From Bugula neritina (taxonomy: Eukaryota > Animalia > Bryozoa): a DNA stretch of 64,000 nt. Made by a program: the position numbers and the translations under genes. Below, piece after piece: positions 1-64,000 of the stretch. Under the pieces are notes generated by a model, which searched no databases, was not told the origin of the DNA, and saw only the letters and a list, made by a program, of their open reading frames with translations. The stretch spans positions 34,868,080-34,932,079 of the forward strand of contig OZ037765.1 in NCBI GenBank assembly GCA_964035545.1. Reading direction: 5' to 3'. Numbering within the stretch: position 1 is the stretch's first letter; every line of letters begins with the position of its first letter.

Positions 1-61
1 AAAAATGTGATTTTTATTCTATTTATCCACTTTTAGTAAGATAAAATTGATTGGTTTACAG

Positions 62-2133
62 GTTTATGCGATGAGTAACCCTGTTAGAGGTCGTGTCATG
101 ATCATAAACAATGAGAGATTCTTTAGAGATGATGGCAGTGAACTGACTGAGGCAACCCGAGATGGTTCATACATTGACTTTGTTAACATCAAAACTCTGT
201 TGAAAGACATGGGATTTGTTGTAGCCAATGAAGCTGATCCTCTGTTTGACCTGAGTAAACAGGTTACTGTATCAATCTCTTATCTTTTTGTGTAGTTCAT
301 TCTCCCTAGGGCCTATAGACTGTCACTAGCTGTCAAATACTATCCAGTACAGAGATGTATTGTAGTCCAACAAGTCTACACCATGGTGTTCAAATTAATA
401 GTGTTATAATTTTACAATTATAGTGCGTGGGTTCTATTGTGCGTAGCTAGTATTCACTTCTAGTTAAGCAATCACTTGGGTAGTAGCCGGATAATAGTCT
501 TTATTATTTAACTCAAACACAATACAAAACATCACTCTAAATTACAATACAACAATAGCCATATAATACGTGCATTCAATCTGAGTCCTCGCTCACGACA
601 GCCTAACTATACGGAGGAACTCTCACTTGCCAAGAGCCCGCCTTCAAGTCCTTCTCATTGGATGGTTTGCCGTGACCTTTCTCCTATAAATGTGTCCTTT
701 AGTATTCTCCAAACAGAAGGAAGATAATTCTACATTATTATATTATGCAAATCCACCACAATAGTTTTTGTCAGTTTTGATTTTTAGTTTAGCACTACTT
801 ATTATTTTACCTTTGTGATAAATATTTCAATATAGCTTTGAAGCAGCTTTGGCTTGGGTGTAGACACATTTACTTATCCTAACTTGCTTTTACACACCAT
901 TATATGCTTTTATTTTGCCAGGAGATATTATCAGAAGTGAGGAAGGAGACCACCCACAGAGACCACAAAGATCTTGGCATGTTCATTCTAGTCATCATGT
1001 CACACGGAACTTCTGGAAACATCTTCTATGACAGACACTGTAAACCTGTCAACTTGTCAGAAGTCAAAGATTTACTCTCAGCTAGTAAATTTTCTGCCAT
1101 GAGAGGAAAACCCAAACTCATCATCTTCCATGCCTGTTCTGGCAGTGAGTAATGCAGAGTTGTTCCTCATGTTACTAGAACTAGCAGTTATATTGCATAA
1201 TTTCCTATAACTATTACATTAATTAACTTAAGAAATCATTATTTTCAAGATGCCTAATGTTATTGGAGTATGCCTATGTGGAAGTGAGCTACACCTCATA
1301 ACTAGAATTCAATAAACAGTGCTGTGTAATAGAGTTCTGCTTGTGAATCCAGTCCTAAGTTATTACTCACTATCATACCACAGAGTCTACATTATATGTA
1401 TTTCGTATACAGGCAGAGCTGACTTTGGTAATGCTGCACAGTCACAAAGCCCAGACACCGTCTCACCACCAACACCAACCCCTCTACCCTCATCTTCTGC
1501 AACAGCTGGGAGTGAGTCTTCTGCAGGTCAACATGTGTCTCCAAATATTCACTTTGATAGATTCACTCACCTGGATGCTGATGACTTCTACATTGTGAAG
1601 CCAAGTACAGAAAGTTAGTGAGAAGAAAATTATATTTGAGTTGACTGAAACTTATATAATTTGCACAAATTAAAATATTTGTTGCATGTAAACAAAATTG
1701 TTGCAAGTTTTAAATATAAAATAATTTACATAATAATTTGACATTCATATTTAACTGCTCATTTTCATGTGTTACAGCTTACAAGGCTGGTAGGAATGAG
1801 AATTATGGTACCTGGTTTATCAGAGTACTGGTGGCTACATTCTACAGACACAGCTGTCACAGAGATGTTAGTGAGCTGTTTAGGATAGTAAGTACTTCAG
1901 TATTACTCTTTGTATGATACTGTGGAGTGTGTTGAGTCATCAGCTTTATATTTCTCTTCTATTTATACTTACAGATACAAGACAGAGTTAGAAGAGTCAG
2001 TATTGCATATTGTAAGAAGACAGGAGATGAAGCAGCTGGTGGTAATGTACCTAATTGTCAGGAATGTACTTTCACTCACCTCAGAAAACTTTTCTTCTTT
2101 CCAAAGTTCCATGGCAGACAACTCCCACAGTGA
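62..2133 (+). CDS. Gene 1: 3' part (caspase catalytic domain) of a caspase gene; exons 62-262, 922-1144, 1413-1613, 1778-1887, 1975-2133; 5' part lies outside the window
   Basis: All exons are GT-AG bounded and phase-compatible (0,1,1,0). Translation gives RGRVMIINN, TRDGSYID, MSHG (catalytic His), IFHACSG (catalytic Cys), YKAGRNENYGTWFI and LRKLFFFP, ending at TGA 2131-2133. Exon sizes of 223 and 110 nt equal those of the gene 2 caspase exons. Confidence 0.9.
402..760 (-). mobile_element. Solo LTR in a gene 1 intron
   Basis: TGTT...CACA termini with a 4-bp direct repeat ATAG on both sides; TTTATT (AATAAA on - strand) near 500. Confidence 0.6.
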
Positions 2134-3067
2134 ATGACGTCTGCAGCACATCACGTGTTCACATGCAGCAGACACAGACCTGCCATATTAGCTAGATACT
2201 TGCAGCTACTAGACAGACTTGTCATATGTCTTTGATTTTATGAAACCATTTCTAATTATATGAATTCATATAGTTTGCCTGTTCCTGTGATTTAAGTAGA
2301 AAGGTGAGTTACCACATCCACTTTTTATTCAACTTGCATGCTAAACAACATAACTTCTTTGTGCGTTTTTTGCCTTTTTACTTTTACTGAATTTATAGAC
2401 ACTTTCACATCTTATGTGCATAGAAGTTTATTTAGCTGTAAAACCTGATTAAAATCTGTTGAATTAACTTAAACATGTTTATGGAGTTTTATGCTTAGCC
2501 CCATTATCTATGTTATTTCTGCACTTTATCTCATTACCATCTATTCAACATATCATTCTTAGGATGTAGAGAAACCATTGCATATGCCTTAGTAAATATA
2601 ATTGATTTGAAGAGTTGTCTCTACTTGTGATTAGATGATCCAGTAACCAGTGAGTAAGCAAAGTAGTCAAGAAGAGCAAGTGTATCTTTGTTTACTGGTT
2701 GCTAAGTGATGTACTACTAGTTGGATTCCATCATGGGAAAGTTGGGGAGTGAATAACTCTAAAATACTCCAAATATGTAGTATAAGTCATTTAGTCAGTC
2801 AGTTTATAGCCATATCACTGAATAAATCTAGAAGTTTCCATAAAGTTGATTGAAGCAGAATAAAGTATGAGTGTATTGCTAGGATGAGGTGACCTCCCAA
2901 GGAGTAGTACTTTAATAAATATATTTTATAAAATTAACAAATTTAGTAGAAAGCAACTTAGGAGATGAAGCAAATAATATTGAAACAGTAACTTAGCAGT
3001 ATAATATTGTATGCAGGCTGTATTGTTAGTAGAGTAACTTGACACACAGAAGACGGGTGGTCTGCCA

Positions 3068-3400
3068 CTAGTTCCTAGAGTCACTGTGAATATGAGACAG
3101 GGCTAGGAACTTCACATTCTCACACTCTGCTCTGAGACACTCGGCTCTCACCAACTGACTACTCAACTCTCTCTGCTGCCTACGTAATGAGTCCTTCACC
3201 TTCTTATTTAATGTGTCGTACTTTTCCACGGCGGTCTTCAACTTTGCAACTTTCCTTTCTTCTTCCAATTCATACTTCTTCTTAGACTCTGCTGTCACCG
3301 ACTCCAATTTATTCACATCTTCCTGAATTGAAAGTTTTTGCACTGATATACATGCAACATTCAATATGTCAGTCTTGAGGCTGTAATGTTTGTGTTATTA
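3068..3400 (-). pseudogene. Isolated coiled-coil coding fragment, possibly a TRIM-like remnant
   Basis: Charged heptad-like ORF (QEDVNKLESVTAESKKKYELEEERKVAKLKTAVEKY...) preceded by HKHYSL; no partner exons found. Confidence 0.3.
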
Positions 3401-5804
3401 CTCACGGAAAGTTGCCAGATCTCTAGGTGGTAGGAGTTGTGCTACCCATGACGTAACTGGCCAGTAAATAACTTTATGCTTACACAACACACTCCTTCAC
3501 TTCAACAGAAAGGGGAACATACAAACTTTGGAATCTTACGGAAAAAATTCTTCAAATTTATAACACTTAAAAACTACTAGCACTTAAATTTGTACATATT
3601 ACAGTTGTTTGTACATCGCTAGAGGCAGCACATTGTTTGGGGTCAGTGCATCATTGCAGGGCCCCTCCTCAAAACCACTGTTCCCAATGACCTTGAGTGT
3701 TGTGCTGCTCCAAATGACTTTCTCACGGGGAGGGGGGGGAGGGGCCCATAACTATTGTATAATGTCTCAATAATTGTACGAAATACAACAAATCTCTGGA
3801 TAATATTGCAGTCAAATGTGGTTATAAATACCTTACCATGACGATAATTTACAGTCAGAACTCGGAGTCACTTGTGATGCATTTTCTATAATCTATTCGT
3901 AAACTTAAATGTATTATTACTATAAACATGTTGTATCTAGTTTTAACTTGGCTAACGATCTTCTCTTGCAAAGAGAGCACAACTCTACTCAACTAAATAA
4001 TATGTCTGCAGCAACATAATTATCATAGTGATACTTAAGAATAGTGAAATAACTATTGAATATAAAAGGGAGCTAGTATGTGTGAGATAAAGGGGAAGTG
4101 ATAGACTGAAGGATTATAGATACAGAGTTTGAGTAGATACTGCACTTACAGAACGTGTGTATACTGAGATATTGTGGACATCTCTGACTTGCAAGCAAGT
4201 GTGCTACCATTACACTACAGAGTAAACCCAATACTACAGGTTCAAGTTTAGAGTTGGGGGCAATGAACTGGAAAATATTTCTAGCTCAGTGGTTGTGGGT
4301 TCAATAGATATAAACACGAACTCCTAACTCGAAATAATATTGGGACTAGAGCTGGCCACAATGAACAATGAACTCCTATGGCAAACAACCAAGCAACTTG
4401 TTCCAATACAACGACCCCCATTCTAGCTCAAGGCTAAGGTATAATATTATTTAGCTAGCTAAGTAAATAACTTAAACTCTTGGTTCCATTATAACAAATG
4501 CAATATTTTTAGTTATAATTATTATACTTTATACTTATGGCCTAGTTATTGGATTACTATTGTTAATACTATGATCACTATTAGTATTATATCTACCATT
4601 ATAATTAGGCAACTAGTAGCAATTATCCAATTGTGTATATTATATATAGCCATGCAGTAATACACACAAATAACTACACATATTATTCCTGTAGATACAA
4701 TAGAGGTGTACTATTCCTTGAATATGTTTTCTAAAGATACTGTTTATTAAAGTGAGACCAGAAGTCTATGTATAATAGTAACTAACCTTACAGCTATCAG
4801 TAAATTATATTGAAAAGTAGGAGAATAAAATAATGCAGTTTTGGTAAGAGCGCTACCAACTGATTTTAATAAGCTTATCAAAAGTTTATATACTGTGGTT
4901 GTTGTTACTCAACCATGCAAAAATATGTAGAATAAACACAATTGTTCTTAAAGATACCACAATGATTGTGTCCCAAAACATAGCAGTCACTCACTGGGTA
5001 GCCTCAGGGTATCAACATAGCCTAGTAGAAGTAGGGCATGAATGACGGTCACCCTAACCACAACAGCATAACCACAGATCTATAATAGTCAGCACAAGGC
5101 AGACATGAGTAATGTCTTTGTATTATATACTTCTGCTAGAGTGTATTTAACTAAAATCATGTACTGAGGAAGGCATAGTAATAAAAATTAAGCTACACAC
5201 AATATTTAAGCTCTATCACTAACCATACAGTGTTTTCTGTTTTAAAATTATTCTCCCAAGTTAGCTCTACACATTATTTATATGAACAGTTTCACTGTAA
5301 AGTAGGTATAATGTATTGCTGTACATGAGGTGATAACTCCAACTTATTCATTGACACATATCTCCCAGGGAATAAACCCTTGTAATATAATTTGAGGAGA
5401 TGTTGAAGTACACTATGCTGTAGCTGTCAGAGAAAGCTACCATAACACTCCTTAACCAAATTATAGAACATACAAGTATACTAGGCACACTAGTTTTAAT
5501 TTATTTAAAAAACTTTGTATTTATGATAGGAGGCTAAGAATTGTCACCTAGCAACCAGTAAACAAATATGCAATGGATAGTATCCTACATTAACACAACT
5601 TAGATGACATATTTTGCTCTTCCTGACATGCTCAATGGCCCTGCCAGACCTGGCACACACTAGGAGAGTGCTCTAACCAATAGACTACAGCTGCTCCCTG
5701 CTACACTAATTGAATTAAATATTATGGAGCTTAGGCTATACAAGAGACTTTTAAACAACTGGTCTGTTTGTATGCAGCATGCTTGCTATCTTCAGACTAT
5801 ATTT

Positions 5805-6060
5805 ATGATTATTGGTATTACAGTAGCTTATGTAATAAGAAAGTAATAATCTACCTGAGAGTTATATTACCTGTGAAACAACACCCTGAGTCATGGTTTC
5901 AACACGTGACTCAACACACTTCTATTCATAATACTGAGAATTCTCACAACAGACTTTATTTTCTTAGATATGATGACACGTGTTTACTGAGGAATAAAAT
6001 AAACAAAGCTAATTACATAAATTGTCTTATTCTGGTTCTATTGATTGTAATACTTTGAAA
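5805..6060 (+). promoter_or_regulatory. Conserved upstream block of gene 2 with an AP-1/E-box cluster (paralogous copy at ~54617-54965)
   Basis: TGAGTCA 5887-5893, CACGTG 5903-5908 overlapping TGACTCA 5907-5913, and a second CACGTG near 5977; all retained in the second copy. Confidence 0.45.
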
Positions 6061-6199
6061 CTGCTGAAGAAATAAACATAAAATAAAGAAGTTATGTTGG
6101 TTAAGAAAGAAATGAAGCAAATCTTTTTTTTATTCAAATCACAGAAATTATTAGAAACAATATAAAAAGCAACAAATTTAGAAACCATATAAAATCATA

Positions 6200-6337
6200 G
6201 GCATATGACAAGTCTGTTTATAGTTAATATGACAGGTCTGTGTCTGCTGTGTTGTAGCCACGTGCAGTGCTGTAGACGTCACTCGCCATAGAAGCTTCCT
6301 GCTATCAGAAAGTGAAGACAGAATTCCTGAGGTGAGT
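6200..6337 (+). promoter_or_regulatory. Putative promoter / non-coding first exon of gene 2, ending at donor GAG|GTGAGT (6331/6332)
   Basis: A homologous block lies upstream of gene 3 (60643-60772) with the same donor, CACGTG and GACGTC. The ATG exon at 7885 begins with a splice acceptor, so an upstream exon is required. Confidence 0.45.
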
Positions 6338-6571
6338 GAGGTTACGTTAGTACTCTTATAGTTTGCTACACAATACATGTAAAACTTTCAACTTGCCAAA
6401 AGCAACCCTTCAGAGTTTACAGAATTTTGTCATTTATTTAGAATGAAAATATGAATTATTTAGTTTGCAGTTAGCTTGATGTTATAGTGTGTAGAAAATC
6501 AATGAAGCCCTTTAGTTTTTCTTTTTGGACTTTTTAATTAGGATTTTTTTTAGAAACTCCTGACTGAATTC

Positions 6572-6760
6572 AATGGCAGACAACTCCCACAGTGAGTGCC
6601 ATATTAGCTAAATACTTGCAGCTGCTAGAAGCACTTGTCACAAGCCTCTGATTTTGTTATGATGTGTAATTCTTCATCTTTGTGTGACTAATACATATAA
6701 CTTCTTTGTGTGTTTTTCTGCGTTTACCTTCAAAAAGCTTATATAGGCATATTTATACCT
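6572..6760 (+). pseudogene. Degenerate direct copy of a caspase-gene stop codon and 3'UTR
   Basis: atggcagacaactcccacagtga and gccatattagcta.atacttgcagct match 2111-2133 and ~2182-2206; ataacttctttgtg matches ~2350. Confidence 0.7.
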
Positions 6761-7936
6761 ATAGTGGTTGTGTACACTGTAAAATAATTAGGTTATTAGA
6801 ATTGCATACTTTTTAAATAAAATTTAAGAAAAATATATCCTAGCTTTAGATAATAGGATAAAATAGCTGTCTGTTTACTTAAATATAATTCACCAAACTT
6901 GGTCACTGTAACTTAAAAGTAAAAAGATGGTGCGGTTAATTTCATGCTATATAGGTATGGCTAACCCAGGTGTAGTTCAGTATATATAGGCAGGTAATAA
7001 TATGACTCTATCTAATAGTTATGATACTATTACAGCTGCCAAATTATTCTCATGTATAAATTCATGGATGCCACTGCATTCAGCTATCCAACTATTATAC
7101 TCACTAGTAGGCAGTAGCTACTGCCAACCACAATTTTCCTGTTGGCTATTTGCCAAATGTAATTCATAAACTAGTTCAGAGTATATAGAATAATGTGATT
7201 GACATCCAAGACTTGAAGGAATTCTGATATTATTTCTACTCAGTAACTCTGTCTCTGCATGATACAAAGTCCTGTCTGACTGTATTGTAGAATACTAAAA
7301 GTTTATGTATACCTGATTATTAACTAATACACTTATGGTGATAATTTCTCTAAAACCTTCAAAAATACGTATTTGAAAAGTGTTCCTTGAGAAGAATTCC
7401 ATACTTTAACGTATTGTTACTAACTACTGTAGTTGTCTCACCTGTAGTGTTTGTGTTACAATCACCCACTTGCACAACTTGCTGTTGTTATTGTTGTTTA
7501 CCATAACTTGTTTGTAACAAAAGGATATTGCAACAGGAAGTAACATTCCTTCATATTGTTTCATAATAATGTATGATTGTACACCACCTATATATAAATG
7601 GTTTAGTTTATAGAATAAAACAGTTTATGTTATAACAGTACTGCTGTGTGTTGTGCCTACTGTAATAGAACCACGTGCATTGTATATAACGGAAATAATA
7701 TATACAATACAAAATATAAATATATAAAATCACCCTGATCTTATACACTCCTATGTTGATTAGTAACTCATAATTATTGTGAAGATTCTAATAAAAACTG
7801 GTATGATATTTAAATATTAGTGAAAGAACGTTGACTCATTATTTAGTAGATCTGGTTTAGAATACACTGACATGGTTGTTACAGATGAGAATGAAGACTA
7901 TTGAATACAACTAGAGCTGTAATCAGTGACTACAGG

Positions 7937-7985
7937 ATGGGTCAACGTAAATCTCTACTTCCACCTCCACCTCCACCTCCACCAG
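7937..7985 (+). CDS. Gene 2 first coding exon, MGQRKSLLPPPPPPPP (exon starts 7885)
   Basis: Acceptor ttgttacag at 7884, in-frame stops upstream of the ATG, phase-1 donor G|GTTAGT; homologous exon at 63212-63516. Confidence 0.65.
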
Positions 7986-10900
7986 GTTAGTAAATATAAT
8001 TTATACACAGTGTGTCAAATTAATTCTGTAAAAAGTTAGTAAACACTGAATGAGTTTCAGTGATAAGGAAAGTTTCACTGGTTGTATTCAGTGTAACTGG
8101 CCCCGTATGATATATTTATTGTGTACTTGCTGATAAACTTGCTGGTAAAAACTAAATAAAATAAAAGAAGAGTTATATAAATGATTGCATGCATAAATGG
8201 GGTTAAAAATATCAAAATAATGCTCACAAAAACTATGTACAAGAAAAGCCATAAAAGTGTTTATTACAAAATAATAATTCAGATGATATAATAATATGAA
8301 TGAAATTAACCAACCTCTTGGGTCTTTCATACACAGCGCCAATAAATTATATTGAACAACCAGAATAAAATGATACAATTTTGCTGCCAACTAATTTTAA
8401 TAAGTTTACCAAGGATCTATATACTATGGCTCCTGTTACTGTATCAGGCAAAAGTATTGTCCCTAACATACCACAATGATTGTGTCCCAAAACATAGTGA
8501 ACATTCACTGGGTAGCCCCAGGGTACCAACATAGCCTAGTAGAGGTAGAACAAGAATAACAGCCGCCTCAACCACAATGACTTGACCACAGATCTAATAG
8601 TCAGCACAAGGCAGATGAGTGAGGCCTGCTGCTGTATGTCACCTAAACATAAATAGGAAGTTAATGGGGTCAATAGTTATTTATAGTGGGTAATGAGATC
8701 AATAGTTATTTATAGTAGGTAATGAGGCCAATAGTTATTTATAGTGGGTAATGAGGTCAATAGTTATTCACCGGCTTTCCATGTACCGATCTCAGATCGA
8801 TCTCGCTGAGATCGATCTGAGAAATGTGCTGATCAGATCGATCGTTTTTCCATGAGAGTGTCAGATCGATCTAGCGGAGTTGCCTCCTCTTAAGTGAAGA
8901 GTACTTTAATATTATATTTTTTAACCCACCTGGGTGATTCAAGCTAATGCTTTTGAAAAAACAAAATTTCCATAGTCTAAAATTCAGTGCCAGCTATAAA
9001 CTCTACGCAGTAAAGCTTTTAGTAAGAAGTAATTTAGCCAACTTAAGATAATTCATTTTAATATTTTAGTTTGACAGCTTATATAAAATTGATAGCTGTT
9101 GTGCAGATTATTCATAAACTTACAGGACTATTGGGCTTAAAAATAAGCAGCAAATAACTAATGAAAGTAAGTTTTACTAGCCATTTAAATTCAATTTAAA
9201 TGCTCCTACTTTTTCCACTTTCTACCGTCTATAATTTTATATAATTGAGTTTGTTTAATCATAGTACTGAAAGTCAAAGTTTTGGCATCTGAAAATGTGG
9301 CTATAGTAATTATTAAGTAATTTGCTTAGTAATTACCAATAAATTATCATTTTTATTAGCGGCGACATTTTAGCGAACAGTCTTTTTCTATTTCTCAGAT
9401 CGAACTTTCGTCTTTCCATGACCTTATTGCCTTGAGATCGATCTGAGTTCGAGCTCTACAGACCGACCAGCTCAGAACGACTGAGATCGATCTTTAGCGT
9501 CTTTCCATGGATCGATCTCAGCGAGATCGATCTGAGATCGGTACATGGAAAGCCGGTGATTTATAGTGGGTAATGAGGTTAATAGTTATTTATAGTGGGT
9601 AATGAGGTCAATGGTTATTTATAGTGGGTGATGAGGTCAATAGTTATTTATAGTGGGTAATGAGGTCAATAGTTATTTATAGTGGGTAATGAGGTCAATA
9701 GTTATTTATAGTGGGTGATGAGGTCAATAGTTATTTATAGTGGGTAATGCACAACCAGTTATAACAATCACGGGCTTTCCATGTACCGATCTCAGATCGA
9801 TCTCAGCGAGATCGATCTGAGAAATGTGCTCAGATCGATCGTTTTTCCATGAGAGTGTCAGATCGATCTCGCCAAAGTTGCCTCCTCTTAAGTGAAGGAT
9901 ACTTTAAAAGTATAATTTGTTCACTTATTTGAGTGATAAAACCTACTACTGTTGAAAACAAGATGGTCGTAGTCTAAAATTTGATCCCAGCTATAAACTG
10001 TACGCAGCAAAGCTTTCAGTGTATGGTAATTTGGCCAATTTAAAATGATTAATTTTAATTTTTTAGCTTGACAGCTTATATAAAGTTAATGGCTGTCTTG
10101 CAGATTATTAATAAACTTACAGGACTGTTAGGCTTAAAATTACAAAGAAAATAGCTAATGAAACTAAGTTTTAATAGTCTTTTAAATTCGATTTGAATTC
10201 TCCAATTTTTTTTACCTTCTACTGCATATAATTGAGTTTTCTTAATCATTGTACTGAAAGTCAAAGTTTTGGCATCTGAAAAGGTGGCTATCATAATTAT
10301 TTAACACTTTGCTTAGTAACTATCAATAAGTTATCATTTTTATTAGCAGACAACATTGTAGCGTGCAGTCTTTTTCTACTTCTCAGATCGATCTGGCGTC
10401 TTTCCATGGTCTTATTGACATGAGATCGATCTGAGTTCGAGCTCCACAGACCGACCAGCTCAGATCGACGGAGATCGATCTTTGGCGTCTTTCCATGGAT
10501 CGATCTCGCTGAGATCGACCTGAGATCGGTACATGGAAAGCCGGTGATTCAGAAACCAAAGTTTTTGTCATCTCACAGTTGCAGTACATCTTCTGTCTAT
10601 AAAAGCTTGTGGTGTGAGTTTACGTTGCAAACAAAAGAAAACGATAACTTAATATACATACACACACGCGCACGCATGCACGCACACACACTTATATTCA
10701 TATAAGCTAAACACAGAGAGAAATATTACTGCAGTGCTTGCACTAAAGTTGTTCAAAGAGCCTTTTATTGTTGGTATAGCCTGCACCACACCTCTAATAG
10801 TTGTTAGACCTGCACTTATTTTGATGAAATTGAAAATTAATCCAATTAGTGTAAGCTGAAAAATATTTTGTAGTAGCTCTGAAACCACTTAGTTGTTAAG

Positions 10901-13900
10901 CCAACGCTACTTTTCACAAGTATTACGTAATTATCAACCCTAGGTCTTAATGAAGCTAAACAGTAATTGATAGGAGCAGAAAGTGAGATCAATGCTACAA
11001 CTACATATGTTCAAGCAAAATTTTATTTACATAAGAATTATGGAACAATCGGCAGTTGTTCACCTAACAACATTATTCGTTCACATGTGCACTAATGATG
11101 ATCACAAACCTTTATAGGAAGCTAGGACCCTACATTTGGGTCATTTCGATTGGTGCTTCCCAGTTAGATGCTATTTATACATTTTACGTGCAATTTATTT
11201 GAATACTATTGAAATATATGTGCATTTAAATAAATTTGAGTCAATTGCTTTTTATAATTGGCACACAAATAAATTTCTTTGCTCTGCATAAACCTATTAA
11301 TTTTGCATTTCCTATATTTTTTGTTTTTTGAAAAAATGTTATTATTAATGCATTTAATGCTTTTTTTCAACACAAATTTGGAAAAATTTAAATATTATTG
11401 CAAATATATCATATTAATGGTTATTTTATGTTTAGCAATTGATATGAAAGTTATATAAGGATATATAGGTATATAATACTTAGTACAAAACAAGAAATAC
11501 AACCTAACTGGGGAGCATATAATAAGTGGAATGAAACTCCTTCAACCTACTAGCTGTTTATGATTTCGAAATTTTTTTGAAGCCAAGACATTTTCAAATA
11601 GCTTGTTACCAGACTACTATTAAACATTGCCCCACTCCGTTTATCAAAGACTGAAGTTGAATTTATCAACAAAAAATTTCAACTGCACATATCTCTTGCG
11701 TGGGTAGTTTAGGCTTCACTAGTCAATTTCATTCATGGAAAGGAAAGCCAACTAATTTAAAATGTGTGTAAAAGAGAAATCAGGGAGATGCACCATTAAA
11801 CTCCAATGTACTCAGTTATCAGCAAATGTGTTTCAAACAAGAAGCTTAAAATTAACAATGAAACAAGCTACTGAATAGTCAATTGTGGATCAGGTGAACC
11901 ACTTCAAAAGCCTTGTGTAAACTTGTGTAAACTACCTGGTGGAACAAAAGAAGATGTTGCATAACAGAGCTATAGTAAGGAAATATTTAAATTGTAATTC
12001 AAAGGCAAGAAACTGGCTTACCAAGCATCGAAAGAGCAAAACAAATGTTATTACATAACAGCACATAGTTTTCATTCACTGCTATTGACAGAAGAAATAT
12101 TCTGCCGGCATAGTGAACACCAGAGGCTCAGACTAAGAGGTTGTGCTTTGAGATTCAGTGAATTTGTGCTTCCAAACAACTTCACAACATGGAAAACATT
12201 GAATCATTTCATCACATGGGTAAAGATTGCAGCTACCTCTCAGAGATAGAAGATGATCACTTTCTTTCAGAGTTAGGAACTGAAGTTGTCATTGCAGCAA
12301 AAGGTAAGCTCAATCATTTGCTTAACGTTGTCATTTTGATTTTATATCACAATCACAATGACAGTATGACTATTGCTGTAGACAGATAATTGAATTTGTG
12401 CAACTATAACTTTTAAGAGACCACATTAACTGATATTTCCCAAACTACTCTATTCCTATATCAATTTGATACAAGTTTTCCTGTAACAATATATTTTCAA
12501 AAAATGTAGCTTTTTATTTCCACTTCACCTCCTAGCAATTTGTGCTAAATTCATTAATTTGAATCCCCCCCCCTCATTGTAGAAGTATCCATATTGTTAA
12601 TAATGCAGTTTAGCAGCCTACAAGTAGTTATTAGCCTTAAGCAGCTGCCAAGCTAGCTTCTTGTTTTATAGCTAAGTACCAAAATGCCAATATTAGTGGT
12701 GAGTTGGCAAAAATTTTTAATAACTTCTGTGCTACCAGTTTATTCTTTTATTTATCTTTGTACGGCACAATTAAATATAAAAATATGTTTAAGTAGCAAT
12801 ATTTTTCTTGGTAGTACTTTATTTGTTTTTCAATTTATAGACATACTGAAACTTATCAATATCTGTTATCTCGATATGAGGGGTCCATATAAAATGCTGA
12901 CTCCAGCTTAAATTGTGGTTCACTGACATTTTGAGATAATTTTAATGCAGAGAAGCTTCTATTAACTAAACTAATTATGCCCAACAGCTCTTGCATTTGT
13001 AATTAAGAAAGAAGTAAAATAAAATGATGGCCAAAATTGTTACTAAATTTTGATAAGCTCAAACTAACCCAAACACTGCGCAACATAATGATCATAAGTT
13101 TGCCACAGCCTGTATGGTTATTCAGAATCAAACTATTGGTACTATGGTGCTGAAAATATGCTGAAAGATTTATAGCTAACATCATTGATACTATTAGTTT
13201 TGGCCTTAGACTTCAGCTTCTTCAAAGTTGAGCTTAATTTATAAGCTGCTTGTGATTGTATATCTTAACCAAATGTTTACTGTTCATACTAATACAGTTT
13301 AAATATTACCCAACTTTTATCTTTTGTTGTAGATCCCATAACATTTTTTAAGAACATGCACTCAAAGATGCTGAATAGGAGCACAAAAAAGAATTTGACC
13401 GCTACAAAACTTTGAATCATGCTGAGACCTTCAGCCTGCAAGCAGGCGCACTCACCACTACATTACAAGCGTCACTGGGTGCTCTCGGCACTACACCTTA
13501 CCCACTTTTCAAGAACTCAGCTGCCTTTTTTATACTACTCCTTCAAGCTTCCCTGGCCACTCAACTCCTCTTGGAATACTACCACACTTTACTAACTGCT
13601 GGAATTAGTTATAAAACTTCCCCTTCCCTCCTCCCGTACTTGGGTTACTATCACAGACCTCGGACTTGCACACAGGTGTGCTAACCATTACACACCACAA
13701 CTGCTTGGTTATCGCTACACTACAGAGCAAGAATGTAATGACACACACTATGGTCTTAGCAGGTTCTGCTAATATTGAGCAAAGTTAACTGAATTTACAG
13801 TCGTAGAAAAATTCTGCAAATGCTTATTTTCATGTTTTTTTTTCTTATTTTAATCTTTAGAAGTTATTTTTTGTTGCATTTCTTATATTCAACTATCATA

Positions 13901-16900
13901 TACAATAAAATCCACATTACTATACTCTCATACTGGTTAGAAGTTATGACAAGTTAGTTCAGAGTGATCAGTAATAATTTTTGCAGAAGCTTATTTCCAA
14001 CAAAAATTAGAGCAGCATGGAACATTTATAAGTTCAGCTTTGAATATAACTTAGTTCAGCATTGAGCATATCTAAGATCATCATTGAACAGAAATAAGAT
14101 CATCATTAAACATATATAATATCACTATTGAGCATAAATAAGATCACCATTGAACATATATAATATCACTATTGAACATAAATAAGATCACTATTAAACA
14201 TATATAATATCACTATTGAGCATAAATAAGATCACTGTTGAAAATATTTAAGCTCACCATTGAACATATATAAGATCACCATTGAACATAACTTGGCTCA
14301 TTGTGATAAATACAAAGAATCAACTTCACAACTCTTTATATCAACATTGATCTAACATACTATTCACTGTGAACAGTACCTGACACTAATTTCTATTCAC
14401 TGCTGGTCAATTTAGGAATCCAAAAAACGAGCTGTTTTAGTTGTCAGCTAATGTTCACTCTAACACTAATATTTCTCTCTGTGAAGTTGAGGTATTTCAA
14501 CATGATTTACTGGCCAGTGGCATACTGTGTATAATCAGTTAGTCAAACTGATTATTATTATTTATGAAGTGGTGGATATTTTGTAGAGAAGTACAGTGTG
14601 TGGTTCAACACATCCAGTATAGATGGGGCTGATGATGAGTGGATGTGGAAAAGTACTACACCCTACACTATAGAAGAGATCAAGAAGAAAAGTAGACATC
14701 ATACAGTTACTCATGTTAGACTGGTGTATGACATTCCTCCAAATATCAACACACTGTTTCCTCATCTCACACATCTGAGGGTATCTGGAGTATACAGGAA
14801 TGCTGCCTGGACCAGGTATGATATTGTGTCCAACACATGCAGTATAAGAGAAGAAAATGAGAAGTTCTTGTCAGTGGTGAAGTTTGAACCCTTACAGTAG
14901 TAAATACCCCCTTATCCACTTTACCAGCAGACTATACTTAAATATTAGGTGAATACACACTACACAGAGTACTCCCACCTATTCATACTGTTAGCTAGTA
15001 TTTAGTGACTATTCATACTGCTAGCTAGTATTTAGTGACTATTCATACTGCTAGCTAGTATTTAGTGACTATTCATACTGCTAGCTAGTATTTAGTATTA
15101 TAGTATAGAATGATACTGTAATATATATAATATCCCATCACCGAATCATCTATCTAGTTCTCAATCTATCATATATTAGTATTTAGGTTATCTTTAGAGT
15201 TATCTTTGTTTTCATATCTGTATGTTATGTTACAGCATATCTTCACTGAAGAATCTTGAGGTATTGGATATATCAGATAATAACTTATCTGACGGTCTAC
15301 CTGACAATATATTCACATCCTTACTATCATTGAGAAGGTTGTACATGGTGAGGTGTAAACTGTCAACTCTACCAAACAGGTGTGTATTATATTATAGTGT
15401 AGAATGATACTGTAATTTAAATAATATCTTATCAGTGACTCAGCAACTGTCTGGATACATAGCAAAGGTTTCTACAATTAACACTCAGGTTGAGGATATT
15501 CTGTTGAGACTAGAGCTAAACTGTCAGGTCAGCGTGTAGCATTTAAGCCATTTTCTATGATAATTTTTTAATTTTGTGTATTCCCCCCCAATTGCATTTT
15601 TGTTGGTTAGAAGAGATAGGATTTCTACTTGATAGCTTACCATGTGTACAGTACTAATTCCTGTGTACTCTGAAGCTAGGATATTTCAGATCAGCTATCA
15701 GATTTACAAATTGTTAGATGCTACAGAATTTGGGGTTTAGAGTTCAGACAATAGTTTGTATACAAACACTGCACCCTACGACCCCAAGCTTTGTGCTGCA
15801 TTCATCAAATCCCATCAGCTTTTATCCCATGCAGTTGGTAGTTGTTGAGTGCTGATTGGCTGATTTGTTCTACTTGTATCACGTGCTGCAAGGCCGAATG
15901 TTTTCTCTTTTACTGGAAGTTCATTTATTCAGTTTAATAATTACAATTATAAACATGAAGGATGGTTTGCCTTCTTCCATCTATAAGTACAACATATAAT
16001 TGGTTGTTGAATGCAAACAAGTCTGACCCTCCTACCTGCCAGGGGCATATTGAAGTGAACCTTTCAACCATTGGTTGGTGAGTAATATCTCTGTGCATAA
16101 CACAGATGTTGCAGGATTTAATTAACTTAGCCACATCTCTACACAGGACTGGCCACCAGAAGTGGTGCTGAGCCCTCACTCTACATTCATGTACCCTCTG
16201 ATGGCCCTTGTGGCACATTTCTAAATATCCTGACTGTAAAGACTAGGGAATATACACTCTGGACTTGTATATCAGCATATTATTATAAGCTGGTAAATAA
16301 TGTAGTACTGTAAAAAGCTGTGTTAGCCCACCTCTCAGACTGCTTCCATTTTTGGTCGTGCAAATTCTATTACTTTTATACTGATAGGGTCTGAGTTTGT
16401 AGTTTTTAGTCTCGTTTCTAATATATATTATCATAGAAGTTAGTAGTCTCTATAATAGAACTTACATATGACTCAATGTCACCATTTGATTCCTCTAGGG
16501 CATAATTTCACAGTATCTCGTCCTCAGACATAACACTTATGTACCAATACGAGATACATTACATCATAATTAAATGTTGTCTATCGGCAAAAATTTTGCA
16601 GTAGCCAATCATAGTACTATAACAGGGCAGTCTGAGTGTAGTATCTCGTTTATCCGCATAATTATAATAGCCCGTAGTTGAAGATGGAGTTGGAAGCTTT
16701 TCAAATACCTCCCGCATATAATAGCATTTATGCTAGTCCTTAAAACTAAATAAACATTATGGTAGACCAATAATCATGAAAGCTCTACTCATTTGTAACT
16801 GGAGGATTTGTAGCACCACAATACTAAATTTCTTGCATTGGAGGTGCTTAGGCTGTGTTGTCATAGTGATATGTACTTATTGGGGCTTGGTATAAAATTA

Positions 16901-19900
16901 AACCTGACAATTATAAGGAGTAAGGTATTATTGCTGTGGTTTCAACTGACCAACTTTGGAGTTATTATCTCGATTCTTTGTCAGGAATGGTTAGATAATT
17001 TCATGCAATAATGAGTTTTGGCTTTATATCATTATAAATAATGAGTTTTGGCTTTATATCATTATAAATATCTACATTGATGGCAGCACTGAGCTAGAAT
17101 TCTAATATCTTTTCAAGCTTATTGGGTGGCAGCTTATCGGCTAAATTTTATGCAGATATTGAATAATGTGGTTTGATAGTTATGCTATATTGTTAGGTTC
17201 ACAAGCATCTTTAAAAAGTTATAATTATTACGTTAACCATAGGTCAAAAAATTACCTAAAGAGAGGGCAGACAACTCCAAAAGATTGTTTTCGCAGAAGC
17301 AAGTAAAATTCAGCTAAACTGAATACTCCAACTGATCAACATTTTCATCTATTAAAATTGAAGAAAAGTTAAATATTATTATACTATTCTAATCATGAAT
17401 AGGCACAAGCTAAAAAGATATTTATTTCAAAAAATATAAAAAGTAAAGTAACACAACAATGTTTGCAAACGCAGACCTAAAAATGTGAATATTCTAGCTT
17501 GAAATTAAGTCTGAAATTCAGACTTTTCTAGGTTGAATTGACTTTAATTGACTCACCAAAAAAAACAATTAATAAAATTATAAAAACAAGCATGTAATGA
17601 AAAATGTAGTTCATTAGCAAAACTGGAGGAAAGCACTTTTTTTTCTAGAAATTGTTCGATTACATAATACATTTTTGTGCAAATGATATTTTTTAATAAA
17701 ATGAAACTGTTGTATTGTTTGGCTAGATGAAGTTTCAAAAGTATTTTTAATATTTTCTCAAATAAAGTAGACATGCACTCCATTTTCACATTTTTTGGCA
17801 AAACATATGATTGGGATTCAGTAGTCAAATCAGTTAAGCTTGACACAAGGAGTTGTCACATCCATCCTAAAGAACAAGACCATCTACAATAACAAACATG
17901 GAAAGTACTTAAAATTACATTTAAGTTTACAATAATCCTTAAAATATATGTTGCCTTCTGCAAATGCTAAATAAAACACGATGTAATGCTATGTTTACTT
18001 AGAATAAATCTTGCTGACTTACAATGAAATTCATTCATTTCAATTTGAAAATTCCTGTCAATAACTTGACTCTATGCTAACAACTAATTGTAATACCAAA
18101 ATCACACTGCTACTTTTAGTTTAGGGAATTTATTTTCATTATTAGTTCAATATTCAGCAGAGGTTTTTCTTTAATGAACAAACAATAGGCATACATGCAG
18201 ATGAAAGATTAGGTCTAGTGGATACTAATTTTGTGCCTAACAAAAAAAAATGAAAGACTGCATGATAAACTAACAACTCTAAAAAATTGCAATTTGAATG
18301 AGGCTCAGGCTTTTAGGTGAGCAAGAGTAACCAGAAGAGCTACTTTAATGGAAGAAATTACTAACTGATTGTGTAGTTGCAGGCTGCATGATGTGTTTTG
18401 ATTGTCACAACCACTTTTGAAAAGGGAAAATCCATTAAATTAAGACTACTGGCAAACAACAGAACGATAAGGAAAAAATACCAAGTAGAAATTCACTTCT
18501 CAAAGCAAACTGTAGTTAATACATTATAGATGCTTAGAAGAAGCAGGCAATAGTGAATGCTATATATAGTGTAGATCAGGATTCTATACAATGACAAGTA
18601 AACTGAAATTCCAGTGCACTTTGAAACTACTTGTAAGAATGGGCTTAGTGCTTTATAGTGCCTTGAAATTTTTTCAAGTCTAATTGGCACCATGCTATTA
18701 GAATTCGCAGAGAGATGACCCTTTAAACTTTCACTTTAAACTTTAATACCTTCACGATTTTGAGTAAGAAATTCAATTTATATAGGTCTGAAATTTCACC
18801 GAGTTGCATAGCAAGCCGCTGGTCAAAATGTTTAGTTTGTGATAACTTAATCAGCTGATTTCAGAATAACAATCATTGGGAATGACATCTTCATGTAGAT
18901 ATAGATATTTATGCTTATAATTATATCGGCTGCCTTCATCAATCATCGATACTATGCTGCCAAATCAACTAATTAATTACAGTTGGAAACTTCAAAGGGC
19001 ATTGAATAGCAATTAAGCAAGTTATACTTTTAATATTACAAAAAGAACTTATGCATCAATATGATTTAAAATATAGGTGGGCACTCCGCTAGTGATATTA
19101 ACTTAAACTGAAACTTTTTTCATGCAGGAAAAGCAAAAACGCATCTCAACAGAAACTTAAAAATGTCCAGCACACTTTATGCTTTGGCAACACGCACACA
19201 ATAACTTCGCACACAATAATTTCGTTTATGGTACAAACCTTTTTGTTGATTGTTTTCCAACATTTTCACTAGAGCAAAGCCGAAAGAAATTTGGAAACTG
19301 CATAATGATGCCAGCCACCGTGGCATCATCTTCTCTGGAAAATTATTGACAAATCATCACCCAAAAACTTCAGCAAAGCCTCCATCAATAGTATGTAATA
19401 CTCTAGGTGAAACTAAAAAGAAAGAGACAATATTTTCGTGTAATTTAACCCATCAATAAACGCATCAATAGTTAGTGTGGCCAAGGTTTAAACCTCATTA
19501 ATTTCATGCTATTTAAGGCTTTTACAACTTAAAAGATGTAATTCATCTGTAAGAGAAATGTTAGGTATATGAAATGAGTAGAAGTGCAAAAGCAAGCAGG
19601 TATTAAGGAAGGACGAGTTAGTAGGTGTACTTTGACTTGCGATAAATCAATGTGATACCAGATGTGAATTTTGAGGTGTGTTTACTCCAATCTCACTGAA
19701 AAGGTAGAAATAGCTCAATTTACGAGACACACAATATTTTATGAAATACTGCACATTCATTAAAACTTTATAAAACTCTAGTGTGAAGGGTGACTCACAC
19801 TTTTAAACCGTAGATGAGCTAAGTTGTAAAAGTTTGATAGGAACCTTTTACTCTATAAATTTATACAATATAAAATACTCTCCACATATTCAACAGCTAC

Positions 19901-22900
19901 AAAGTTTTGTTGAAGATAAACTTCCTCAACAAATATACAGAAAAAAGCTATTTGAAAGCCAAATTTCATTAGCATAATATAAGATTATTTGTGTTTCATC
20001 TTTATAAACAGTGATATAATCATTTAACGGATAACTAATGATTTCACTTTGTTTTTCATTCAATAAAAACTAAGTGTAGTTGGTATTAAAAACAGCTTTC
20101 ATTTCTCACTTTTTTTCTCACCCTAATCTGCGTAGGCAAACAATTGGTTTGTTTCAAACACCACAACAGTAAAGCGTGACAGCATAGCCAGTGGAGAAAA
20201 CAATCATCTATACTGCTGGATCAGTGGCAACTTGCGAGTGTGTCAGAGTAGTGTCTTGTTGTGTGATTCTACAAATAAATTATGAATTTGAATATACTAC
20301 AAAGTTGCAAACATTGTTTTAACAAAACACAGCCTTTATTTGATATTATATGTAAAGCTCAAGTTGGTATAATATATATTAAATAAATTTTAGCTTTCCT
20401 TTTGGATACTCTGAAACAAAATAAAAAAATAAACCAGAATTGGGTAAAGCCATGCAAACTAGAGAGAGAAAGAGAGTGGGAGAGGGGTGGGGGTGGGAGA
20501 GAAAGGTTAGGAGAGAGGATGGAAGAGAGATGGGGTAGAAGAGAGAAAGGGAGAGAGTCAGAGAGATAGTGGAAAAGGGGAAGAGAGAAAGGTTAGGAGA
20601 GAGAGAAGGTGGGAGAGATGGAGAGTGGGAGAGAGAGGGAGAAGGTGGGAGAGGGAGAAGGTGGGAGAGAGGGAGGGTGGGAGAGAGGGAGGGTGGGAGA
20701 GAGGGAGAGAGGTTGAGTGGAAGGTGTGGGAGAAAGAGACAGAGAGAGGAGTGAGAGAGCTTCCAAACTAACACCATTGACTTAAAAAATGTTGATAAAA
20801 ACTGCAGCAAGTCTTTAAAAACGATGCTAGCAAGTTCAAAGCTCACTATAACTTTCAAAATCAATAAAATGTCAAGTTCAAAAAACTCATCTGCGAGCAA
20901 AAAATAGTTACAGAGACAACCAGGTATTGGGCAAGAGCCAGCTAATAGGAGTACCTTTTTAGATAAACTGCATGCAGGCACAGTGAGATAGCATCGGTGA
21001 GTTGTGTCTTCATTTTAATTTCCTAAAAATGAACATAAACAAATGCTAGTAATGAAAGTTTTCAGGGTTATTAAGGGTGCAATTTTATCACTAAACATCA
21101 TAGCAATAGCAAAAATTGCTCAGTACAAATTTAAGAAAAATTTCTTTCATCCATTACATAATACCCGAAATCAAATCCATTTATTCAATTCATCAAGCTG
21201 AAAAACCAAGAATATTCAGAAAGACAGTAAAATCACTTTCTAGTAAAAAACAGCTTTAGATCATAATTGTTGGGTTCAGCTCTTAAGCTAAGACACCGAT
21301 GCACTGAAATACGAAAAAGATCAGCATACTTTTGACTGTCACAAAATTTATTTTACGTGCAACAGACATTTTAAGGTCACCCGCCACCCGCGCAGGACCA
21401 CGTTGGTGAAAGGTGACCAGATATTTTAAGGTCAATCAAAATCAAGCAAAGTTCATCGTCATATTGCTTACTGCTTAATGCTGCAGCTTATTTTTGCTTA
21501 CCAAGTTTCTTTCTGCAGAATAATTGTAGCTAGCTTCTCGATTTGCCATCTTTATTCTAGTCCAGGTTCAAATGACATCTTGATCGTTGCAAATATCCAT
21601 GCAAGCTAAAAAATATTTATCAATCAGTAAAACAACAGAAATACTTACAATGATCCAAATATTACTATTACATTACTATAACATTACACAGTAACACTAT
21701 GTTTATAATTGTAATACGGAAGCATGACTTTGTGGTAGTTTGATATGCTATAGCAAAAGGTAGAAAAATCAACTGAAAAACCGACAGAAATAATCAAGTA
21801 CAATTAACTAAAGCAAATAAACTTACTGAATAGTAAATATTTTACTATACTTAGTGAATTGATTTACTTCCACTAGGTTTACTTTCATGATTAAATGCTT
21901 CTGTCTATTTTCCAGTTTATAGGAATATATTAAAAGTGAAACCAATTATAATTACTATTACCTTATCTAGTTTTGACTATATATTTTTCACAAATATAAA
22001 CATAGTTATATGCATATCCCTATTGTGACTGCAGATACCATTGCGGTAACTGAAATCAAACTTCATTCTACTTCAAGTTTCTAACATTGTCCCAGTTCAA
22101 AGACTAACAAGTGAATAATTATTAACTGTAAAAGGTGCAATAAGTTACTTCATTATTAAATAAGATACAACTGATTCTACCGTATATGATACTATGGTAT
22201 CTGTATTAAATTAAAACATAATTATGAAAATCAAAAGTTGTATTTTGAGCACTTATATTATAGTAATTAAATTAACAGCTTAAAATAGGCACATTAAACC
22301 ATGATTGGAATTTTTATCCATTTATCTTTATAATTATATTTATTCTTTATTCTGAAAGTTGACCCAACACTGGTAACAAAACTAAAAGTAATTGATTAAG
22401 TATGATTTATTCTTACACACTTTACCATTATATTTAGTCTTCCTGACTTTCAGTCTGTCATAATGATTACTACTATATGAAAATGACTTTGACTTAGGAG
22501 TCATAATTATAGTCACAGTGTTGATAAGTCAACAGTGTAGGATTAACACAGCACTAGACTAGTACTACCTCCAGCTTTCAAGTTTATGTTAGAGTATCTC
22601 TAAGACTAAAGAGTAACCCTAATAATGTAAGCAAAGAGCAGTGAGTAATAAGCATGCTATTCAACTTCAAGTTTCACTAGTACTATAACCAATACCACAT
22701 GTATTTTAATAAAATTATGTAGCTGGTGAGTGAACTATAAAATTAAATAGGGATCAAACTTTGAGCAATATTAATAGAAATAATATTAGGACAGAGGTTT
22801 CCAATTATTAGTATGTGAAACCAAAGGGGAATGGATAACTACTATTAGTATTATTACATTTACTTTATATTTAATTTTACCAGTTCGTATTATGATTATC

Positions 22901-25900
22901 TTACTTTGAATTGTAAAGTATAATAATTATAATATTCATAGTAGTATATTTATATTAGTAATTAATATGTATATTAGTAAAAACATTTGTTTTAAGTTGC
23001 TTGTTTATTAAATTATTCTAAATCCTAATAACGATAATCTTAATATTAGTGATAATCATTATGCTCATCACTGTCCCCAAGTGCTATCAGTATGACCATC
23101 GCAATGTGAACCTAGACGTGAATGTAAAAAGGCACTGCAAAACAGAACACGGGATGGAGGCAGATATCCATACCATAATACAAATATCGATATTGAATTT
23201 GATAATCATAATTATTATACAAATATAATGATAATAACTACAATGATCAAAAATAAATAATACCAAAGAGTTTTCGAATTACTATTCATAAAATCAAATA
23301 TCATATTTATAAAGATATAATCATATCTATTATTAAATTTAAGTCAATTATACTAATAGCAATAGTAATATAAATAGAAAAAAGAATCATTGACCAGGAG
23401 TAGGTGCAAAATAAAAGTCAATTTTAAGACAAAGAGTAAGAAAAATACTAAATCGATATTTAAAATTACTTATTTTTAATCTTAGTCACTAACAGTCAGT
23501 TTTAGTTTAATTTTTACTACTAAGTCTTTAATTTCAAGTTCATTTTGACAATAAACTTGAAGACTTTAACTAAGAATATGTATAATTCAAAATTCCAAAC
23601 TGGTACAAGTAAAAGTTGCTACTGAAGCTTTGTAATACTATTTTAAATTATTGGTATGATAGCATTATATTTTGATTCATAGCAATATTGATAGTGACAA
23701 TTTCAAACATACCCATACCATTACTGTTACAGTTTAAGTTACTATTGCCATTGTGATTGCCGGTAATGAGTAAATATAACTTAAATTTATATGACTATTA
23801 CTATTACTATTAGTATTACTATCACTTTCAGTACCGGTCTAGTATCAGTATCACCTTAATTCAAAATCAATGTATAATTTATCAAATTACTTTTATATTA
23901 TCATTCATCAATAATATGTCTACCACTATGATATTATCATGATATTGATTTTTAATTTAAACATAATAAAATCATAGGTATAATCATAATGATAATCATA
24001 ATCATAATGCTTAATTTTACTTTTAGTTCAGGTTCAATGATTCAAGAGTAAGTGAAAGTTACTATAACTATTGCCATTGTGATTGCTAGAAATAAGTAAA
24101 TATAATTTAAATTTATATGACTATTATTATTACCAACACTCAGACTTACTCGGACTCACTCTGTCTCTAACTCTAAGTCTGAGTTTCACTCCACCAGAGT
24201 GAGAGTGACACTGAATTACTATAACTATTAGTATTAGTATTAGCAAAATATATCAACCTTATGATTATCTTATTAGTTATTACAATATGTTCGGCATTGA
24301 TATTGAACTAAAAATATTAATATTTATTACTATATTACAATCACAATGACAATCACAATGCCAATATGAATATCAATATGAATAAGATCAAAGACAAATG
24401 ATTCCAAGCAGTTTGAGTTGAAGGTAAGTTATAAGTTGAAGTAGTACGTAAGTGGTAATTGATACTGATACTATCATTGATAGGTCTATACTCCATACCA
24501 ATGAACTCAATAATATTACCTATATATTACCATAAATTATATTACTATTAGTATTACCTATAATTAAAATATATTATTTCTTTTCCAGCTCAGTGCTTTA
24601 TACCCTCTACTTAGTCTAATGCCGCGCGCATGACGAGAATGTGAGGTAAAGGTCACTCACAGCTAAAATCGCCAAGGATCTGTAATCACTAGGAGTAGTA
24701 GTTCTAGTACTAGTAGTCGTACTACCAGTAATCTGGCTTCGCTATGGCACTACGAATTGAATGTTGACAAGACGCATGCATGTTTGCTGTTAGTAAACTA
24801 ATTTTTACTGAATTTTAATCATGCTTAGCTGCAACCTATTTTCTAATGAAATGATATATTCAATAATAATATAATAAATATAATAATAATAATTATCATT
24901 ATAATATTTTATCATTTAATTTTATAACTTTTACTTTTAGTTTTAGTATTTTGGTTTTACATCAAAATTTACATCAAAATTTACATCATTATGATTATCA
25001 TTATGATTACAAAATGAAAATAATTATCAATAATCGTTACCTTTTAATTTATGATTATAATTAATGTTAGAAAAACCACAATTACAATCATAATGATAAT
25101 GGCATAATGCCAATGATAATCACAATCGTAACACTAATAATAATAGTAATAGTCAAACTCAAGGATTGAGCCAATGATTCAGATTGTCTCAATTTAATTA
25201 AATAAATTTCAGCCTTGGGTTTAACTTTACAGTTCACAATTTTATTTTACATTACGACTGAGAGTCACAGTAAGACTAAGAAAAAGAGTAAGTCATACCT
25301 TTCTTGCAGTTATTTTCAAAGTTTGTAGTTGTACTAGTACAGTAGTAGACCTAGTAGTAGTACTAGTAGTAGTAGTAGTAACAGTACTATTAGTAGTAGT
25401 AGTAGTACTAGTACTAGTAGCAGTACAAGTACTAGTTGTAGTACTAGTATCAGTGGTAGTAGTAATAGGACTCAATCTTAGATGTAAGTTTAATGAAATA
25501 CGAATAATAATAGTATAAGTATAACTTTTACATATTTAGTTTTACTATAAGTGTAAATATAATGAGTAATAGTAAAACTCAAAGTATATACATTAACTCA
25601 GTTTAGCATTAATGATAAAATATAATAATTATAATAAAGTAATATGATCACCATTGCGATTATAATTAAAATTCTTAGTAACACTTTTATGATACTTAGT
25701 TTAATTTATTAATATTAAACATTAGTTTGGCTACCACAAATAACTAATAAGTGCTACTATAGCTAACTGTAAAGATAAGTATAAATTTAACTATAACATA
25801 GACTATCAGCAATAATAATATATCATATTGGTATTAAACTATATATGAATAATGCAAATCATAGATCATACCTCATGATAATTATTCCTAATGATCTTAC

Positions 25901-28900
25901 TTTTTATATGCTGATGCTAATAAGTAGTAATTTTAAATTTGATAACTCATGAATGATGAATAAGATAACAAGAATAATACTGGACCTAGTAATACTATTA
26001 GTCCTACTACTAGAATTTTATTACCTTATATGTGTAATACGCTTCTTTTAGTAATACTGCTGGTCAAAGTTAGTGTTAATCATATTTATAGTTAAATGTT
26101 GAAGGAATAAATTAGTTCATAACATAAACATTGCACTATGTGAATATGAAATTTAATATGAATATCCCAATTACACTTGCTGTTGCTCTTTAGAGACTAG
26201 AGTTATAACTTATAACTATGATATAATAATGAATACCATTATTTTAACTAATCATATTACTCAGCTAATGTTAATGATAACTGTAAGTCTAAAAACCATT
26301 ACGGTTATAGGTATCACTGACTAATATTATTAATAATATAATCATTCGTTTTATACTTGTACCTATATTTATATTTATACTTATACCTATTTTTATACTT
26401 ATGATCATATCTATACTTTCACGTATGCTTGTACATTTTACTCATAGTATCAGGGTGGCAATCGAAAAGTCATAATCGATATGCTAATCTAATAATAGAA
26501 CCAACTGCACTAATATAGTTGTATATTATTATTATTGTTGATTGACCATAGTTTTTTAGCTGGTGTAACCTTTTACCATTGGCCTAGTTATACTAGGCTG
26601 AAATGGATAGAACTTTCCTCAGGATGTGAGCTTATCCTGATCCTAGTAAGGGTGTCTGCTGAATTAATGAGCATTTGTTTTCAGCTACTCCAAGTAGTGT
26701 CAGCCAGTCTACAATCTTGTATAAAGCTCCAAAGGCTCCAGTTACAACGGGATGACTTTTTTGATGTTTTCCAAAGGCGGGTTTATTCTAGTGCTAAATT
26801 CTGATATTTTCCTAACTTTTCGAATTTTTTTTCTTTTACTCTGTAGTTAACAGGGACTGTGATATCAATTATCGTTGTTTCAGCATTATGCTTGTCAACT
26901 ACTAATATATCGGGTCTCCTAACTTTGATGACTACGTCAGTGTGTATGTTAAAATCTTACAAGGTTTTTACACTATCATTTTCCACTACTGATTCTGCTT
27001 GATGGCCGTACCAATTCTAACTTTTCTGAAACCCACGAAGTTCACACAACTACTATTGAAATTATCAATGCCAAAAGGTTGTGTTTTTTCTTATATTCTC
27101 CTTCTGCTACCTTCTCAAACTCACTCAATACGTGCATCGAAGTTTTGTCTCTTGCGTTACACATTCCTCACTTCTTGCTACCCTGTTCTCTCATCATAGC
27201 CACTTTATAATTTCTAGTAGTGAATAGTTGATCTTGCGCAGCTGTCAGCAGTCCTTCTGTTTTCCTTTTCCTTCCCTTCTGCTAAAATACAGCCTGCCTA
27301 CATCTGCTCTCGGATAGGGTGCACGGTTTGTTGTCATTAGCTTCCTTGTCTCCCAGTCCATATTTTTTAGCTCATGAAACAGTTCAGTCAAGTATTCTAG
27401 CTGTGTAATGCACTGCTGTTACTGCCCATGTGTTTATTGCTTTGATTGTGTTCTCACCATTCAGTTTTGAATCCAGAACTTTTCTTATTTGTTTGTAGTA
27501 CTCCTTGATCTTATTTTTCATTTCATATATTTGTATTCTATCAATCTCAAGAACTCCTAGATATTTATACGGCTTCTCACCCAGATCTTTGATTACCTGT
27601 TCATCAGGCAAACTGATTCCTGTATCCTTGATTTTCTTTCCCTTTCTCATAACCAGTGTGGCACATTTTTTAATCCAAATTTCATTTCTATATTCCTTGT
27701 GAAGATCCCGGCAGTGTTTACCAAAGCTTCCAGTTCTGACTTTGATTTCCTATTTACCTTCAGGTCATCCACATATAGGAGATGGTTTGTTATCTGTCTC
27801 GTCGAAATTTGCATCATTGAGCCGCTTCTGTCATGCGAATCGGTAGTTGGAGAAAAGGGATAGAGATAAAGAGTCTCCTTGGAAAATTCTTAGTTTGATC
27901 TTTATTTCTCCTATCTTTTCTTCCAGGTATTTCAGTTGTGTTTTCCAGGTTTCATGCTTTTTCTTATCAACCTTATGACATTAATTGCTATTCCAGTTGT
28001 TTGCATCGTTTCTAAGATCTAATTTCCTTGTCTTTACATATGCTCCAATTTGTTGCTAACTTTATTTAGTCATTCTGCATTGGTATTATTTTTAGTTGGC
28101 TGACCCCATATATTTTATCAGAATGCTTTTGATTTCCTTGTCAGGTGCCTCTTTAGATGTACATTCATTTTCTCGTAATTCTTGATAAAAGCGCTTATCA
28201 TTGTAAACATTGTGTTCTGATTATATTGATCAACTCATTCTGTATATATGTTTATCTTCTGGCTTACAGCTCTCAGGTTTTGCTTCAGTTTTTCAATCAC
28301 TACACCACACTCTTTGTTCTTTATCCTATATTTTTCTTCAACCATTCTTCTCAATGAATCATTGTAAGCTCTACTTTTTCACTCTGCTATTTTACTTAAG
28401 TCTGATCTAATTTCTTTTTATTTCTTCTGCAGTCGTATTTTCCATACTTGTACATTGTCAGTTTTTCTTTTTCCTTTTTGTTACACACTTGTTCTGTTAC
28501 TATTTTTCGCACAAGCCATGGTGGTGTTATTAAGCTCAATGGTATTAATAATCTCAACACAGTTTAGCACATCATTAATCTGTTTTACTGCCTGTAGTAA
28601 TTTGACCCTCTCAATGTGCCTAAGGGCTCTTAGTGTTGGTCGATCATTAGATAGTTTGTTATGCTCATTTATAATTTTTCTACTAACACTTTTTCCACCT
28701 CTGAACTAGGTTTTCTTAAAATTCTCATGGCTGATTTATATGCTATCTCATGTTGTACTATAACATCCTCTATTTGCAAATTTAGCTCTTCATTATCTTC
28801 TTCACCAATTGATGTGCCTAGTTCTTGCAAGGTTCCTTCTTCAATCTTATGGAGTTCTTCTTCCATAAAATGCTTGTGTTTCTTCATAGTTCTTGCTTAA

Positions 28901-31900
28901 TCCGCTAGTCTCTATTCGCTGATGTTAAACTCTCCTCTGTTTTCCAGCGTTTGCACATTCTTTTTAAATAATTCTTTGATCCGGGTCTACAGAGCTCATA
29001 CATTGTTTTTCTATAACCTCTCAATTTGGGTGTACTTTTGAAGCAGCATTTCATGACAACTTTGTTGTCTTCTCTTGAGTATCTTCTTTTAGTTGTGCCA
29101 TTAACGGGTTGACGGCCGTAGGTTGCCTGGCCCTCCACATACCCACTGCCAGACGAGACATGCCATGTTTAGTTAGACATACCATTAACGTCGTTGGCTT
29201 TATTAGTTCTATTTTAATGGATCATATTATTATTTTTAATTATTATTATTATCACTATCAGTAGCAAATAAATAATTTTATATTTGTTATTAGTTACTAC
29301 TTATAGAAATTGAGTGCCACAGCTTGAGGGTTATAAAGTCAGTCTTAGTCAATGTAATGGGGATGCTGATACTGACATTTGGCTTCGAGCTCATAGTTAA
29401 ATTGCTAACAACTATACCTAAGGATAACAGGAGTATTAAAATGTTAATTTATAAGGATTATAACCTTAGAGTGGAGATATTATTCTCAATTTATTTAGTT
29501 TTTACTTTACTAACTTTTATTTTATTCATCAACCTTACTGTCTATTTAAATAGCAAACTAAAGAATAATTATGAAGGCCTTTGAATTGAAGTACTTTTCT
29601 GTAGCTGATTAGATTTCAAGTATTAAAATAACATACTAAGACAGAATACCATTATATGAGCTAGATTAATAAAGTAAAGAAGATTTCTTTGTTAATCAAA
29701 ATATAGGTGTCACATATGCCTATTTTTAAGATTATGTTCTTATATGTGCTGTCTTTTTATTAGTTTCAAAGTGCTACATTTTGAGGGTGGCCTACATCAA
29801 TATGACTTCCCTGTAATTGCTTGTCAACTATAAGAGTTAGACCTATAAACTGTCTCATTTTCAAATTATCTTTACTTTTCTAATTGATGTTAACATGACT
29901 ATTCCTATTAGTATTTTGGTGTTTACCATTAGTAATGTTTGAACTAACATCAATATCATTGTTAATTTGTCTAATTATTCAAATTTTAATATTCATCATT
30001 TGTGAACAGTAATAAAATTTTGTCTTTCTTAAATTAATGTGATGCTAGATTAGCTACTCTAGCAAGTGTGTATTGTGCAATGAGTACTAATGCCATATTT
30101 TTGCACTTCTTGTTCTATATAATTTAGATTTAAGGTAACAATTCCTAAAGCTATCACATATTGCTGCTATCAGTTATAAAGATGTCACTGATCCAAACAT
30201 TGAAAACCAGCTGAGTGCATGCAAGGTTGAAAACTTATTTTCTCTGGTTAGGTAAGTAGAAAGGTATTTGTTGTAATTTACAACTATTTTGTTTTCAACA
30301 TCCTTGATGTTCATCTCTAAAAGATAAGTAGCACAAAATGGTACCTGTTTTACTTAGCAGAAGAAATTATTGTCAAAGCTCTATTACTACATTTTAAATT
30401 GTATGACACTCTTTTGACTACATTTGATTTCATATCTCAAATAATTATATTTCTGACTCATGAAACTGTAACCACACACTTGAGAACAAAATAAATAATG
30501 ATATGGAAGCTTTCTTTAACTTTGTCAATTTAGTCAACAGCCAATGACTGAAAACACGTTTTGTACACTATTGATTGCCTCTCTAATTCCGCTATAAGGC
30601 AGAAACTTTAATCTCAAAATTTAAGACACTGGCAATTCTTCCCAATAATACGTTGTTCAAAACAAATATTTTTTGCCAAGTAATATAGTATTTAATTATA
30701 TTTTTTAGTCAAAGAAATTTGTTTGGTTTCTTGTGTCATCTTGAATAGCTTGTTATTCATTATCTTTTTCTTCGTGTTATGACTATGAGTGTATATAACC
30801 TTTGCTGACAGGTTTTTCCCCCATCACTATATGTTTCTCTGTTTACTCTCTAACATTTTTATTTCCGTTCATTTTTTAGAGTTTACTAAAATGACATGGG
30901 TGTGCTTTGTTGTGGCTCCTAATTGAGCGCATCCGTTGAGATTATTGGAAGTTTTGTTGAAACTGAGCTGAGGCCTCTTACTCCTAAAGGCAAGAATTTG
31001 AGTCATCTTAGCTACTTGTAGCATATCAACATCGAACAGCACCATTCCGCTACTCTAAGCTTAAGGTTTTGGCTGCATTAGATCAACAGGTAAGTTTAAT
31101 AGTTTGTATTTCATACACTATTTCATGATGTCTGTTCAGCATTTACTTGGTAGCACACATTTATAGATTTTGCATTCTTTTAGTTTTTTGCAGTACAACT
31201 TTTCTACGCAACTATTACACTGTTGTTGCTGTTAATTGTAGTTTATTCTGCTTGACCATGCAATTATTGAATTATGTTGCAAAGGTGATTGAGTCCTTTT
31301 ATTTAATTTAGTACACACTGGAAATCTGCAGTTTTTAGCCATTTTTACAATTTAGCTGCTAATGAACAATGCTTTTTGCTTAAAATTAGTGAGACATCAA
31401 GAAATACACCTAAATAATCAAGGTTCTTCTTAATTTTGCATGATTTCTCATGTTTTTTCCTATTTATTCATTTCATTTGGATTGCCTACTGTTACAAACT
31501 AACCGTGGCGATCCCCAGTCAGAAGTTGCTGTAATTAGAAATAGCATAGGAAATCAAAGAAAATTAAAAAGAGCCTTGATTATTTAGGTGTATTTATTGA
31601 TAGTTATTTATTTATAGTTTCGGGCCAAAACTCATGTTCATTAGCAAAAACTTGAGATCTTCAGTATGTACTAACTTAAATAAAATGAACCAATTGCAGT
31701 AAATTTCTGCATTTTCTAATACTTCTTAAATTTACACCTAAAATAGTGCTGTCTTAAGAAAATGACACTAGCTGCTGTTTTCATGTATGTGCCCCAATTG
31801 TATATAATGCTGTTGATTTGTTTAGTGCTTTTTCTATTTGTTTGTTATATAACTTTTCTTTTATGGTTGTTGCCAGCACCTAAAGCATTATTCATTAGTG

Positions 31901-34900
31901 TCAATTAATTTCTACTCACAGTTTTACTGTTACATAGTTTATAAAGCCCTTGTGTCAACTTTTCTAGATATCCTGGTTAAAATTGTTCCACTTGATGAAT
32001 GGCATAGGGCATATGCAATAGCAAAACAGTTGCAGGCTGTTTTGGAAAAAAAATTGTGCATATAACCTTTATTTTATACATGTTATTTAGGCTTTGGTAG
32101 AACTGTTGGAGAGCCTTCCTCTTGAATAAAGCTACTCAACTTCCCGGATTCTACTTTATTGACAATAACCCACTACCTACAAAACGCCTTGAAATTTAGC
32201 TAATAAATTATGTATTTTGTGATTTTTTTTTAAATTTACAATGTTATGTATAAATTACAATCAGTTTATATATATATACATGTCTTTTACTACTTAGTAT
32301 TACAGTGTAAAAAGCATTTCAGGGTTAACAATTTAAATAATTGGCCCTAACAGTATTTATGTATAATACAGATTTGCAGATGCTTTAAATGAACCCAAAA
32401 AGCTGATGTTGTTAAACAGTGTACAAAATAGTCACCTCATATCAGCCAGACATGCTTAGTCATTACCTAGCATTAAATCATATTATGAATGCAGTCAAGT
32501 TTTGATATGCATCCCTATTATTGATAGTTTGTGAACCAGCAATTAAATATCAAGAAGCAATATTACTAACCAATGTGCTGGTTAAAGAGTTTCAAGTTGT
32601 AGTTATAGTATCAAACTATTATAATGGCATAAAAACTATCAGTTAAAACATCTTATTAATATTTACTACAGGAATACATATTATAGGTGTGCTAAAAATC
32701 TGGTAGAAGCATCAATTATTTTAGATGTTTTGGATTTAGTATCTCTGTACTATAATGTAATATACAGAACATCAGATGCTGTCTCCACAGTGCATTGATG
32801 GCACTAATGAATATTAATACATGCAGGCAGTGTTGGTAATGATTTATTGAAATAGGAGTTTAAAAACTGTTTAAACAACAATGAAAAGCCTGAGATTAGT
32901 CCAAGGAGAGGGGTATTTCAAGCTAGCAGATGAGCAATATAGATGCGAAAGTCTTGCCTAAAAATCATTATTGTTATATCTAGTCATTAATTTCTTGCAA
33001 TAGATCTATTTCACTATTGAGAAGAACAAAATTAGCTAGTAAACACTGTAATAGAGTCAAGGCACTTTGGCAGTGCTAGTTTAAAATAAACCTGGGATAG
33101 TCGAATAGCAGAAGTACTTGTTGATGCATAATATAATTATGTACAGCTTAAGATTTTGCAATACTGTGTTTTCAGTGAGATATTAATTTCAATAGCTACA
33201 TTAAAATAATGTACAATTCTAGCAAGTGATGCAAAATCTTCTAAGATGCTATGACTGTAGCAGTTTGCTACTAGTCTCAAGTAACAAACCAAATAGCCTT
33301 TCTTTGTGCCATCATCCAAATGCCAAACAAATAACTCATTCACTCTGTAACAACATGGTGGTCTCCCAAGTAGATTGTTAGACATTTCAGGCATTAATAA
33401 CCAAAGGCTTTTCACTTTGGCATTATTGTATAGTTACCCAGCTAAATAAATAATGTATTCATGGTATTGTAATTGCCAGCCATGCATTTATCTGTGAATG
33501 CAGCTAAGTAGTTAATACGGCCATATATTTATGTACTATGTAGCAATGCCTAATGTAGCTATCAAGCTTCTACTTATACTCATTTTACTGATGCTTTACT
33601 TCTGATTGCATGATTACAAACATATCAGTTCAAACAAAATTATTTTAGATAGGAATAAATATAATGCTCCTAGCAAATGTTGTAAAACTATTTTCCAAAA
33701 ACATATACTTTGCAAACAAACTTTTCAGAAAGTTATAATGCATTTATCATATTATTGTTTCATTTAAAAGTTATAATGATAGAATATTATAATTAAAACA
33801 CACTCAAATTTTTAGATTCTTGTAATATTGTTAAACAAGAGTTAACAGTAAGATTGGCTGTAGAGTAGAATGTGTAGCTGTTTGTACTAAAGCTAACAAG
33901 TAACTGGCATTAAAAAGAGTTGTAGATAAAAAGTAACAGAATAACAACTGGCTTGTATATTGGTAGTGCAAAAAGCTGTATATAACAGTTTAAACAAATA
34001 CCCATTAGAATAAGTGGTAACCCAGTACATAAAATGTGGTATGTCATAATACATCTTTGTGGTGTATTGACTAGGCTAGATCAACACATAGCACTATGTA
34101 ATTGCTTTAGTATTTACAATTAGTTTGTGGTCTGGTGGGACTTGTTGATAGCCATTGTCTTTATTAACATAACAGTTTCATAAAATTAGCAGTTTTCCTT
34201 ATTCACCTAGTTAATTTTTAAGATTTATGTACAATATTTACATATTTGGATATAAAAAATATCTTCAACCAGTGAATATCAAAATAATGATTAAAGACAT
34301 ATTTTATGTCATATTTTTGTGGCAATCTAAATAATAAGCTGGTCTAAATTGTACTTGTGCAAACAGAACCAGCTCATGAATATATGTTGTCTTTTTTTAA
34401 CTTGACAGTTAATCTAATATGGATGTGTATTTTATACTTGCTTTTGTGTTTAAGGTGATAGAATTGCACTGGTAAAGTTAATAAACATTGCTTGTTTGGC
34501 ATGCTTTTGCGTGGCATTGCATATTATGCTAAACTAATGGCCAGTTTTGCAGTAGCTTCACCATAACCTTCAAAAGAATGCAAATATCATCTAATTATTG
34601 TAAGCTTTTTAAGTTAATTTGTCTAGCTATAAACAACAATTTCAATTTCACGATATACATAGCTCTATAATTCTGAAAAACTGCTAGGTAGAGTGGAAAT
34701 TAAACACGATCTATTCATTGCTAAAGTATTACAGCTATGAATAATATATATGTGATTACCTGAGTGATATCACAATCTCCACTTGCTAAGTTAGTTTAAA
34801 TACAGGAAAAAAAATTAATCTGGCGAAAGATTATATATGAGAAGCTGTTTTTGTAATAATTTCCTGCTCTAGGGTGATTTAAAAGAATTGTTTTAAAGCA

Positions 34901-37900
34901 AAACTTTTGCATACATGAGTTGAATAAAATCATTGAGAGTTTTATGAAGGTCTATTTGTGTATAGGTAGCCCTATGTCACAACTCAAGTTTTTAGATTTT
35001 ATGCAATTTGTGGTGCAAAGTTGCAAATAAAAACCTTATTTTAATAATACTTAGACATATGCAAGCAATAAAGATAATGAAAAAAATGCTATAGTTGCTA
35101 ATTAGCTAATATTACTTGCATATGATGCAAATATTTGTATGCATGCATGTTTAGTTTGTTAGCATTGGTTAGATATAATTGAATATATAGATTTGATGTG
35201 GAGATTGAAGAAAATCAATATGTTGTGTTCTATATACAACAACAGTTTTTACATTGGTTTGTTAATTACTTCATAAATCATTTATTACTTCATGCAATAT
35301 TTGTTCCTGCAACTTTGCAGAGTGGCAAAATGCATTTCAAAGACATATATTAAGTGATTTTAATTATACTAGAATTTTCAAACTAAGAATTTTTGTGGAG
35401 TTTTCTTCTTCCTAAGACATATGTGGCAATTGAACACATAATAAGTTGTGGGCTACAACTCCTTTATACAACCTTGCAAGAAATTATGCAGCTATTAATT
35501 AAATAGAAAAGGAATTATTGAATTTATTTATTCAACATTATTAGTATTTTATAAATATTTGTTGCATTTAATTAATGAGCATAAAATTTGTTTTACAAAT
35601 ACTGTAATTAACAGCATGGTAAAAATATATTATATATACTGGTATATATTTTGTATTGTATTAGATTTAGGCTACATTGCAAGACATTTATAATTAAAAT
35701 GAGTTAATGGCTAAGTTTAAATATCTTCGACTTATAGATTACATTTTTATGTGCTATAAAAATTTAACTCGTTTGTTACGACATTTCTCCCTGCATAAAA
35801 GCAAAACTTACTGCAAGAAATCCTTAGCTAGAAAGATAAATAATAATTTACTTCAATTACATCAAAAGCTAATATCAGCCAGCATTCTATAAATAATGGT
35901 AATTTACCTAGTGTAATTTTTCTTAAACTAGCTAAGCTTGCTTGGTACTTTAATAAGTTTATTGGCATAGTGTATTATTTTATACTTATATATTTTTAAG
36001 ACTTTAAGGAAAATGATGTTTTAGCTTCGTTATTCCTAATGCAAGCCTTATAAATTTACAATATATACTAAAATATTATATTTGTAATCAGAAAGAAAAC
36101 AAATTACTTTCATAAACTTATAATTATTGCATTCTGTTATTGTTAATGCTAGAATAACAAATTGAACACGGCATATGCTTCGCTAACCAGATGCTTTTAA
36201 ACGGATTAAAAATAATTTGTCAATTTCTAATTATGAGGAACAAACTCCTCGATAGTTTCTACATTTGCGCATGATTTTATCAAGATAGGCTTGTTTTTGT
36301 GTCAACCTGTAGCCAGTGCAACTATACTTTATGTAACGAGTAAAACAGACTCATTTCAAAGTACACAGTCTAAAGGGTAGGAATTACTACAAAGAAAAGT
36401 GCCGGTTAAAAGTTAATTATAATTGGAAATAAGGTGAGATATCAGTCAGAAATTAAAAAGTGTCAACTAAAAAGGTGTATTTTTATTTCTTTTTGGCTTA
36501 ATGAAAATGTTTTTTGAGGAAGAAGTACGAGAAACATCTAGGAGGGGTTCATATCCACCACTGGCGACTACCTGTTTATTGATGAAGAACTATCCAATGA
36601 TAGTACAGTATTATGGTCTTTTGCCTTATAATTGGCTTTGATTTTTTTATGTCTAATTACGAGATACTAAACAGATGCAAAGTATGTTGTGCATAGGCAG
36701 TTTTTTTATGTCTCTAAACAACATTCTAGGAAAATATATACTGGATTCCTCACACTGCTTGCAATGTGGGTAGGCCTACTCAGTGTCTCAGCTCTGAACA
36801 TGTCTTTGCCATTTCTTTGCCTTTATCAGTGTTCTCCTCTCCCTAGATAATATCTCTTGGTTCTCACTGTAAATATATATCTCTGTTTCTTGAGCTCACT
36901 CTAGCACTCAATACCAGCCATATGAAACTCAGACAGATTAGAATGTTGCTGTCCTCACCATGTAACAGATATTTCATACCTGTATGTTACGTTACAGTAT
37001 GTCTTCACTGAAGAATCTTGAGGTATTGAATATATCATGGAATAACCTATCTGAAGATCTACCTGACAATATATTCACATCATTACTATCATTGAGAAAG
37101 TTGCACATGTGGGACTGTGAACTGTCAACTCTACCAAACAGGTGTGTATTATATTATAGTGTAGAATGATACTGTAATATATATATATAATATCTCATCA
37201 GTAACTCAGCAACTGTCTGCATACATAGCAAAGGTTTCTACAGTTACACTCAGGTTGAGGATAGTCTGTTGAGACTAGAGCTAAGCTGTCAGCGTGTCAG
37301 CATTGTTCATGAGATTTTTTAATTTTGTGTATTTTCCGCCTGCTTTTAGCTGTCAGTCATCAATGAAAGTGAATTGCATTTTTGTTGGTTAGAAGGGATA
37401 GGATTTCTACTTGATAGCTTACCATGTGTACAGTACTAATTCCTGTGTACTCTGAAGATAGGATATTTCAGATCAGCTATCAGAGTTACAAATTGTTAGA
37501 TGTTACAGAATTTGGGGTTTAGAGTTCAGACAATAGTTTGTATACAAACACTGCACCCACGACCCCAGGCTTTGTGCTGCATTCATCAATTCCCATCAGA
37601 TTTTATCCCATGCAGTTGGTGGTTGTTGAGTGCTGATTGGCTGATTTGTTCCACTTGTATCACGTGCTGCAAGCCCGAATGTTTTCTCTTTCACTGGAAG
37701 TTCATCTATTCAGTTTTAAAAGTTACAATTATAATTATGAAGGGTGGTTTGCTTTCTTCCATCTATAAGTACAACATATTGTTGTTGAATGCAAACAAGT
37801 CTGACCCTCCTACCTGTCAGGGACTTGAAGTGAATCTTTCAACCATTGGCTGGTGAGTAATATCTCTGTGCATAACACAGATATTGCAGGATTTAATTAA

Positions 37901-40900
37901 CTTAGCCATATCTCTACACAGGGCTGGCCACCAGAAGTGGTGCTGAGCCCTCACTCTACATTCATGCACCCTCTAATGGCCCTGATAGCACATTTCTAAA
38001 TATCCTGACTGTAAAGACTAGGGAATATACACCCTGGACTTGTACATTAGCATATTATAAGCTAGTAAATAATGTAGGACTGTATAAAGCTGTGTTAGCC
38101 CACCTATCAAACTGCAACCATTTTTTGGTCGTGCAAATTCTATTACTTTTATACTGATAGGGTCTGAGTTGGTAGTTTTTAGTCTCGTTTCTTATATTTA
38201 TTATCATAGAGGTTAGTAGTCTTTATGATAGAACTTACATATGACTCAATGTCACCATTTGATTCCTCACACTGCATGTAATGTGGGTAGGCTTACTCAG
38301 TGTCTCAGCTATGAACATGTCTTTGCCATTTCTTTGCCTTTATCAGTGTCCTCCTCTCCCTAGATAATATCTCTTGGTTCTCACTGTGAATATATACCTC
38401 TGTTTCTTGAGCTCACTCTAGCACTCAATACCAACCATATGAAACTCAGGCAGATTAGAATGTTGCTGTCCTCACCATGTAACAGATATTTCATACCTGT
38501 ATGTTATGTTACAGCATGTCTTCACTGGAGAATCTTGAGGTATTGGTAATATCAGGGAATTACCTATCTAAAGGTCTACCTGACAATATATTCACACCCT
38601 TACTATCATTGAGAGAGTTGAACATGACGCACTGTGGACTGTCAACTCTACCAAACAGGTGTGTATTATATTATAGTGTAGAATGATACTGTAATATATA
38701 TATATATAATATCTCATCAGTAACTCAGCAACTGTCTGTATACATAGCAAAGGTTTCTACAGTTACACTCAAGTTGAGGATATTCTGTTGAGACTTAAGC
38801 TAAGCTGTTAGTAATTTCTATGACATCACAGCCGCCATAAGGCTTTGGTTTACTGGTCATAAAATAATTTAAGCTTTCGTTAGTTTCTGTATTTGAATTT
38901 TTTAAAACTTAGCTCAAAGTTTGGGTATCTAATAAATTTTATCTAGCAAAAACAGAGGCAGAATAAGTGGTAGTACGTGGAATTATCATTGGACGTCAAC
39001 ACTGACTCAACCATGTTCTTTTACACTTTCATTCATCTGGTAGAATTGAAAGCACAATTGTTTTTTTTGTTCAAGGCAAGACATCTTTGTACAGGAAGGA
39101 GTAGTTTTTTAGTCAATTCCATGGAAGAGTAGTGATGTGCACATTGGATAAAGTTATGTTAGCAGATTTAACTGAATACTGGTATTCATTTTCACCCTTA
39201 CTATTGCAAGTTATGTAGATAATACCAAATCTAATTCTAATTAGTTGAGTATTAGATACTACCCAGCTGCAGGCTAGGATAGCTATACAATAACTATTTG
39301 CAGTGAACAGTAATATATATCATTTGGTATAAACAGAAATGATTATTAAGATATGATTATTAGATTGTGTGAACAATGCATAGAATACTGTGATATCTAG
39401 TGACAACATTTACCAGATGACAACTAAATATATATTTCTATATCAACAAACCCTGCCTTTGTTTGAACTCTCTATTATTTGTGATGTTTGCCAAAGCAGT
39501 TCATTCAAAGGTCAAGGACACATTCACCGGCTTTCCATGTACCGATCTCAGGTCGATCTCAGCGAGATCGATCCATGGAAAGACGCCAAAGATCGATCTC
39601 CGTCGATCTGAGCTGGTCGGTCTGTGGAGCTCGAACTCAGATCGATCTCATGTCAATAAGACCATGGAAAGACGCCAGATCGATCCGAAAAGTAGAAAAA
39701 GACTGTGCGCTACAATGTTGTCTGCTAATAAAAATGATAACTTATTGATAATTACTAAGCAAAGTATTAAATAATTATGATAGCCACCTTTTCAAATGCT
39801 AAAACTTTGACTTTCAATACAATGATTAAGAAAACGCAATTATATGCAGTAGAAGGTAAAAAAAATGGGAGAATTTAAATTGAATTTAATTCACTATTAA
39901 AACTTAGTTTCATTGGCTATTTTCTTTATAATTTCAAGCCTAACAGTCTTGTTAGTTTATTAATAATCTGCAAGACAGCCATTAATTTTATATAAGCTGT
40001 CAAGCTAAAAAATTAAAATTAATTATTTTAAATTGGCCAAATCACCATACACTGAAAGCTTTGCTGCGTAAAGTTTATAGCTGAAATTAAATTTTAGACT
40101 AGGACCATCTTGTTTTCAACAGTAGTAGTTTTAATCACTCAAATAGGTGAACAAATTATACTTTTAAAGTATTCTTCACTTAAGAGGAGGCAACTTCGCG
40201 AGATCGATCTGACACTCTCATGGAAAAACGATCGATCTGAGCACATCTCTCAGATCGATCTTAGCGAGATCGATCTGAGATCGGTACATGGAAAGCCCGT
40301 GATTGTTTAACTATAATATATAGCCATTTTATAACTTTCTATATTACCCATTATTGTAATGAATATATTTGCAATGTCAACTTCTAGACATTATCACTCA
40401 ACAAAGATGGTGCTCTTATTTCTGCATAAAATCAAATTTTTGATATAAAAGCTATCATGTGATAATAAAGATGCTTCAACTTGTACTGACAGTGTATAGT
40501 GTTCTGTTCACTAGCATACAGAGTCTACAGAAGTTGGAGGAACTGGACATATCATATAATAACTTCACGAGTTTACCATCTCCTGTGTGCACACTCAGTA
40601 GTCTGCAGAAACTGGATATATCCTCCAATAAGTCCCTGACATCCTTAGATCCTGAGATACTACAGCTAACTCAACTTCGTACACTGTATGTTGGATATTG
40701 CTCTGCTCTCACATCTCCTCCAATAGAAGTATGTGAGAGAGGAGTAGATGCTGTGAGACAATACTACACAGACTTGGCTAAAGGTGCTGGTAGAAGTCTT
40801 CCATTTGCTACTATAGCTGTACTGGGTAATACGATGGCTGGGAAGACCAGTCTAATCAGAACATTACAGAATGCTGACAGAAAGAGAGTTCTGACCAACA

Positions 40901-43900
40901 GAGGGCCAGATGCTGTGAGAGATGAGACAACAAAGGTGTTTAATGTTGAAGAGGTGGAGGTGGATGGTACAGTTCTCCGTGTCATTGATATGGGAGGCCA
41001 GGAGGTCTACCATATCACCTATCAACTGACACTGAGACAGAATTGTATTCCAGTCATAGTAGTCAACATGGAACAGTATGAGGAGATCTCAAGTGATTCA
41101 ACACACAGAGAAGCTGTTAGAAGATTAGCCTTTGATTACATGTCTCACCTCTATCTGGCTAACCCAACTCTTGGTGCTCCAAAACTTATCTTCACACATA
41201 AAGATAAGTTTCAAAGTGCAAAATTCCAAAAGCTTCAAAAAAATTTCCTTGGAACTTCAAATCAACTGTGTGAGGAGATGATTAGGGAAGAGAAAGCATT
41301 GGGTGGACAATTTGCTCAAATCAAACATTTCAGTGAATCAACTGAAAGAGTCTTTCTTGATGAAGACATTTATGAGGTGGGGAAAGATGATAAGTATGGG
41401 GTGTTTGACCTGATCAAGGAGTCTCTTCTTCAAAGCAGTCAACATTTTGTGAAATCTTTACCTCTGGTTTGGGAGGAAGTGAATGAAAAAGTGCTGTCTA
41501 TTCCCTCTGTGTACAGCACCTTTGATGAAATACTGAACTACGTACAAACCGAACTTCAACACATTGAGTCAAGTCAGCTGGACATAATCCTCACATACAT
41601 GCATGACTGCGGCAAAGTCTTGTGGTATAAAGATATCAGCTCTCTCCGCCCATACATATTCCACAAAATTTCACAAGTCACCAAACTTCTCTGTGTCTTG
41701 TATCATCATGATGCTAATATATGGCAGAGTAGAGTTAACAAGTTCCAGCCATATTTTTCAGAAAATGGGGTACCTGTTGAAAAAGAAGACTTTGAGAGAT
41801 TTGTTAATCATTTCACTGAGACTGGTTTGATGATGCAATGCCTTCTCACTCATCTGGTTAAACAAGAAACACCATTTACCAGTCTGGAAGATGTAAAAGT
41901 TGCTGTTTGTTTGCTTCAAACCTTCCGTTTGTTATATGGTCCTTTACCTGCTGATTCCAAGGAGCCCTGTTTTATTGTTCCTCAGTTTGCTAGGGACCTC
42001 TTTGATACCTCTTACTCCTCGCCAAAAAACGTGCTCCTTCATGTTGAAACTAAATTCAATGGTCTAGCCCTGCCACACTATGTCTATCAGCAGATGAGTG
42101 TTGGTTTGTTGGAGTTGTTTCCAGACGAGTTTGCTGTGATTAAGGTGAGAAGAAATGGAGCCAATGTCTATCAAGATGGGATCTACACACAGCTGGTACA
42201 CGACTACAAATCCCGAAAAGTGTTGCTCTACGCGTCATCTAATGCTGTGAACATCAGCAGAATGTGGGAGAGACTTATCAGCACCAACAACAACATCCTC
42301 AGACATGTTCTAGAAACTTGGACAGCGAGTAGAGCTGTCACTACATGCTACTGTTCTCACTGTCTTCTGCTAAGCCTCCCTTGTCCTAAGAAAGTGCTCA
42401 ATCCTCCATGGTGTCTTCGTACCTTGAAACATTTACCACCAGATGGGAAACTGTGTAGCGGATCTTCAATGACGTTGTGCCATGATGAAGAGATTCCCAG
42501 TGCACTTTTATACCCATGTATGTTCACTTATGTTATAGTCTAGCAGTTTGAGAAAAATATTCTCTCAGTTAGCATGAGTATTAGCAACTTTCCAACAAAT
42601 TTTATATACATTATGTTTCCTTGATTTGTCATCATCATTTTGAACTCCCAAAAGTCTAAGACTTCAAAAAATGTTTGAAATTGAATCATTTTCTAGGTCA
42701 GACATTGTCAGAGAGCGAGACTGCTATGTTAACAGAAGTTGTCAAAGAACTGAAAGTTAGAGGAGCTCAAGAAATGTCAGCTCCACCTGGTAAATACTCA
42801 GAATTGTGTTTCTGCACCAAATATATTATTTTAACTTATATGTTTAATCTTCATTCGGTTTGTTATAAGAAACCTCTACACGATAGCTGAAGAGCATTTT
42901 ACTGGTTGTCATAGCCTACTATACTTCTTGTTTTAAACCTCCCGTCATTTTGTTTATTATGTTTTACTTGTACTCTGTTTGTACTCTATAGCTGCAAACA
43001 GTAGCCAATCAAATCTCTTGACCACCCCAATAACAGCCAATGAAGATCTCAGTGATCTCTCTGATGATGAGGAGAATCTGTACCCTGATGGAAAGGAAGT
43101 TGAAGATATGAAGTTTATAAGACTCAGACTGAATCCCACCAGTAACCCAAAGATAAGACAGCTGTTCTCAAACACTGACAAGGTGCTCATATATTAAACG
43201 CTACTACGAGTATTTAACATTCTTGCCAGTTGTTTAGTTCAGCAGTAACAAGTATTTCTCTGTTACATCCAGGTGTTTACTATGACTAGAAAGAGAGGAA
43301 GAGCTCTGATAATAAACAACATGAACTTTGATAAGAGACCAGATTTGTGTAGGAAAGGTTCAGATGTTGATGTTGAGAATATGTCTGCCATGTTGAAATC
43401 TCTCAAGTTTGATGTTGTGACACACACAGACTTGAAGGCTGAGGTATGTTTTATTAGGAATATTAAATACAATATTTCATTTTGATTTACTGTTTAAAAG
43501 TTATCTAACAGGGGTTAAATTCCTAAAAGTATTTTTATTAGTTGTAGCAACTTTTCCAAATTTTGATAAAACTTCTGCCATGTTATCTACAATATTTGTA
43601 GGAAATGATTTCTGCTGTAAAATCTGAGGTGACAAAAGAGGAACACGAAGATCTGGGATGTCATGTGTTGGTTATCATGACTCATGGAGGGCTAAACAAC
43701 CACATCTATGGTACAGACCTGAAACGAGTCCAACTAACAGATGTGTATGACCTTCTGACCCCTTTGAACTTCCCAGGAATGGCTGGCAAACCAAAGGTTG
43801 TTATACTGGAAGTCTGTAGTGGAGGTAATTATTTGCTACAGGAAAATGAATACTATTTTTGTTTACACAGTCTCTTTTTAGATAACATTATTCAGATATT

Positions 43901-46900
43901 TATATAGTACATCAAGTGAAGGTACTGTACTTGTAATAGAAATTTAGGTAAATATTATCCTTTTGCACTGTTGGTAGTGGATTGTCCCCTCCTGTAATCT
44001 ATGTTATTGATATTGAAATATTTTCTTGATATATATATTACATTATACTAATATTTTAATACTATAATTAGAAGTTAGTTTATAACCGTGATACACTATA
44101 TTAGTTGACCTCCAAAGGGTAGAATTAGGAAGTTATATTGTAGTTGTGTAGTAGTAGCTTATTAATGTATACAGATGTCTACCTTACAAGTATCTCCATT
44201 TTCTACAATTCTATCCATCATTTTAGTATTGTAGTACGTGCTTCATGTTGGTGTGAGGCAGTTTTAAACTAACTACTGTTGTGTTACAATAGATATAAAC
44301 TAACATTAGCATTGGATATAGATTGAGTATGAATAGGACCTGTTTTATGTTACAGAGAGGAATATAGGACTAGTTTTATGTTACAGAAAAGAGTATAGTA
44401 TAGGGCTAGTTTTATGTTACAGAGAGTAGTATAGTATAGGACTAGTTTTATGTTACAGAGAGTAGTATAGTATAGGGCTAGTTTTATGTTACAGAGAGGA
44501 GTATAGTATAGGACTAGTTTTATGTTACAGAGAGGAGTAGTATAGTATAGGACTAGTTTTATGTTACAGAGAGGAGTATAGTATAGGACTAGTTTTATGT
44601 TACAGAGAGTAGTATAGGACTAGTTATATGTTACAGAGAGTAGTATAGTATAGGACTAGTTTTATGTTACAGAGAGGAGTATAGTATAGGGCTAGTTTTA
44701 TGTTACAGAGAGGAGTATAGAACTAGTTTTATGTTACAGAGAGTAGTATAGTATAGGACTAGTTTTATGTTACAGAGAGGAGTATAGGACTAGTTTTATG
44801 TTACAGAGAGTAGTATAGTATAGGGCTAGTTTTATGTTACAGAGAGGAGTATAGTATAGGACTAGTTTTATGTTACAGAGAGTAGTATAGTATAGGACTA
44901 GTTTTATGTTACAGAGAGGAGTATAGTATAGGACTAGTTTTATGTTACAGAGAGGAGTATAGTATAGGGATAGTTTTATGTTACAGAGAGTAGTATAGTA
45001 TAGGACTAGTTTTATGTTACAGAGAGTAGTATAGTATAGGACTAGTTTTATGTTACAGAGAGTAGTATAGTATAGGACTAGTTTTATGTTACAGAGAGGA
45101 GTATAGTATAGGACTAGTTTTATGTTACAGAGAGGAGTATAGTATAGGACTAGTTTTATGTTACAGAGAGTAGTATAGTATAGGACTAGTTTTATGTTAC
45201 AGAGAGTAGTATAGTATAGGACTAGTTTTATGTTACAGAGAGTAGTATAGGGCATATGATGAAGATATAAACTGACTACTCATATGTGTACAGTGTATGC
45301 TATCTTCCCTCCATATATTATTATCGGAAAAATTTAAAAAATGTTGCCTTCTATTATTATACTTTCAAACTATAAGCTGTCTCAAAATTAGAGATTAAAT
45401 GCAAAACTAGATGTGTTTGAGTTGATTTACTTATCATATCAAATGAATATAAAGTTTGATGTCTGTATTACAGAGAGGAGTGATTATGGCCAAAGAGGTA
45501 TAGACAGATTTGATATCGGAGAATCACAAAAGGAGGGGGAGAGTATCTCTCCTCCACTTGCTAAAGTTCCTGGAGACAAAAAAGCTGAGGCTATGAATAG
45601 ACTGAACTATGATGACCTGCTAGTAGTGAAATCAAGCATGGAGTGTAAGTAACGCACATGTAATACTACTTGATATTATACTGTGTGTAATATACTATGT
45701 GTAATATACAGTGTGTAATATACTGTGTGTAATATACTGTGTGTAATATACCGTGTGTAATATACTGTGTGTAATATACTGTGTGTAATATACTGTGTGT
45801 AATATACAGTGTGTAATATACTGTGTGTAATATACTGTGTGTAATATACTGTGTGTAATATACTGTGTGTAATATACTGTGTGTAATATACTGTGTGTAA
45901 TGTACTGTGTGTAATATACTGTGTTATACTGTGTGTAATATACTGTGTGTAATATACTGTGTGTAATATATACTGTGTGTAATATACTGTGTGTAATATA
46001 CTGTGTGTAATATACTGTGTGTAATATACTGTGTGTAATATACTGTGTGTAATATACTGTGTGTAATATACTGTGTGTAATATACAGTGTGTAATATACT
46101 GTGTGTAATATACTGTGTGTAATATACAGTGTGTAATATACTGTGTGTAATATACTGTGTGTAATATACTGTGTGTAATATACTGTGTGTAATATACAGT
46201 GTGTAATATACTGTGTGACACATACTGTGTCTAATATACTGTGTGTAATATACTGTGTGTAATATACAGTGTGTAATATACTGTGTGTAATATACTGTCT
46301 GTAATATACTGTGTGTAATACACTGTGTGTAATATACTGTGTGTAATATACTGTGTGTAATATACTGTGTTATACTGTGTGTAATATACTGTGTGTAATA
46401 TACTGTGTGTAATATATACTGTGTGTAATATACTGTGTGTAATATACTGTGTGTAATATACTGTGTGTAATATACTGTGTGTAATATACTGTGTGTAATA
46501 TACTGTGTGTAATATACTGTGTGTAATATACAGTGTGTAATATACTGTGTGTAATATACTGTGTTATACTGTGTGTAATATACTGTGTGTAATATACTGT
46601 GTGTAATATATACTGTGTGTAATATACTGTGTGTAATATACTGTGTGTAATATACTGTGTGTAATACACTGTGTGTAATATACTGTGTGTAATATACTGT
46701 GTGTAATATACTGTGTGTAATATACAGTGTGTAATATACTGTGTGTAATATACTGTGTGTAATATACAGTGTGTAATATACTGTGTGTAATATACTGTGT
46801 GTAATATACTGTGTGTAATATACTGTGTGTAATATACAGTGTGTAATATACTGTGTGACACATACTGTGTCTAATATACTGTGTGTAATATACTGTGTGT

Positions 46901-49900
46901 AATATACAGTGTGTAATATACTGTGTGTAATATACTGTCTGTAATATACTGTGTGTAATACACTGTGTGTAATATACTGTGTGTAATATACTGTGTGTAA
47001 TATACTGTGTGTAATATACTGTGTGTAATATACTGTGTGTAATATACTGTGTGTAATATACTGTGTGTAATATACAGTGTGTAATATACTGTGTGTAATA
47101 TACTGTGTGTAATATACTGTGTGTAATATACTGTGTGTAATATACTGTGTGTAATATACTGTGTGTAATATACTGTGTGTAATATACAGTGTGTAATATA
47201 CTGTGTGTAATATACTGTGTGTAATATACTGTGTGTAATATACTGTGTGTAATATACTGTGTGTAATATACTGTGTGTAATATACTGTGTGTAATATACA
47301 GTGTGTAATATACTGTGTGTAATATACTGTGTTTAATATACTGTGTGTAATATACTGTCTGTAATACACTGTGTGTAATACACTGTGTGTAATATACTGT
47401 GTGTAATTTACTGTGTGTAATATACTGTGTGTAATATACTGTGTGTAATATACTGTGTGTAATATACTACGTGTAATATACTGTGTGTAATATACTGTGT
47501 GTAATATACTGTGTGTAGTATACTGTGTGTAATATACAGTGTGTAATATACTGTGTGTAATATACTGTGTGTAATATACTGTGTGTAATATATACTGTGT
47601 GTAATATACTGTGTGTAATATACTGTGTGTAATATACAGTGTGTAATATACTGTGTGACACATACTGTGTCTATTATACTGTGTGTAATATACTGTGTGT
47701 AATATACAGTGTGTAATATACTGTGTGTAATATACTGTCTGTAATATACTGTGTGTAATATACTGTGTGTAATATACTGTGTGTAATATACTGTGTGTAA
47801 TATACTGTGTGTAATATACTGTGTGTAATATACTGTGTGTAATATACTGTGTGTAATATACTGTGTGTAATATACTGTGTGTAATATACTGTGTGTAATA
47901 TACTGTGTGTAATATACTGTGTGTAATATACAGTGTGTAATATACTGTGTGTAATATACTGTGTTTAATATACTGTGTGTAATATACTGTCTGTAATACA
48001 CTGTGTGTAATACACTGTGTGTAATACACTGTGTGTAATTTACTGTGTGTAATATACTGTGTGTAATATACTGTGTGTAATATACTACGTGTAATATACT
48101 GTGTGTAATATACTGTGTGTAATATACTGTGTTTAATATACTGTGTGTAATTTACTGTGTGTAATATACTGTGTGTAATATACTGTGTGTAATATACTGT
48201 GTGTAATATACTGTGTGTGATATACTGTGTGTAATATACTGTGTGTAATATACTGTGTGTAATATACTGTGTGTAATATACTGTGTGTAATATACTGTGT
48301 GTAATATACTGTGTGTGATATACTGTGTGTAATATACTGTGTTATACTGTGTGTAATGTACTGTGTGTAATATACTGTGTGTAATATACTGTGTGTAATA
48401 TACTGTGTGTAATATACTGTGTGTAATATACTGTGTGTAATATACAGTGTGTAATATACTGTGTGTAATATACTGTGTGTAATATACTGTGTGTAATATA
48501 CTGTGTGTAATATACTGTGTGTAATATACAGTGTGTAATATACTGTGTGTAATATACTGTGTGTAATATACTGTGTGTAATATACTGTGTGTAATATACT
48601 GTGTTATACTGTGTGTAATGTACTGTGTGTAATATACTGTGTGTAATATACTGTGTGTAATATACTGTGTGTAATATACTGTGTGTAATATACTGTGTGT
48701 AATATACTGTGTGTAATATACTGTGTGTAATATACTACGTGTGTAATATACTGTGTGTAATATACTGTGTGTAATATACTGTGTGTAATATACTGTGTTT
48801 AATATACTGTGTGTAATATACTGTGTTTAATATACTGTGTGTAATATACTGTCTGTAATACACTGTGTGTAATACACTGTGTGTAATACCCTGTGTGTAA
48901 TATACTGTGTGTAATATACTGTGTGTAATATACTGTGTGTAATATACTGTGTGTAATATACTGTGTGTAATATACAGTGTGTAATATACTGTGTGTAATA
49001 TACTGTGTGTAATATACTGTGTGTAATATACTGTGTGTTTTCCTGTAGCATTCATAGCAAAGGTTCACCCTGTGTATGGATCTCTAATGATTAGAGCTCT
49101 TGTATCCTCCATGTATAAACATGCCTGTCACCATGACCTCTACACTATATTCAAACAGGTGAGTATTGTTACTGGCCCCGTATGAATTAAACCAGGATTT
49201 CCAAACGCAGAAGTTTATTGGTTATACTTGTTGGTAAACTTGCTGATAAATTCTCTGATAAACTTGCTGTGATAAACTTGCTGGTAAAAACTACATAAGA
49301 AAGGCAAAAGTTATATAAATGATTGCATGCATATAAATGTGGTTAAAAATATTAAAGTAATGCTCACAAAAACCATAAAGTAAATTTATTATAAAATAAT
49401 AATTCAGATAATAATATGAATAAAAGTAACTAACCTCTTGGGTCCTTCATAAACTGTGCCAGTAAATAACATATTGTCGAACCAGTAGGAGAATAAAATA
49501 ATAAGTACAGTTTTGTTAAAGAGTGCTGCCAACTGATTGTATTAAGTTTGTAAAGTGTTTATATACTCTGGTTGTTGTTACTGTACCAGGCAAAAACATA
49601 TTGCATAAACGACTATTGTCCCTAAAAATTACCACAATGATTGTGTCCCAAAACATAGTAAACATTCACTAGGTAGCCTCAGGGTACCAACCCAGCCCGT
49701 ACAGGTAGGGCAAGAATGACAGCCACCCCAACCACAATGACCTGACCACAAATCTAATAGTCAGCACAAGGAAGATGAGTAATGCCTGCTGACGTATGTC
49801 ACCTAAACATAAATAGGAAGTTAATGGGGTCAATAGTTATTTATAGTGGGCAACACACAACCAGTTACAATAATATAACTTTACTAAATTAGCTGCCTAT

Positions 49901-50212
49901 CCTTAGGATTATAAACAGGAAGAAGTGCTGTAGCAAGTAGTAATAAAAATATCACGTGACAAGTTTAATTGGCTGAATATGAAAATGCTATATTGGGTAG
50001 ACTTCGAGATTAGTAACTGTATTATTTCACCATCCTCTGTAAACAATCTATAAACTGTTATTCAGGTACAGACTAAAGTGAGAAAACTTTGCTTAGATAA
50101 AAATCTAGAGAGTGGAGGACAGTTGGTTGTAGTCTGGGATACTCTCACTCATATGAGAAAACTTTACCTGTTTCCTGGGTTTAATGGCCACAAAAGAGAA
50201 GATGACTTCTAA
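7937..50212 (+). CDS. Gene 2: LRR-Roc-COR (ROCO)-caspase fusion protein, ~1272 aa; exons 7937-7985, 14587-14815, 15236-15379, 36998-37141, 38515-38658, 40515-42517, 42697-42789, 42992-43182, 43273-43443, 43602-43824, 45474-45644, 49049-49158, 50066-50212
   Basis: Every junction is GT-AG and phase-compatible; summed length is 3819 nt with no internal stop. Motifs: LxxLxIxxN LRRs; Roc GNTMAGKTS, DMGGQEVY, THKD; COR; caspase RGRALIINN, RKGSDVD, MTHG, EVCSG, RKLYLFP. The 5' exons are less certain than 40515-50212. Confidence 0.8.
8092..8690. repeat. Dispersed solo-LTR-like repeat (copies 8092-~9763 interrupted by a minisatellite and MITE; 49167-49869; partial ~4790-5115)
   Basis: Shared ccacaatgattgtgtcccaaaacatag...tagtcagcacaagg; the 49167-49869 copy has TGTTACTGG...CCAGTTACA ends; no clear TSD. 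Confidence 0.6.
8672..9748. repeat. 29-bp minisatellite (aatagttatttatagtgggtaatgaggtc)n split by a MITE
   Basis: About 3 copies before 8769 and about 6-7 after 9558; only a single copy in the homologous repeat at ~49832. Confidence 0.9.
8769..9558. mobile_element. Non-autonomous DNA transposon (MITE), copy A
   Basis: Long TIR caccggctttccatgtaccgatctcagatcgatctc; ATT duplicated at both flanks. Confidence 0.9.
9769..10546. mobile_element. MITE, copy B
   Basis: Same TIRs and internal sequence; flanks AAT/ATT. Confidence 0.9.
13390..13706 (-). mobile_element. Two decayed tRNA-derived SINE heads
   Basis: Reverse complements begin ...tgtagtggtgagtgcgcctgcttgca... and ...gtgtaatggttagcacacctgtgtgcaa... 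(A-box-like D-arm); no intact cloverleaf. Confidence 0.45.
14030..14295. repeat. ~21-bp minisatellite (aagatcactattgaacatata-like)
   Basis: About 12 degenerate tandem copies. Confidence 0.8.
14587..14815 (+). CDS. Gene 2 exon encoding an LRR N-cap-like region
   Basis: Acceptor tttttgtag; phase 1 in, phase 2 out at ACCAG|GTATGA; VTHVRL...IPPNINTLFPHLTHLRV is LRR-like. The 3' boundary is uncertain. Confidence 0.6.
14979..15096. repeat. 30-bp minisatellite (attcatactgctagctagtatttagtgact), ~4 copies
   Basis: Direct inspection. Confidence 0.9.
15236..15379 (+). CDS. LRR cassette exon A (144 nt, two LRRs, phase 2-2)
   Basis: tatgttacag| ISSLKNLEVLDISDNNLSDGLPDNIFTSLLSLRRLYMVRCKLSTLPN |gtgtgt. 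Confidence 0.85.
15690..16490 (-). mobile_element. Ty3/gypsy integrase fragment inside the LRR duplication unit (second copy ~37480-38265)
   Basis: HKGHQ...RAQHHFWWP...CNIC zinc-binding motif and PWQVGGSDLF; frameshifted. Confidence 0.8.
20461..20760. repeat. GA-rich polypurine tract
   Basis: About 300 nt of (GGGAGA/GAGA)-type sequence. Confidence 0.9.
21650..26535. repeat. Cryptic low-complexity AT-rich region with 3/6-nt periodicity, including (TAG)n at 25330-25470
   Basis: Runs such as tattac, atcata, ttttag, agtagt; no credible ORFs. Confidence 0.6.
26540..29225 (-). mobile_element. Decayed non-LTR retrotransposon, R4/Dong-like (RT plus restriction-like endonuclease)
   Basis: Fragments RRYSREDNKVVMKC..GYRK, KPYKYLGVLE, AINTWAV, RPDILVVDK, IDITVP; many frameshifts; (TAT)n runs at both flanks. 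Confidence 0.8.
31290..31690. mobile_element. Degenerate hairpin (MITE-like inverted repeat)
   Basis: aaatacacctaaataatcaagg / ccttgattatttaggtgtattt and ttagtacacactg / cagtatgtactaa arms. Confidence 0.6.
36998..37141 (+). CDS. LRR cassette exon B (144 nt, phase 2-2)
   Basis: MSSLKNLEVLNISWNNLSEDLPDNIFTSLLSLRKLHMWDCELSTLPN, with near-identical splice contexts. Confidence 0.85.
38515..38658 (+). CDS. LRR cassette exon C (144 nt, phase 2-2)
   Basis: MSSLENLEVLVISGNYLSKGLPDNIFTPLLSLRELNMTHCGLSTLPN, same splice contexts. Confidence 0.85.
39525..40301. mobile_element. MITE, copy C (inverted relative to A and B)
   Basis: Close to the reverse complement of copy B; ATT/ATT flanks. Confidence 0.9.
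40515..42517 (+). CDS. Gene 2 large exon: LRRs, Roc GTPase and COR (ROCO/MFHAS1-like core)
   Basis: LTSPPIEVCERGVDAVRQY (typical LRR-Roc linker), P-loop LGNTMAGKTSL, DMGGQEVY, FTHKD, COR-type YMHDCGKVLWY and FIVP, C-terminal CYCSHC cluster. Confidence 0.92.
43273..50212 (+). CDS. Caspase (peptidase C14) domain exons of gene 2
   Basis: Five domain exons with the same intron positions and phases as gene 1; THG and EVCSG dyad. Confidence 0.9.
44336..45250. repeat. 36-bp intronic minisatellite (gttttatgttacagagaggagtatagtataggacta), ~25 copies
   Basis: Direct inspection; gag/tag variant units. Confidence 0.97.
45676..49037. repeat. 14-bp satellite (tactgtgtgtaata)n, ~240 copies, filling one intron
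   Basis: Direct inspection. Confidence 0.98.
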
Positions 50213-51458
50213 ATGTGTTTATTCCACAAATATCATGTATAACATGCTGCTACAGCTCCTTCAGTAAATAAACAATTATACACAATTACTATAGTTTAGA
50301 TATATATAGTATATATACACTATGGCATGTCATTACAGGTGACACTATGAGACAGGTTGCTTGATTTATTTTAAGCTCCATGTATTTCCTTCTGAATGAA
50401 TGATTAACTATATTTCATGTTTTATTTTATTCTTATCATTTAACTGAAGTACTTCATTTTACACTTTATATATCCAAACTTGTGACAATTTTAACAAACT
50501 CCAGACAATTGACTATAAATATTCCTGTACCAAACTGTCTGTGCTCTGTGTAGACGGATAACTTATGTTAAGAGGGCAAAAGTTACTCCCTGAAAGCAAC
50601 TTCAGGTTTCTTTGCACCTGTTGCACTTTTAGTTTTTTTATTTATATAATATACTATATTATCATCCTGTGTGTTCCATATTTTAATAAATAAGTTATAT
50701 TAGTAATACACCTTGGGCAGTTGTCTCTCTATTCAAGAGAATATAACCACAGTGCGTATTCATGAAATATATCACATTAAAATATGTCTATTAAGCAGGT
50801 AACAGATGGCATACTAACTTGTTTATATTGGTATTAGGGTTGTGGCTATCATACACCCCCCCCCCCTTCACATAGATATATCTGGTAGTCATCAGCATTC
50901 TATACGTCCTATAGGAAATCGCTTGAAGCTGTAGCAGTGAGTTGGAAGCCACTGGGTGCAGTGGTTTGGACACAGATGTCTATACAAGTACTGCACTCAG
51001 TCACCCCCAACTCAGAGCTGCTTCTAGCAACTTTCAAGATGAAATATGCAGATGAGCAGATCATGAAGGTAGAGGAATATGACTGGCCACTATTGAGATA
51101 TTCATTATACTTTCTGCACACATCTGGTATCAGAACTTAAGCTGAGTGCATAGCATATACATTATATCATCTGCATGTAAACTACACACTATTAGGGGAG
51201 ACAGCTAGGTTATTGTTCCTGTATAATATACTTAATATCAGATAACACACTAGAGGAATGTATATTGATTACAGAGAAAGTGAAGTATTCTCTGACGAGT
51301 GCAGTTTGACACTCTACGAAACTATTTAGTCGTGTGAGATTTTAAATAAAAAATTTATATCTTTAACAATCTGAAAGCACTACATTATATTAGCTCTGTC
51401 ACTTGTGATATCAAGCACTTTATTTTGCTGGAACTCCAACTAGATTGACAATCAGCAT

Positions 51459-51509
<51 letters not shown>

Positions 51510-51553
51510 GTATACGAGAAACATTGTTATTTATTACTTTATTAGGTAAAGTA

Positions 51554-51602
51554 ATTACACTGATATTTCGGGTACCACTGTACCCATCTTCAGAGTAGCA
51601 AT
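51554..51602 (-). ncRNA. Minimal type I hammerhead ribozyme in the inverted pLTR (intact core)
   Basis: AUUGCUACU-CUGAAGA-UGGGUAC-AGUG-GUACCC-GAAA-U-AUC-AGUGUAAU: stems I and II pair, with a loopless palindromic stem III. Confidence 0.75.
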
Positions 51603-52060
51603 GAATGAAATTCAAAAATTATTATGTTACGTTAGACGTTATGCATGACACAAAGAATAGAGAGTGACAGTTATTGTAAATTATTGAAACTTAAAGGAGA
51701 TAATCTTATTTTATATATTACGCAGGTCAAAAATTATACTGATTTTTTTTTTTTTTTGCATAAAAAATAAATTAGAGTTGACAAAAAAAATAGATATCCA
51801 AATATAAAAACAGCAAGAATTAGTGAAACTATGTAAGAGTTGAGTAGTGTGAAAAAGAAAAAGAAGGTATACAACAATCTATCACTGAAGTCAAGCAATA
51901 TCTTCAAAAGAAATTAAGTTTACTTTTTTATCTAGTCCTTATAAGTAGAATAACCTCTCGTATTTCAAAGGAACGCAAATTTATTCATTGCAAACATGAC
52001 CGAAAAATTAAACAACTTCGAAACTGCATTCAAGACCCTAAAGCTCAAGAATTAGACACT

Positions 52061-53995
52061 ATGAAAAGCCTACACAATTTCTCTTCAGTTCAACTTACAA
52101 ATCAACAACAACAAGCTATTGCCAGAGGATTAGATGTACACATTCCTACAAAAACCAACAATATTCATATTAAATCACAACTCGAATCTTTCTACCAACA
52201 AATTTCCTCAAATCAACATCAAGTATCTGAAGATAAGCTTGAAGTAATTAAAGGTAAACTCTTAGACACGTACTCCAAATTTATACAGATTAAGATGCCA
52301 AAATATTTTGATGATGCTCTAAAGAAATTGAAAAATAATAAGGATATCTCATTAATTAAACAAGACAAAGGAAAAGGTACTGTTGTCATGAATAAGAAGG
52401 ATTACATCAACAAATGTTTAGAAATACTAAATACACCAAAATTTTCAATATGTTCCACAGATCCAACAAAAACTATTGAAAATCGAATACAATTAGAATT
52501 GCGTAGTATCAAAAAACATTTTTCTGACACTGACTATAAAAGGATATATCCAACAGGTTCAGCACCTGGGAAATTTTACGGGATGGCCAAAATACACAAA
52601 CTCAAACAAGGAGATGGTATAGAGAAGCTACAAATGCGACCAATAATTTCTAACATAGGCACTGCATCATACCAACTTGCGAAATACCTGGCCAAAATGC
52701 TAAAACCACTTAGTGAATCTGAAAGTAATATCGAATCAACCGATAGTTTTCTTACATATATACGGCAACTTCATATTCCAGCAAACCATCAACTGATATC
52801 ATTTGATGTTGTTTCCCTCTTTACTTCTGTACCACTTGACTACACGATTTCAGCAATCATAAATGATATTTATGAGAAACAACGAATCCAAACAACTATG
52901 CCAAAGAAGAAAATGATAAACTTACTCAACCTTTGTACAAAACAAGTTCACTTTACTTTCAACGACATCATTTATACACAGACGGATGGTGTTGCTATGG
53001 GATTTCCTCTAGGACCAATAATTGCGAATATATTCATGACAAAACTAGAACAGAAAGTAATACCAAAGTTGAATTCAATGTCACCTTGGGTGAGATACAT
53101 AGATGACACATTTGCAACAATAGACCCTGAGTATATTAACACAACACTCAACACACTTAATAATTTTCATCCTAACATAAAATTTACTCACGAACTAGAA
53201 ACCAATAAATCACTTTCTTTTCTGGATGTTACTGTTTTGCGACACAATAGCTCAGTGGAAACCACAGTATTCCGCAAACCAACACATAACGATACATACT
53301 TACATTGGAACTCTTTCTCACTAAAAACATGGAAGCTAAGCACACTCAAGTCACTAGTATTAAGGGCTAACAAAATCTGTTCTACTCCAGCACTTAAGAC
53401 CCAAGAACTAAACTATATTCGAAATGTTTTTGAACATAAAAATGGTTACCCTAAATATGTAATAGAGAAAACTATTAACAACATTGGTGACGGACTACTC
53501 AGTGAAAAAGACAACAGGAAACACATTTTACTTCAGCTGCCTTATAAAGGAGTAACAGGAGAAAAACTAATCCGCTCCCTCAATAAATTAATTACAGACT
53601 CTTTTTCAAATGAACTCAATGCCCGTATTTTATTTAAAGGAACCCCCTTAAGTTCACATTTTAATCTCAAAGATAAAACCAATAAAGAACACATTCACAA
53701 CCTAGTCTACAAAATAACCTGCCCTGAAGCTACCTGTCAACAAACATATGTAGGCGAAACCGGACGTCGCCTATCACACAGGATACATGAACACTGCAAT
53801 GACATCAATTCCAAAATTTATCAACACATCTCTACCACTAATCATGGAAACATATCAATAGACAATGTAACAGTTTTAAATCATTCATTTAAAGGAATCC
53901 ACCATCGAAAAGTAGCCGAAGCTCTCTACATTAAACAAATAAAACCGCAACTCAATAAACAAAATTACTCCATACCACTAAAACTATATCAATAG
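52061..53995 (+). CDS. Penelope-like reverse transcriptase + GIY-YIG endonuclease (probably 5'-truncated)
   Basis: KQDKGKGTVVM, FYGMAKIHK, RPIIS, SFDVVSLFTSVP, GVAMGFPLGP, RYIDD, LVYKITC...YVGETGRRLSHRIHEH. Confidence 0.93.
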   Translation: MKSLHNFSSVQLTNQQQQAIARGLDVHIPTKTNNIHIKSQLESFYQQISSNQHQVSEDKLEVIKGKLLDTYSKFIQIKMPKYFDDALKKLKNNKDISLIKQDKGKGTVVMNKKDYINKCLEILNTPKFSICSTDPTKTIENRIQLELRSIKKHFSDTDYKRIYPTGSAPGKFYGMAKIHKLKQGDGIEKLQMRPIISNIGTASYQLAKYLAKMLKPLSESESNIESTDSFLTYIRQLHIPANHQLISFDVVSLFTSVPLDYTISAIINDIYEKQRIQTTMPKKKMINLLNLCTKQVHFTFNDIIYTQTDGVAMGFPLGPIIANIFMTKLEQKVIPKLNSMSPWVRYIDDTFATIDPEYINTTLNTLNNFHPNIKFTHELETNKSLSFLDVTVLRHNSSVETTVFRKPTHNDTYLHWNSFSLKTWKLSTLKSLVLRANKICSTPALKTQELNYIRNVFEHKNGYPKYVIEKTINNIGDGLLSEKDNRKHILLQLPYKGVTGEKLIRSLNKLITDSFSNELNARILFKGTPLSSHFNLKDKTNKEHIHNLVYKITCPEATCQQTYVGETGRRLSHRIHEHCNDINSKIYQHISTTNHGNISIDNVTVLNHSFKGIHHRKVAEALYIKQIKPQLNKQNYSIPLKLYQ

Positions 53996-54247
53996 CTCCA
54001 CACTACTCAACTCTCACATAGTTTCACTAATTCTTGCTGTTTTTATATTTGGATATCTATTTTTTTTGTCAACTCTAATTTATTTTTTATGCAAAAAAAA
54101 AAAAAAATCAGTATAATTTTTGACCTGCGTAATATATAAAATAAGATTATCTCCTTTAAGTTTCAATAATTTACAATAACTGTCACTCTCTATTCTTTGT
54201 GTCATGCATAACGTCTAACGTAACATAATAATTTTTGAATTTCATTC

Positions 54248-54296
54248 ATTGCTACTCTGAAGATGGGTACAGTGGTACCCAAAATATCAGTGTAAT
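54248..54296 (+). ncRNA. Hammerhead ribozyme copy with core GAAA mutated to AAAA (54281)
   Basis: Identical to the other copy except for the G of GAAA. Confidence 0.65.
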
Positions 54297-54378
54297 TACT
54301 TTACCTAATAAAGTAATAAATAACAATGTTTCTCGTATACCTATTTATAATCAAATTACTAGCTCGTAAAGATATATT

Positions 54379-54495
<117 letters not shown>

Positions 54496-55913
54496 ACCTG
54501 GAGACCCCCAGACTACTGCACTCAATCACTAAGAGCTGCTTATACTTCTGTATTATATAGACTTCTGCCAGAATACATGTAAATAAAATCCTACTGCAGT
54601 AGAAGGCTATACATTTATGACTATTGGTATTACAGTAGTTTATGTAATAAGAAAGTAATAATCTACCTGAGAGTTATAATACCTGTGAAACAACACTCTG
54701 AGTCATGGTTTCAACACGTGACTCAATACACTTCTATTCATAATACTGAGAATTCTCACAACACGGCTTTATTATCTTAGATATGATGACACGTGTTTAC
54801 TGAGGAATAACATAAACAAAGTTGGACTAATATATCATAAAAACAAAATAATTATATATTCTGGGCTATATGACTTTAGTAGTAACTGTAATATACAGCA
54901 TACAGGTCATCCAACATAGCTCATAGTTACATAAATTCTTATTCTACTTCTATTGATTGCAATACTTTAGAATAATTATTTAAGAAATGAACACAAATTA
55001 AAGAAATATTATTGCTTATGTTGCAAGTTATGAATTACCTGCTAGTTCCGTTGAATCTCATAGATATATTAAATTATTATCAATTGAATTGTACTTAGCT
55101 ATAATGACTGGCCAGTCTATTACTAACACTTATTCGTTACTGTCGATGATCCTTCAGCGTACGTTGTTGTTCTGCTCTCTTGACTACAAGGTACAAATGC
55201 AATATATTAGCTACTAACAAGAGAGGGTGACTACCAATAACATAATATAAACTGCGACATCCTTCCCTTCTAGGGAGGCACAAACCAAAGAGATCTAATG
55301 GATTACACATAGACACACAAGAAAAAACGAGTAACTATATACAAGAAATCTCGATCTTCAGCGAGGGTTTAACTAAAGAATAATGACAGGGCCAAATATG
55401 CCTATAAAACAAAAAAAAAGAAAACAACCAATTACTATGTTCATGGATATGGGAACTAACAGTTTGCTAGTTCATATCAAATTGAGCATATCTGCTGGGC
55501 AGAGTGCCACGAGTAGCCCGTGCACTTCTTCTAGGGGTTGGTTCTAGGGTCCTTGGAAGTGTTGTTGGTTTTCCAACATCCACATGGCCTTCAGTAGCCA
55601 CAGCTGTGGTGACTTCGGATTGTTCTTCATAAAAATCTGCATCAAGAACCAGATCGGAACTGAATAGAACAGGTTTTAGTTGAGTCCTATTCCTTCAAAG
55701 TTGGCTACCTTCAGAATCAACAATATAGGATCGAGGTTGGGATGACCATTTCTAGCACAGTTGCTTCATTCCATACCTGTTGATCACCAGCCCTGACCAA
55801 CATTTTATCGCCTCCCACCAATGCCTTCAAGTCTTTCGCTCTTTTATCATACATCTCCTTCTGATGACTTTGCCTCTGTTGGAGCAATGGCAATGCCGTG
55901 GGAACCTGTGGTT

Positions 55914-57269
55914 TTAGCATTTGTTCAGTATAGGGTAGCGGGCCTCTAACACAACGGCTAAAAAAATTTCTGCTGGGCTAAACGGCAAGCCAGCCACGGG
56001 CGTTTGGCGATATGCCAGCAGTGACTGATAAATATCTGAGTTGGAATCGGCCGCCTTCTTCAGAAATTGTTTGACAGTCTGAACATATCTCTCGGCCATC
56101 CCATTCGATTGATGGTAATGGGGACTAGATGTCGGGATCTTGAAGCCCCATTCCTGAGAAAAATGTTGCATAGCTCCACTGCCAAAAGGCATATTGTCAG
56201 CAATAACTTCAACTGGAACACCATGAACCGCGAAAATAGATCTCAAAGCACCAATGACATCTTTAGCTGTTTTGCCCTTAATGAGTCTTAGTTCTAGAAA
56301 GTGAGAAAAGAAGTCAACAACAACTAAGTAGGTTTGACCCTGAAACTCTAAGATGTCCATTCCTACCTTGTTCCAGGGAAGTGTTGGGATCTTATGTGGA
56401 TGCAATGGCAGTCTTTGCTGCCTGTTCGAATACTTCAAGCAGGTCGCACACTCAGAAATCAGTCGCCTTATATCTCCATTAATTCCTTGCCAAAAAATAC
56501 TTTGCTTCGCCCTTTCAATACACTTCTCCATACCAAGATGACCCATGTGCAGTCTTTTGAGGTAGGCACTGTGCTCCGACTGAGGAATAACAAGGCGTTC
56601 AGCCCTATAGACCAAATCCTCTTTCACAAACAGTTTATCTCGAAAACTCCAGAAAGGTTGAATTGACAATGGGACTTGTTTTTTAGTTGGCCAATTCCAT
56701 CCGCCAGTTATCGCGAACTTGAGGCTGTGCATGGTATCATTTTGAGCATACGCCCTATTTAGCGCTAGTTTTGCTGAATCCTCCAGTTGTAGGCAGTGTA
56801 CCATCACTACATCATCCTCTATCGCAAGCTCTGTAGTCGGCAGGTATGCTCTTGAAAGCGTATCAGCTAAGTATAAGAACTTTCCTGGAACATAGCTGAT
56901 CTCTCTAACCTGGTAACGTTGCATCCTAATCAGCAATTTCTGCAGTCTGGGAGACGCCATCCACAACGATTTTTTTACTATAGACACCAGTGGCGGATGA
57001 TCAGTCTGAACATCTATGTCCCTACCATATGTATAGGTATGAGATTTCTCACACCCATACACTATGGCTAGTAATTCTTTGTCAATCTGTGGATAGTTTT
57101 GTTCCGCTTCATTCAGAGCTCTTGATGCATAGGCCACTGATCTCCCTTCCTGCAAAAGCACGGCTCCTAGCCCACCTTTTGAAGCATCGGTCTGTAACAC
57201 AATGTCCTTGATCACATCAAAAAATTGGAGAACAGGTTCACTCATGAGGATGGCTTTGACACGCCTCAT
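55914..57269 (-). pseudogene. Gypsy pol fragment (RNase H-integrase)
   Basis: QTDASKGGLGAVLLQ, ADTLSR, HMGH...CATC, SNGMAER. Confidence 0.9.
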
Positions 57270-57801
57270 TGCTTCATGTTGGTCAGGTCCCCAAATCTAT
57301 GTTGCATCAGACTTCAATAGATCTCTTATTGGTTGACTTATCTTTGAGACATTTGGTATACATGTAACCTCGAAGAAAGTTCAGTGACCCCATAAGACAC
57401 TGTATACCCTCTTTGTCAGTAGGATCTTGCATCTGGTCAATGGCTTGAACCTTCTCGGAATCAGGTCTGAGTCCTTCTTTTGAAACTATGTGACCAAGGT
57501 AGCATACCTCAGATCGATTGTGCTGTATTTTCTCTTTGTTGAACCTCACATTGCATTGTCAGGCTCTTTGAAGCACCTTCTTAAGCTTACAGTCATGGTC
57601 TTCTTGATCTTTGCCTGCTATTATGAGGTCATTAAAATAAATGCTTACATCTAGATCACCAAACATTTCCTCGACTTGTTTCTCAATGACTTCTGCGCTG
57701 GAGTTTATGCCAAACAGTAACCGTTTGTTGCAGTACCTTCCAAAGGGCGTGTTGACTGTGGTTTATAACTGCGATGGTCGATCAAGTTGGATATGCCAGT
57801 A

Positions 57802-58557
57802 CACAGGATAGTTAAGGGCATCCTCACTAAGAATATCATAAATTTCTCTCAAAATGTAGTTCAGGTTCTTGAATAATATTGCTCTGCGGGTGGCATGCGT
57901 GTTGCCTACTTGCAATTGTTTAGCCTAAGATTAAACTACAACCAATAAGCAGCAACCTTCATTAGGGCTGTGTTATCTATCAACATTCCATTATAGGCGC
58001 TACATAAACAAAGTACCAAGCAAGCTATTCATTGTAGTCTGTCGGCTAGCAAGCCTATAATTAGCATGTACGCGCCAATATCTTCTCATCCCTACGTGCT
58101 CATTGAAGCGTGAAGCACTGCGCGCTGCTAATTTACTATGAAAAAATATGGCAATTTCAGTGTATAAATCACCAATTTGTGGGCAATCTAGAAGAGTTAT
58201 TGGAAAAAGAAAAAAACTTACCCTGGAGAAATATCTCAGGATTCCAGCAGTGCAATTTTTATTCAGATATCATGCTTTGCTGCTGAGATATTTTACTGGT
58301 ACTGAAAAGTCAGCTTTTCAGGCAAAATTGGCCAAAATTGGGCAGTTTTTTGTCTATAAATTTGCAAAAAAAATGAAAATTGAAATTTCCAAAAAACTTA
58401 CCCTGGAGAAAAAGAAGATCTACAGTATAGTTTTTAAATTTTGACTCTAGCACAATTAGGTGAGATTTTATTTTACTGGTACTGAATTCTTATATGATTA
58501 CAATGCAAACCTCAGCAAGGTAGTTGCAGCTAAAAGGTTGCCCTTAACTATCCTGTG
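57802..58557. mobile_element. Non-autonomous Tc1/mariner-type DNA element nested in the gypsy RT
   Basis: 19-bp perfect TIR cacaggatagttaagggca and TA TSD; removing it restores DMKSGYWHIQLD. Confidence 0.88.
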
Positions 58558-59519
58558 TAGCCACTTTTCATGTCAACTATGGTAAACACTGTCATTCCAC
58601 TGAAACTAAACAATATGTCTTCTAATGTCGGAATGTGATGGTGTTCTCTCATCAAAGCCTTATTCGGTTCCTTGAGGTCCAAGCATATCCTGACACTACC
58701 ATCACGCTTCTTTACCACAACCATGCTGTTCACCCATTCCGTAGGTTGATATACTTTGACGATGATGCCATTTGCTTCCATTTTATCCAGTTTAGCCTTA
58801 ACGTTTTCAACTCTGCTGAGGGGTATATGTTTGGCTCTATTAATGACAGGCTTTACATTAGGGTAAACTCTCATAGTATGTTCACGGTCGAGGCAGCTGA
58901 TCCCCTCAAAGCAGTCGGCAAATTCATCCAGGATGGCCTGAATGTTGAGATTGTCAATCCGTTTCACAATTCCTAGTTCAACGCAAGCAACCAACCCTAG
59001 AATTGGCACCACATTTGCATCGACCAGTTCAAAGTCTAGTGTTGTCACACCATCCTTGTCTAGTCCTAGTGTAACCTTCTCACCGCTAAGTAAGATGTCA
59101 CCTGAATAAGAGCAAAGTCTGGCCTCACTAGGGAGAATGTCTCCACAAAAATCTTTAGTCAGGCTTAATGGTAGTACATTAGCCTCAGCACCAGTATCTA
59201 CCTTGAACCTGATATTCTTACAATGCTGACCGCTGTACACATTATAGCTTTTAAACCAACCTTGTGGTGAATCTTCCTTATGGGAGATAAGCCTTATGAA
59301 GAGGTCATTCATCTTCATTGCTGAGTCAGATAAAATTAAATTCACTTCTTTCTTAGTACATTTACTGTGAAAGTGGTTTTTACCACCACATGCTCTACAG
59401 TCCTTTCCAAATGCTGGACATTTCCCTTTTATGTGATCAAAACCACAAAATCTGCAGTCTGTGACTTTTTTAGGTGCTGCATGGTACCGGAATTTGTCTC
59501 GGTGTAGGTCTTCCTTCAC
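58548..59519 (-). pseudogene. Gypsy gag-end / protease / RT N-terminal fragment
   Basis: CRFCGFDH..C, CRACGGKNHF..C, KVDTGA, VRICLD, DMKSGY. Confidence 0.9.
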
Positions 59520-60642
59520 TTTTCACTATGGATACCAACCGCTCACCTGATATCTCTGCCAACTGACTCTTTGTAACCTCTGATGCTCGAATCAGATCTA
59601 TAGCACCATTCAAACCTACAGTTTTATCTTGTAAAAGCTTCTATTTTAACCTTTGGTCATTGATACCAAATACACAGCGAACCAGAATCAGAATTTCCCT
59701 CAAACTCACATTTATTAGCTTGAGTTTTTAACTTCTTTACAAACATATCAATGGGCTCTCCATCACCTTGGTTCATTGACATAAAAACATACCATTCGTA
59801 CAACAAATTCCTGTGGGGATTGAAATAGCTATCAAATTTTACCAAAACATCAGGAGTACGATTCCCGTTCTCACCCATCAAATTCAAACTGATCTAGAAT
59901 TTCGACAGCTTCTTTCTCAATACAGTGCCGTATTCCTATCAGGCCAATTTCCGTCAGCGTCCTTCGGTTGAGCTACCAAATTGATCGCTTTCAAATAGTT
60001 TTCAAAATTCTTCTTCCACTTTCTTCAATTCTCAGCCAGGATTCCATCCAAACATAGTTCACTAAGGGGCGAAAAATGGAGCCCATCCATAGCCCAGGAC
60101 AGGAGTGAGCAGCGCAACCAAATTGAAGCTCAGCCTAGAACCGAACTATAGTCAGAATCTTCAAAGTCAAGTGACACAATGAAAAAAAAGGAAAATTGAC
60201 AAATTGACAAATTGACAAATTAACTGACCACCAGCAAAAAAAAAGAAAAGTGAAGAAAAAACGGCTGCCACCATGTTGCAAGTTATGAATTACCTGCTAG
60301 TTCCGTTGAATCTCATAGATATATTAAATTATCAATTGAATTGTACTTAGCTATAATGACTGCATGGCCAGTCTATTACTAACACTTATTCGTTACTGTC
60401 GATGATCCTTCAGCGCACGTTGTTGTTCTGCTTTCTTGACTCCAAGGTACAAATGCCATATATTAGCTACAAACAAGAGAGGGTAACTACCAATAGCATA
60501 ATATAAACTGCGACAGATTAGGAAAGAGGAAAGGACAAAATAAGTCTTATTTTAATTCAAAACACAAAAATTGACAGGCAAAATAAAATTATAAAATTAG
60601 TTAATTAACAAAATTAGAAACCTATGATTACATAAAGTCGAA

Positions 60643-60772
60643 GGCATATGACAAGTCTGTTTATAGGTAATATAGCAGGTCTGTGTCTGCTGCGTCGTAG
60701 ACACGTGACCTGCTGCAGACGTCGTTAGCTTGGGTGCTATCAAAAGGTGAAGACCGGATTTATGAGGTGAGT
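60643..60772 (+). promoter_or_regulatory. Putative promoter / non-coding first exon of gene 3 (donor at 60766/60767)
   Basis: Homologous to 6200-6337. Confidence 0.45.
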
Positions 60773-62567
60773 GAAGTTATGTTAGTACTGTAGTACTCTG
60801 TTGGAGTTGTGATTTCTCAGTCAGTAATGATATTGGTTCAAACTGACTGCAAGGAATGCTGCATTTCACTGCTTGACAACTGAATTCAACTTAAGGCATT
60901 AACTAACATTTACGTAATCTTGAGTGACACTGTGTCTACTTGAATATATAACTACTAAACTCTGTTATCTATGAGCTAATGTAAACATAGCTATACCATA
61001 AACTATGATAAGGTAGCCATGGTATGCTATACATTATACATTCTGTAGGTAACAACACAGCAGGGTAGTTCAACTGTAGCTAATGCAAGGTACAGAGTAG
61101 ACAGTGTGACAGACTCTGTATGTTAACAGGTATGTATAAATTATATCTCTAGTCTCTACGTAAGACATGTATATATTAGTATATCATATTAAGTTAGTAC
61201 CTGCAGTAGCTGGGACTGAGTAATGTTGACTCCAACACCTGCTCGCTCAATCACTGTTAGGGTCATCAATCTAGCGCATTGGATTGATTTCAATTCGTTT
61301 TTTTATCTAACGAATACTTTATAAATTTTTCTTCTACTTTTATTACGTTTTACAATTGGCTACCCAGTGAATGTAAAGCTTTCATCTCATCCACAAAACC
61401 CAACAAAACTATCAGAGTTTTGCTATATTTATTCAAACTCAGAATATGAATTGTCTAATTTATAATTATTTTGACATTATATAGTGAAAGTGTTGTCGTC
61501 TTCTTTTAGGAGATGAATATTTTACTGAGTATTGTAATGCATTATAATGAAAGTCTTCTTCACAGTTTTGAGTTGTTTTATTGAGCATTAACTTGTCATG
61601 ACTTGAATTATTTACTTCAGTGACTTGATTTGAGAGTTTTTGTTGATTAAGCACAAAGTTTGAATATTTAAACAAGTCAAAGATATCTAAATTCACATAC
61701 AATTTACTTTTAGAAAAATCAGCCACTCTGAGTGTCTATTTATTGAATTGTAGTTCAAATAATATTAACCAGAAATAGCTGGTTAAACTAAATATAGGCT
61801 AAGATATAGGCTACAATGATATTTTAGCAAATAATAGTAAAGGCTAAATGAATATTTTATTTATACAGGAACAAAACTTGTAGAATTCAGGCTAAATATA
61901 GAAAGCTTGTTGATTCAACAACTCCAACTTATGTTCTCCAGCTGTTGAGGCCCCTTAAAGTTACTAGTTTGCCAAGGTTGCTGTTAGCGAGTTGAGTTTT
62001 AGTTATAAAGGGGATATTTTAGTTCAAGATTTGACTTACGCATCAATTATTGTTTTTGAAAAGAAGATTGTGTACTATTTACTATAGTTACAAAGTCCAC
62101 TAGAAAAGAAAGTGGGGGGGGAGGTGGGGTAAACCTATAGTTTGAAACAGAACAGCTGTGGGCGTATTTGTTTATGTGAAGCTTGAAGTTGACACATATA
62201 TATTATAATATATGATGCATATTGTCAAAAGTATCTCAACTTGGACTTTGCTTATTGACCAAGCTGTATAGTTTATCAGTGAATGTAAATATGGGTGGAT
62301 CATAAACACTGATAAGGTAGCTATGATATAATATTATATACCTGTATAACGCAGTCTTCGTGTTTATTTGTAGAGTTAACATCACCGTGTTGAATATTAA
62401 CTTTGCTCTTTGAGCTACCAGCCTGTTCCCATAGCTTGGCTGTTAACATATATACTAAAAGTTATTTACAGCTCCAGTTCTGTAATAGTCTATATAATAT
62501 AATATATTTGTTGTATATACTGTATGTTTACAGAATCTATAACTTAAGTGATAGTTTTATATAACAA

Positions 62568-62979
62568 TGTTATGGATTTCAGTGGTGTAATGTATGTTAG
62601 TATTAATCGAAAGGGGCCGACTCTATATTATATACTATTTTGGAGTTCGACTACATCGACCTGTAGCTATGGACAGCAGTGGCACCACTAGTAACCACCA
62701 ATCAGGACGGACACACTAATTAATAGCAGGTGGAGCTAGCTACTCGTAGTTGCAGTGCGCTGAGTAGCTAGCCGGCAGAGCAGCTTGGGACTTCATTTAG
62801 AGTAGTTGTGTATAAAGCTCACTAATTATGTAATCGTTTCTATTCATGTTAGCAGTGAATAAAACTTCTTGTATTTTGTAAATAATAAACTTGTCTTAGC
62901 GTAAACAACCTGGTGTAGCGGCTTTGTTTAAGTTGACCCACACGTAATATAGTGAACTGCGAAATTCACTACAATAACA
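62568..62979 (+). mobile_element. Probable solo LTR
   Basis: TGTTAT...ATAACA ends, TATAAA near 62811, AATAAA near 62858; no TSD found. Confidence 0.45.
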
Positions 62980-63263
62980 CTATAGCATTATATTAGAATA
63001 TCATGTTGCAACTTTACACTATAGTATTATATTTTAGCATATTGTATTAAAATATCTTATAATAATTTTACATTATGTCGCCATATTAAAAGCCATATTA
63101 TAATTTTATATGTTAGTATTGCATCATAAAGTCGCCTAATTTTCTTCTATATGCTAAGCCTTTCCTTTGTAATTTATTTTCCTTTGTATTATATTGTAGC
63201 AGTTGTTACAGATGAGAATGAAGACTATTGAATACAACTAGAACTGTAATCAGTGACTATAGA

Positions 63264-63516
63264 ATGGGTCAACGTAAATCTCTACCTCAGCCTACACCTG
63301 CACCTCGAACTCAGCCTACACCTCCACCTAGACCTGCACCTAGACCTACCCCTGCACCTCGAACTCAGCCTACACCTCCACCTAGACCTGCACCTAGACC
63401 TACCCCTGCACCTCGAACTCAGCCTACACCTCCACCTACCCCTGCACCTAGACCTACCCCTGCACCTCAACCTCCACGTACACCTCGAACTCTACCTACA
63501 CCTCGACTTCCACCAA
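63264..63516 (+). CDS. Gene 3 first coding exon: MGQRKS + Pro-rich repeat (paralogue of gene 2; the rest lies outside the window)
   Basis: Acceptor, 5'UTR, MGQRKSL and the downstream intron are nearly identical to 7875-8075; phase-1 donor A|GTTAGT; 54-bp (PAPRTQPTPPPRPAPRPT) repeats. Confidence 0.7.
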
Positions 63517-64000
63517 GTTAGTAAATCAATAACTTATACACAGTGTGTCAAATTAGTTCTGTAAGAAGTTAGTAAACACTGAGTGAGTTTCGGTGATAAG
63601 CAAAGTTTTACAGGGATTTAGCAATTAAAGTTTCTGTCATCTTGCAGACCATTGTCTTTAATCTTCAATCTACTCAAAGAATAATATTTATGGTCTTAGA
63701 GAACCTGAGTCTAGGATTATGTTATGCCAAGCCAGTTATTATGTATAAAGTGGTGCACACTCTGTAGGGCTGAGAACATCTTGCTGGCTATTCTCTTGAG
63801 TGAATGTCTATAATATCTCATGTCCAACCAATCAGCTTGCTTATTAGCCGCTTTCGGCCAATCACAAACTGACTTCTATAACTCAGCTTTCATTAGGAGT
63901 TGCGCTACTTTGTGTGAAAATATTACATTCATATATATAAACTAAGATTAAAATATTATAACATGTTTTACTGGCAAGTGGTACTACATATAATCAGTTG

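Follow-up and report, generated by a model that had tools for sequence, protein, structure and literature searches.

The window (the whole 64,000-nucleotide stretch of Bugula neritina DNA analyzed here) contains a gene of 13 exons, together with parts of one tandem paralogue on either side (Table 1). All introns are GT-AG and each exon of the model is free of stop codons in phase. The spliced model totals 3819 nt (1272 amino acids and a stop codon) and encodes, in this order, LRRs, Roc, COR, a linker and a caspase. The preliminary description of this DNA had given exactly this length and number of open exons, with splice phases of 1,1,0 at the linkers, and had placed the caspase about 750 bp past the Roc-COR exon; the measured distance is 756 bp.

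Table 1. Features of the studied gene and its tandem neighbors
Feature	Position	Strand	Content
Exon 1	7937..7985	+	Start codon, MGQRKS, poly-Pro run; aa 1-16; paralogous exon at 63264
Exon 2	14587..14815	+	N-terminal cap region; aa 17-92; no Pfam match
Exon 3	15236..15379	+	144-nt phase 2-2 LRR cassette, two repeats
Exon 4	36998..37141	+	LRR cassette; preceded by 21.6-kb intron
Exon 5	38515..38658	+	LRR cassette
Exon 6	40515..42517	+	Three LRRs, Roc GTPase, COR-A/B; aa 237-904
Exon 7	42697..42789	+	93-nt phase 1-1 linker exon; RNA joint; candidate exon in all paralogues
Exon 8	42992..43182	+	Flexible tether with S-D-L-S-D (aa 956-960), then ordered pre-caspase segment
Exon 9	43273..43443	+	Start of caspase large subunit; Arg1026 (Arg179 equivalent) present
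Exon 10	43602..43824	+	Catalytic His1084 and Cys1128; EVCSG replaces QACxG
Exon 11	45474..45644	+	Intersubunit linker with Asp residues; start of small subunit
Exon 12	49049..49158	+	Small subunit; Val1193 in place of Arg341
Exon 13	50066..50212	+	End of small subunit and stop
Upstream tandem paralogue, five caspase exons	62..2133	+	Second caspase type: HACSG, Arg341 kept
Downstream tandem paralogue, exon 1	63264..63516	+	MGQRKS, expanded Pro-rich repeat, phase 1

The exon 3 unit is duplicated in tandem as exon 4 (89% over 1.3 kb), and a homologue of exon 2 was found 5' of the LRR cassettes in three related loci (L002, L004 and L005). The N-terminal MGQRKS, which fits the MGxxxS pattern, is a putative myristoylation site. 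The caspase exons of the upstream paralogue share their intron positions with the studied gene and are 88-100% identical to those found 3' of Roc-COR in two other loci (L001 and L009). Because the 21.6-kb intron holds no further copy of an LRR cassette, of exon 2 or of Roc-COR, we rejected the reading of two interleaved genes. Long reverse-strand open reading frames at 44770-49068 were likewise rejected as genes; they are translated tandem repeats.

COR is spliced into the caspase

RNA contigs from three runs, each of a different study, were placed on 3,971 nt at 88% likeness and show the GT..AG joints 42517|42697, 43182|43273 and 43443|43602, which are absent from a control run that is probably DNA. 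On its shorter side the key joint is covered by 28 nt, against a guide value of 31. COR is thus spliced into the caspase, and these joints together with the open 13-exon frame confirm the single LRR-Roc-COR-caspase fusion that had been proposed. Of the joints singled out for checking in the preliminary description, only 42789|42992 differed: this form was found in one run, and all three runs contain an in-frame acceptor for exon 8 that lies 18 nt upstream (that of another allele or paralogue). A loose contig end at 43824 in one run matches the start of exon 11. The joints tested with reads are those from exon 6-7 through exon 9-10.

It is very improbable that an LRR-ROCO gene simply lies beside a separate caspase gene, with an artefact or minor read-through behind the joined model. 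Such an arrangement would agree with the unspliced form of exon 6, which continues for only eight codons to a stop, with the lack of a contig covering the whole gene in the three RNA studies, and with several Watersipora subatra models that stop short of the caspase. It conflicts with the splice joints found in all three studies, with a phase-1 donor that follows the same Pro in 11 of 11 sequences checked, with the conservation of the linker and with independent RefSeq fusion models. About nine full-length models of the architecture are in RefSeq for W. subatra; for B. neritina there is one partial model. The caspase exons lie 0.86-1.84 kb 3' of Roc-COR in all 11 related loci.

The linker is under purifying selection, like Roc-COR and the caspase, and the phases of its exons are conserved across paralogues. 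A natural W. subatra homologue served to model the geometry between COR and caspase. In this model COR is followed directly by the equivalent of exon 7, a helix of high confidence, and the tether region of exon 8 is disordered (pTM 0.51).

Conserved ROCO fold and altered caspase pocket

Pfam and fold searches were run exon by exon on the spliced model. Pfam recognizes LRRs. In exon 6, Roc passes the threshold of 27 bits with a score of 31, and COR-A scores weakly, at 17.3 bits (below the cut-off). The Roc motifs are G1 (GNTMAGKT, with K347), T375, G3 (DMGG) and G4 (THKD), all conserved across the family, and the exon also has the conserved Cys850, Cys853 and Cys892. An AF2 model of the region (pLDDT 90.5) matches the structures of LRRK1 (E 7e-24) and C. 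tepidum Roco (6HLU, E 1e-21), as well as the isolated COR 3DPT. By this model the protein has a ROCO fold with intact G-motifs and a COR, recognized by its fold, directly after Roc; the GTP cycle itself is predicted. Roc-COR dN/dS is 0.12-0.22. No NACHT or NB-ARC (STAND ATPase) Pfam match occurs in the exons scanned, the NTPase being Roc, and the exon model contains no protein kinase domain.

Peptidase_C14 passes the Pfam cut-off in exons 9 and 10. Exon 12 on its own aligns weakly (E 0.06) to caspase-1 p10, and a homologue (P0074) covers positions 1-225 of the 233 in the Peptidase_C14 profile. The protein has both the large and the small subunit of the caspase fold (C14A), and the best PDB matches are true caspases. 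Taken alone, exons 2, 8, 11, 12 and 13 have no Pfam match, and no CARD or DED prodomain was found in the exons scanned.

The caspase had been described as complete, which holds for the catalytic dyad and for one residue of the S1 pocket. His1084 and Cys1128 align to the SHG and QACQG motifs of caspase-8. The basic S1 pocket that caspases use for P1 Asp consists of Arg179, Gln283 and Arg341 (PMC2064784). Arg1026 retains the first of these, but Glu1126 in the EVCSG pentapeptide stands at Gln283 and Val replaces Arg341. The pocket also differs from the acidic one of meta- and paracaspases (Asp at 283, Asp or Glu at 341, Leu at 179), having Glu, Val and Arg at these positions. Because of the two replacements, ordinary Asp-caspase activity of the studied gene is doubtful, and with two of three pocket residues missing it may be something other than a death protease that cuts after Asp.

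The change is shared: all E-type paralogues carry E[VAT]CSG, Glu replaces Gln283 in each of the six E-type genes, and three of the six have Val or Ile at Arg341. Such a pattern would suit a cFLIP-like sensor or regulator that itself has little protease activity and whose COR heterodimer activates or damps a canonical paralogue, as in paired sensor/helper receptors. The Arg341→Lys change of mouse caspase-12, which alone was taken as predicting a non-functional enzyme (PMC11121540), points the same way, as does the Roc-COR of the studied gene, which shares 86-87% identity with the Roc-COR of genes carrying the other caspase type; a gene with that type of caspase also lies directly upstream. However, every E-type copy keeps His, Cys and Arg179, the other three paralogues retain Arg341, and dN/dS in the caspase exons is mostly that of purifying selection (0.08-0.45, against 0.97 in a single pair), so that we consider a purely regulatory role unlikely, if worth weighing. 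The E-type caspases (Glu283 with Arg, Val or Ile at 341) offer a natural series on the loss or change of caspase P1 specificity.

Variable LRRs and exchanged protease ends

Across 17 cassettes, the concave (binding) face of the LRRs has a dN/dS of 1.64 versus 0.45 (permutation p 1.5e-4); these pairwise values are approximate owing to gene conversion among cassettes, and recombination lies outside the method. This excess of non-synonymous change on the concave face is that of a diversifying LRR immune receptor, and by these estimates it is on the binding face that the LRR cassettes diversify.

The gene is a member of a large, tandemly expanded bryozoan family that swaps protease ends. Phylogenetic comparison shows that the histories of Roc-COR and caspase are discordant among the paralogues and that two caspase types have been reassorted on Roc-COR: AU tests on the Roc-COR tree reject a single clade for either type (p 5e-5 and 0.0016), with the caveat that chimeric metagenome contigs would mimic module swapping. 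A sliding window along exon 6 found no internal breakpoint, with likeness to U-type genes almost throughout. An AU test rejected a common origin of the bryozoan and amphioxus fusions (p 0.0036, with a long-branch caveat), and the bryozoan one looks independent.

Bryozoans are colonial and remodel their tissues. The family could sense self or allotype ligands during colony fusion and rejection, or drive developmental tissue removal (metamorphosis, polypide regression), instead of responding to pathogens. Variable LRRs and high copy number would also fit allorecognition, but dozens of dispersed paralogues with swapped effectors look more like pathogen-driven families than like one allorecognition locus, and we find a self-directed or developmental role distinctly improbable.

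Proposed mechanism and related systems

We favor, with a probability of about 55%, an adaptor-free, intracellular innate-immune receptor in which the dimer state of the ROCO module would gate the fused protease. The single-chain sensor-switch-protease of the preliminary description gains support from the fusion, from the family-wide conservation of the linker exons and from the diversifying LRR surface. Bacterial LRR-AP-GTPase-COR-effector systems and brown-algal LRR-ROCO genes, both proposed immune receptors, also count in favor of such a receptor; the replacement of both Gln283 and Arg341 in the studied copy counts against it.

In the proposed receptor, a non-self or damage ligand would bind the LRRs and shift the Roc nucleotide state and the COR monomer-dimer balance, and dimerized CORs would juxtapose two tethered caspase domains in the way that adaptors bring initiator caspases together; direct activation of the caspase by COR dimerization is a plausible proposal. 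Cuts at the intersubunit linker and at the S-D-L-S-D tether would stabilize and release the protease. Given the altered S1 pocket, the studied copy probably cuts weakly or with another specificity, or needs a canonical paralogue (for instance its upstream neighbor) for processing.

The C. tepidum Roco is a dimer in its GDP or empty state and is converted to monomers by GTP (PMC5714945), so the sign of the switch could go either way. By analogy to this protein, the bryozoan receptor would dimerize when empty or bound to GDP, and GTP would keep the protease off, a polarity that derives from a bacterial protein sharing about 15% identity. Monomerization by GTP would also suit a ROCO module that acts as an inhibitory or localizing prodomain, from which GTP, membrane recruitment or cleavage of S-D-L-S-D by another caspase frees a self-dimerizing caspase. 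The conservation of this motif in Bugula-like and Watersipora members, within a disordered stretch, and the possible N-myristoylation pattern are in line with such a role. We judge it improbable, since S-D-L-S-D could just as well be an acidic-kinase phosphosite, and a long flexible tether for which no fixed contact between COR and caspase is predicted suits proximity activation more than autoinhibition.

Extending the favored receptor to the whole family is more tentative: bryozoans may have independently built a large class of immune receptors in which a ROCO GTPase replaces the NLR or apoptosome and gates a caspase, LRR cassettes and protease ends recombine, and the E-x-C-S-G type cuts at non-Asp residues or acts as a paired sensor. 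The family would provide an animal route from LRR to caspase without NLR, CARD or DED, convergent with predicted bacterial defense proteins and with amphioxus. Nucleotide control of an enzyme fused to Roc-COR is still debated for LRRK2, and a natural fusion of Roc-COR to a dimer-activated protease would directly report which state is "on". With NLR inflammasomes and the Apaf-1 apoptosome the receptor would share the logic of LRR sensor, nucleotide switch and proximity-activated caspase. It differs in having a GTPase in place of a STAND ATPase, in lacking CARD, DED and PYD, in the altered S1 pocket of the studied copy and in being probably a dimer and not a wheel.

The architecture is less novel than the preliminary description implied, because it is known in bacteria and amphioxus, and a ROC-caspase in Owenia. 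Bacterial LRR, AP-GTPase (Roc), COR and effector proteins with a predicted counter-invader function (Kaur et al. 2021, PMC8195603) have the same domain order, with caspase among at least 24 C-terminal effectors listed, and likewise have fast-evolving LRRs and many paralogues with different effectors. In contrast, the bryozoan gene is intron-rich, its caspase is metazoan (p20/p10, with a QACxG-derived motif), and the exchanged effectors are two caspase types. Amphioxus LRRs-caspase hybrids were proposed to link pathogen recognition directly to apoptosis (Zhang et al. 2008, PMC2575513); Roc-COR is not named in the searched text of that paper. The Branchiostoma floridae protein XP_002614028.1, possibly one of the models of PMC2575513, is LRR-Roc-COR-caspase by Pfam, but it has a canonical QACRG, lacks a bryozoan-type tether and nests in an amphioxus ROCO clade. 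An Owenia fusiformis caspase with a ROC pro-domain (Krasovec et al. 2024, PMC11463336), mentioned in passing with no function given, is likewise an animal caspase behind ROC, compared here by description only; that study reports one gene and not a family, and bryozoans are absent from its sampling. The literature searched, which covered few subscription journals, contained no characterized animal example and no dedicated study of a bryozoan or animal Roc-COR-caspase family, and none is mentioned in the amphioxus and bivalve caspase papers.

The LRR-ROCO candidate immune receptors of brown algae (Teng et al. 2024, PMC11378527) likewise have phase-2 LRR cassette exons, diversifying selection and expansion. 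Most lack an effector (three have another peptidase), and they have one repeat per exon versus two here. The animal proteins LRRK1/2, DAPK1 and MFHAS1 share the Roc-COR fold and G-motifs with the bryozoan protein, which differs from them in lacking a kinase or death domain, in its fused caspase, and in being multigene and variable; relative to animal ROCO proteins, the bryozoan family forms a separate long-branch clade. In databases, Watersipora proteins are named "MFHAS1 homolog".

COR and caspase are joined by splicing

The window is AT-rich animal DNA. The focal gene is real: splice-site arithmetic yields 13 exons between 7937 and 50212, GT-AG throughout, whose 3819 nt form 1272 open codons, and, as the preliminary description had it, linker introns of phases 1,1,0 connect Roc-COR to the caspase. 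Domain and homology searches were run one exon at a time. With Pfam, LRR and Roc were found in exon 6 and Peptidase_C14 in exons 9 and 10; the signal for COR-A was weak. The AlphaFold2 model of exon 6 (pLDDT 90.5, pTM 0.88) matched both LRRK1 and the Roco of C. tepidum with E-values of 1e-21 or lower; the isolated COR domain was matched as well. The protein qualifies as a ROCO by both domain tests (Roc and COR). At the end of COR-B, Cys850, Cys853 and Cys892 (window 42352-42519) do not vary across 88 homologues and a further Cys is created at the exon 6/7 junction; these residues form a possible zinc site.

Parts of the window were matched by 18 sequencing runs from six studies. Contigs of three probable RNA runs (three studies) contained the joints 42517|42697, 43182|43273 and 43443|43602 with GT..AG ends, the contigs being placed at 88% likeness and the key joint having 28 nt on its short side. 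A probable DNA run contained none of these joints, and its contigs retained the introns. The first two joints had been proposed from the sequence; the proposed exon 7-8 joint, 42789|42992, appeared in one RNA run. The exon 7-8 joint common to all three RNA runs uses an acceptor 18 nt upstream, which is in frame; the site is not AG in the window allele. In one run a loose end at 43824 matches the start of exon 11. In the DNA run, exon 7 is covered at a depth like that of introns, and tblastn recovered it in one locus of 11; the joint into exon 7 therefore points to the focal gene or a close allele. Joints were examined between exons 6 and 10, and no RNA contig spans the whole gene. That the LRR-ROCO and the caspase are separate genes has a nearly negligible probability.

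A tandem family with exchanged caspases

The window is a tandem array of paralogues, interspersed with mobile elements and repeats.

Features of the window around the focal gene
Feature	Position	Strand	Detail
Caspase exons of upstream paralogue	62-2133		part of tandem array
Short upstream ORF	7886-7915		immediately 5' of focal start codon; counterpart near 63213 before downstream paralogue's start
~790-bp non-coding element, three copies	8768-9559, 9757-10547, 39524-40312		84-95%; likely MITE; two copies inside 29-bp tandem repeat of intron 1, third shortly 5' of exon 6
Non-LTR retrotransposon-like ORF fragments	26800-29150	-	degenerate; within 21.6-kb intron
36-bp array	44325-45250		intron 10
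14-bp unit x241	45677-49038		nearly all of intron 11, up to exon 12 acceptor
Inverted 406-bp repeats	51463-51851, 53999-54404		94%; flank reverse transcriptase ORF
Reverse transcriptase ORF, 644 aa	52061-53995	+	Pfam RVT_1
Ty3/gypsy-like LTR element	55018-60515	-	between tandem genes; broken gag-pol ORFs, RNase H and integrase; 246-bp direct repeats (55018-55259, 60273-60515; 94%)
Exon 1 of downstream paralogue	63264-63516		part of tandem array; poly-Pro run grown into 54-nt tandem repeat (63284-63514)

The element around the reverse transcriptase ORF is probably Penelope-like, because the C-terminal end of the ORF resembles a GIY-YIG endonuclease motif.

Relatives of exon 6 form 33 JGI clusters (38-89% identity), with more in ENA and Logan. 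All eight traced JGI matches lie on contigs labelled AY690838, which we take to be a Bugula neritina accession; they probably come from Bugula or a closely related cheilostome. In every one of the 11 distinct loci, 0.86-1.84 kb separates Roc-COR from the first caspase exon behind it. All 11 sequences checked have a phase-1 donor following the same Pro, and in seven JGI paralogues two linker exons could be modelled. Database relatives include KAF6039231.1 of B. neritina and about nine full-length LRR-Roc-COR-caspase models in Watersipora subatra RefSeq (e.g. XP_067947674.1 and XP_067948342.1). In one locus (L003:7248-7416) the catalytic exon is broken by an apparent deletion and frameshift, either a null allele or an assembly error; locus L002 is otherwise identical.

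The family has two types of caspase, which share about 45% identity: the U-type of the upstream neighbour (HACSG, Arg341 kept) and the E-type of the focal gene (E-x-C-S-G). Since the focal Roc-COR clusters with two U-type genes (98/99) and a single clade is rejected for each caspase type (p 5e-5 and 0.0016), reassortment of the Roc-COR and caspase modules follows, provided that the short-read contigs are not chimeric.

The caspase had been described as complete. Its Peptidase_C14 matches and His/Cys dyad (His1084, Cys1128) bear this out, and the Arg179 equivalent is present; the pentapeptide and the S1 pocket do not. The Asp pocket of caspases comprises Arg179, Gln283 and Arg341 (PMC2064784), and the focal protein has Glu at Gln283 and Val at Arg341. 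It is a caspase-fold protein whose dyad is intact, but because of its pentapeptide and S1 pocket we do not file it as an Asp-specific caspase. Position 341 is Arg in three of six E-type genes and Val or Ile in the other three. A cFLIP-like or paired-sensor role for the focal copy is a tentative and rather unlikely reading.

A proposed sensor-protease mechanism

We give a probability of roughly 55% to a mechanism in which LRR ligand binding would shift the Roc-COR monomer-dimer balance, dimerised CORs would set the tethered caspases side by side, and linker cleavage would mature and release the protease. The C. tepidum Roco is dimeric in its GDP and empty states and monomeric with GTP (PMC5714945), so under this model the GTP-bound form would be the 'off' state. 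The tether, the flexible stretch between COR and caspase, carries S-[DE]-[LVIC]-S-D in almost all members of the Bugula-like and Watersipora sets. When the COR-caspase half of a Watersipora homologue was modelled, the exon-7 helix had high confidence and the motif closed a disordered stretch; with a pTM of 0.51, COR and caspase are predicted to take no fixed orientation to each other. Activation by release is unlikely.

At the sensor end, LRR cassettes of 144 nt (phase 2-2) differ in count among paralogues, from three in the focal gene to six in locus L009. Positions on the LRR beta-strand face, assigned from the LRR motif, have a dN/dS of 1.64 vs 0.45 elsewhere (permutation p 1.5e-4); Roc-COR is at 0.12-0.22. 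A family role not directed at pathogens is improbable.

Precedents in bacteria and animals

The domain order has precedents both in bacteria and among scattered gene models of animals. One list of bacterial counter-invader proteins includes LRR-AP-GTPase-COR-caspase (PMC8195603), Branchiostoma floridae XP_002614028.1 has the same LRR-Roc-COR-caspase order as the bryozoan proteins, and an Owenia caspase with ROC has been reported (PMC11463336). Amphioxus LRRs-caspase hybrids were proposed as a shortcut from recognition to apoptosis (PMC2575513). We found no description in the literature of the bryozoan expansion, variable cassettes, swapped caspases or altered pocket. The bryozoan fusion is probably independent, because XP_002614028.1 nests inside amphioxus ROCOs, the other sampled members of its group having no caspase-profile match, and a joint clade with the bryozoans is rejected (p 0.0036). 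Brown-algal LRR-ROCO genes have phase-2 cassettes, as in the bryozoan family (PMC11378527). Lingula anatina XP_013419969.1, an LRR-Roc-COR protein with a weak C-terminal CARD match, may be the adaptor-dependent equivalent of the fused protein.

Follow-up and report, generated by a model that had tools for sequence, protein, structure and literature searches.

Two-LRR cassette exons with diversifying x codons in a candidate LRR-Roc-COR-caspase receptor family of the bryozoan Bugula neritina

VLR genes are assembled somatically, promoterless and intron-less cassettes being copied into an incomplete germline gene. The LRRs of plant NLRs and receptor-like proteins and of animal TLRs are encoded in tandem clusters, which evolve by birth and death and by unequal crossing-over and show omega values above 1 at xxLxLxx positions. 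To our knowledge, the immune and the fusion/rejection receptors of bryozoans, which are colonial animals, are essentially unknown. The closest known parallel to the gene described here is the LRR-ROCO genes of the brown algae Ectocarpus and Saccharina, in which the LRR domain is built from repeated exons with phase-2 introns that undergo exon shuffling (PMC3341825; PMC11378527). These genes form clustered families whose concave-face residues are under positive selection (Zambounis et al. 2012, PMC3341825; Teng et al. 2024, PMC11378527), their LRR exons comprise 72 nt and encode one LRR each (PMC11378527), and alternative splicing of the cassettes has been reported (PMC3341825; PMC11378527). 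Our literature search on ROCO or LRR-Roc-COR-caspase proteins in bryozoans yielded nothing relevant, and no animal paper was found.

Here, we analyse a window of 64,000 nt of B. neritina DNA, in which an earlier note had described three duplicated LRR exons, referred to as A, B and C.

Cassette exons and their host gene

The coordinates, the length of 144 nt, the splice sites and the phases 2-2 that had been assigned to the three exons in the earlier note were all reproduced (Table 1). Each exon is preceded by ttacag and followed by gtgtgt (AG/GT splice sites) and consists of 1 nt, 47 codons and 2 nt, and the split codon, which reads AG plus either C or T, always encodes Ser. The 47 codons contain two typical LxxLxLxxN/CxL repeats; a single exon scores 26.5-27.6 bits with LRR_1 (Pfam cut-off 20.6) and at or slightly below the Pfam cut-offs with LRR_8 and LRR_4.

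Table 1 Features of the host gene and of the duplicated units in the window. Positions refer to the whole stretch of 64,000 nt.
Feature	Position	Strand	Description
Candidate exon 1, coding part	7937-7985	+	ATG, MGQRKS, poly-Pro run; GT donor, phase 1
Candidate exon 2 (229 nt)	14587-14815	+	N-terminal region before the LRR cassettes; open frame, AG acceptor, GT donor
Duplicated unit, exon A plus downstream intron	15210-16495	+	Homologous to 36972-38268; blastn 89%, 1324 columns
Cassette exon A	15236-15379	+	144 nt, phase 2-2, two LRRs; Pfam LRR_1, LRR_8, LRR_4
Tandem duplication with B and C	36744-38811	+	Period 1517 nt; 36744-37292 vs 38261-38811, 93.6%
Cassette exon B	36998-37141	+	144 nt, phase 2-2, two LRRs; Pfam match
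Cassette exon C	38515-38658	+	144 nt, phase 2-2, two LRRs; Pfam match
Large exon	40515-42517	+	Cassette-like LRR start, more LRRs, Roc GTPase, candidate COR; acceptor AG 40513-40514
Caspase-domain exons	42994-43434, 43602-43832 (span 42994-43832)	+	tblastn with Watersipora PF00656 proteins; approximate borders
C-terminal caspase exons	49072-49161, 50066-50182 (span 49072-50182)	+	tblastn pieces

A recount of the codon differences gave the same numbers as before, i.e. 12 replacement and 0 silent codons between B and C, with one further silent change located in the split codon, and 12 and 1 between A and C; the corresponding numbers for A and B are 10 and 2. The residues listed for A, B and C were also correct: D/N/V at codon 11, D/W/G at codon 14, N/N/Y at codon 16, R/K/E at codon 34, Y/H/N at codon 36, VR/WD/TH at codons 38-39 and K/E/G at codon 41. 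The flanking introns, which had been called nearly identical, are indeed less diverged than the exons, with 16/405 vs 17/144 differences between B and C (p=0.0016), 62/1115 vs 18/144 between A and B (p=0.003) and 12/173 vs 21/144 between A and C (p=0.04). Within the duplicated unit of exon A, the intron part shows 60 mismatches over 1089 aligned bases relative to 36972-38268, compared with 18/144 in the exon. The near-identity does not extend to the upstream side of A, however, where homology to B and C reaches no further than 26 nt from the exon (to 15210), unlike B and C, which have 254 nt upstream in common. The duplication of cassettes claimed in the earlier note is borne out by the tandem duplication carrying B and C and, in addition, by sister genes, whose arrays differ in cassette number (8 vs 9).

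A, B and C seem to be cassettes within a single gene, in which two 5' exons are followed by A, an intron of 21.6 kb, B, C, the large LRR-Roc-COR exon and the caspase exons. At the 5' end, segment 7872-7954 shows 93-96% identity to stretches that lie, in 4-5 paralogous arrays, 1-1.5 kb 5' of the first cassette, and segment 14553-14827 is 86-92% identical to a segment 250-500 nt 5' of the first cassette at 12 sampled loci; candidate exon 2 is entered in phase 1 and left in phase 2. In the intron between A and B, homology to other sampled arrays was looked for and none was found, and the intron contains neither a second copy of the 5' exons nor a Pfam-bearing ORF, which disfavours the possibility that B and C have a 5' end of their own. 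With three cassettes, the host gene has fewer of them than neighbour genes, which contain up to nine or more.

The large exon, which ends at a candidate GT donor at 42518, matches Roc (PF08477) with 31 bits (cut-off 27), and the P-loop GNTMAGKTS is readable in its ORF. Across the LRR and Roc regions, the Chlorobium Roco protein and LRRK1/2 are among the PDB matches. The match to COR-A (PF16095) is weak (17.3 bits vs cut-off 35.3); PF16095 is precomputed on many homologs with 34-42% identity to the protein, and Watersipora relatives are annotated as MFHAS1 homologs. Downstream, a His (THG) and a Cys (EVCSG) align by tblastn to Watersipora caspase (C14) proteins. EVCSG departs from the usual QACxG motif in that Gln-Ala is replaced, and tblastn did not place query residues 948-1033, the middle part of the domain.

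Spliced junctions between cassettes and between a cassette and the large exon were seen in short contigs from runs that we take to be RNA, among them a GT..AG joint from the 3' end of a cassette to 40515. Because one flank of the joints measures only 20-25 nt in these contigs and the 3' end is common to all cassettes, they are not assignable among paralogs. For the same reason, skipping of exon C, as read from a joint 37141 to 40515 with 20-25 nt on the cassette side, was rejected. A Logan contig taken as a possible cDNA of a paralog is genomic, with the intron present.

Diversification of the cassette family

Gathering the homologous 144-nt exons, which the earlier note had suggested, yielded 81 family exons in the sampled set of 294 kb of the cluster, to which, out of roughly 140 copies, the following analyses refer. 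Genome-wide, 140 occurrences of a 38-nt core were counted at ≤3 mismatches, compared with 0 for the reversed control. The codons with the highest entropy in the family alignment are 14, 38, 39, 36, 41, 11, 16 and 34, so that the variation at x positions of LxxLxLxxN/CxL noticed for A, B and C holds in the window as well as family-wide. The residues at these eight codons form 76 distinct combinations among 77 distinct exons. These approximately 140 exons mark a large family that is diversifying fast and whose members are candidate receptors in immunity or self-recognition.

For tests of selection, the eight x codons (11, 14, 16, 34, 36, 38, 39 and 41) were defined beforehand, and synonymous sites and introns served as yardsticks. 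In 23 independent nearest pairs, chosen as nearest by intron, dN at the x codons amounted to 0.20, compared with a dS of 0.0275 and an intron divergence of 0.038, i.e. it was 5-7 times higher than both (Fisher, p 3e-23 vs synonymous sites and 5e-39 vs introns), although in such pairs conversion from other paralogs may have overwritten parts of the exons, so that some of the apparent substitutions may represent imported variants. Tested codon by codon, 11, 14, 36, 38, 39 and 41 were significant after Bonferroni correction. The dN/dS check proposed in the earlier note pointed in the same direction in a tree-based analysis (IQ-TREE GY+F3X4), in which the tree was derived from the same 141 nt and recombination is ignored by the model: omega was 2.7 over the entire exon (2dlnL about 58), 9.8 for the x codons (2dlnL about 86) and 1.33, which is not significant, for the other codons. 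Taken together, the tests support diversifying selection on the x codons of the repeated exons, and the contrary outcome named in the earlier note, a dN/dS of at most 1 with variation spread evenly over the scaffold, was not observed. The LRR consensus is expected to place the x codons on the concave face. Folding one 47-residue cassette (63-row alignment) for structural mapping led to a helical model (pLDDT 63, pTM 0.38) that carried no meaning and was discarded.

Origin and putative role of the variation

A, B and C are, in our view, likely to be germline cassettes of an LRR-Roc-COR-caspase family, which were duplicated, exchanged and diversified at the x codons and which belong to putative ligand sensors. 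Their host gene would belong to a large bryozoan family that has expanded in tandem, each cassette contributing, as predicted, two in-frame LRRs. New cassettes would originate when a unit of exon plus intron is duplicated in tandem, as suggested by B and C, and would be gained, lost and probably swapped between arrays. After duplication, diversifying selection would act on the eight codons, which are predicted to be the strand-and-turn x positions lining the concave face, while the scaffold and even the synonymous sites would remain nearly uniform across cassettes. The outcome would be a repertoire in which nearly every cassette has its own binding-face residues. The proteins may be intracellular sensors, whose LRR surface would bind variable ligands (pathogen or non-self) and whose Roc-COR GTP switch would relay binding to the fused caspase; from these features we infer an immune or allorecognition role of the family.

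The differences could also have been imported by short exon-centred conversion or exchange from the roughly 140 paralogs, with selection merely blocking homogenisation of the x codons, which we regard as possible, though with somewhat less than an even chance; this would be a mechanism for the same pattern and not its denial. In line with such import, of the 43 exons for which a close neighbour by intron exists, 20 are more similar to an exon at another place, where the introns are unrelated (e.g. C1:34392666), and in pairs with an intron divergence of <5%, two or three bases were changed in 35 of 135 differing x codons but only in 3 of 108 other codons. Furthermore, pS reaches a plateau of 0.04-0.076 while the introns diverge past alignability, 76 perfect copies of the 38-nt core are spread over three contigs, and variation of the hypervariable residues in one LRR half is independent of that in the other (Mantel r=0.04). 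The swapping of cassettes proposed in the earlier note is backed in part: exon and intron genealogies are often discordant, as expected if cassettes were duplicated and exchanged, but similar discordance can result from chance convergence when variable sites are few and the residue sets limited, and a PHI-type test on the 144 nt gave no clean signal, its sign varying with window size, and is uninterpretable because the hypervariable sites are clustered. Moreover, conversion by itself cannot keep the x codons apart while homogenising bases 3-30 nt off, so that selection for diversity is still needed.

Accepting a diversifying surface, its purpose could be non-immune, involving fast-evolving endogenous partners, symbionts, transposon products or developmental cell death in the colony, which we think unlikely. 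The bryozoan named among the protein-search matches is known to carry a heritable bacterial symbiont, sequencing run X1 is labelled symbiont metagenome, and caspases also have a role in polypide turnover, all of which would fit such a purpose. Large tandem families with omega >1 on the LRR concave face, however, are tied to non-self recognition in all studied cases known to us (VLRs, TLRs, plant NLRs and brown-algal ROCO genes).

Neutral drift, with the x positions as unconstrained surface residues or the cassettes as decaying pseudo-exons, appears very improbable. A scaffold dN/dS of 1.04 in the 23 close pairs and the few cassettes and long intron of the host gene would be compatible with it, but drift cannot yield the excess of x-codon dN over dS and intron divergence, 79 of the 81 family exons are intact (144 nt, open frame, AG/GT borders), and stop codons at the hypervariable codons number 0, compared with 12.9 expected under free base assortment. 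Targeted mutagenesis at fixed codons, either DGR-like templated adenine mutagenesis or a deaminase hotspot, is hardly credible: at four hypervariable codons Asn (AAY) is the most frequent state and reverse-transcriptase ORFs are present in the window, but the AAT/AAC codons 6, 15, 24 and 47 of the same exon are nearly invariant, which makes the variation codon-position specific and not base-specific, it is germline-fixed between paralogs and is not confined to adenines of a template-matched region, and the reverse-transcriptase ORFs belong to ordinary retroelements >9 kb downstream.

Beyond the preferred reading of germline cassettes under diversifying selection, the approximately 140 cassettes might form a germline library of interchangeable units that is reshuffled time and again from gene to gene by exon-centred conversion and whose units are possibly skipped in mRNA to give different combinations, serving bryozoan allorecognition or an anticipatory-like immunity. 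We judge this improbable; if true, each bryozoan genotype, or even each cell type, would have its own set of LRR-Roc-COR-caspase sensors, and the family would be what has long been sought in a colonial lophotrochozoan, a system of fusion/rejection or of anticipatory-like immunity. The two-LRR cassettes, which number ~140 or more, provide one of the clearest signals of dN over dS on a predicted binding face, and those of the host gene would lie in one chain with a GTP switch and a caspase, which makes this gene a concrete and testable receptor candidate. Hypervariable codons beside a near-uniform scaffold and near-uniform synonymous sites also offer a natural case for the interplay of conversion and selection. 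For the 144-nt subfamily, this analysis adds the independent-pair test, the per-codon significance, the genome-wide core count and the anatomy of a three-cassette gene.

Comparison with known systems

The vertebrate ROCO genes known to us are single-copy and lack a caspase, and no diversifying selection is known to act on them, whereas the bryozoan family appears to be multi-copy, diversifying and caspase-fused. LRRK-type ROCO proteins and the Chlorobium tepidum Roco protein resemble the bryozoan gene in the LRR-Roc region, and MFHAS1/MASL1 is connected with it through the annotation of the Watersipora relatives. With plant NLRs and TLRs it shares tandem clusters, birth and death and omega >1 at xxLxLxx positions, but its predicted switch domain is Roc-COR and not NB-ARC, NACHT or TIR, its effector is a caspase fused in cis, and each exon encodes two repeats.

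As in the VLRs of lamprey and hagfish, a uniform LRR scaffold carries hypervariable concave-face positions, and the cassette peptide matches VLR (including VLR-A) and repebody chains as well as FLS2 in the PDB. VLR cassettes are somatically copied, however, and lack splice sites, whereas the bryozoan cassettes have AG/GT borders, are in frame and represent ordinary spliced exons of complete germline genes, with nothing that points to a somatic process.

The comparison with brown-algal ROCO genes drawn in the earlier note proved apt, since both systems combine phase-2 repeated LRR exons with positive selection on the concave face, and they also have the predicted LRR-Roc-COR architecture, probable exon shuffling and the clustering in common. 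The bryozoan cassette departs from the brown-algal arrangement of one LRR per 72-nt phase-2 exon, as its 144 nt encode two LRRs (N-type then C-type), and phase 2 alone is common; moreover, the bryozoan gene is an animal gene with a C-terminal caspase, unlike the brown-algal LRR-ROCO genes. The two cassette designs are likely of independent origin, and the bryozoan family would give animals a counterpart, probably arisen by convergence, to the ROCO system of exon cassettes that has been proposed for brown algae.

Cassette exons A, B and C and the genome-wide family

A direct-repeat search with alignment revealed one unit present in three copies in the window (15210-15423, 36972-37185 and 38489-38702), which carry the cassette exons A, B and C, respectively, each encoding two LRRs. 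All three exons are bordered by ttacag on the 5' side and gtgtgt on the 3' side, have a single open frame of 1 nt, 47 codons and 2 nt with phase 2 introns on both sides, and share a split codon (AG/C or AG/T) that always encodes Ser. The codon differences amount to 10 replacement and 2 silent ones between A and B, 12 and 1 between A and C, and 12 and 0 between B and C, the last pair with an additional silent change in the split codon; this recount exactly reproduces the figures that the earlier note gives for A-C and B-C. Between B and C, eight of the 12 replacements are accounted for by codons 11, 14, 16, 34, 36, 38, 39 and 41, which are x positions, i.e. variable and expected ligand-facing residues, of the cores L7xxL10xI12xxN15xL17 and L32xxL35xM37xxC40xL42. 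Divergence was higher in the exons than in the adjoining introns for all three pairs (B-C, 11.8% vs 4.0%, p = 0.0016; A-B, 12.5% vs 5.6%, p = 0.003; A-C, 14.6% vs 6.9%, p = 0.04).

Features of the candidate gene and its surroundings (window positions)
Feature	Position	Details
Caspase tail of upstream neighbour gene	59-2118	
Candidate exon 1	7937-7985	ATG at 7937; MGQRKS, poly-Pro; phase 1; conserved segment in paralogous arrays
MITE-like element, further copies	8768-9559; 9757-10547	
Segmental duplicate	10711-14486	before exon 2
Candidate exon 2	14587-14815	exits in phase 2; conserved segment in paralogous arrays
30-nt minisatellite	14979-15096	3.9 copies; intron before exon A
Exon A	15236-15379	144 nt; one per repeat unit
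Exon B	36998-37141	144 nt; one per repeat unit
Exon C	38515-38658	144 nt; one per repeat unit
MITE-like element	39524-40312	~790 bp; 54-nt terminal inverted repeats; intron directly before the LRR-Roc-COR exon
ORF of the LRR-Roc-COR exon	40444-42540	
Caspase pieces	42994-43434; 43602-43832; 49072-49161; 50066-50182	tblastn vs Watersipora 'MFHAS1 homolog' proteins
G-skewed block	44000-50000	in caspase intron
Retroelement ORFs	52061-53995; 55914-57269	RVT_1; RNase H and integrase zinc domain; 3' of gene

In the 216-Mb genome, a first look yielded 186 candidates for the 144-nt exon. A 38-nt core (codons 21-33; 15297-15334 in exon A) is present in 140 copies when up to 3 mismatches are allowed, 76 of them perfect, on contigs C1 (32.57-34.97 Mb), C5 and C3, and the reversed core used as a control had no occurrence genome-wide. 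Among 81 cassette copies in 294 kb sampled, 79 are exactly 144 nt long, open and AG/GT-bounded. Amino-acid entropy is about zero at scaffold positions and high at codons 14 (15 residues), 39 (14), 38 (12), 36, 41, 11, 16 and 34, which are dominated by N, E, K, D, Y, G, S, R, W and H and form 76 distinct eight-residue combinations among 77 distinct exons.

Selection and the origin of diversity

The test set, fixed beforehand, comprised the 12 x positions of both LRR cores, and was applied to 23 non-overlapping pairs of nearest neighbours, with neighbours defined by how far their 150-nt intron flanks diverge (≤10%). Summed over these pairs, dN(x) was 0.20, dS 0.0275 and intron K 0.038, corresponding to a dN(x)/dS of 7.4 and a dN(x)/K of 5.3 (Fisher p = 3e-23 and 5e-39), and the remaining 35 codons had a dN/dS of 1.04. 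When single codons were tested, with the intron rate of the respective pair as reference, 11, 14, 36, 38, 39 and 41 survived Bonferroni correction. Tree-based estimates (IQ-TREE GY+F3X4, 75 distinct exons) gave an omega of 2.7 for the whole exon (2dlnL vs omega = 1 of ~58), 9.8 at x codons (~86) and 1.33 at all others (~3), values that are inflated by recombination and by a tree built from the same short alignment, whereas the pair test is tree-independent.

B and C form a tandem duplication with a period of 1517 nt, sampled arrays hold 2-9 cassettes, and two sister arrays 67 kb apart (C1:34228931-34233706 and C1:34295951-34301214; sampled loci L042, L049 and others), with 0.7-4% intron divergence, contain 8 and 9 cassettes. 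Their difference is one 478-nt unit, a cassette gained or lost in frame very recently.

For 20 of the 43 exons having a close intron neighbour, a closer exon lies elsewhere among unrelated introns. In young pairs, one x codon frequently carries 2-3 base differences, and introns reach unalignability while synonymous divergence plateaus at 0.04-0.076. The 76 perfect cores are identical at synonymous sites too, on three contigs and between unalignable introns, for which conversion, a recent origin of the family or constraint on the RNA or DNA would each be a possible explanation. Taken together, these sequence patterns point to exon-centred conversion or exchange, which would work alongside selection for differing x codons. 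Alternatively, the family may be young, with fast structural turnover of its introns through 30-nt minisatellites and MITEs. Base-specific mutagenesis does not account for the pattern, since AAY codons for Asn elsewhere in the exon are invariant or nearly so. No stop codon was observed at the eight hypervariable codons, compared with 12.9 expected under free base assortment.

In paralogous arrays (e.g. C1:33890816-33892043, L007/L037), the 30-nt minisatellite before exon A has expanded within introns to a length of about 1 kb, so that array intron length is largely set by its copy number. Contigs of sequencing run X1 jump from 39521 to 40306 across the MITE-like element, pointing to an allele or paralog in which the site is empty.

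The candidate gene around the cassettes

The ORF downstream of C encodes LRRs and a Roc GTPase with the P-loop GNTMAGKTS (PF08477 above cut-off), together with a region that weakly matches COR-A. Its PDB matches include the Roco protein of Chlorobium and LRRK1/2. The true acceptor of this large exon is the AG at 40513-40514, and the exon begins exactly like a cassette, with C followed by IQSLQKLEELDIS. The pieces further downstream align to Watersipora 'MFHAS1 homolog' proteins with PF00656, in their caspase part, and the predicted caspase retains its His (THG) and Cys (EVCSG). Its active-site pentapeptide reads EVCSG here vs QACSG in the Watersipora relative, and about 86 residues of the domain were not located between 43832 and 49072. 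The strongly G-skewed block in the caspase intron contains a 701-aa minus-strand ORF with DUF5866 as its sole match.

Two segments 5' of A are kept at the equivalent relative place in paralogous arrays, and no second copy of these candidate exons was found between A and B. With the LRR-Roc-COR and caspase parts downstream, the most economical model would thus be a single candidate gene of exon 1, exon 2, A, a 21.6-kb intron, B, C, the LRR-Roc-COR exon and caspase exons, in which all phases are compatible. The start region of exon 1 is 93-96% conserved in 4-5 paralogs, and MGQRKS with the proline run resembles an N-myristoylation start, which would put the receptor at the membrane. The stretch before exon 2 has 91-95% identity, in reverse orientation, to C1:33863671-33871603 and is a segmental duplicate of the 5' flank of another family member about 1 Mb distant.

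Contigs from runs that are annotated as RNA-Seq or were presumed to be RNA were aligned to 36900-42600. They cover B, C and the large exon, and most intron bins are empty in runs X7 and X9, with light cover also next to exons in X7. A GT..AG joint connects the 3' end of a cassette (37141) with 40515, and loose contig ends immediately 5' of B match the 3' end of a different cassette. From this we conclude that spliced cassette-to-cassette and cassette-to-large-exon junctions exist in these contigs; as the cassette side spans only 20-25 nt of an end common to all cassettes, the joints are not attributable to this particular gene and are silent on inclusion of A or skipping of C.

Comparison with known systems

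The relatives that carry a name are proteins of the bryozoans Watersipora and Bugula, and we found no paper describing an LRR-Roc-COR-caspase cassette family in bryozoans or other animals within an incomplete literature coverage. It is from the evolutionary pattern and the domain logic only that we infer an immune or allorecognition function. A VLR-type system is rejected, because the cassettes are ordinary exons within complete genes. Brown-algal LRR-ROCO genes carry one LRR per 72-nt exon with phase 2 introns on either side, and published work describes shuffled exons, alternative splicing and a concave face under positive selection for them (PMC3341825, PMC11378527). The bryozoan unit is exactly double this length and holds two repeats, and, in contrast to the algal genes, it belongs to an animal gene whose protein terminates in a caspase.
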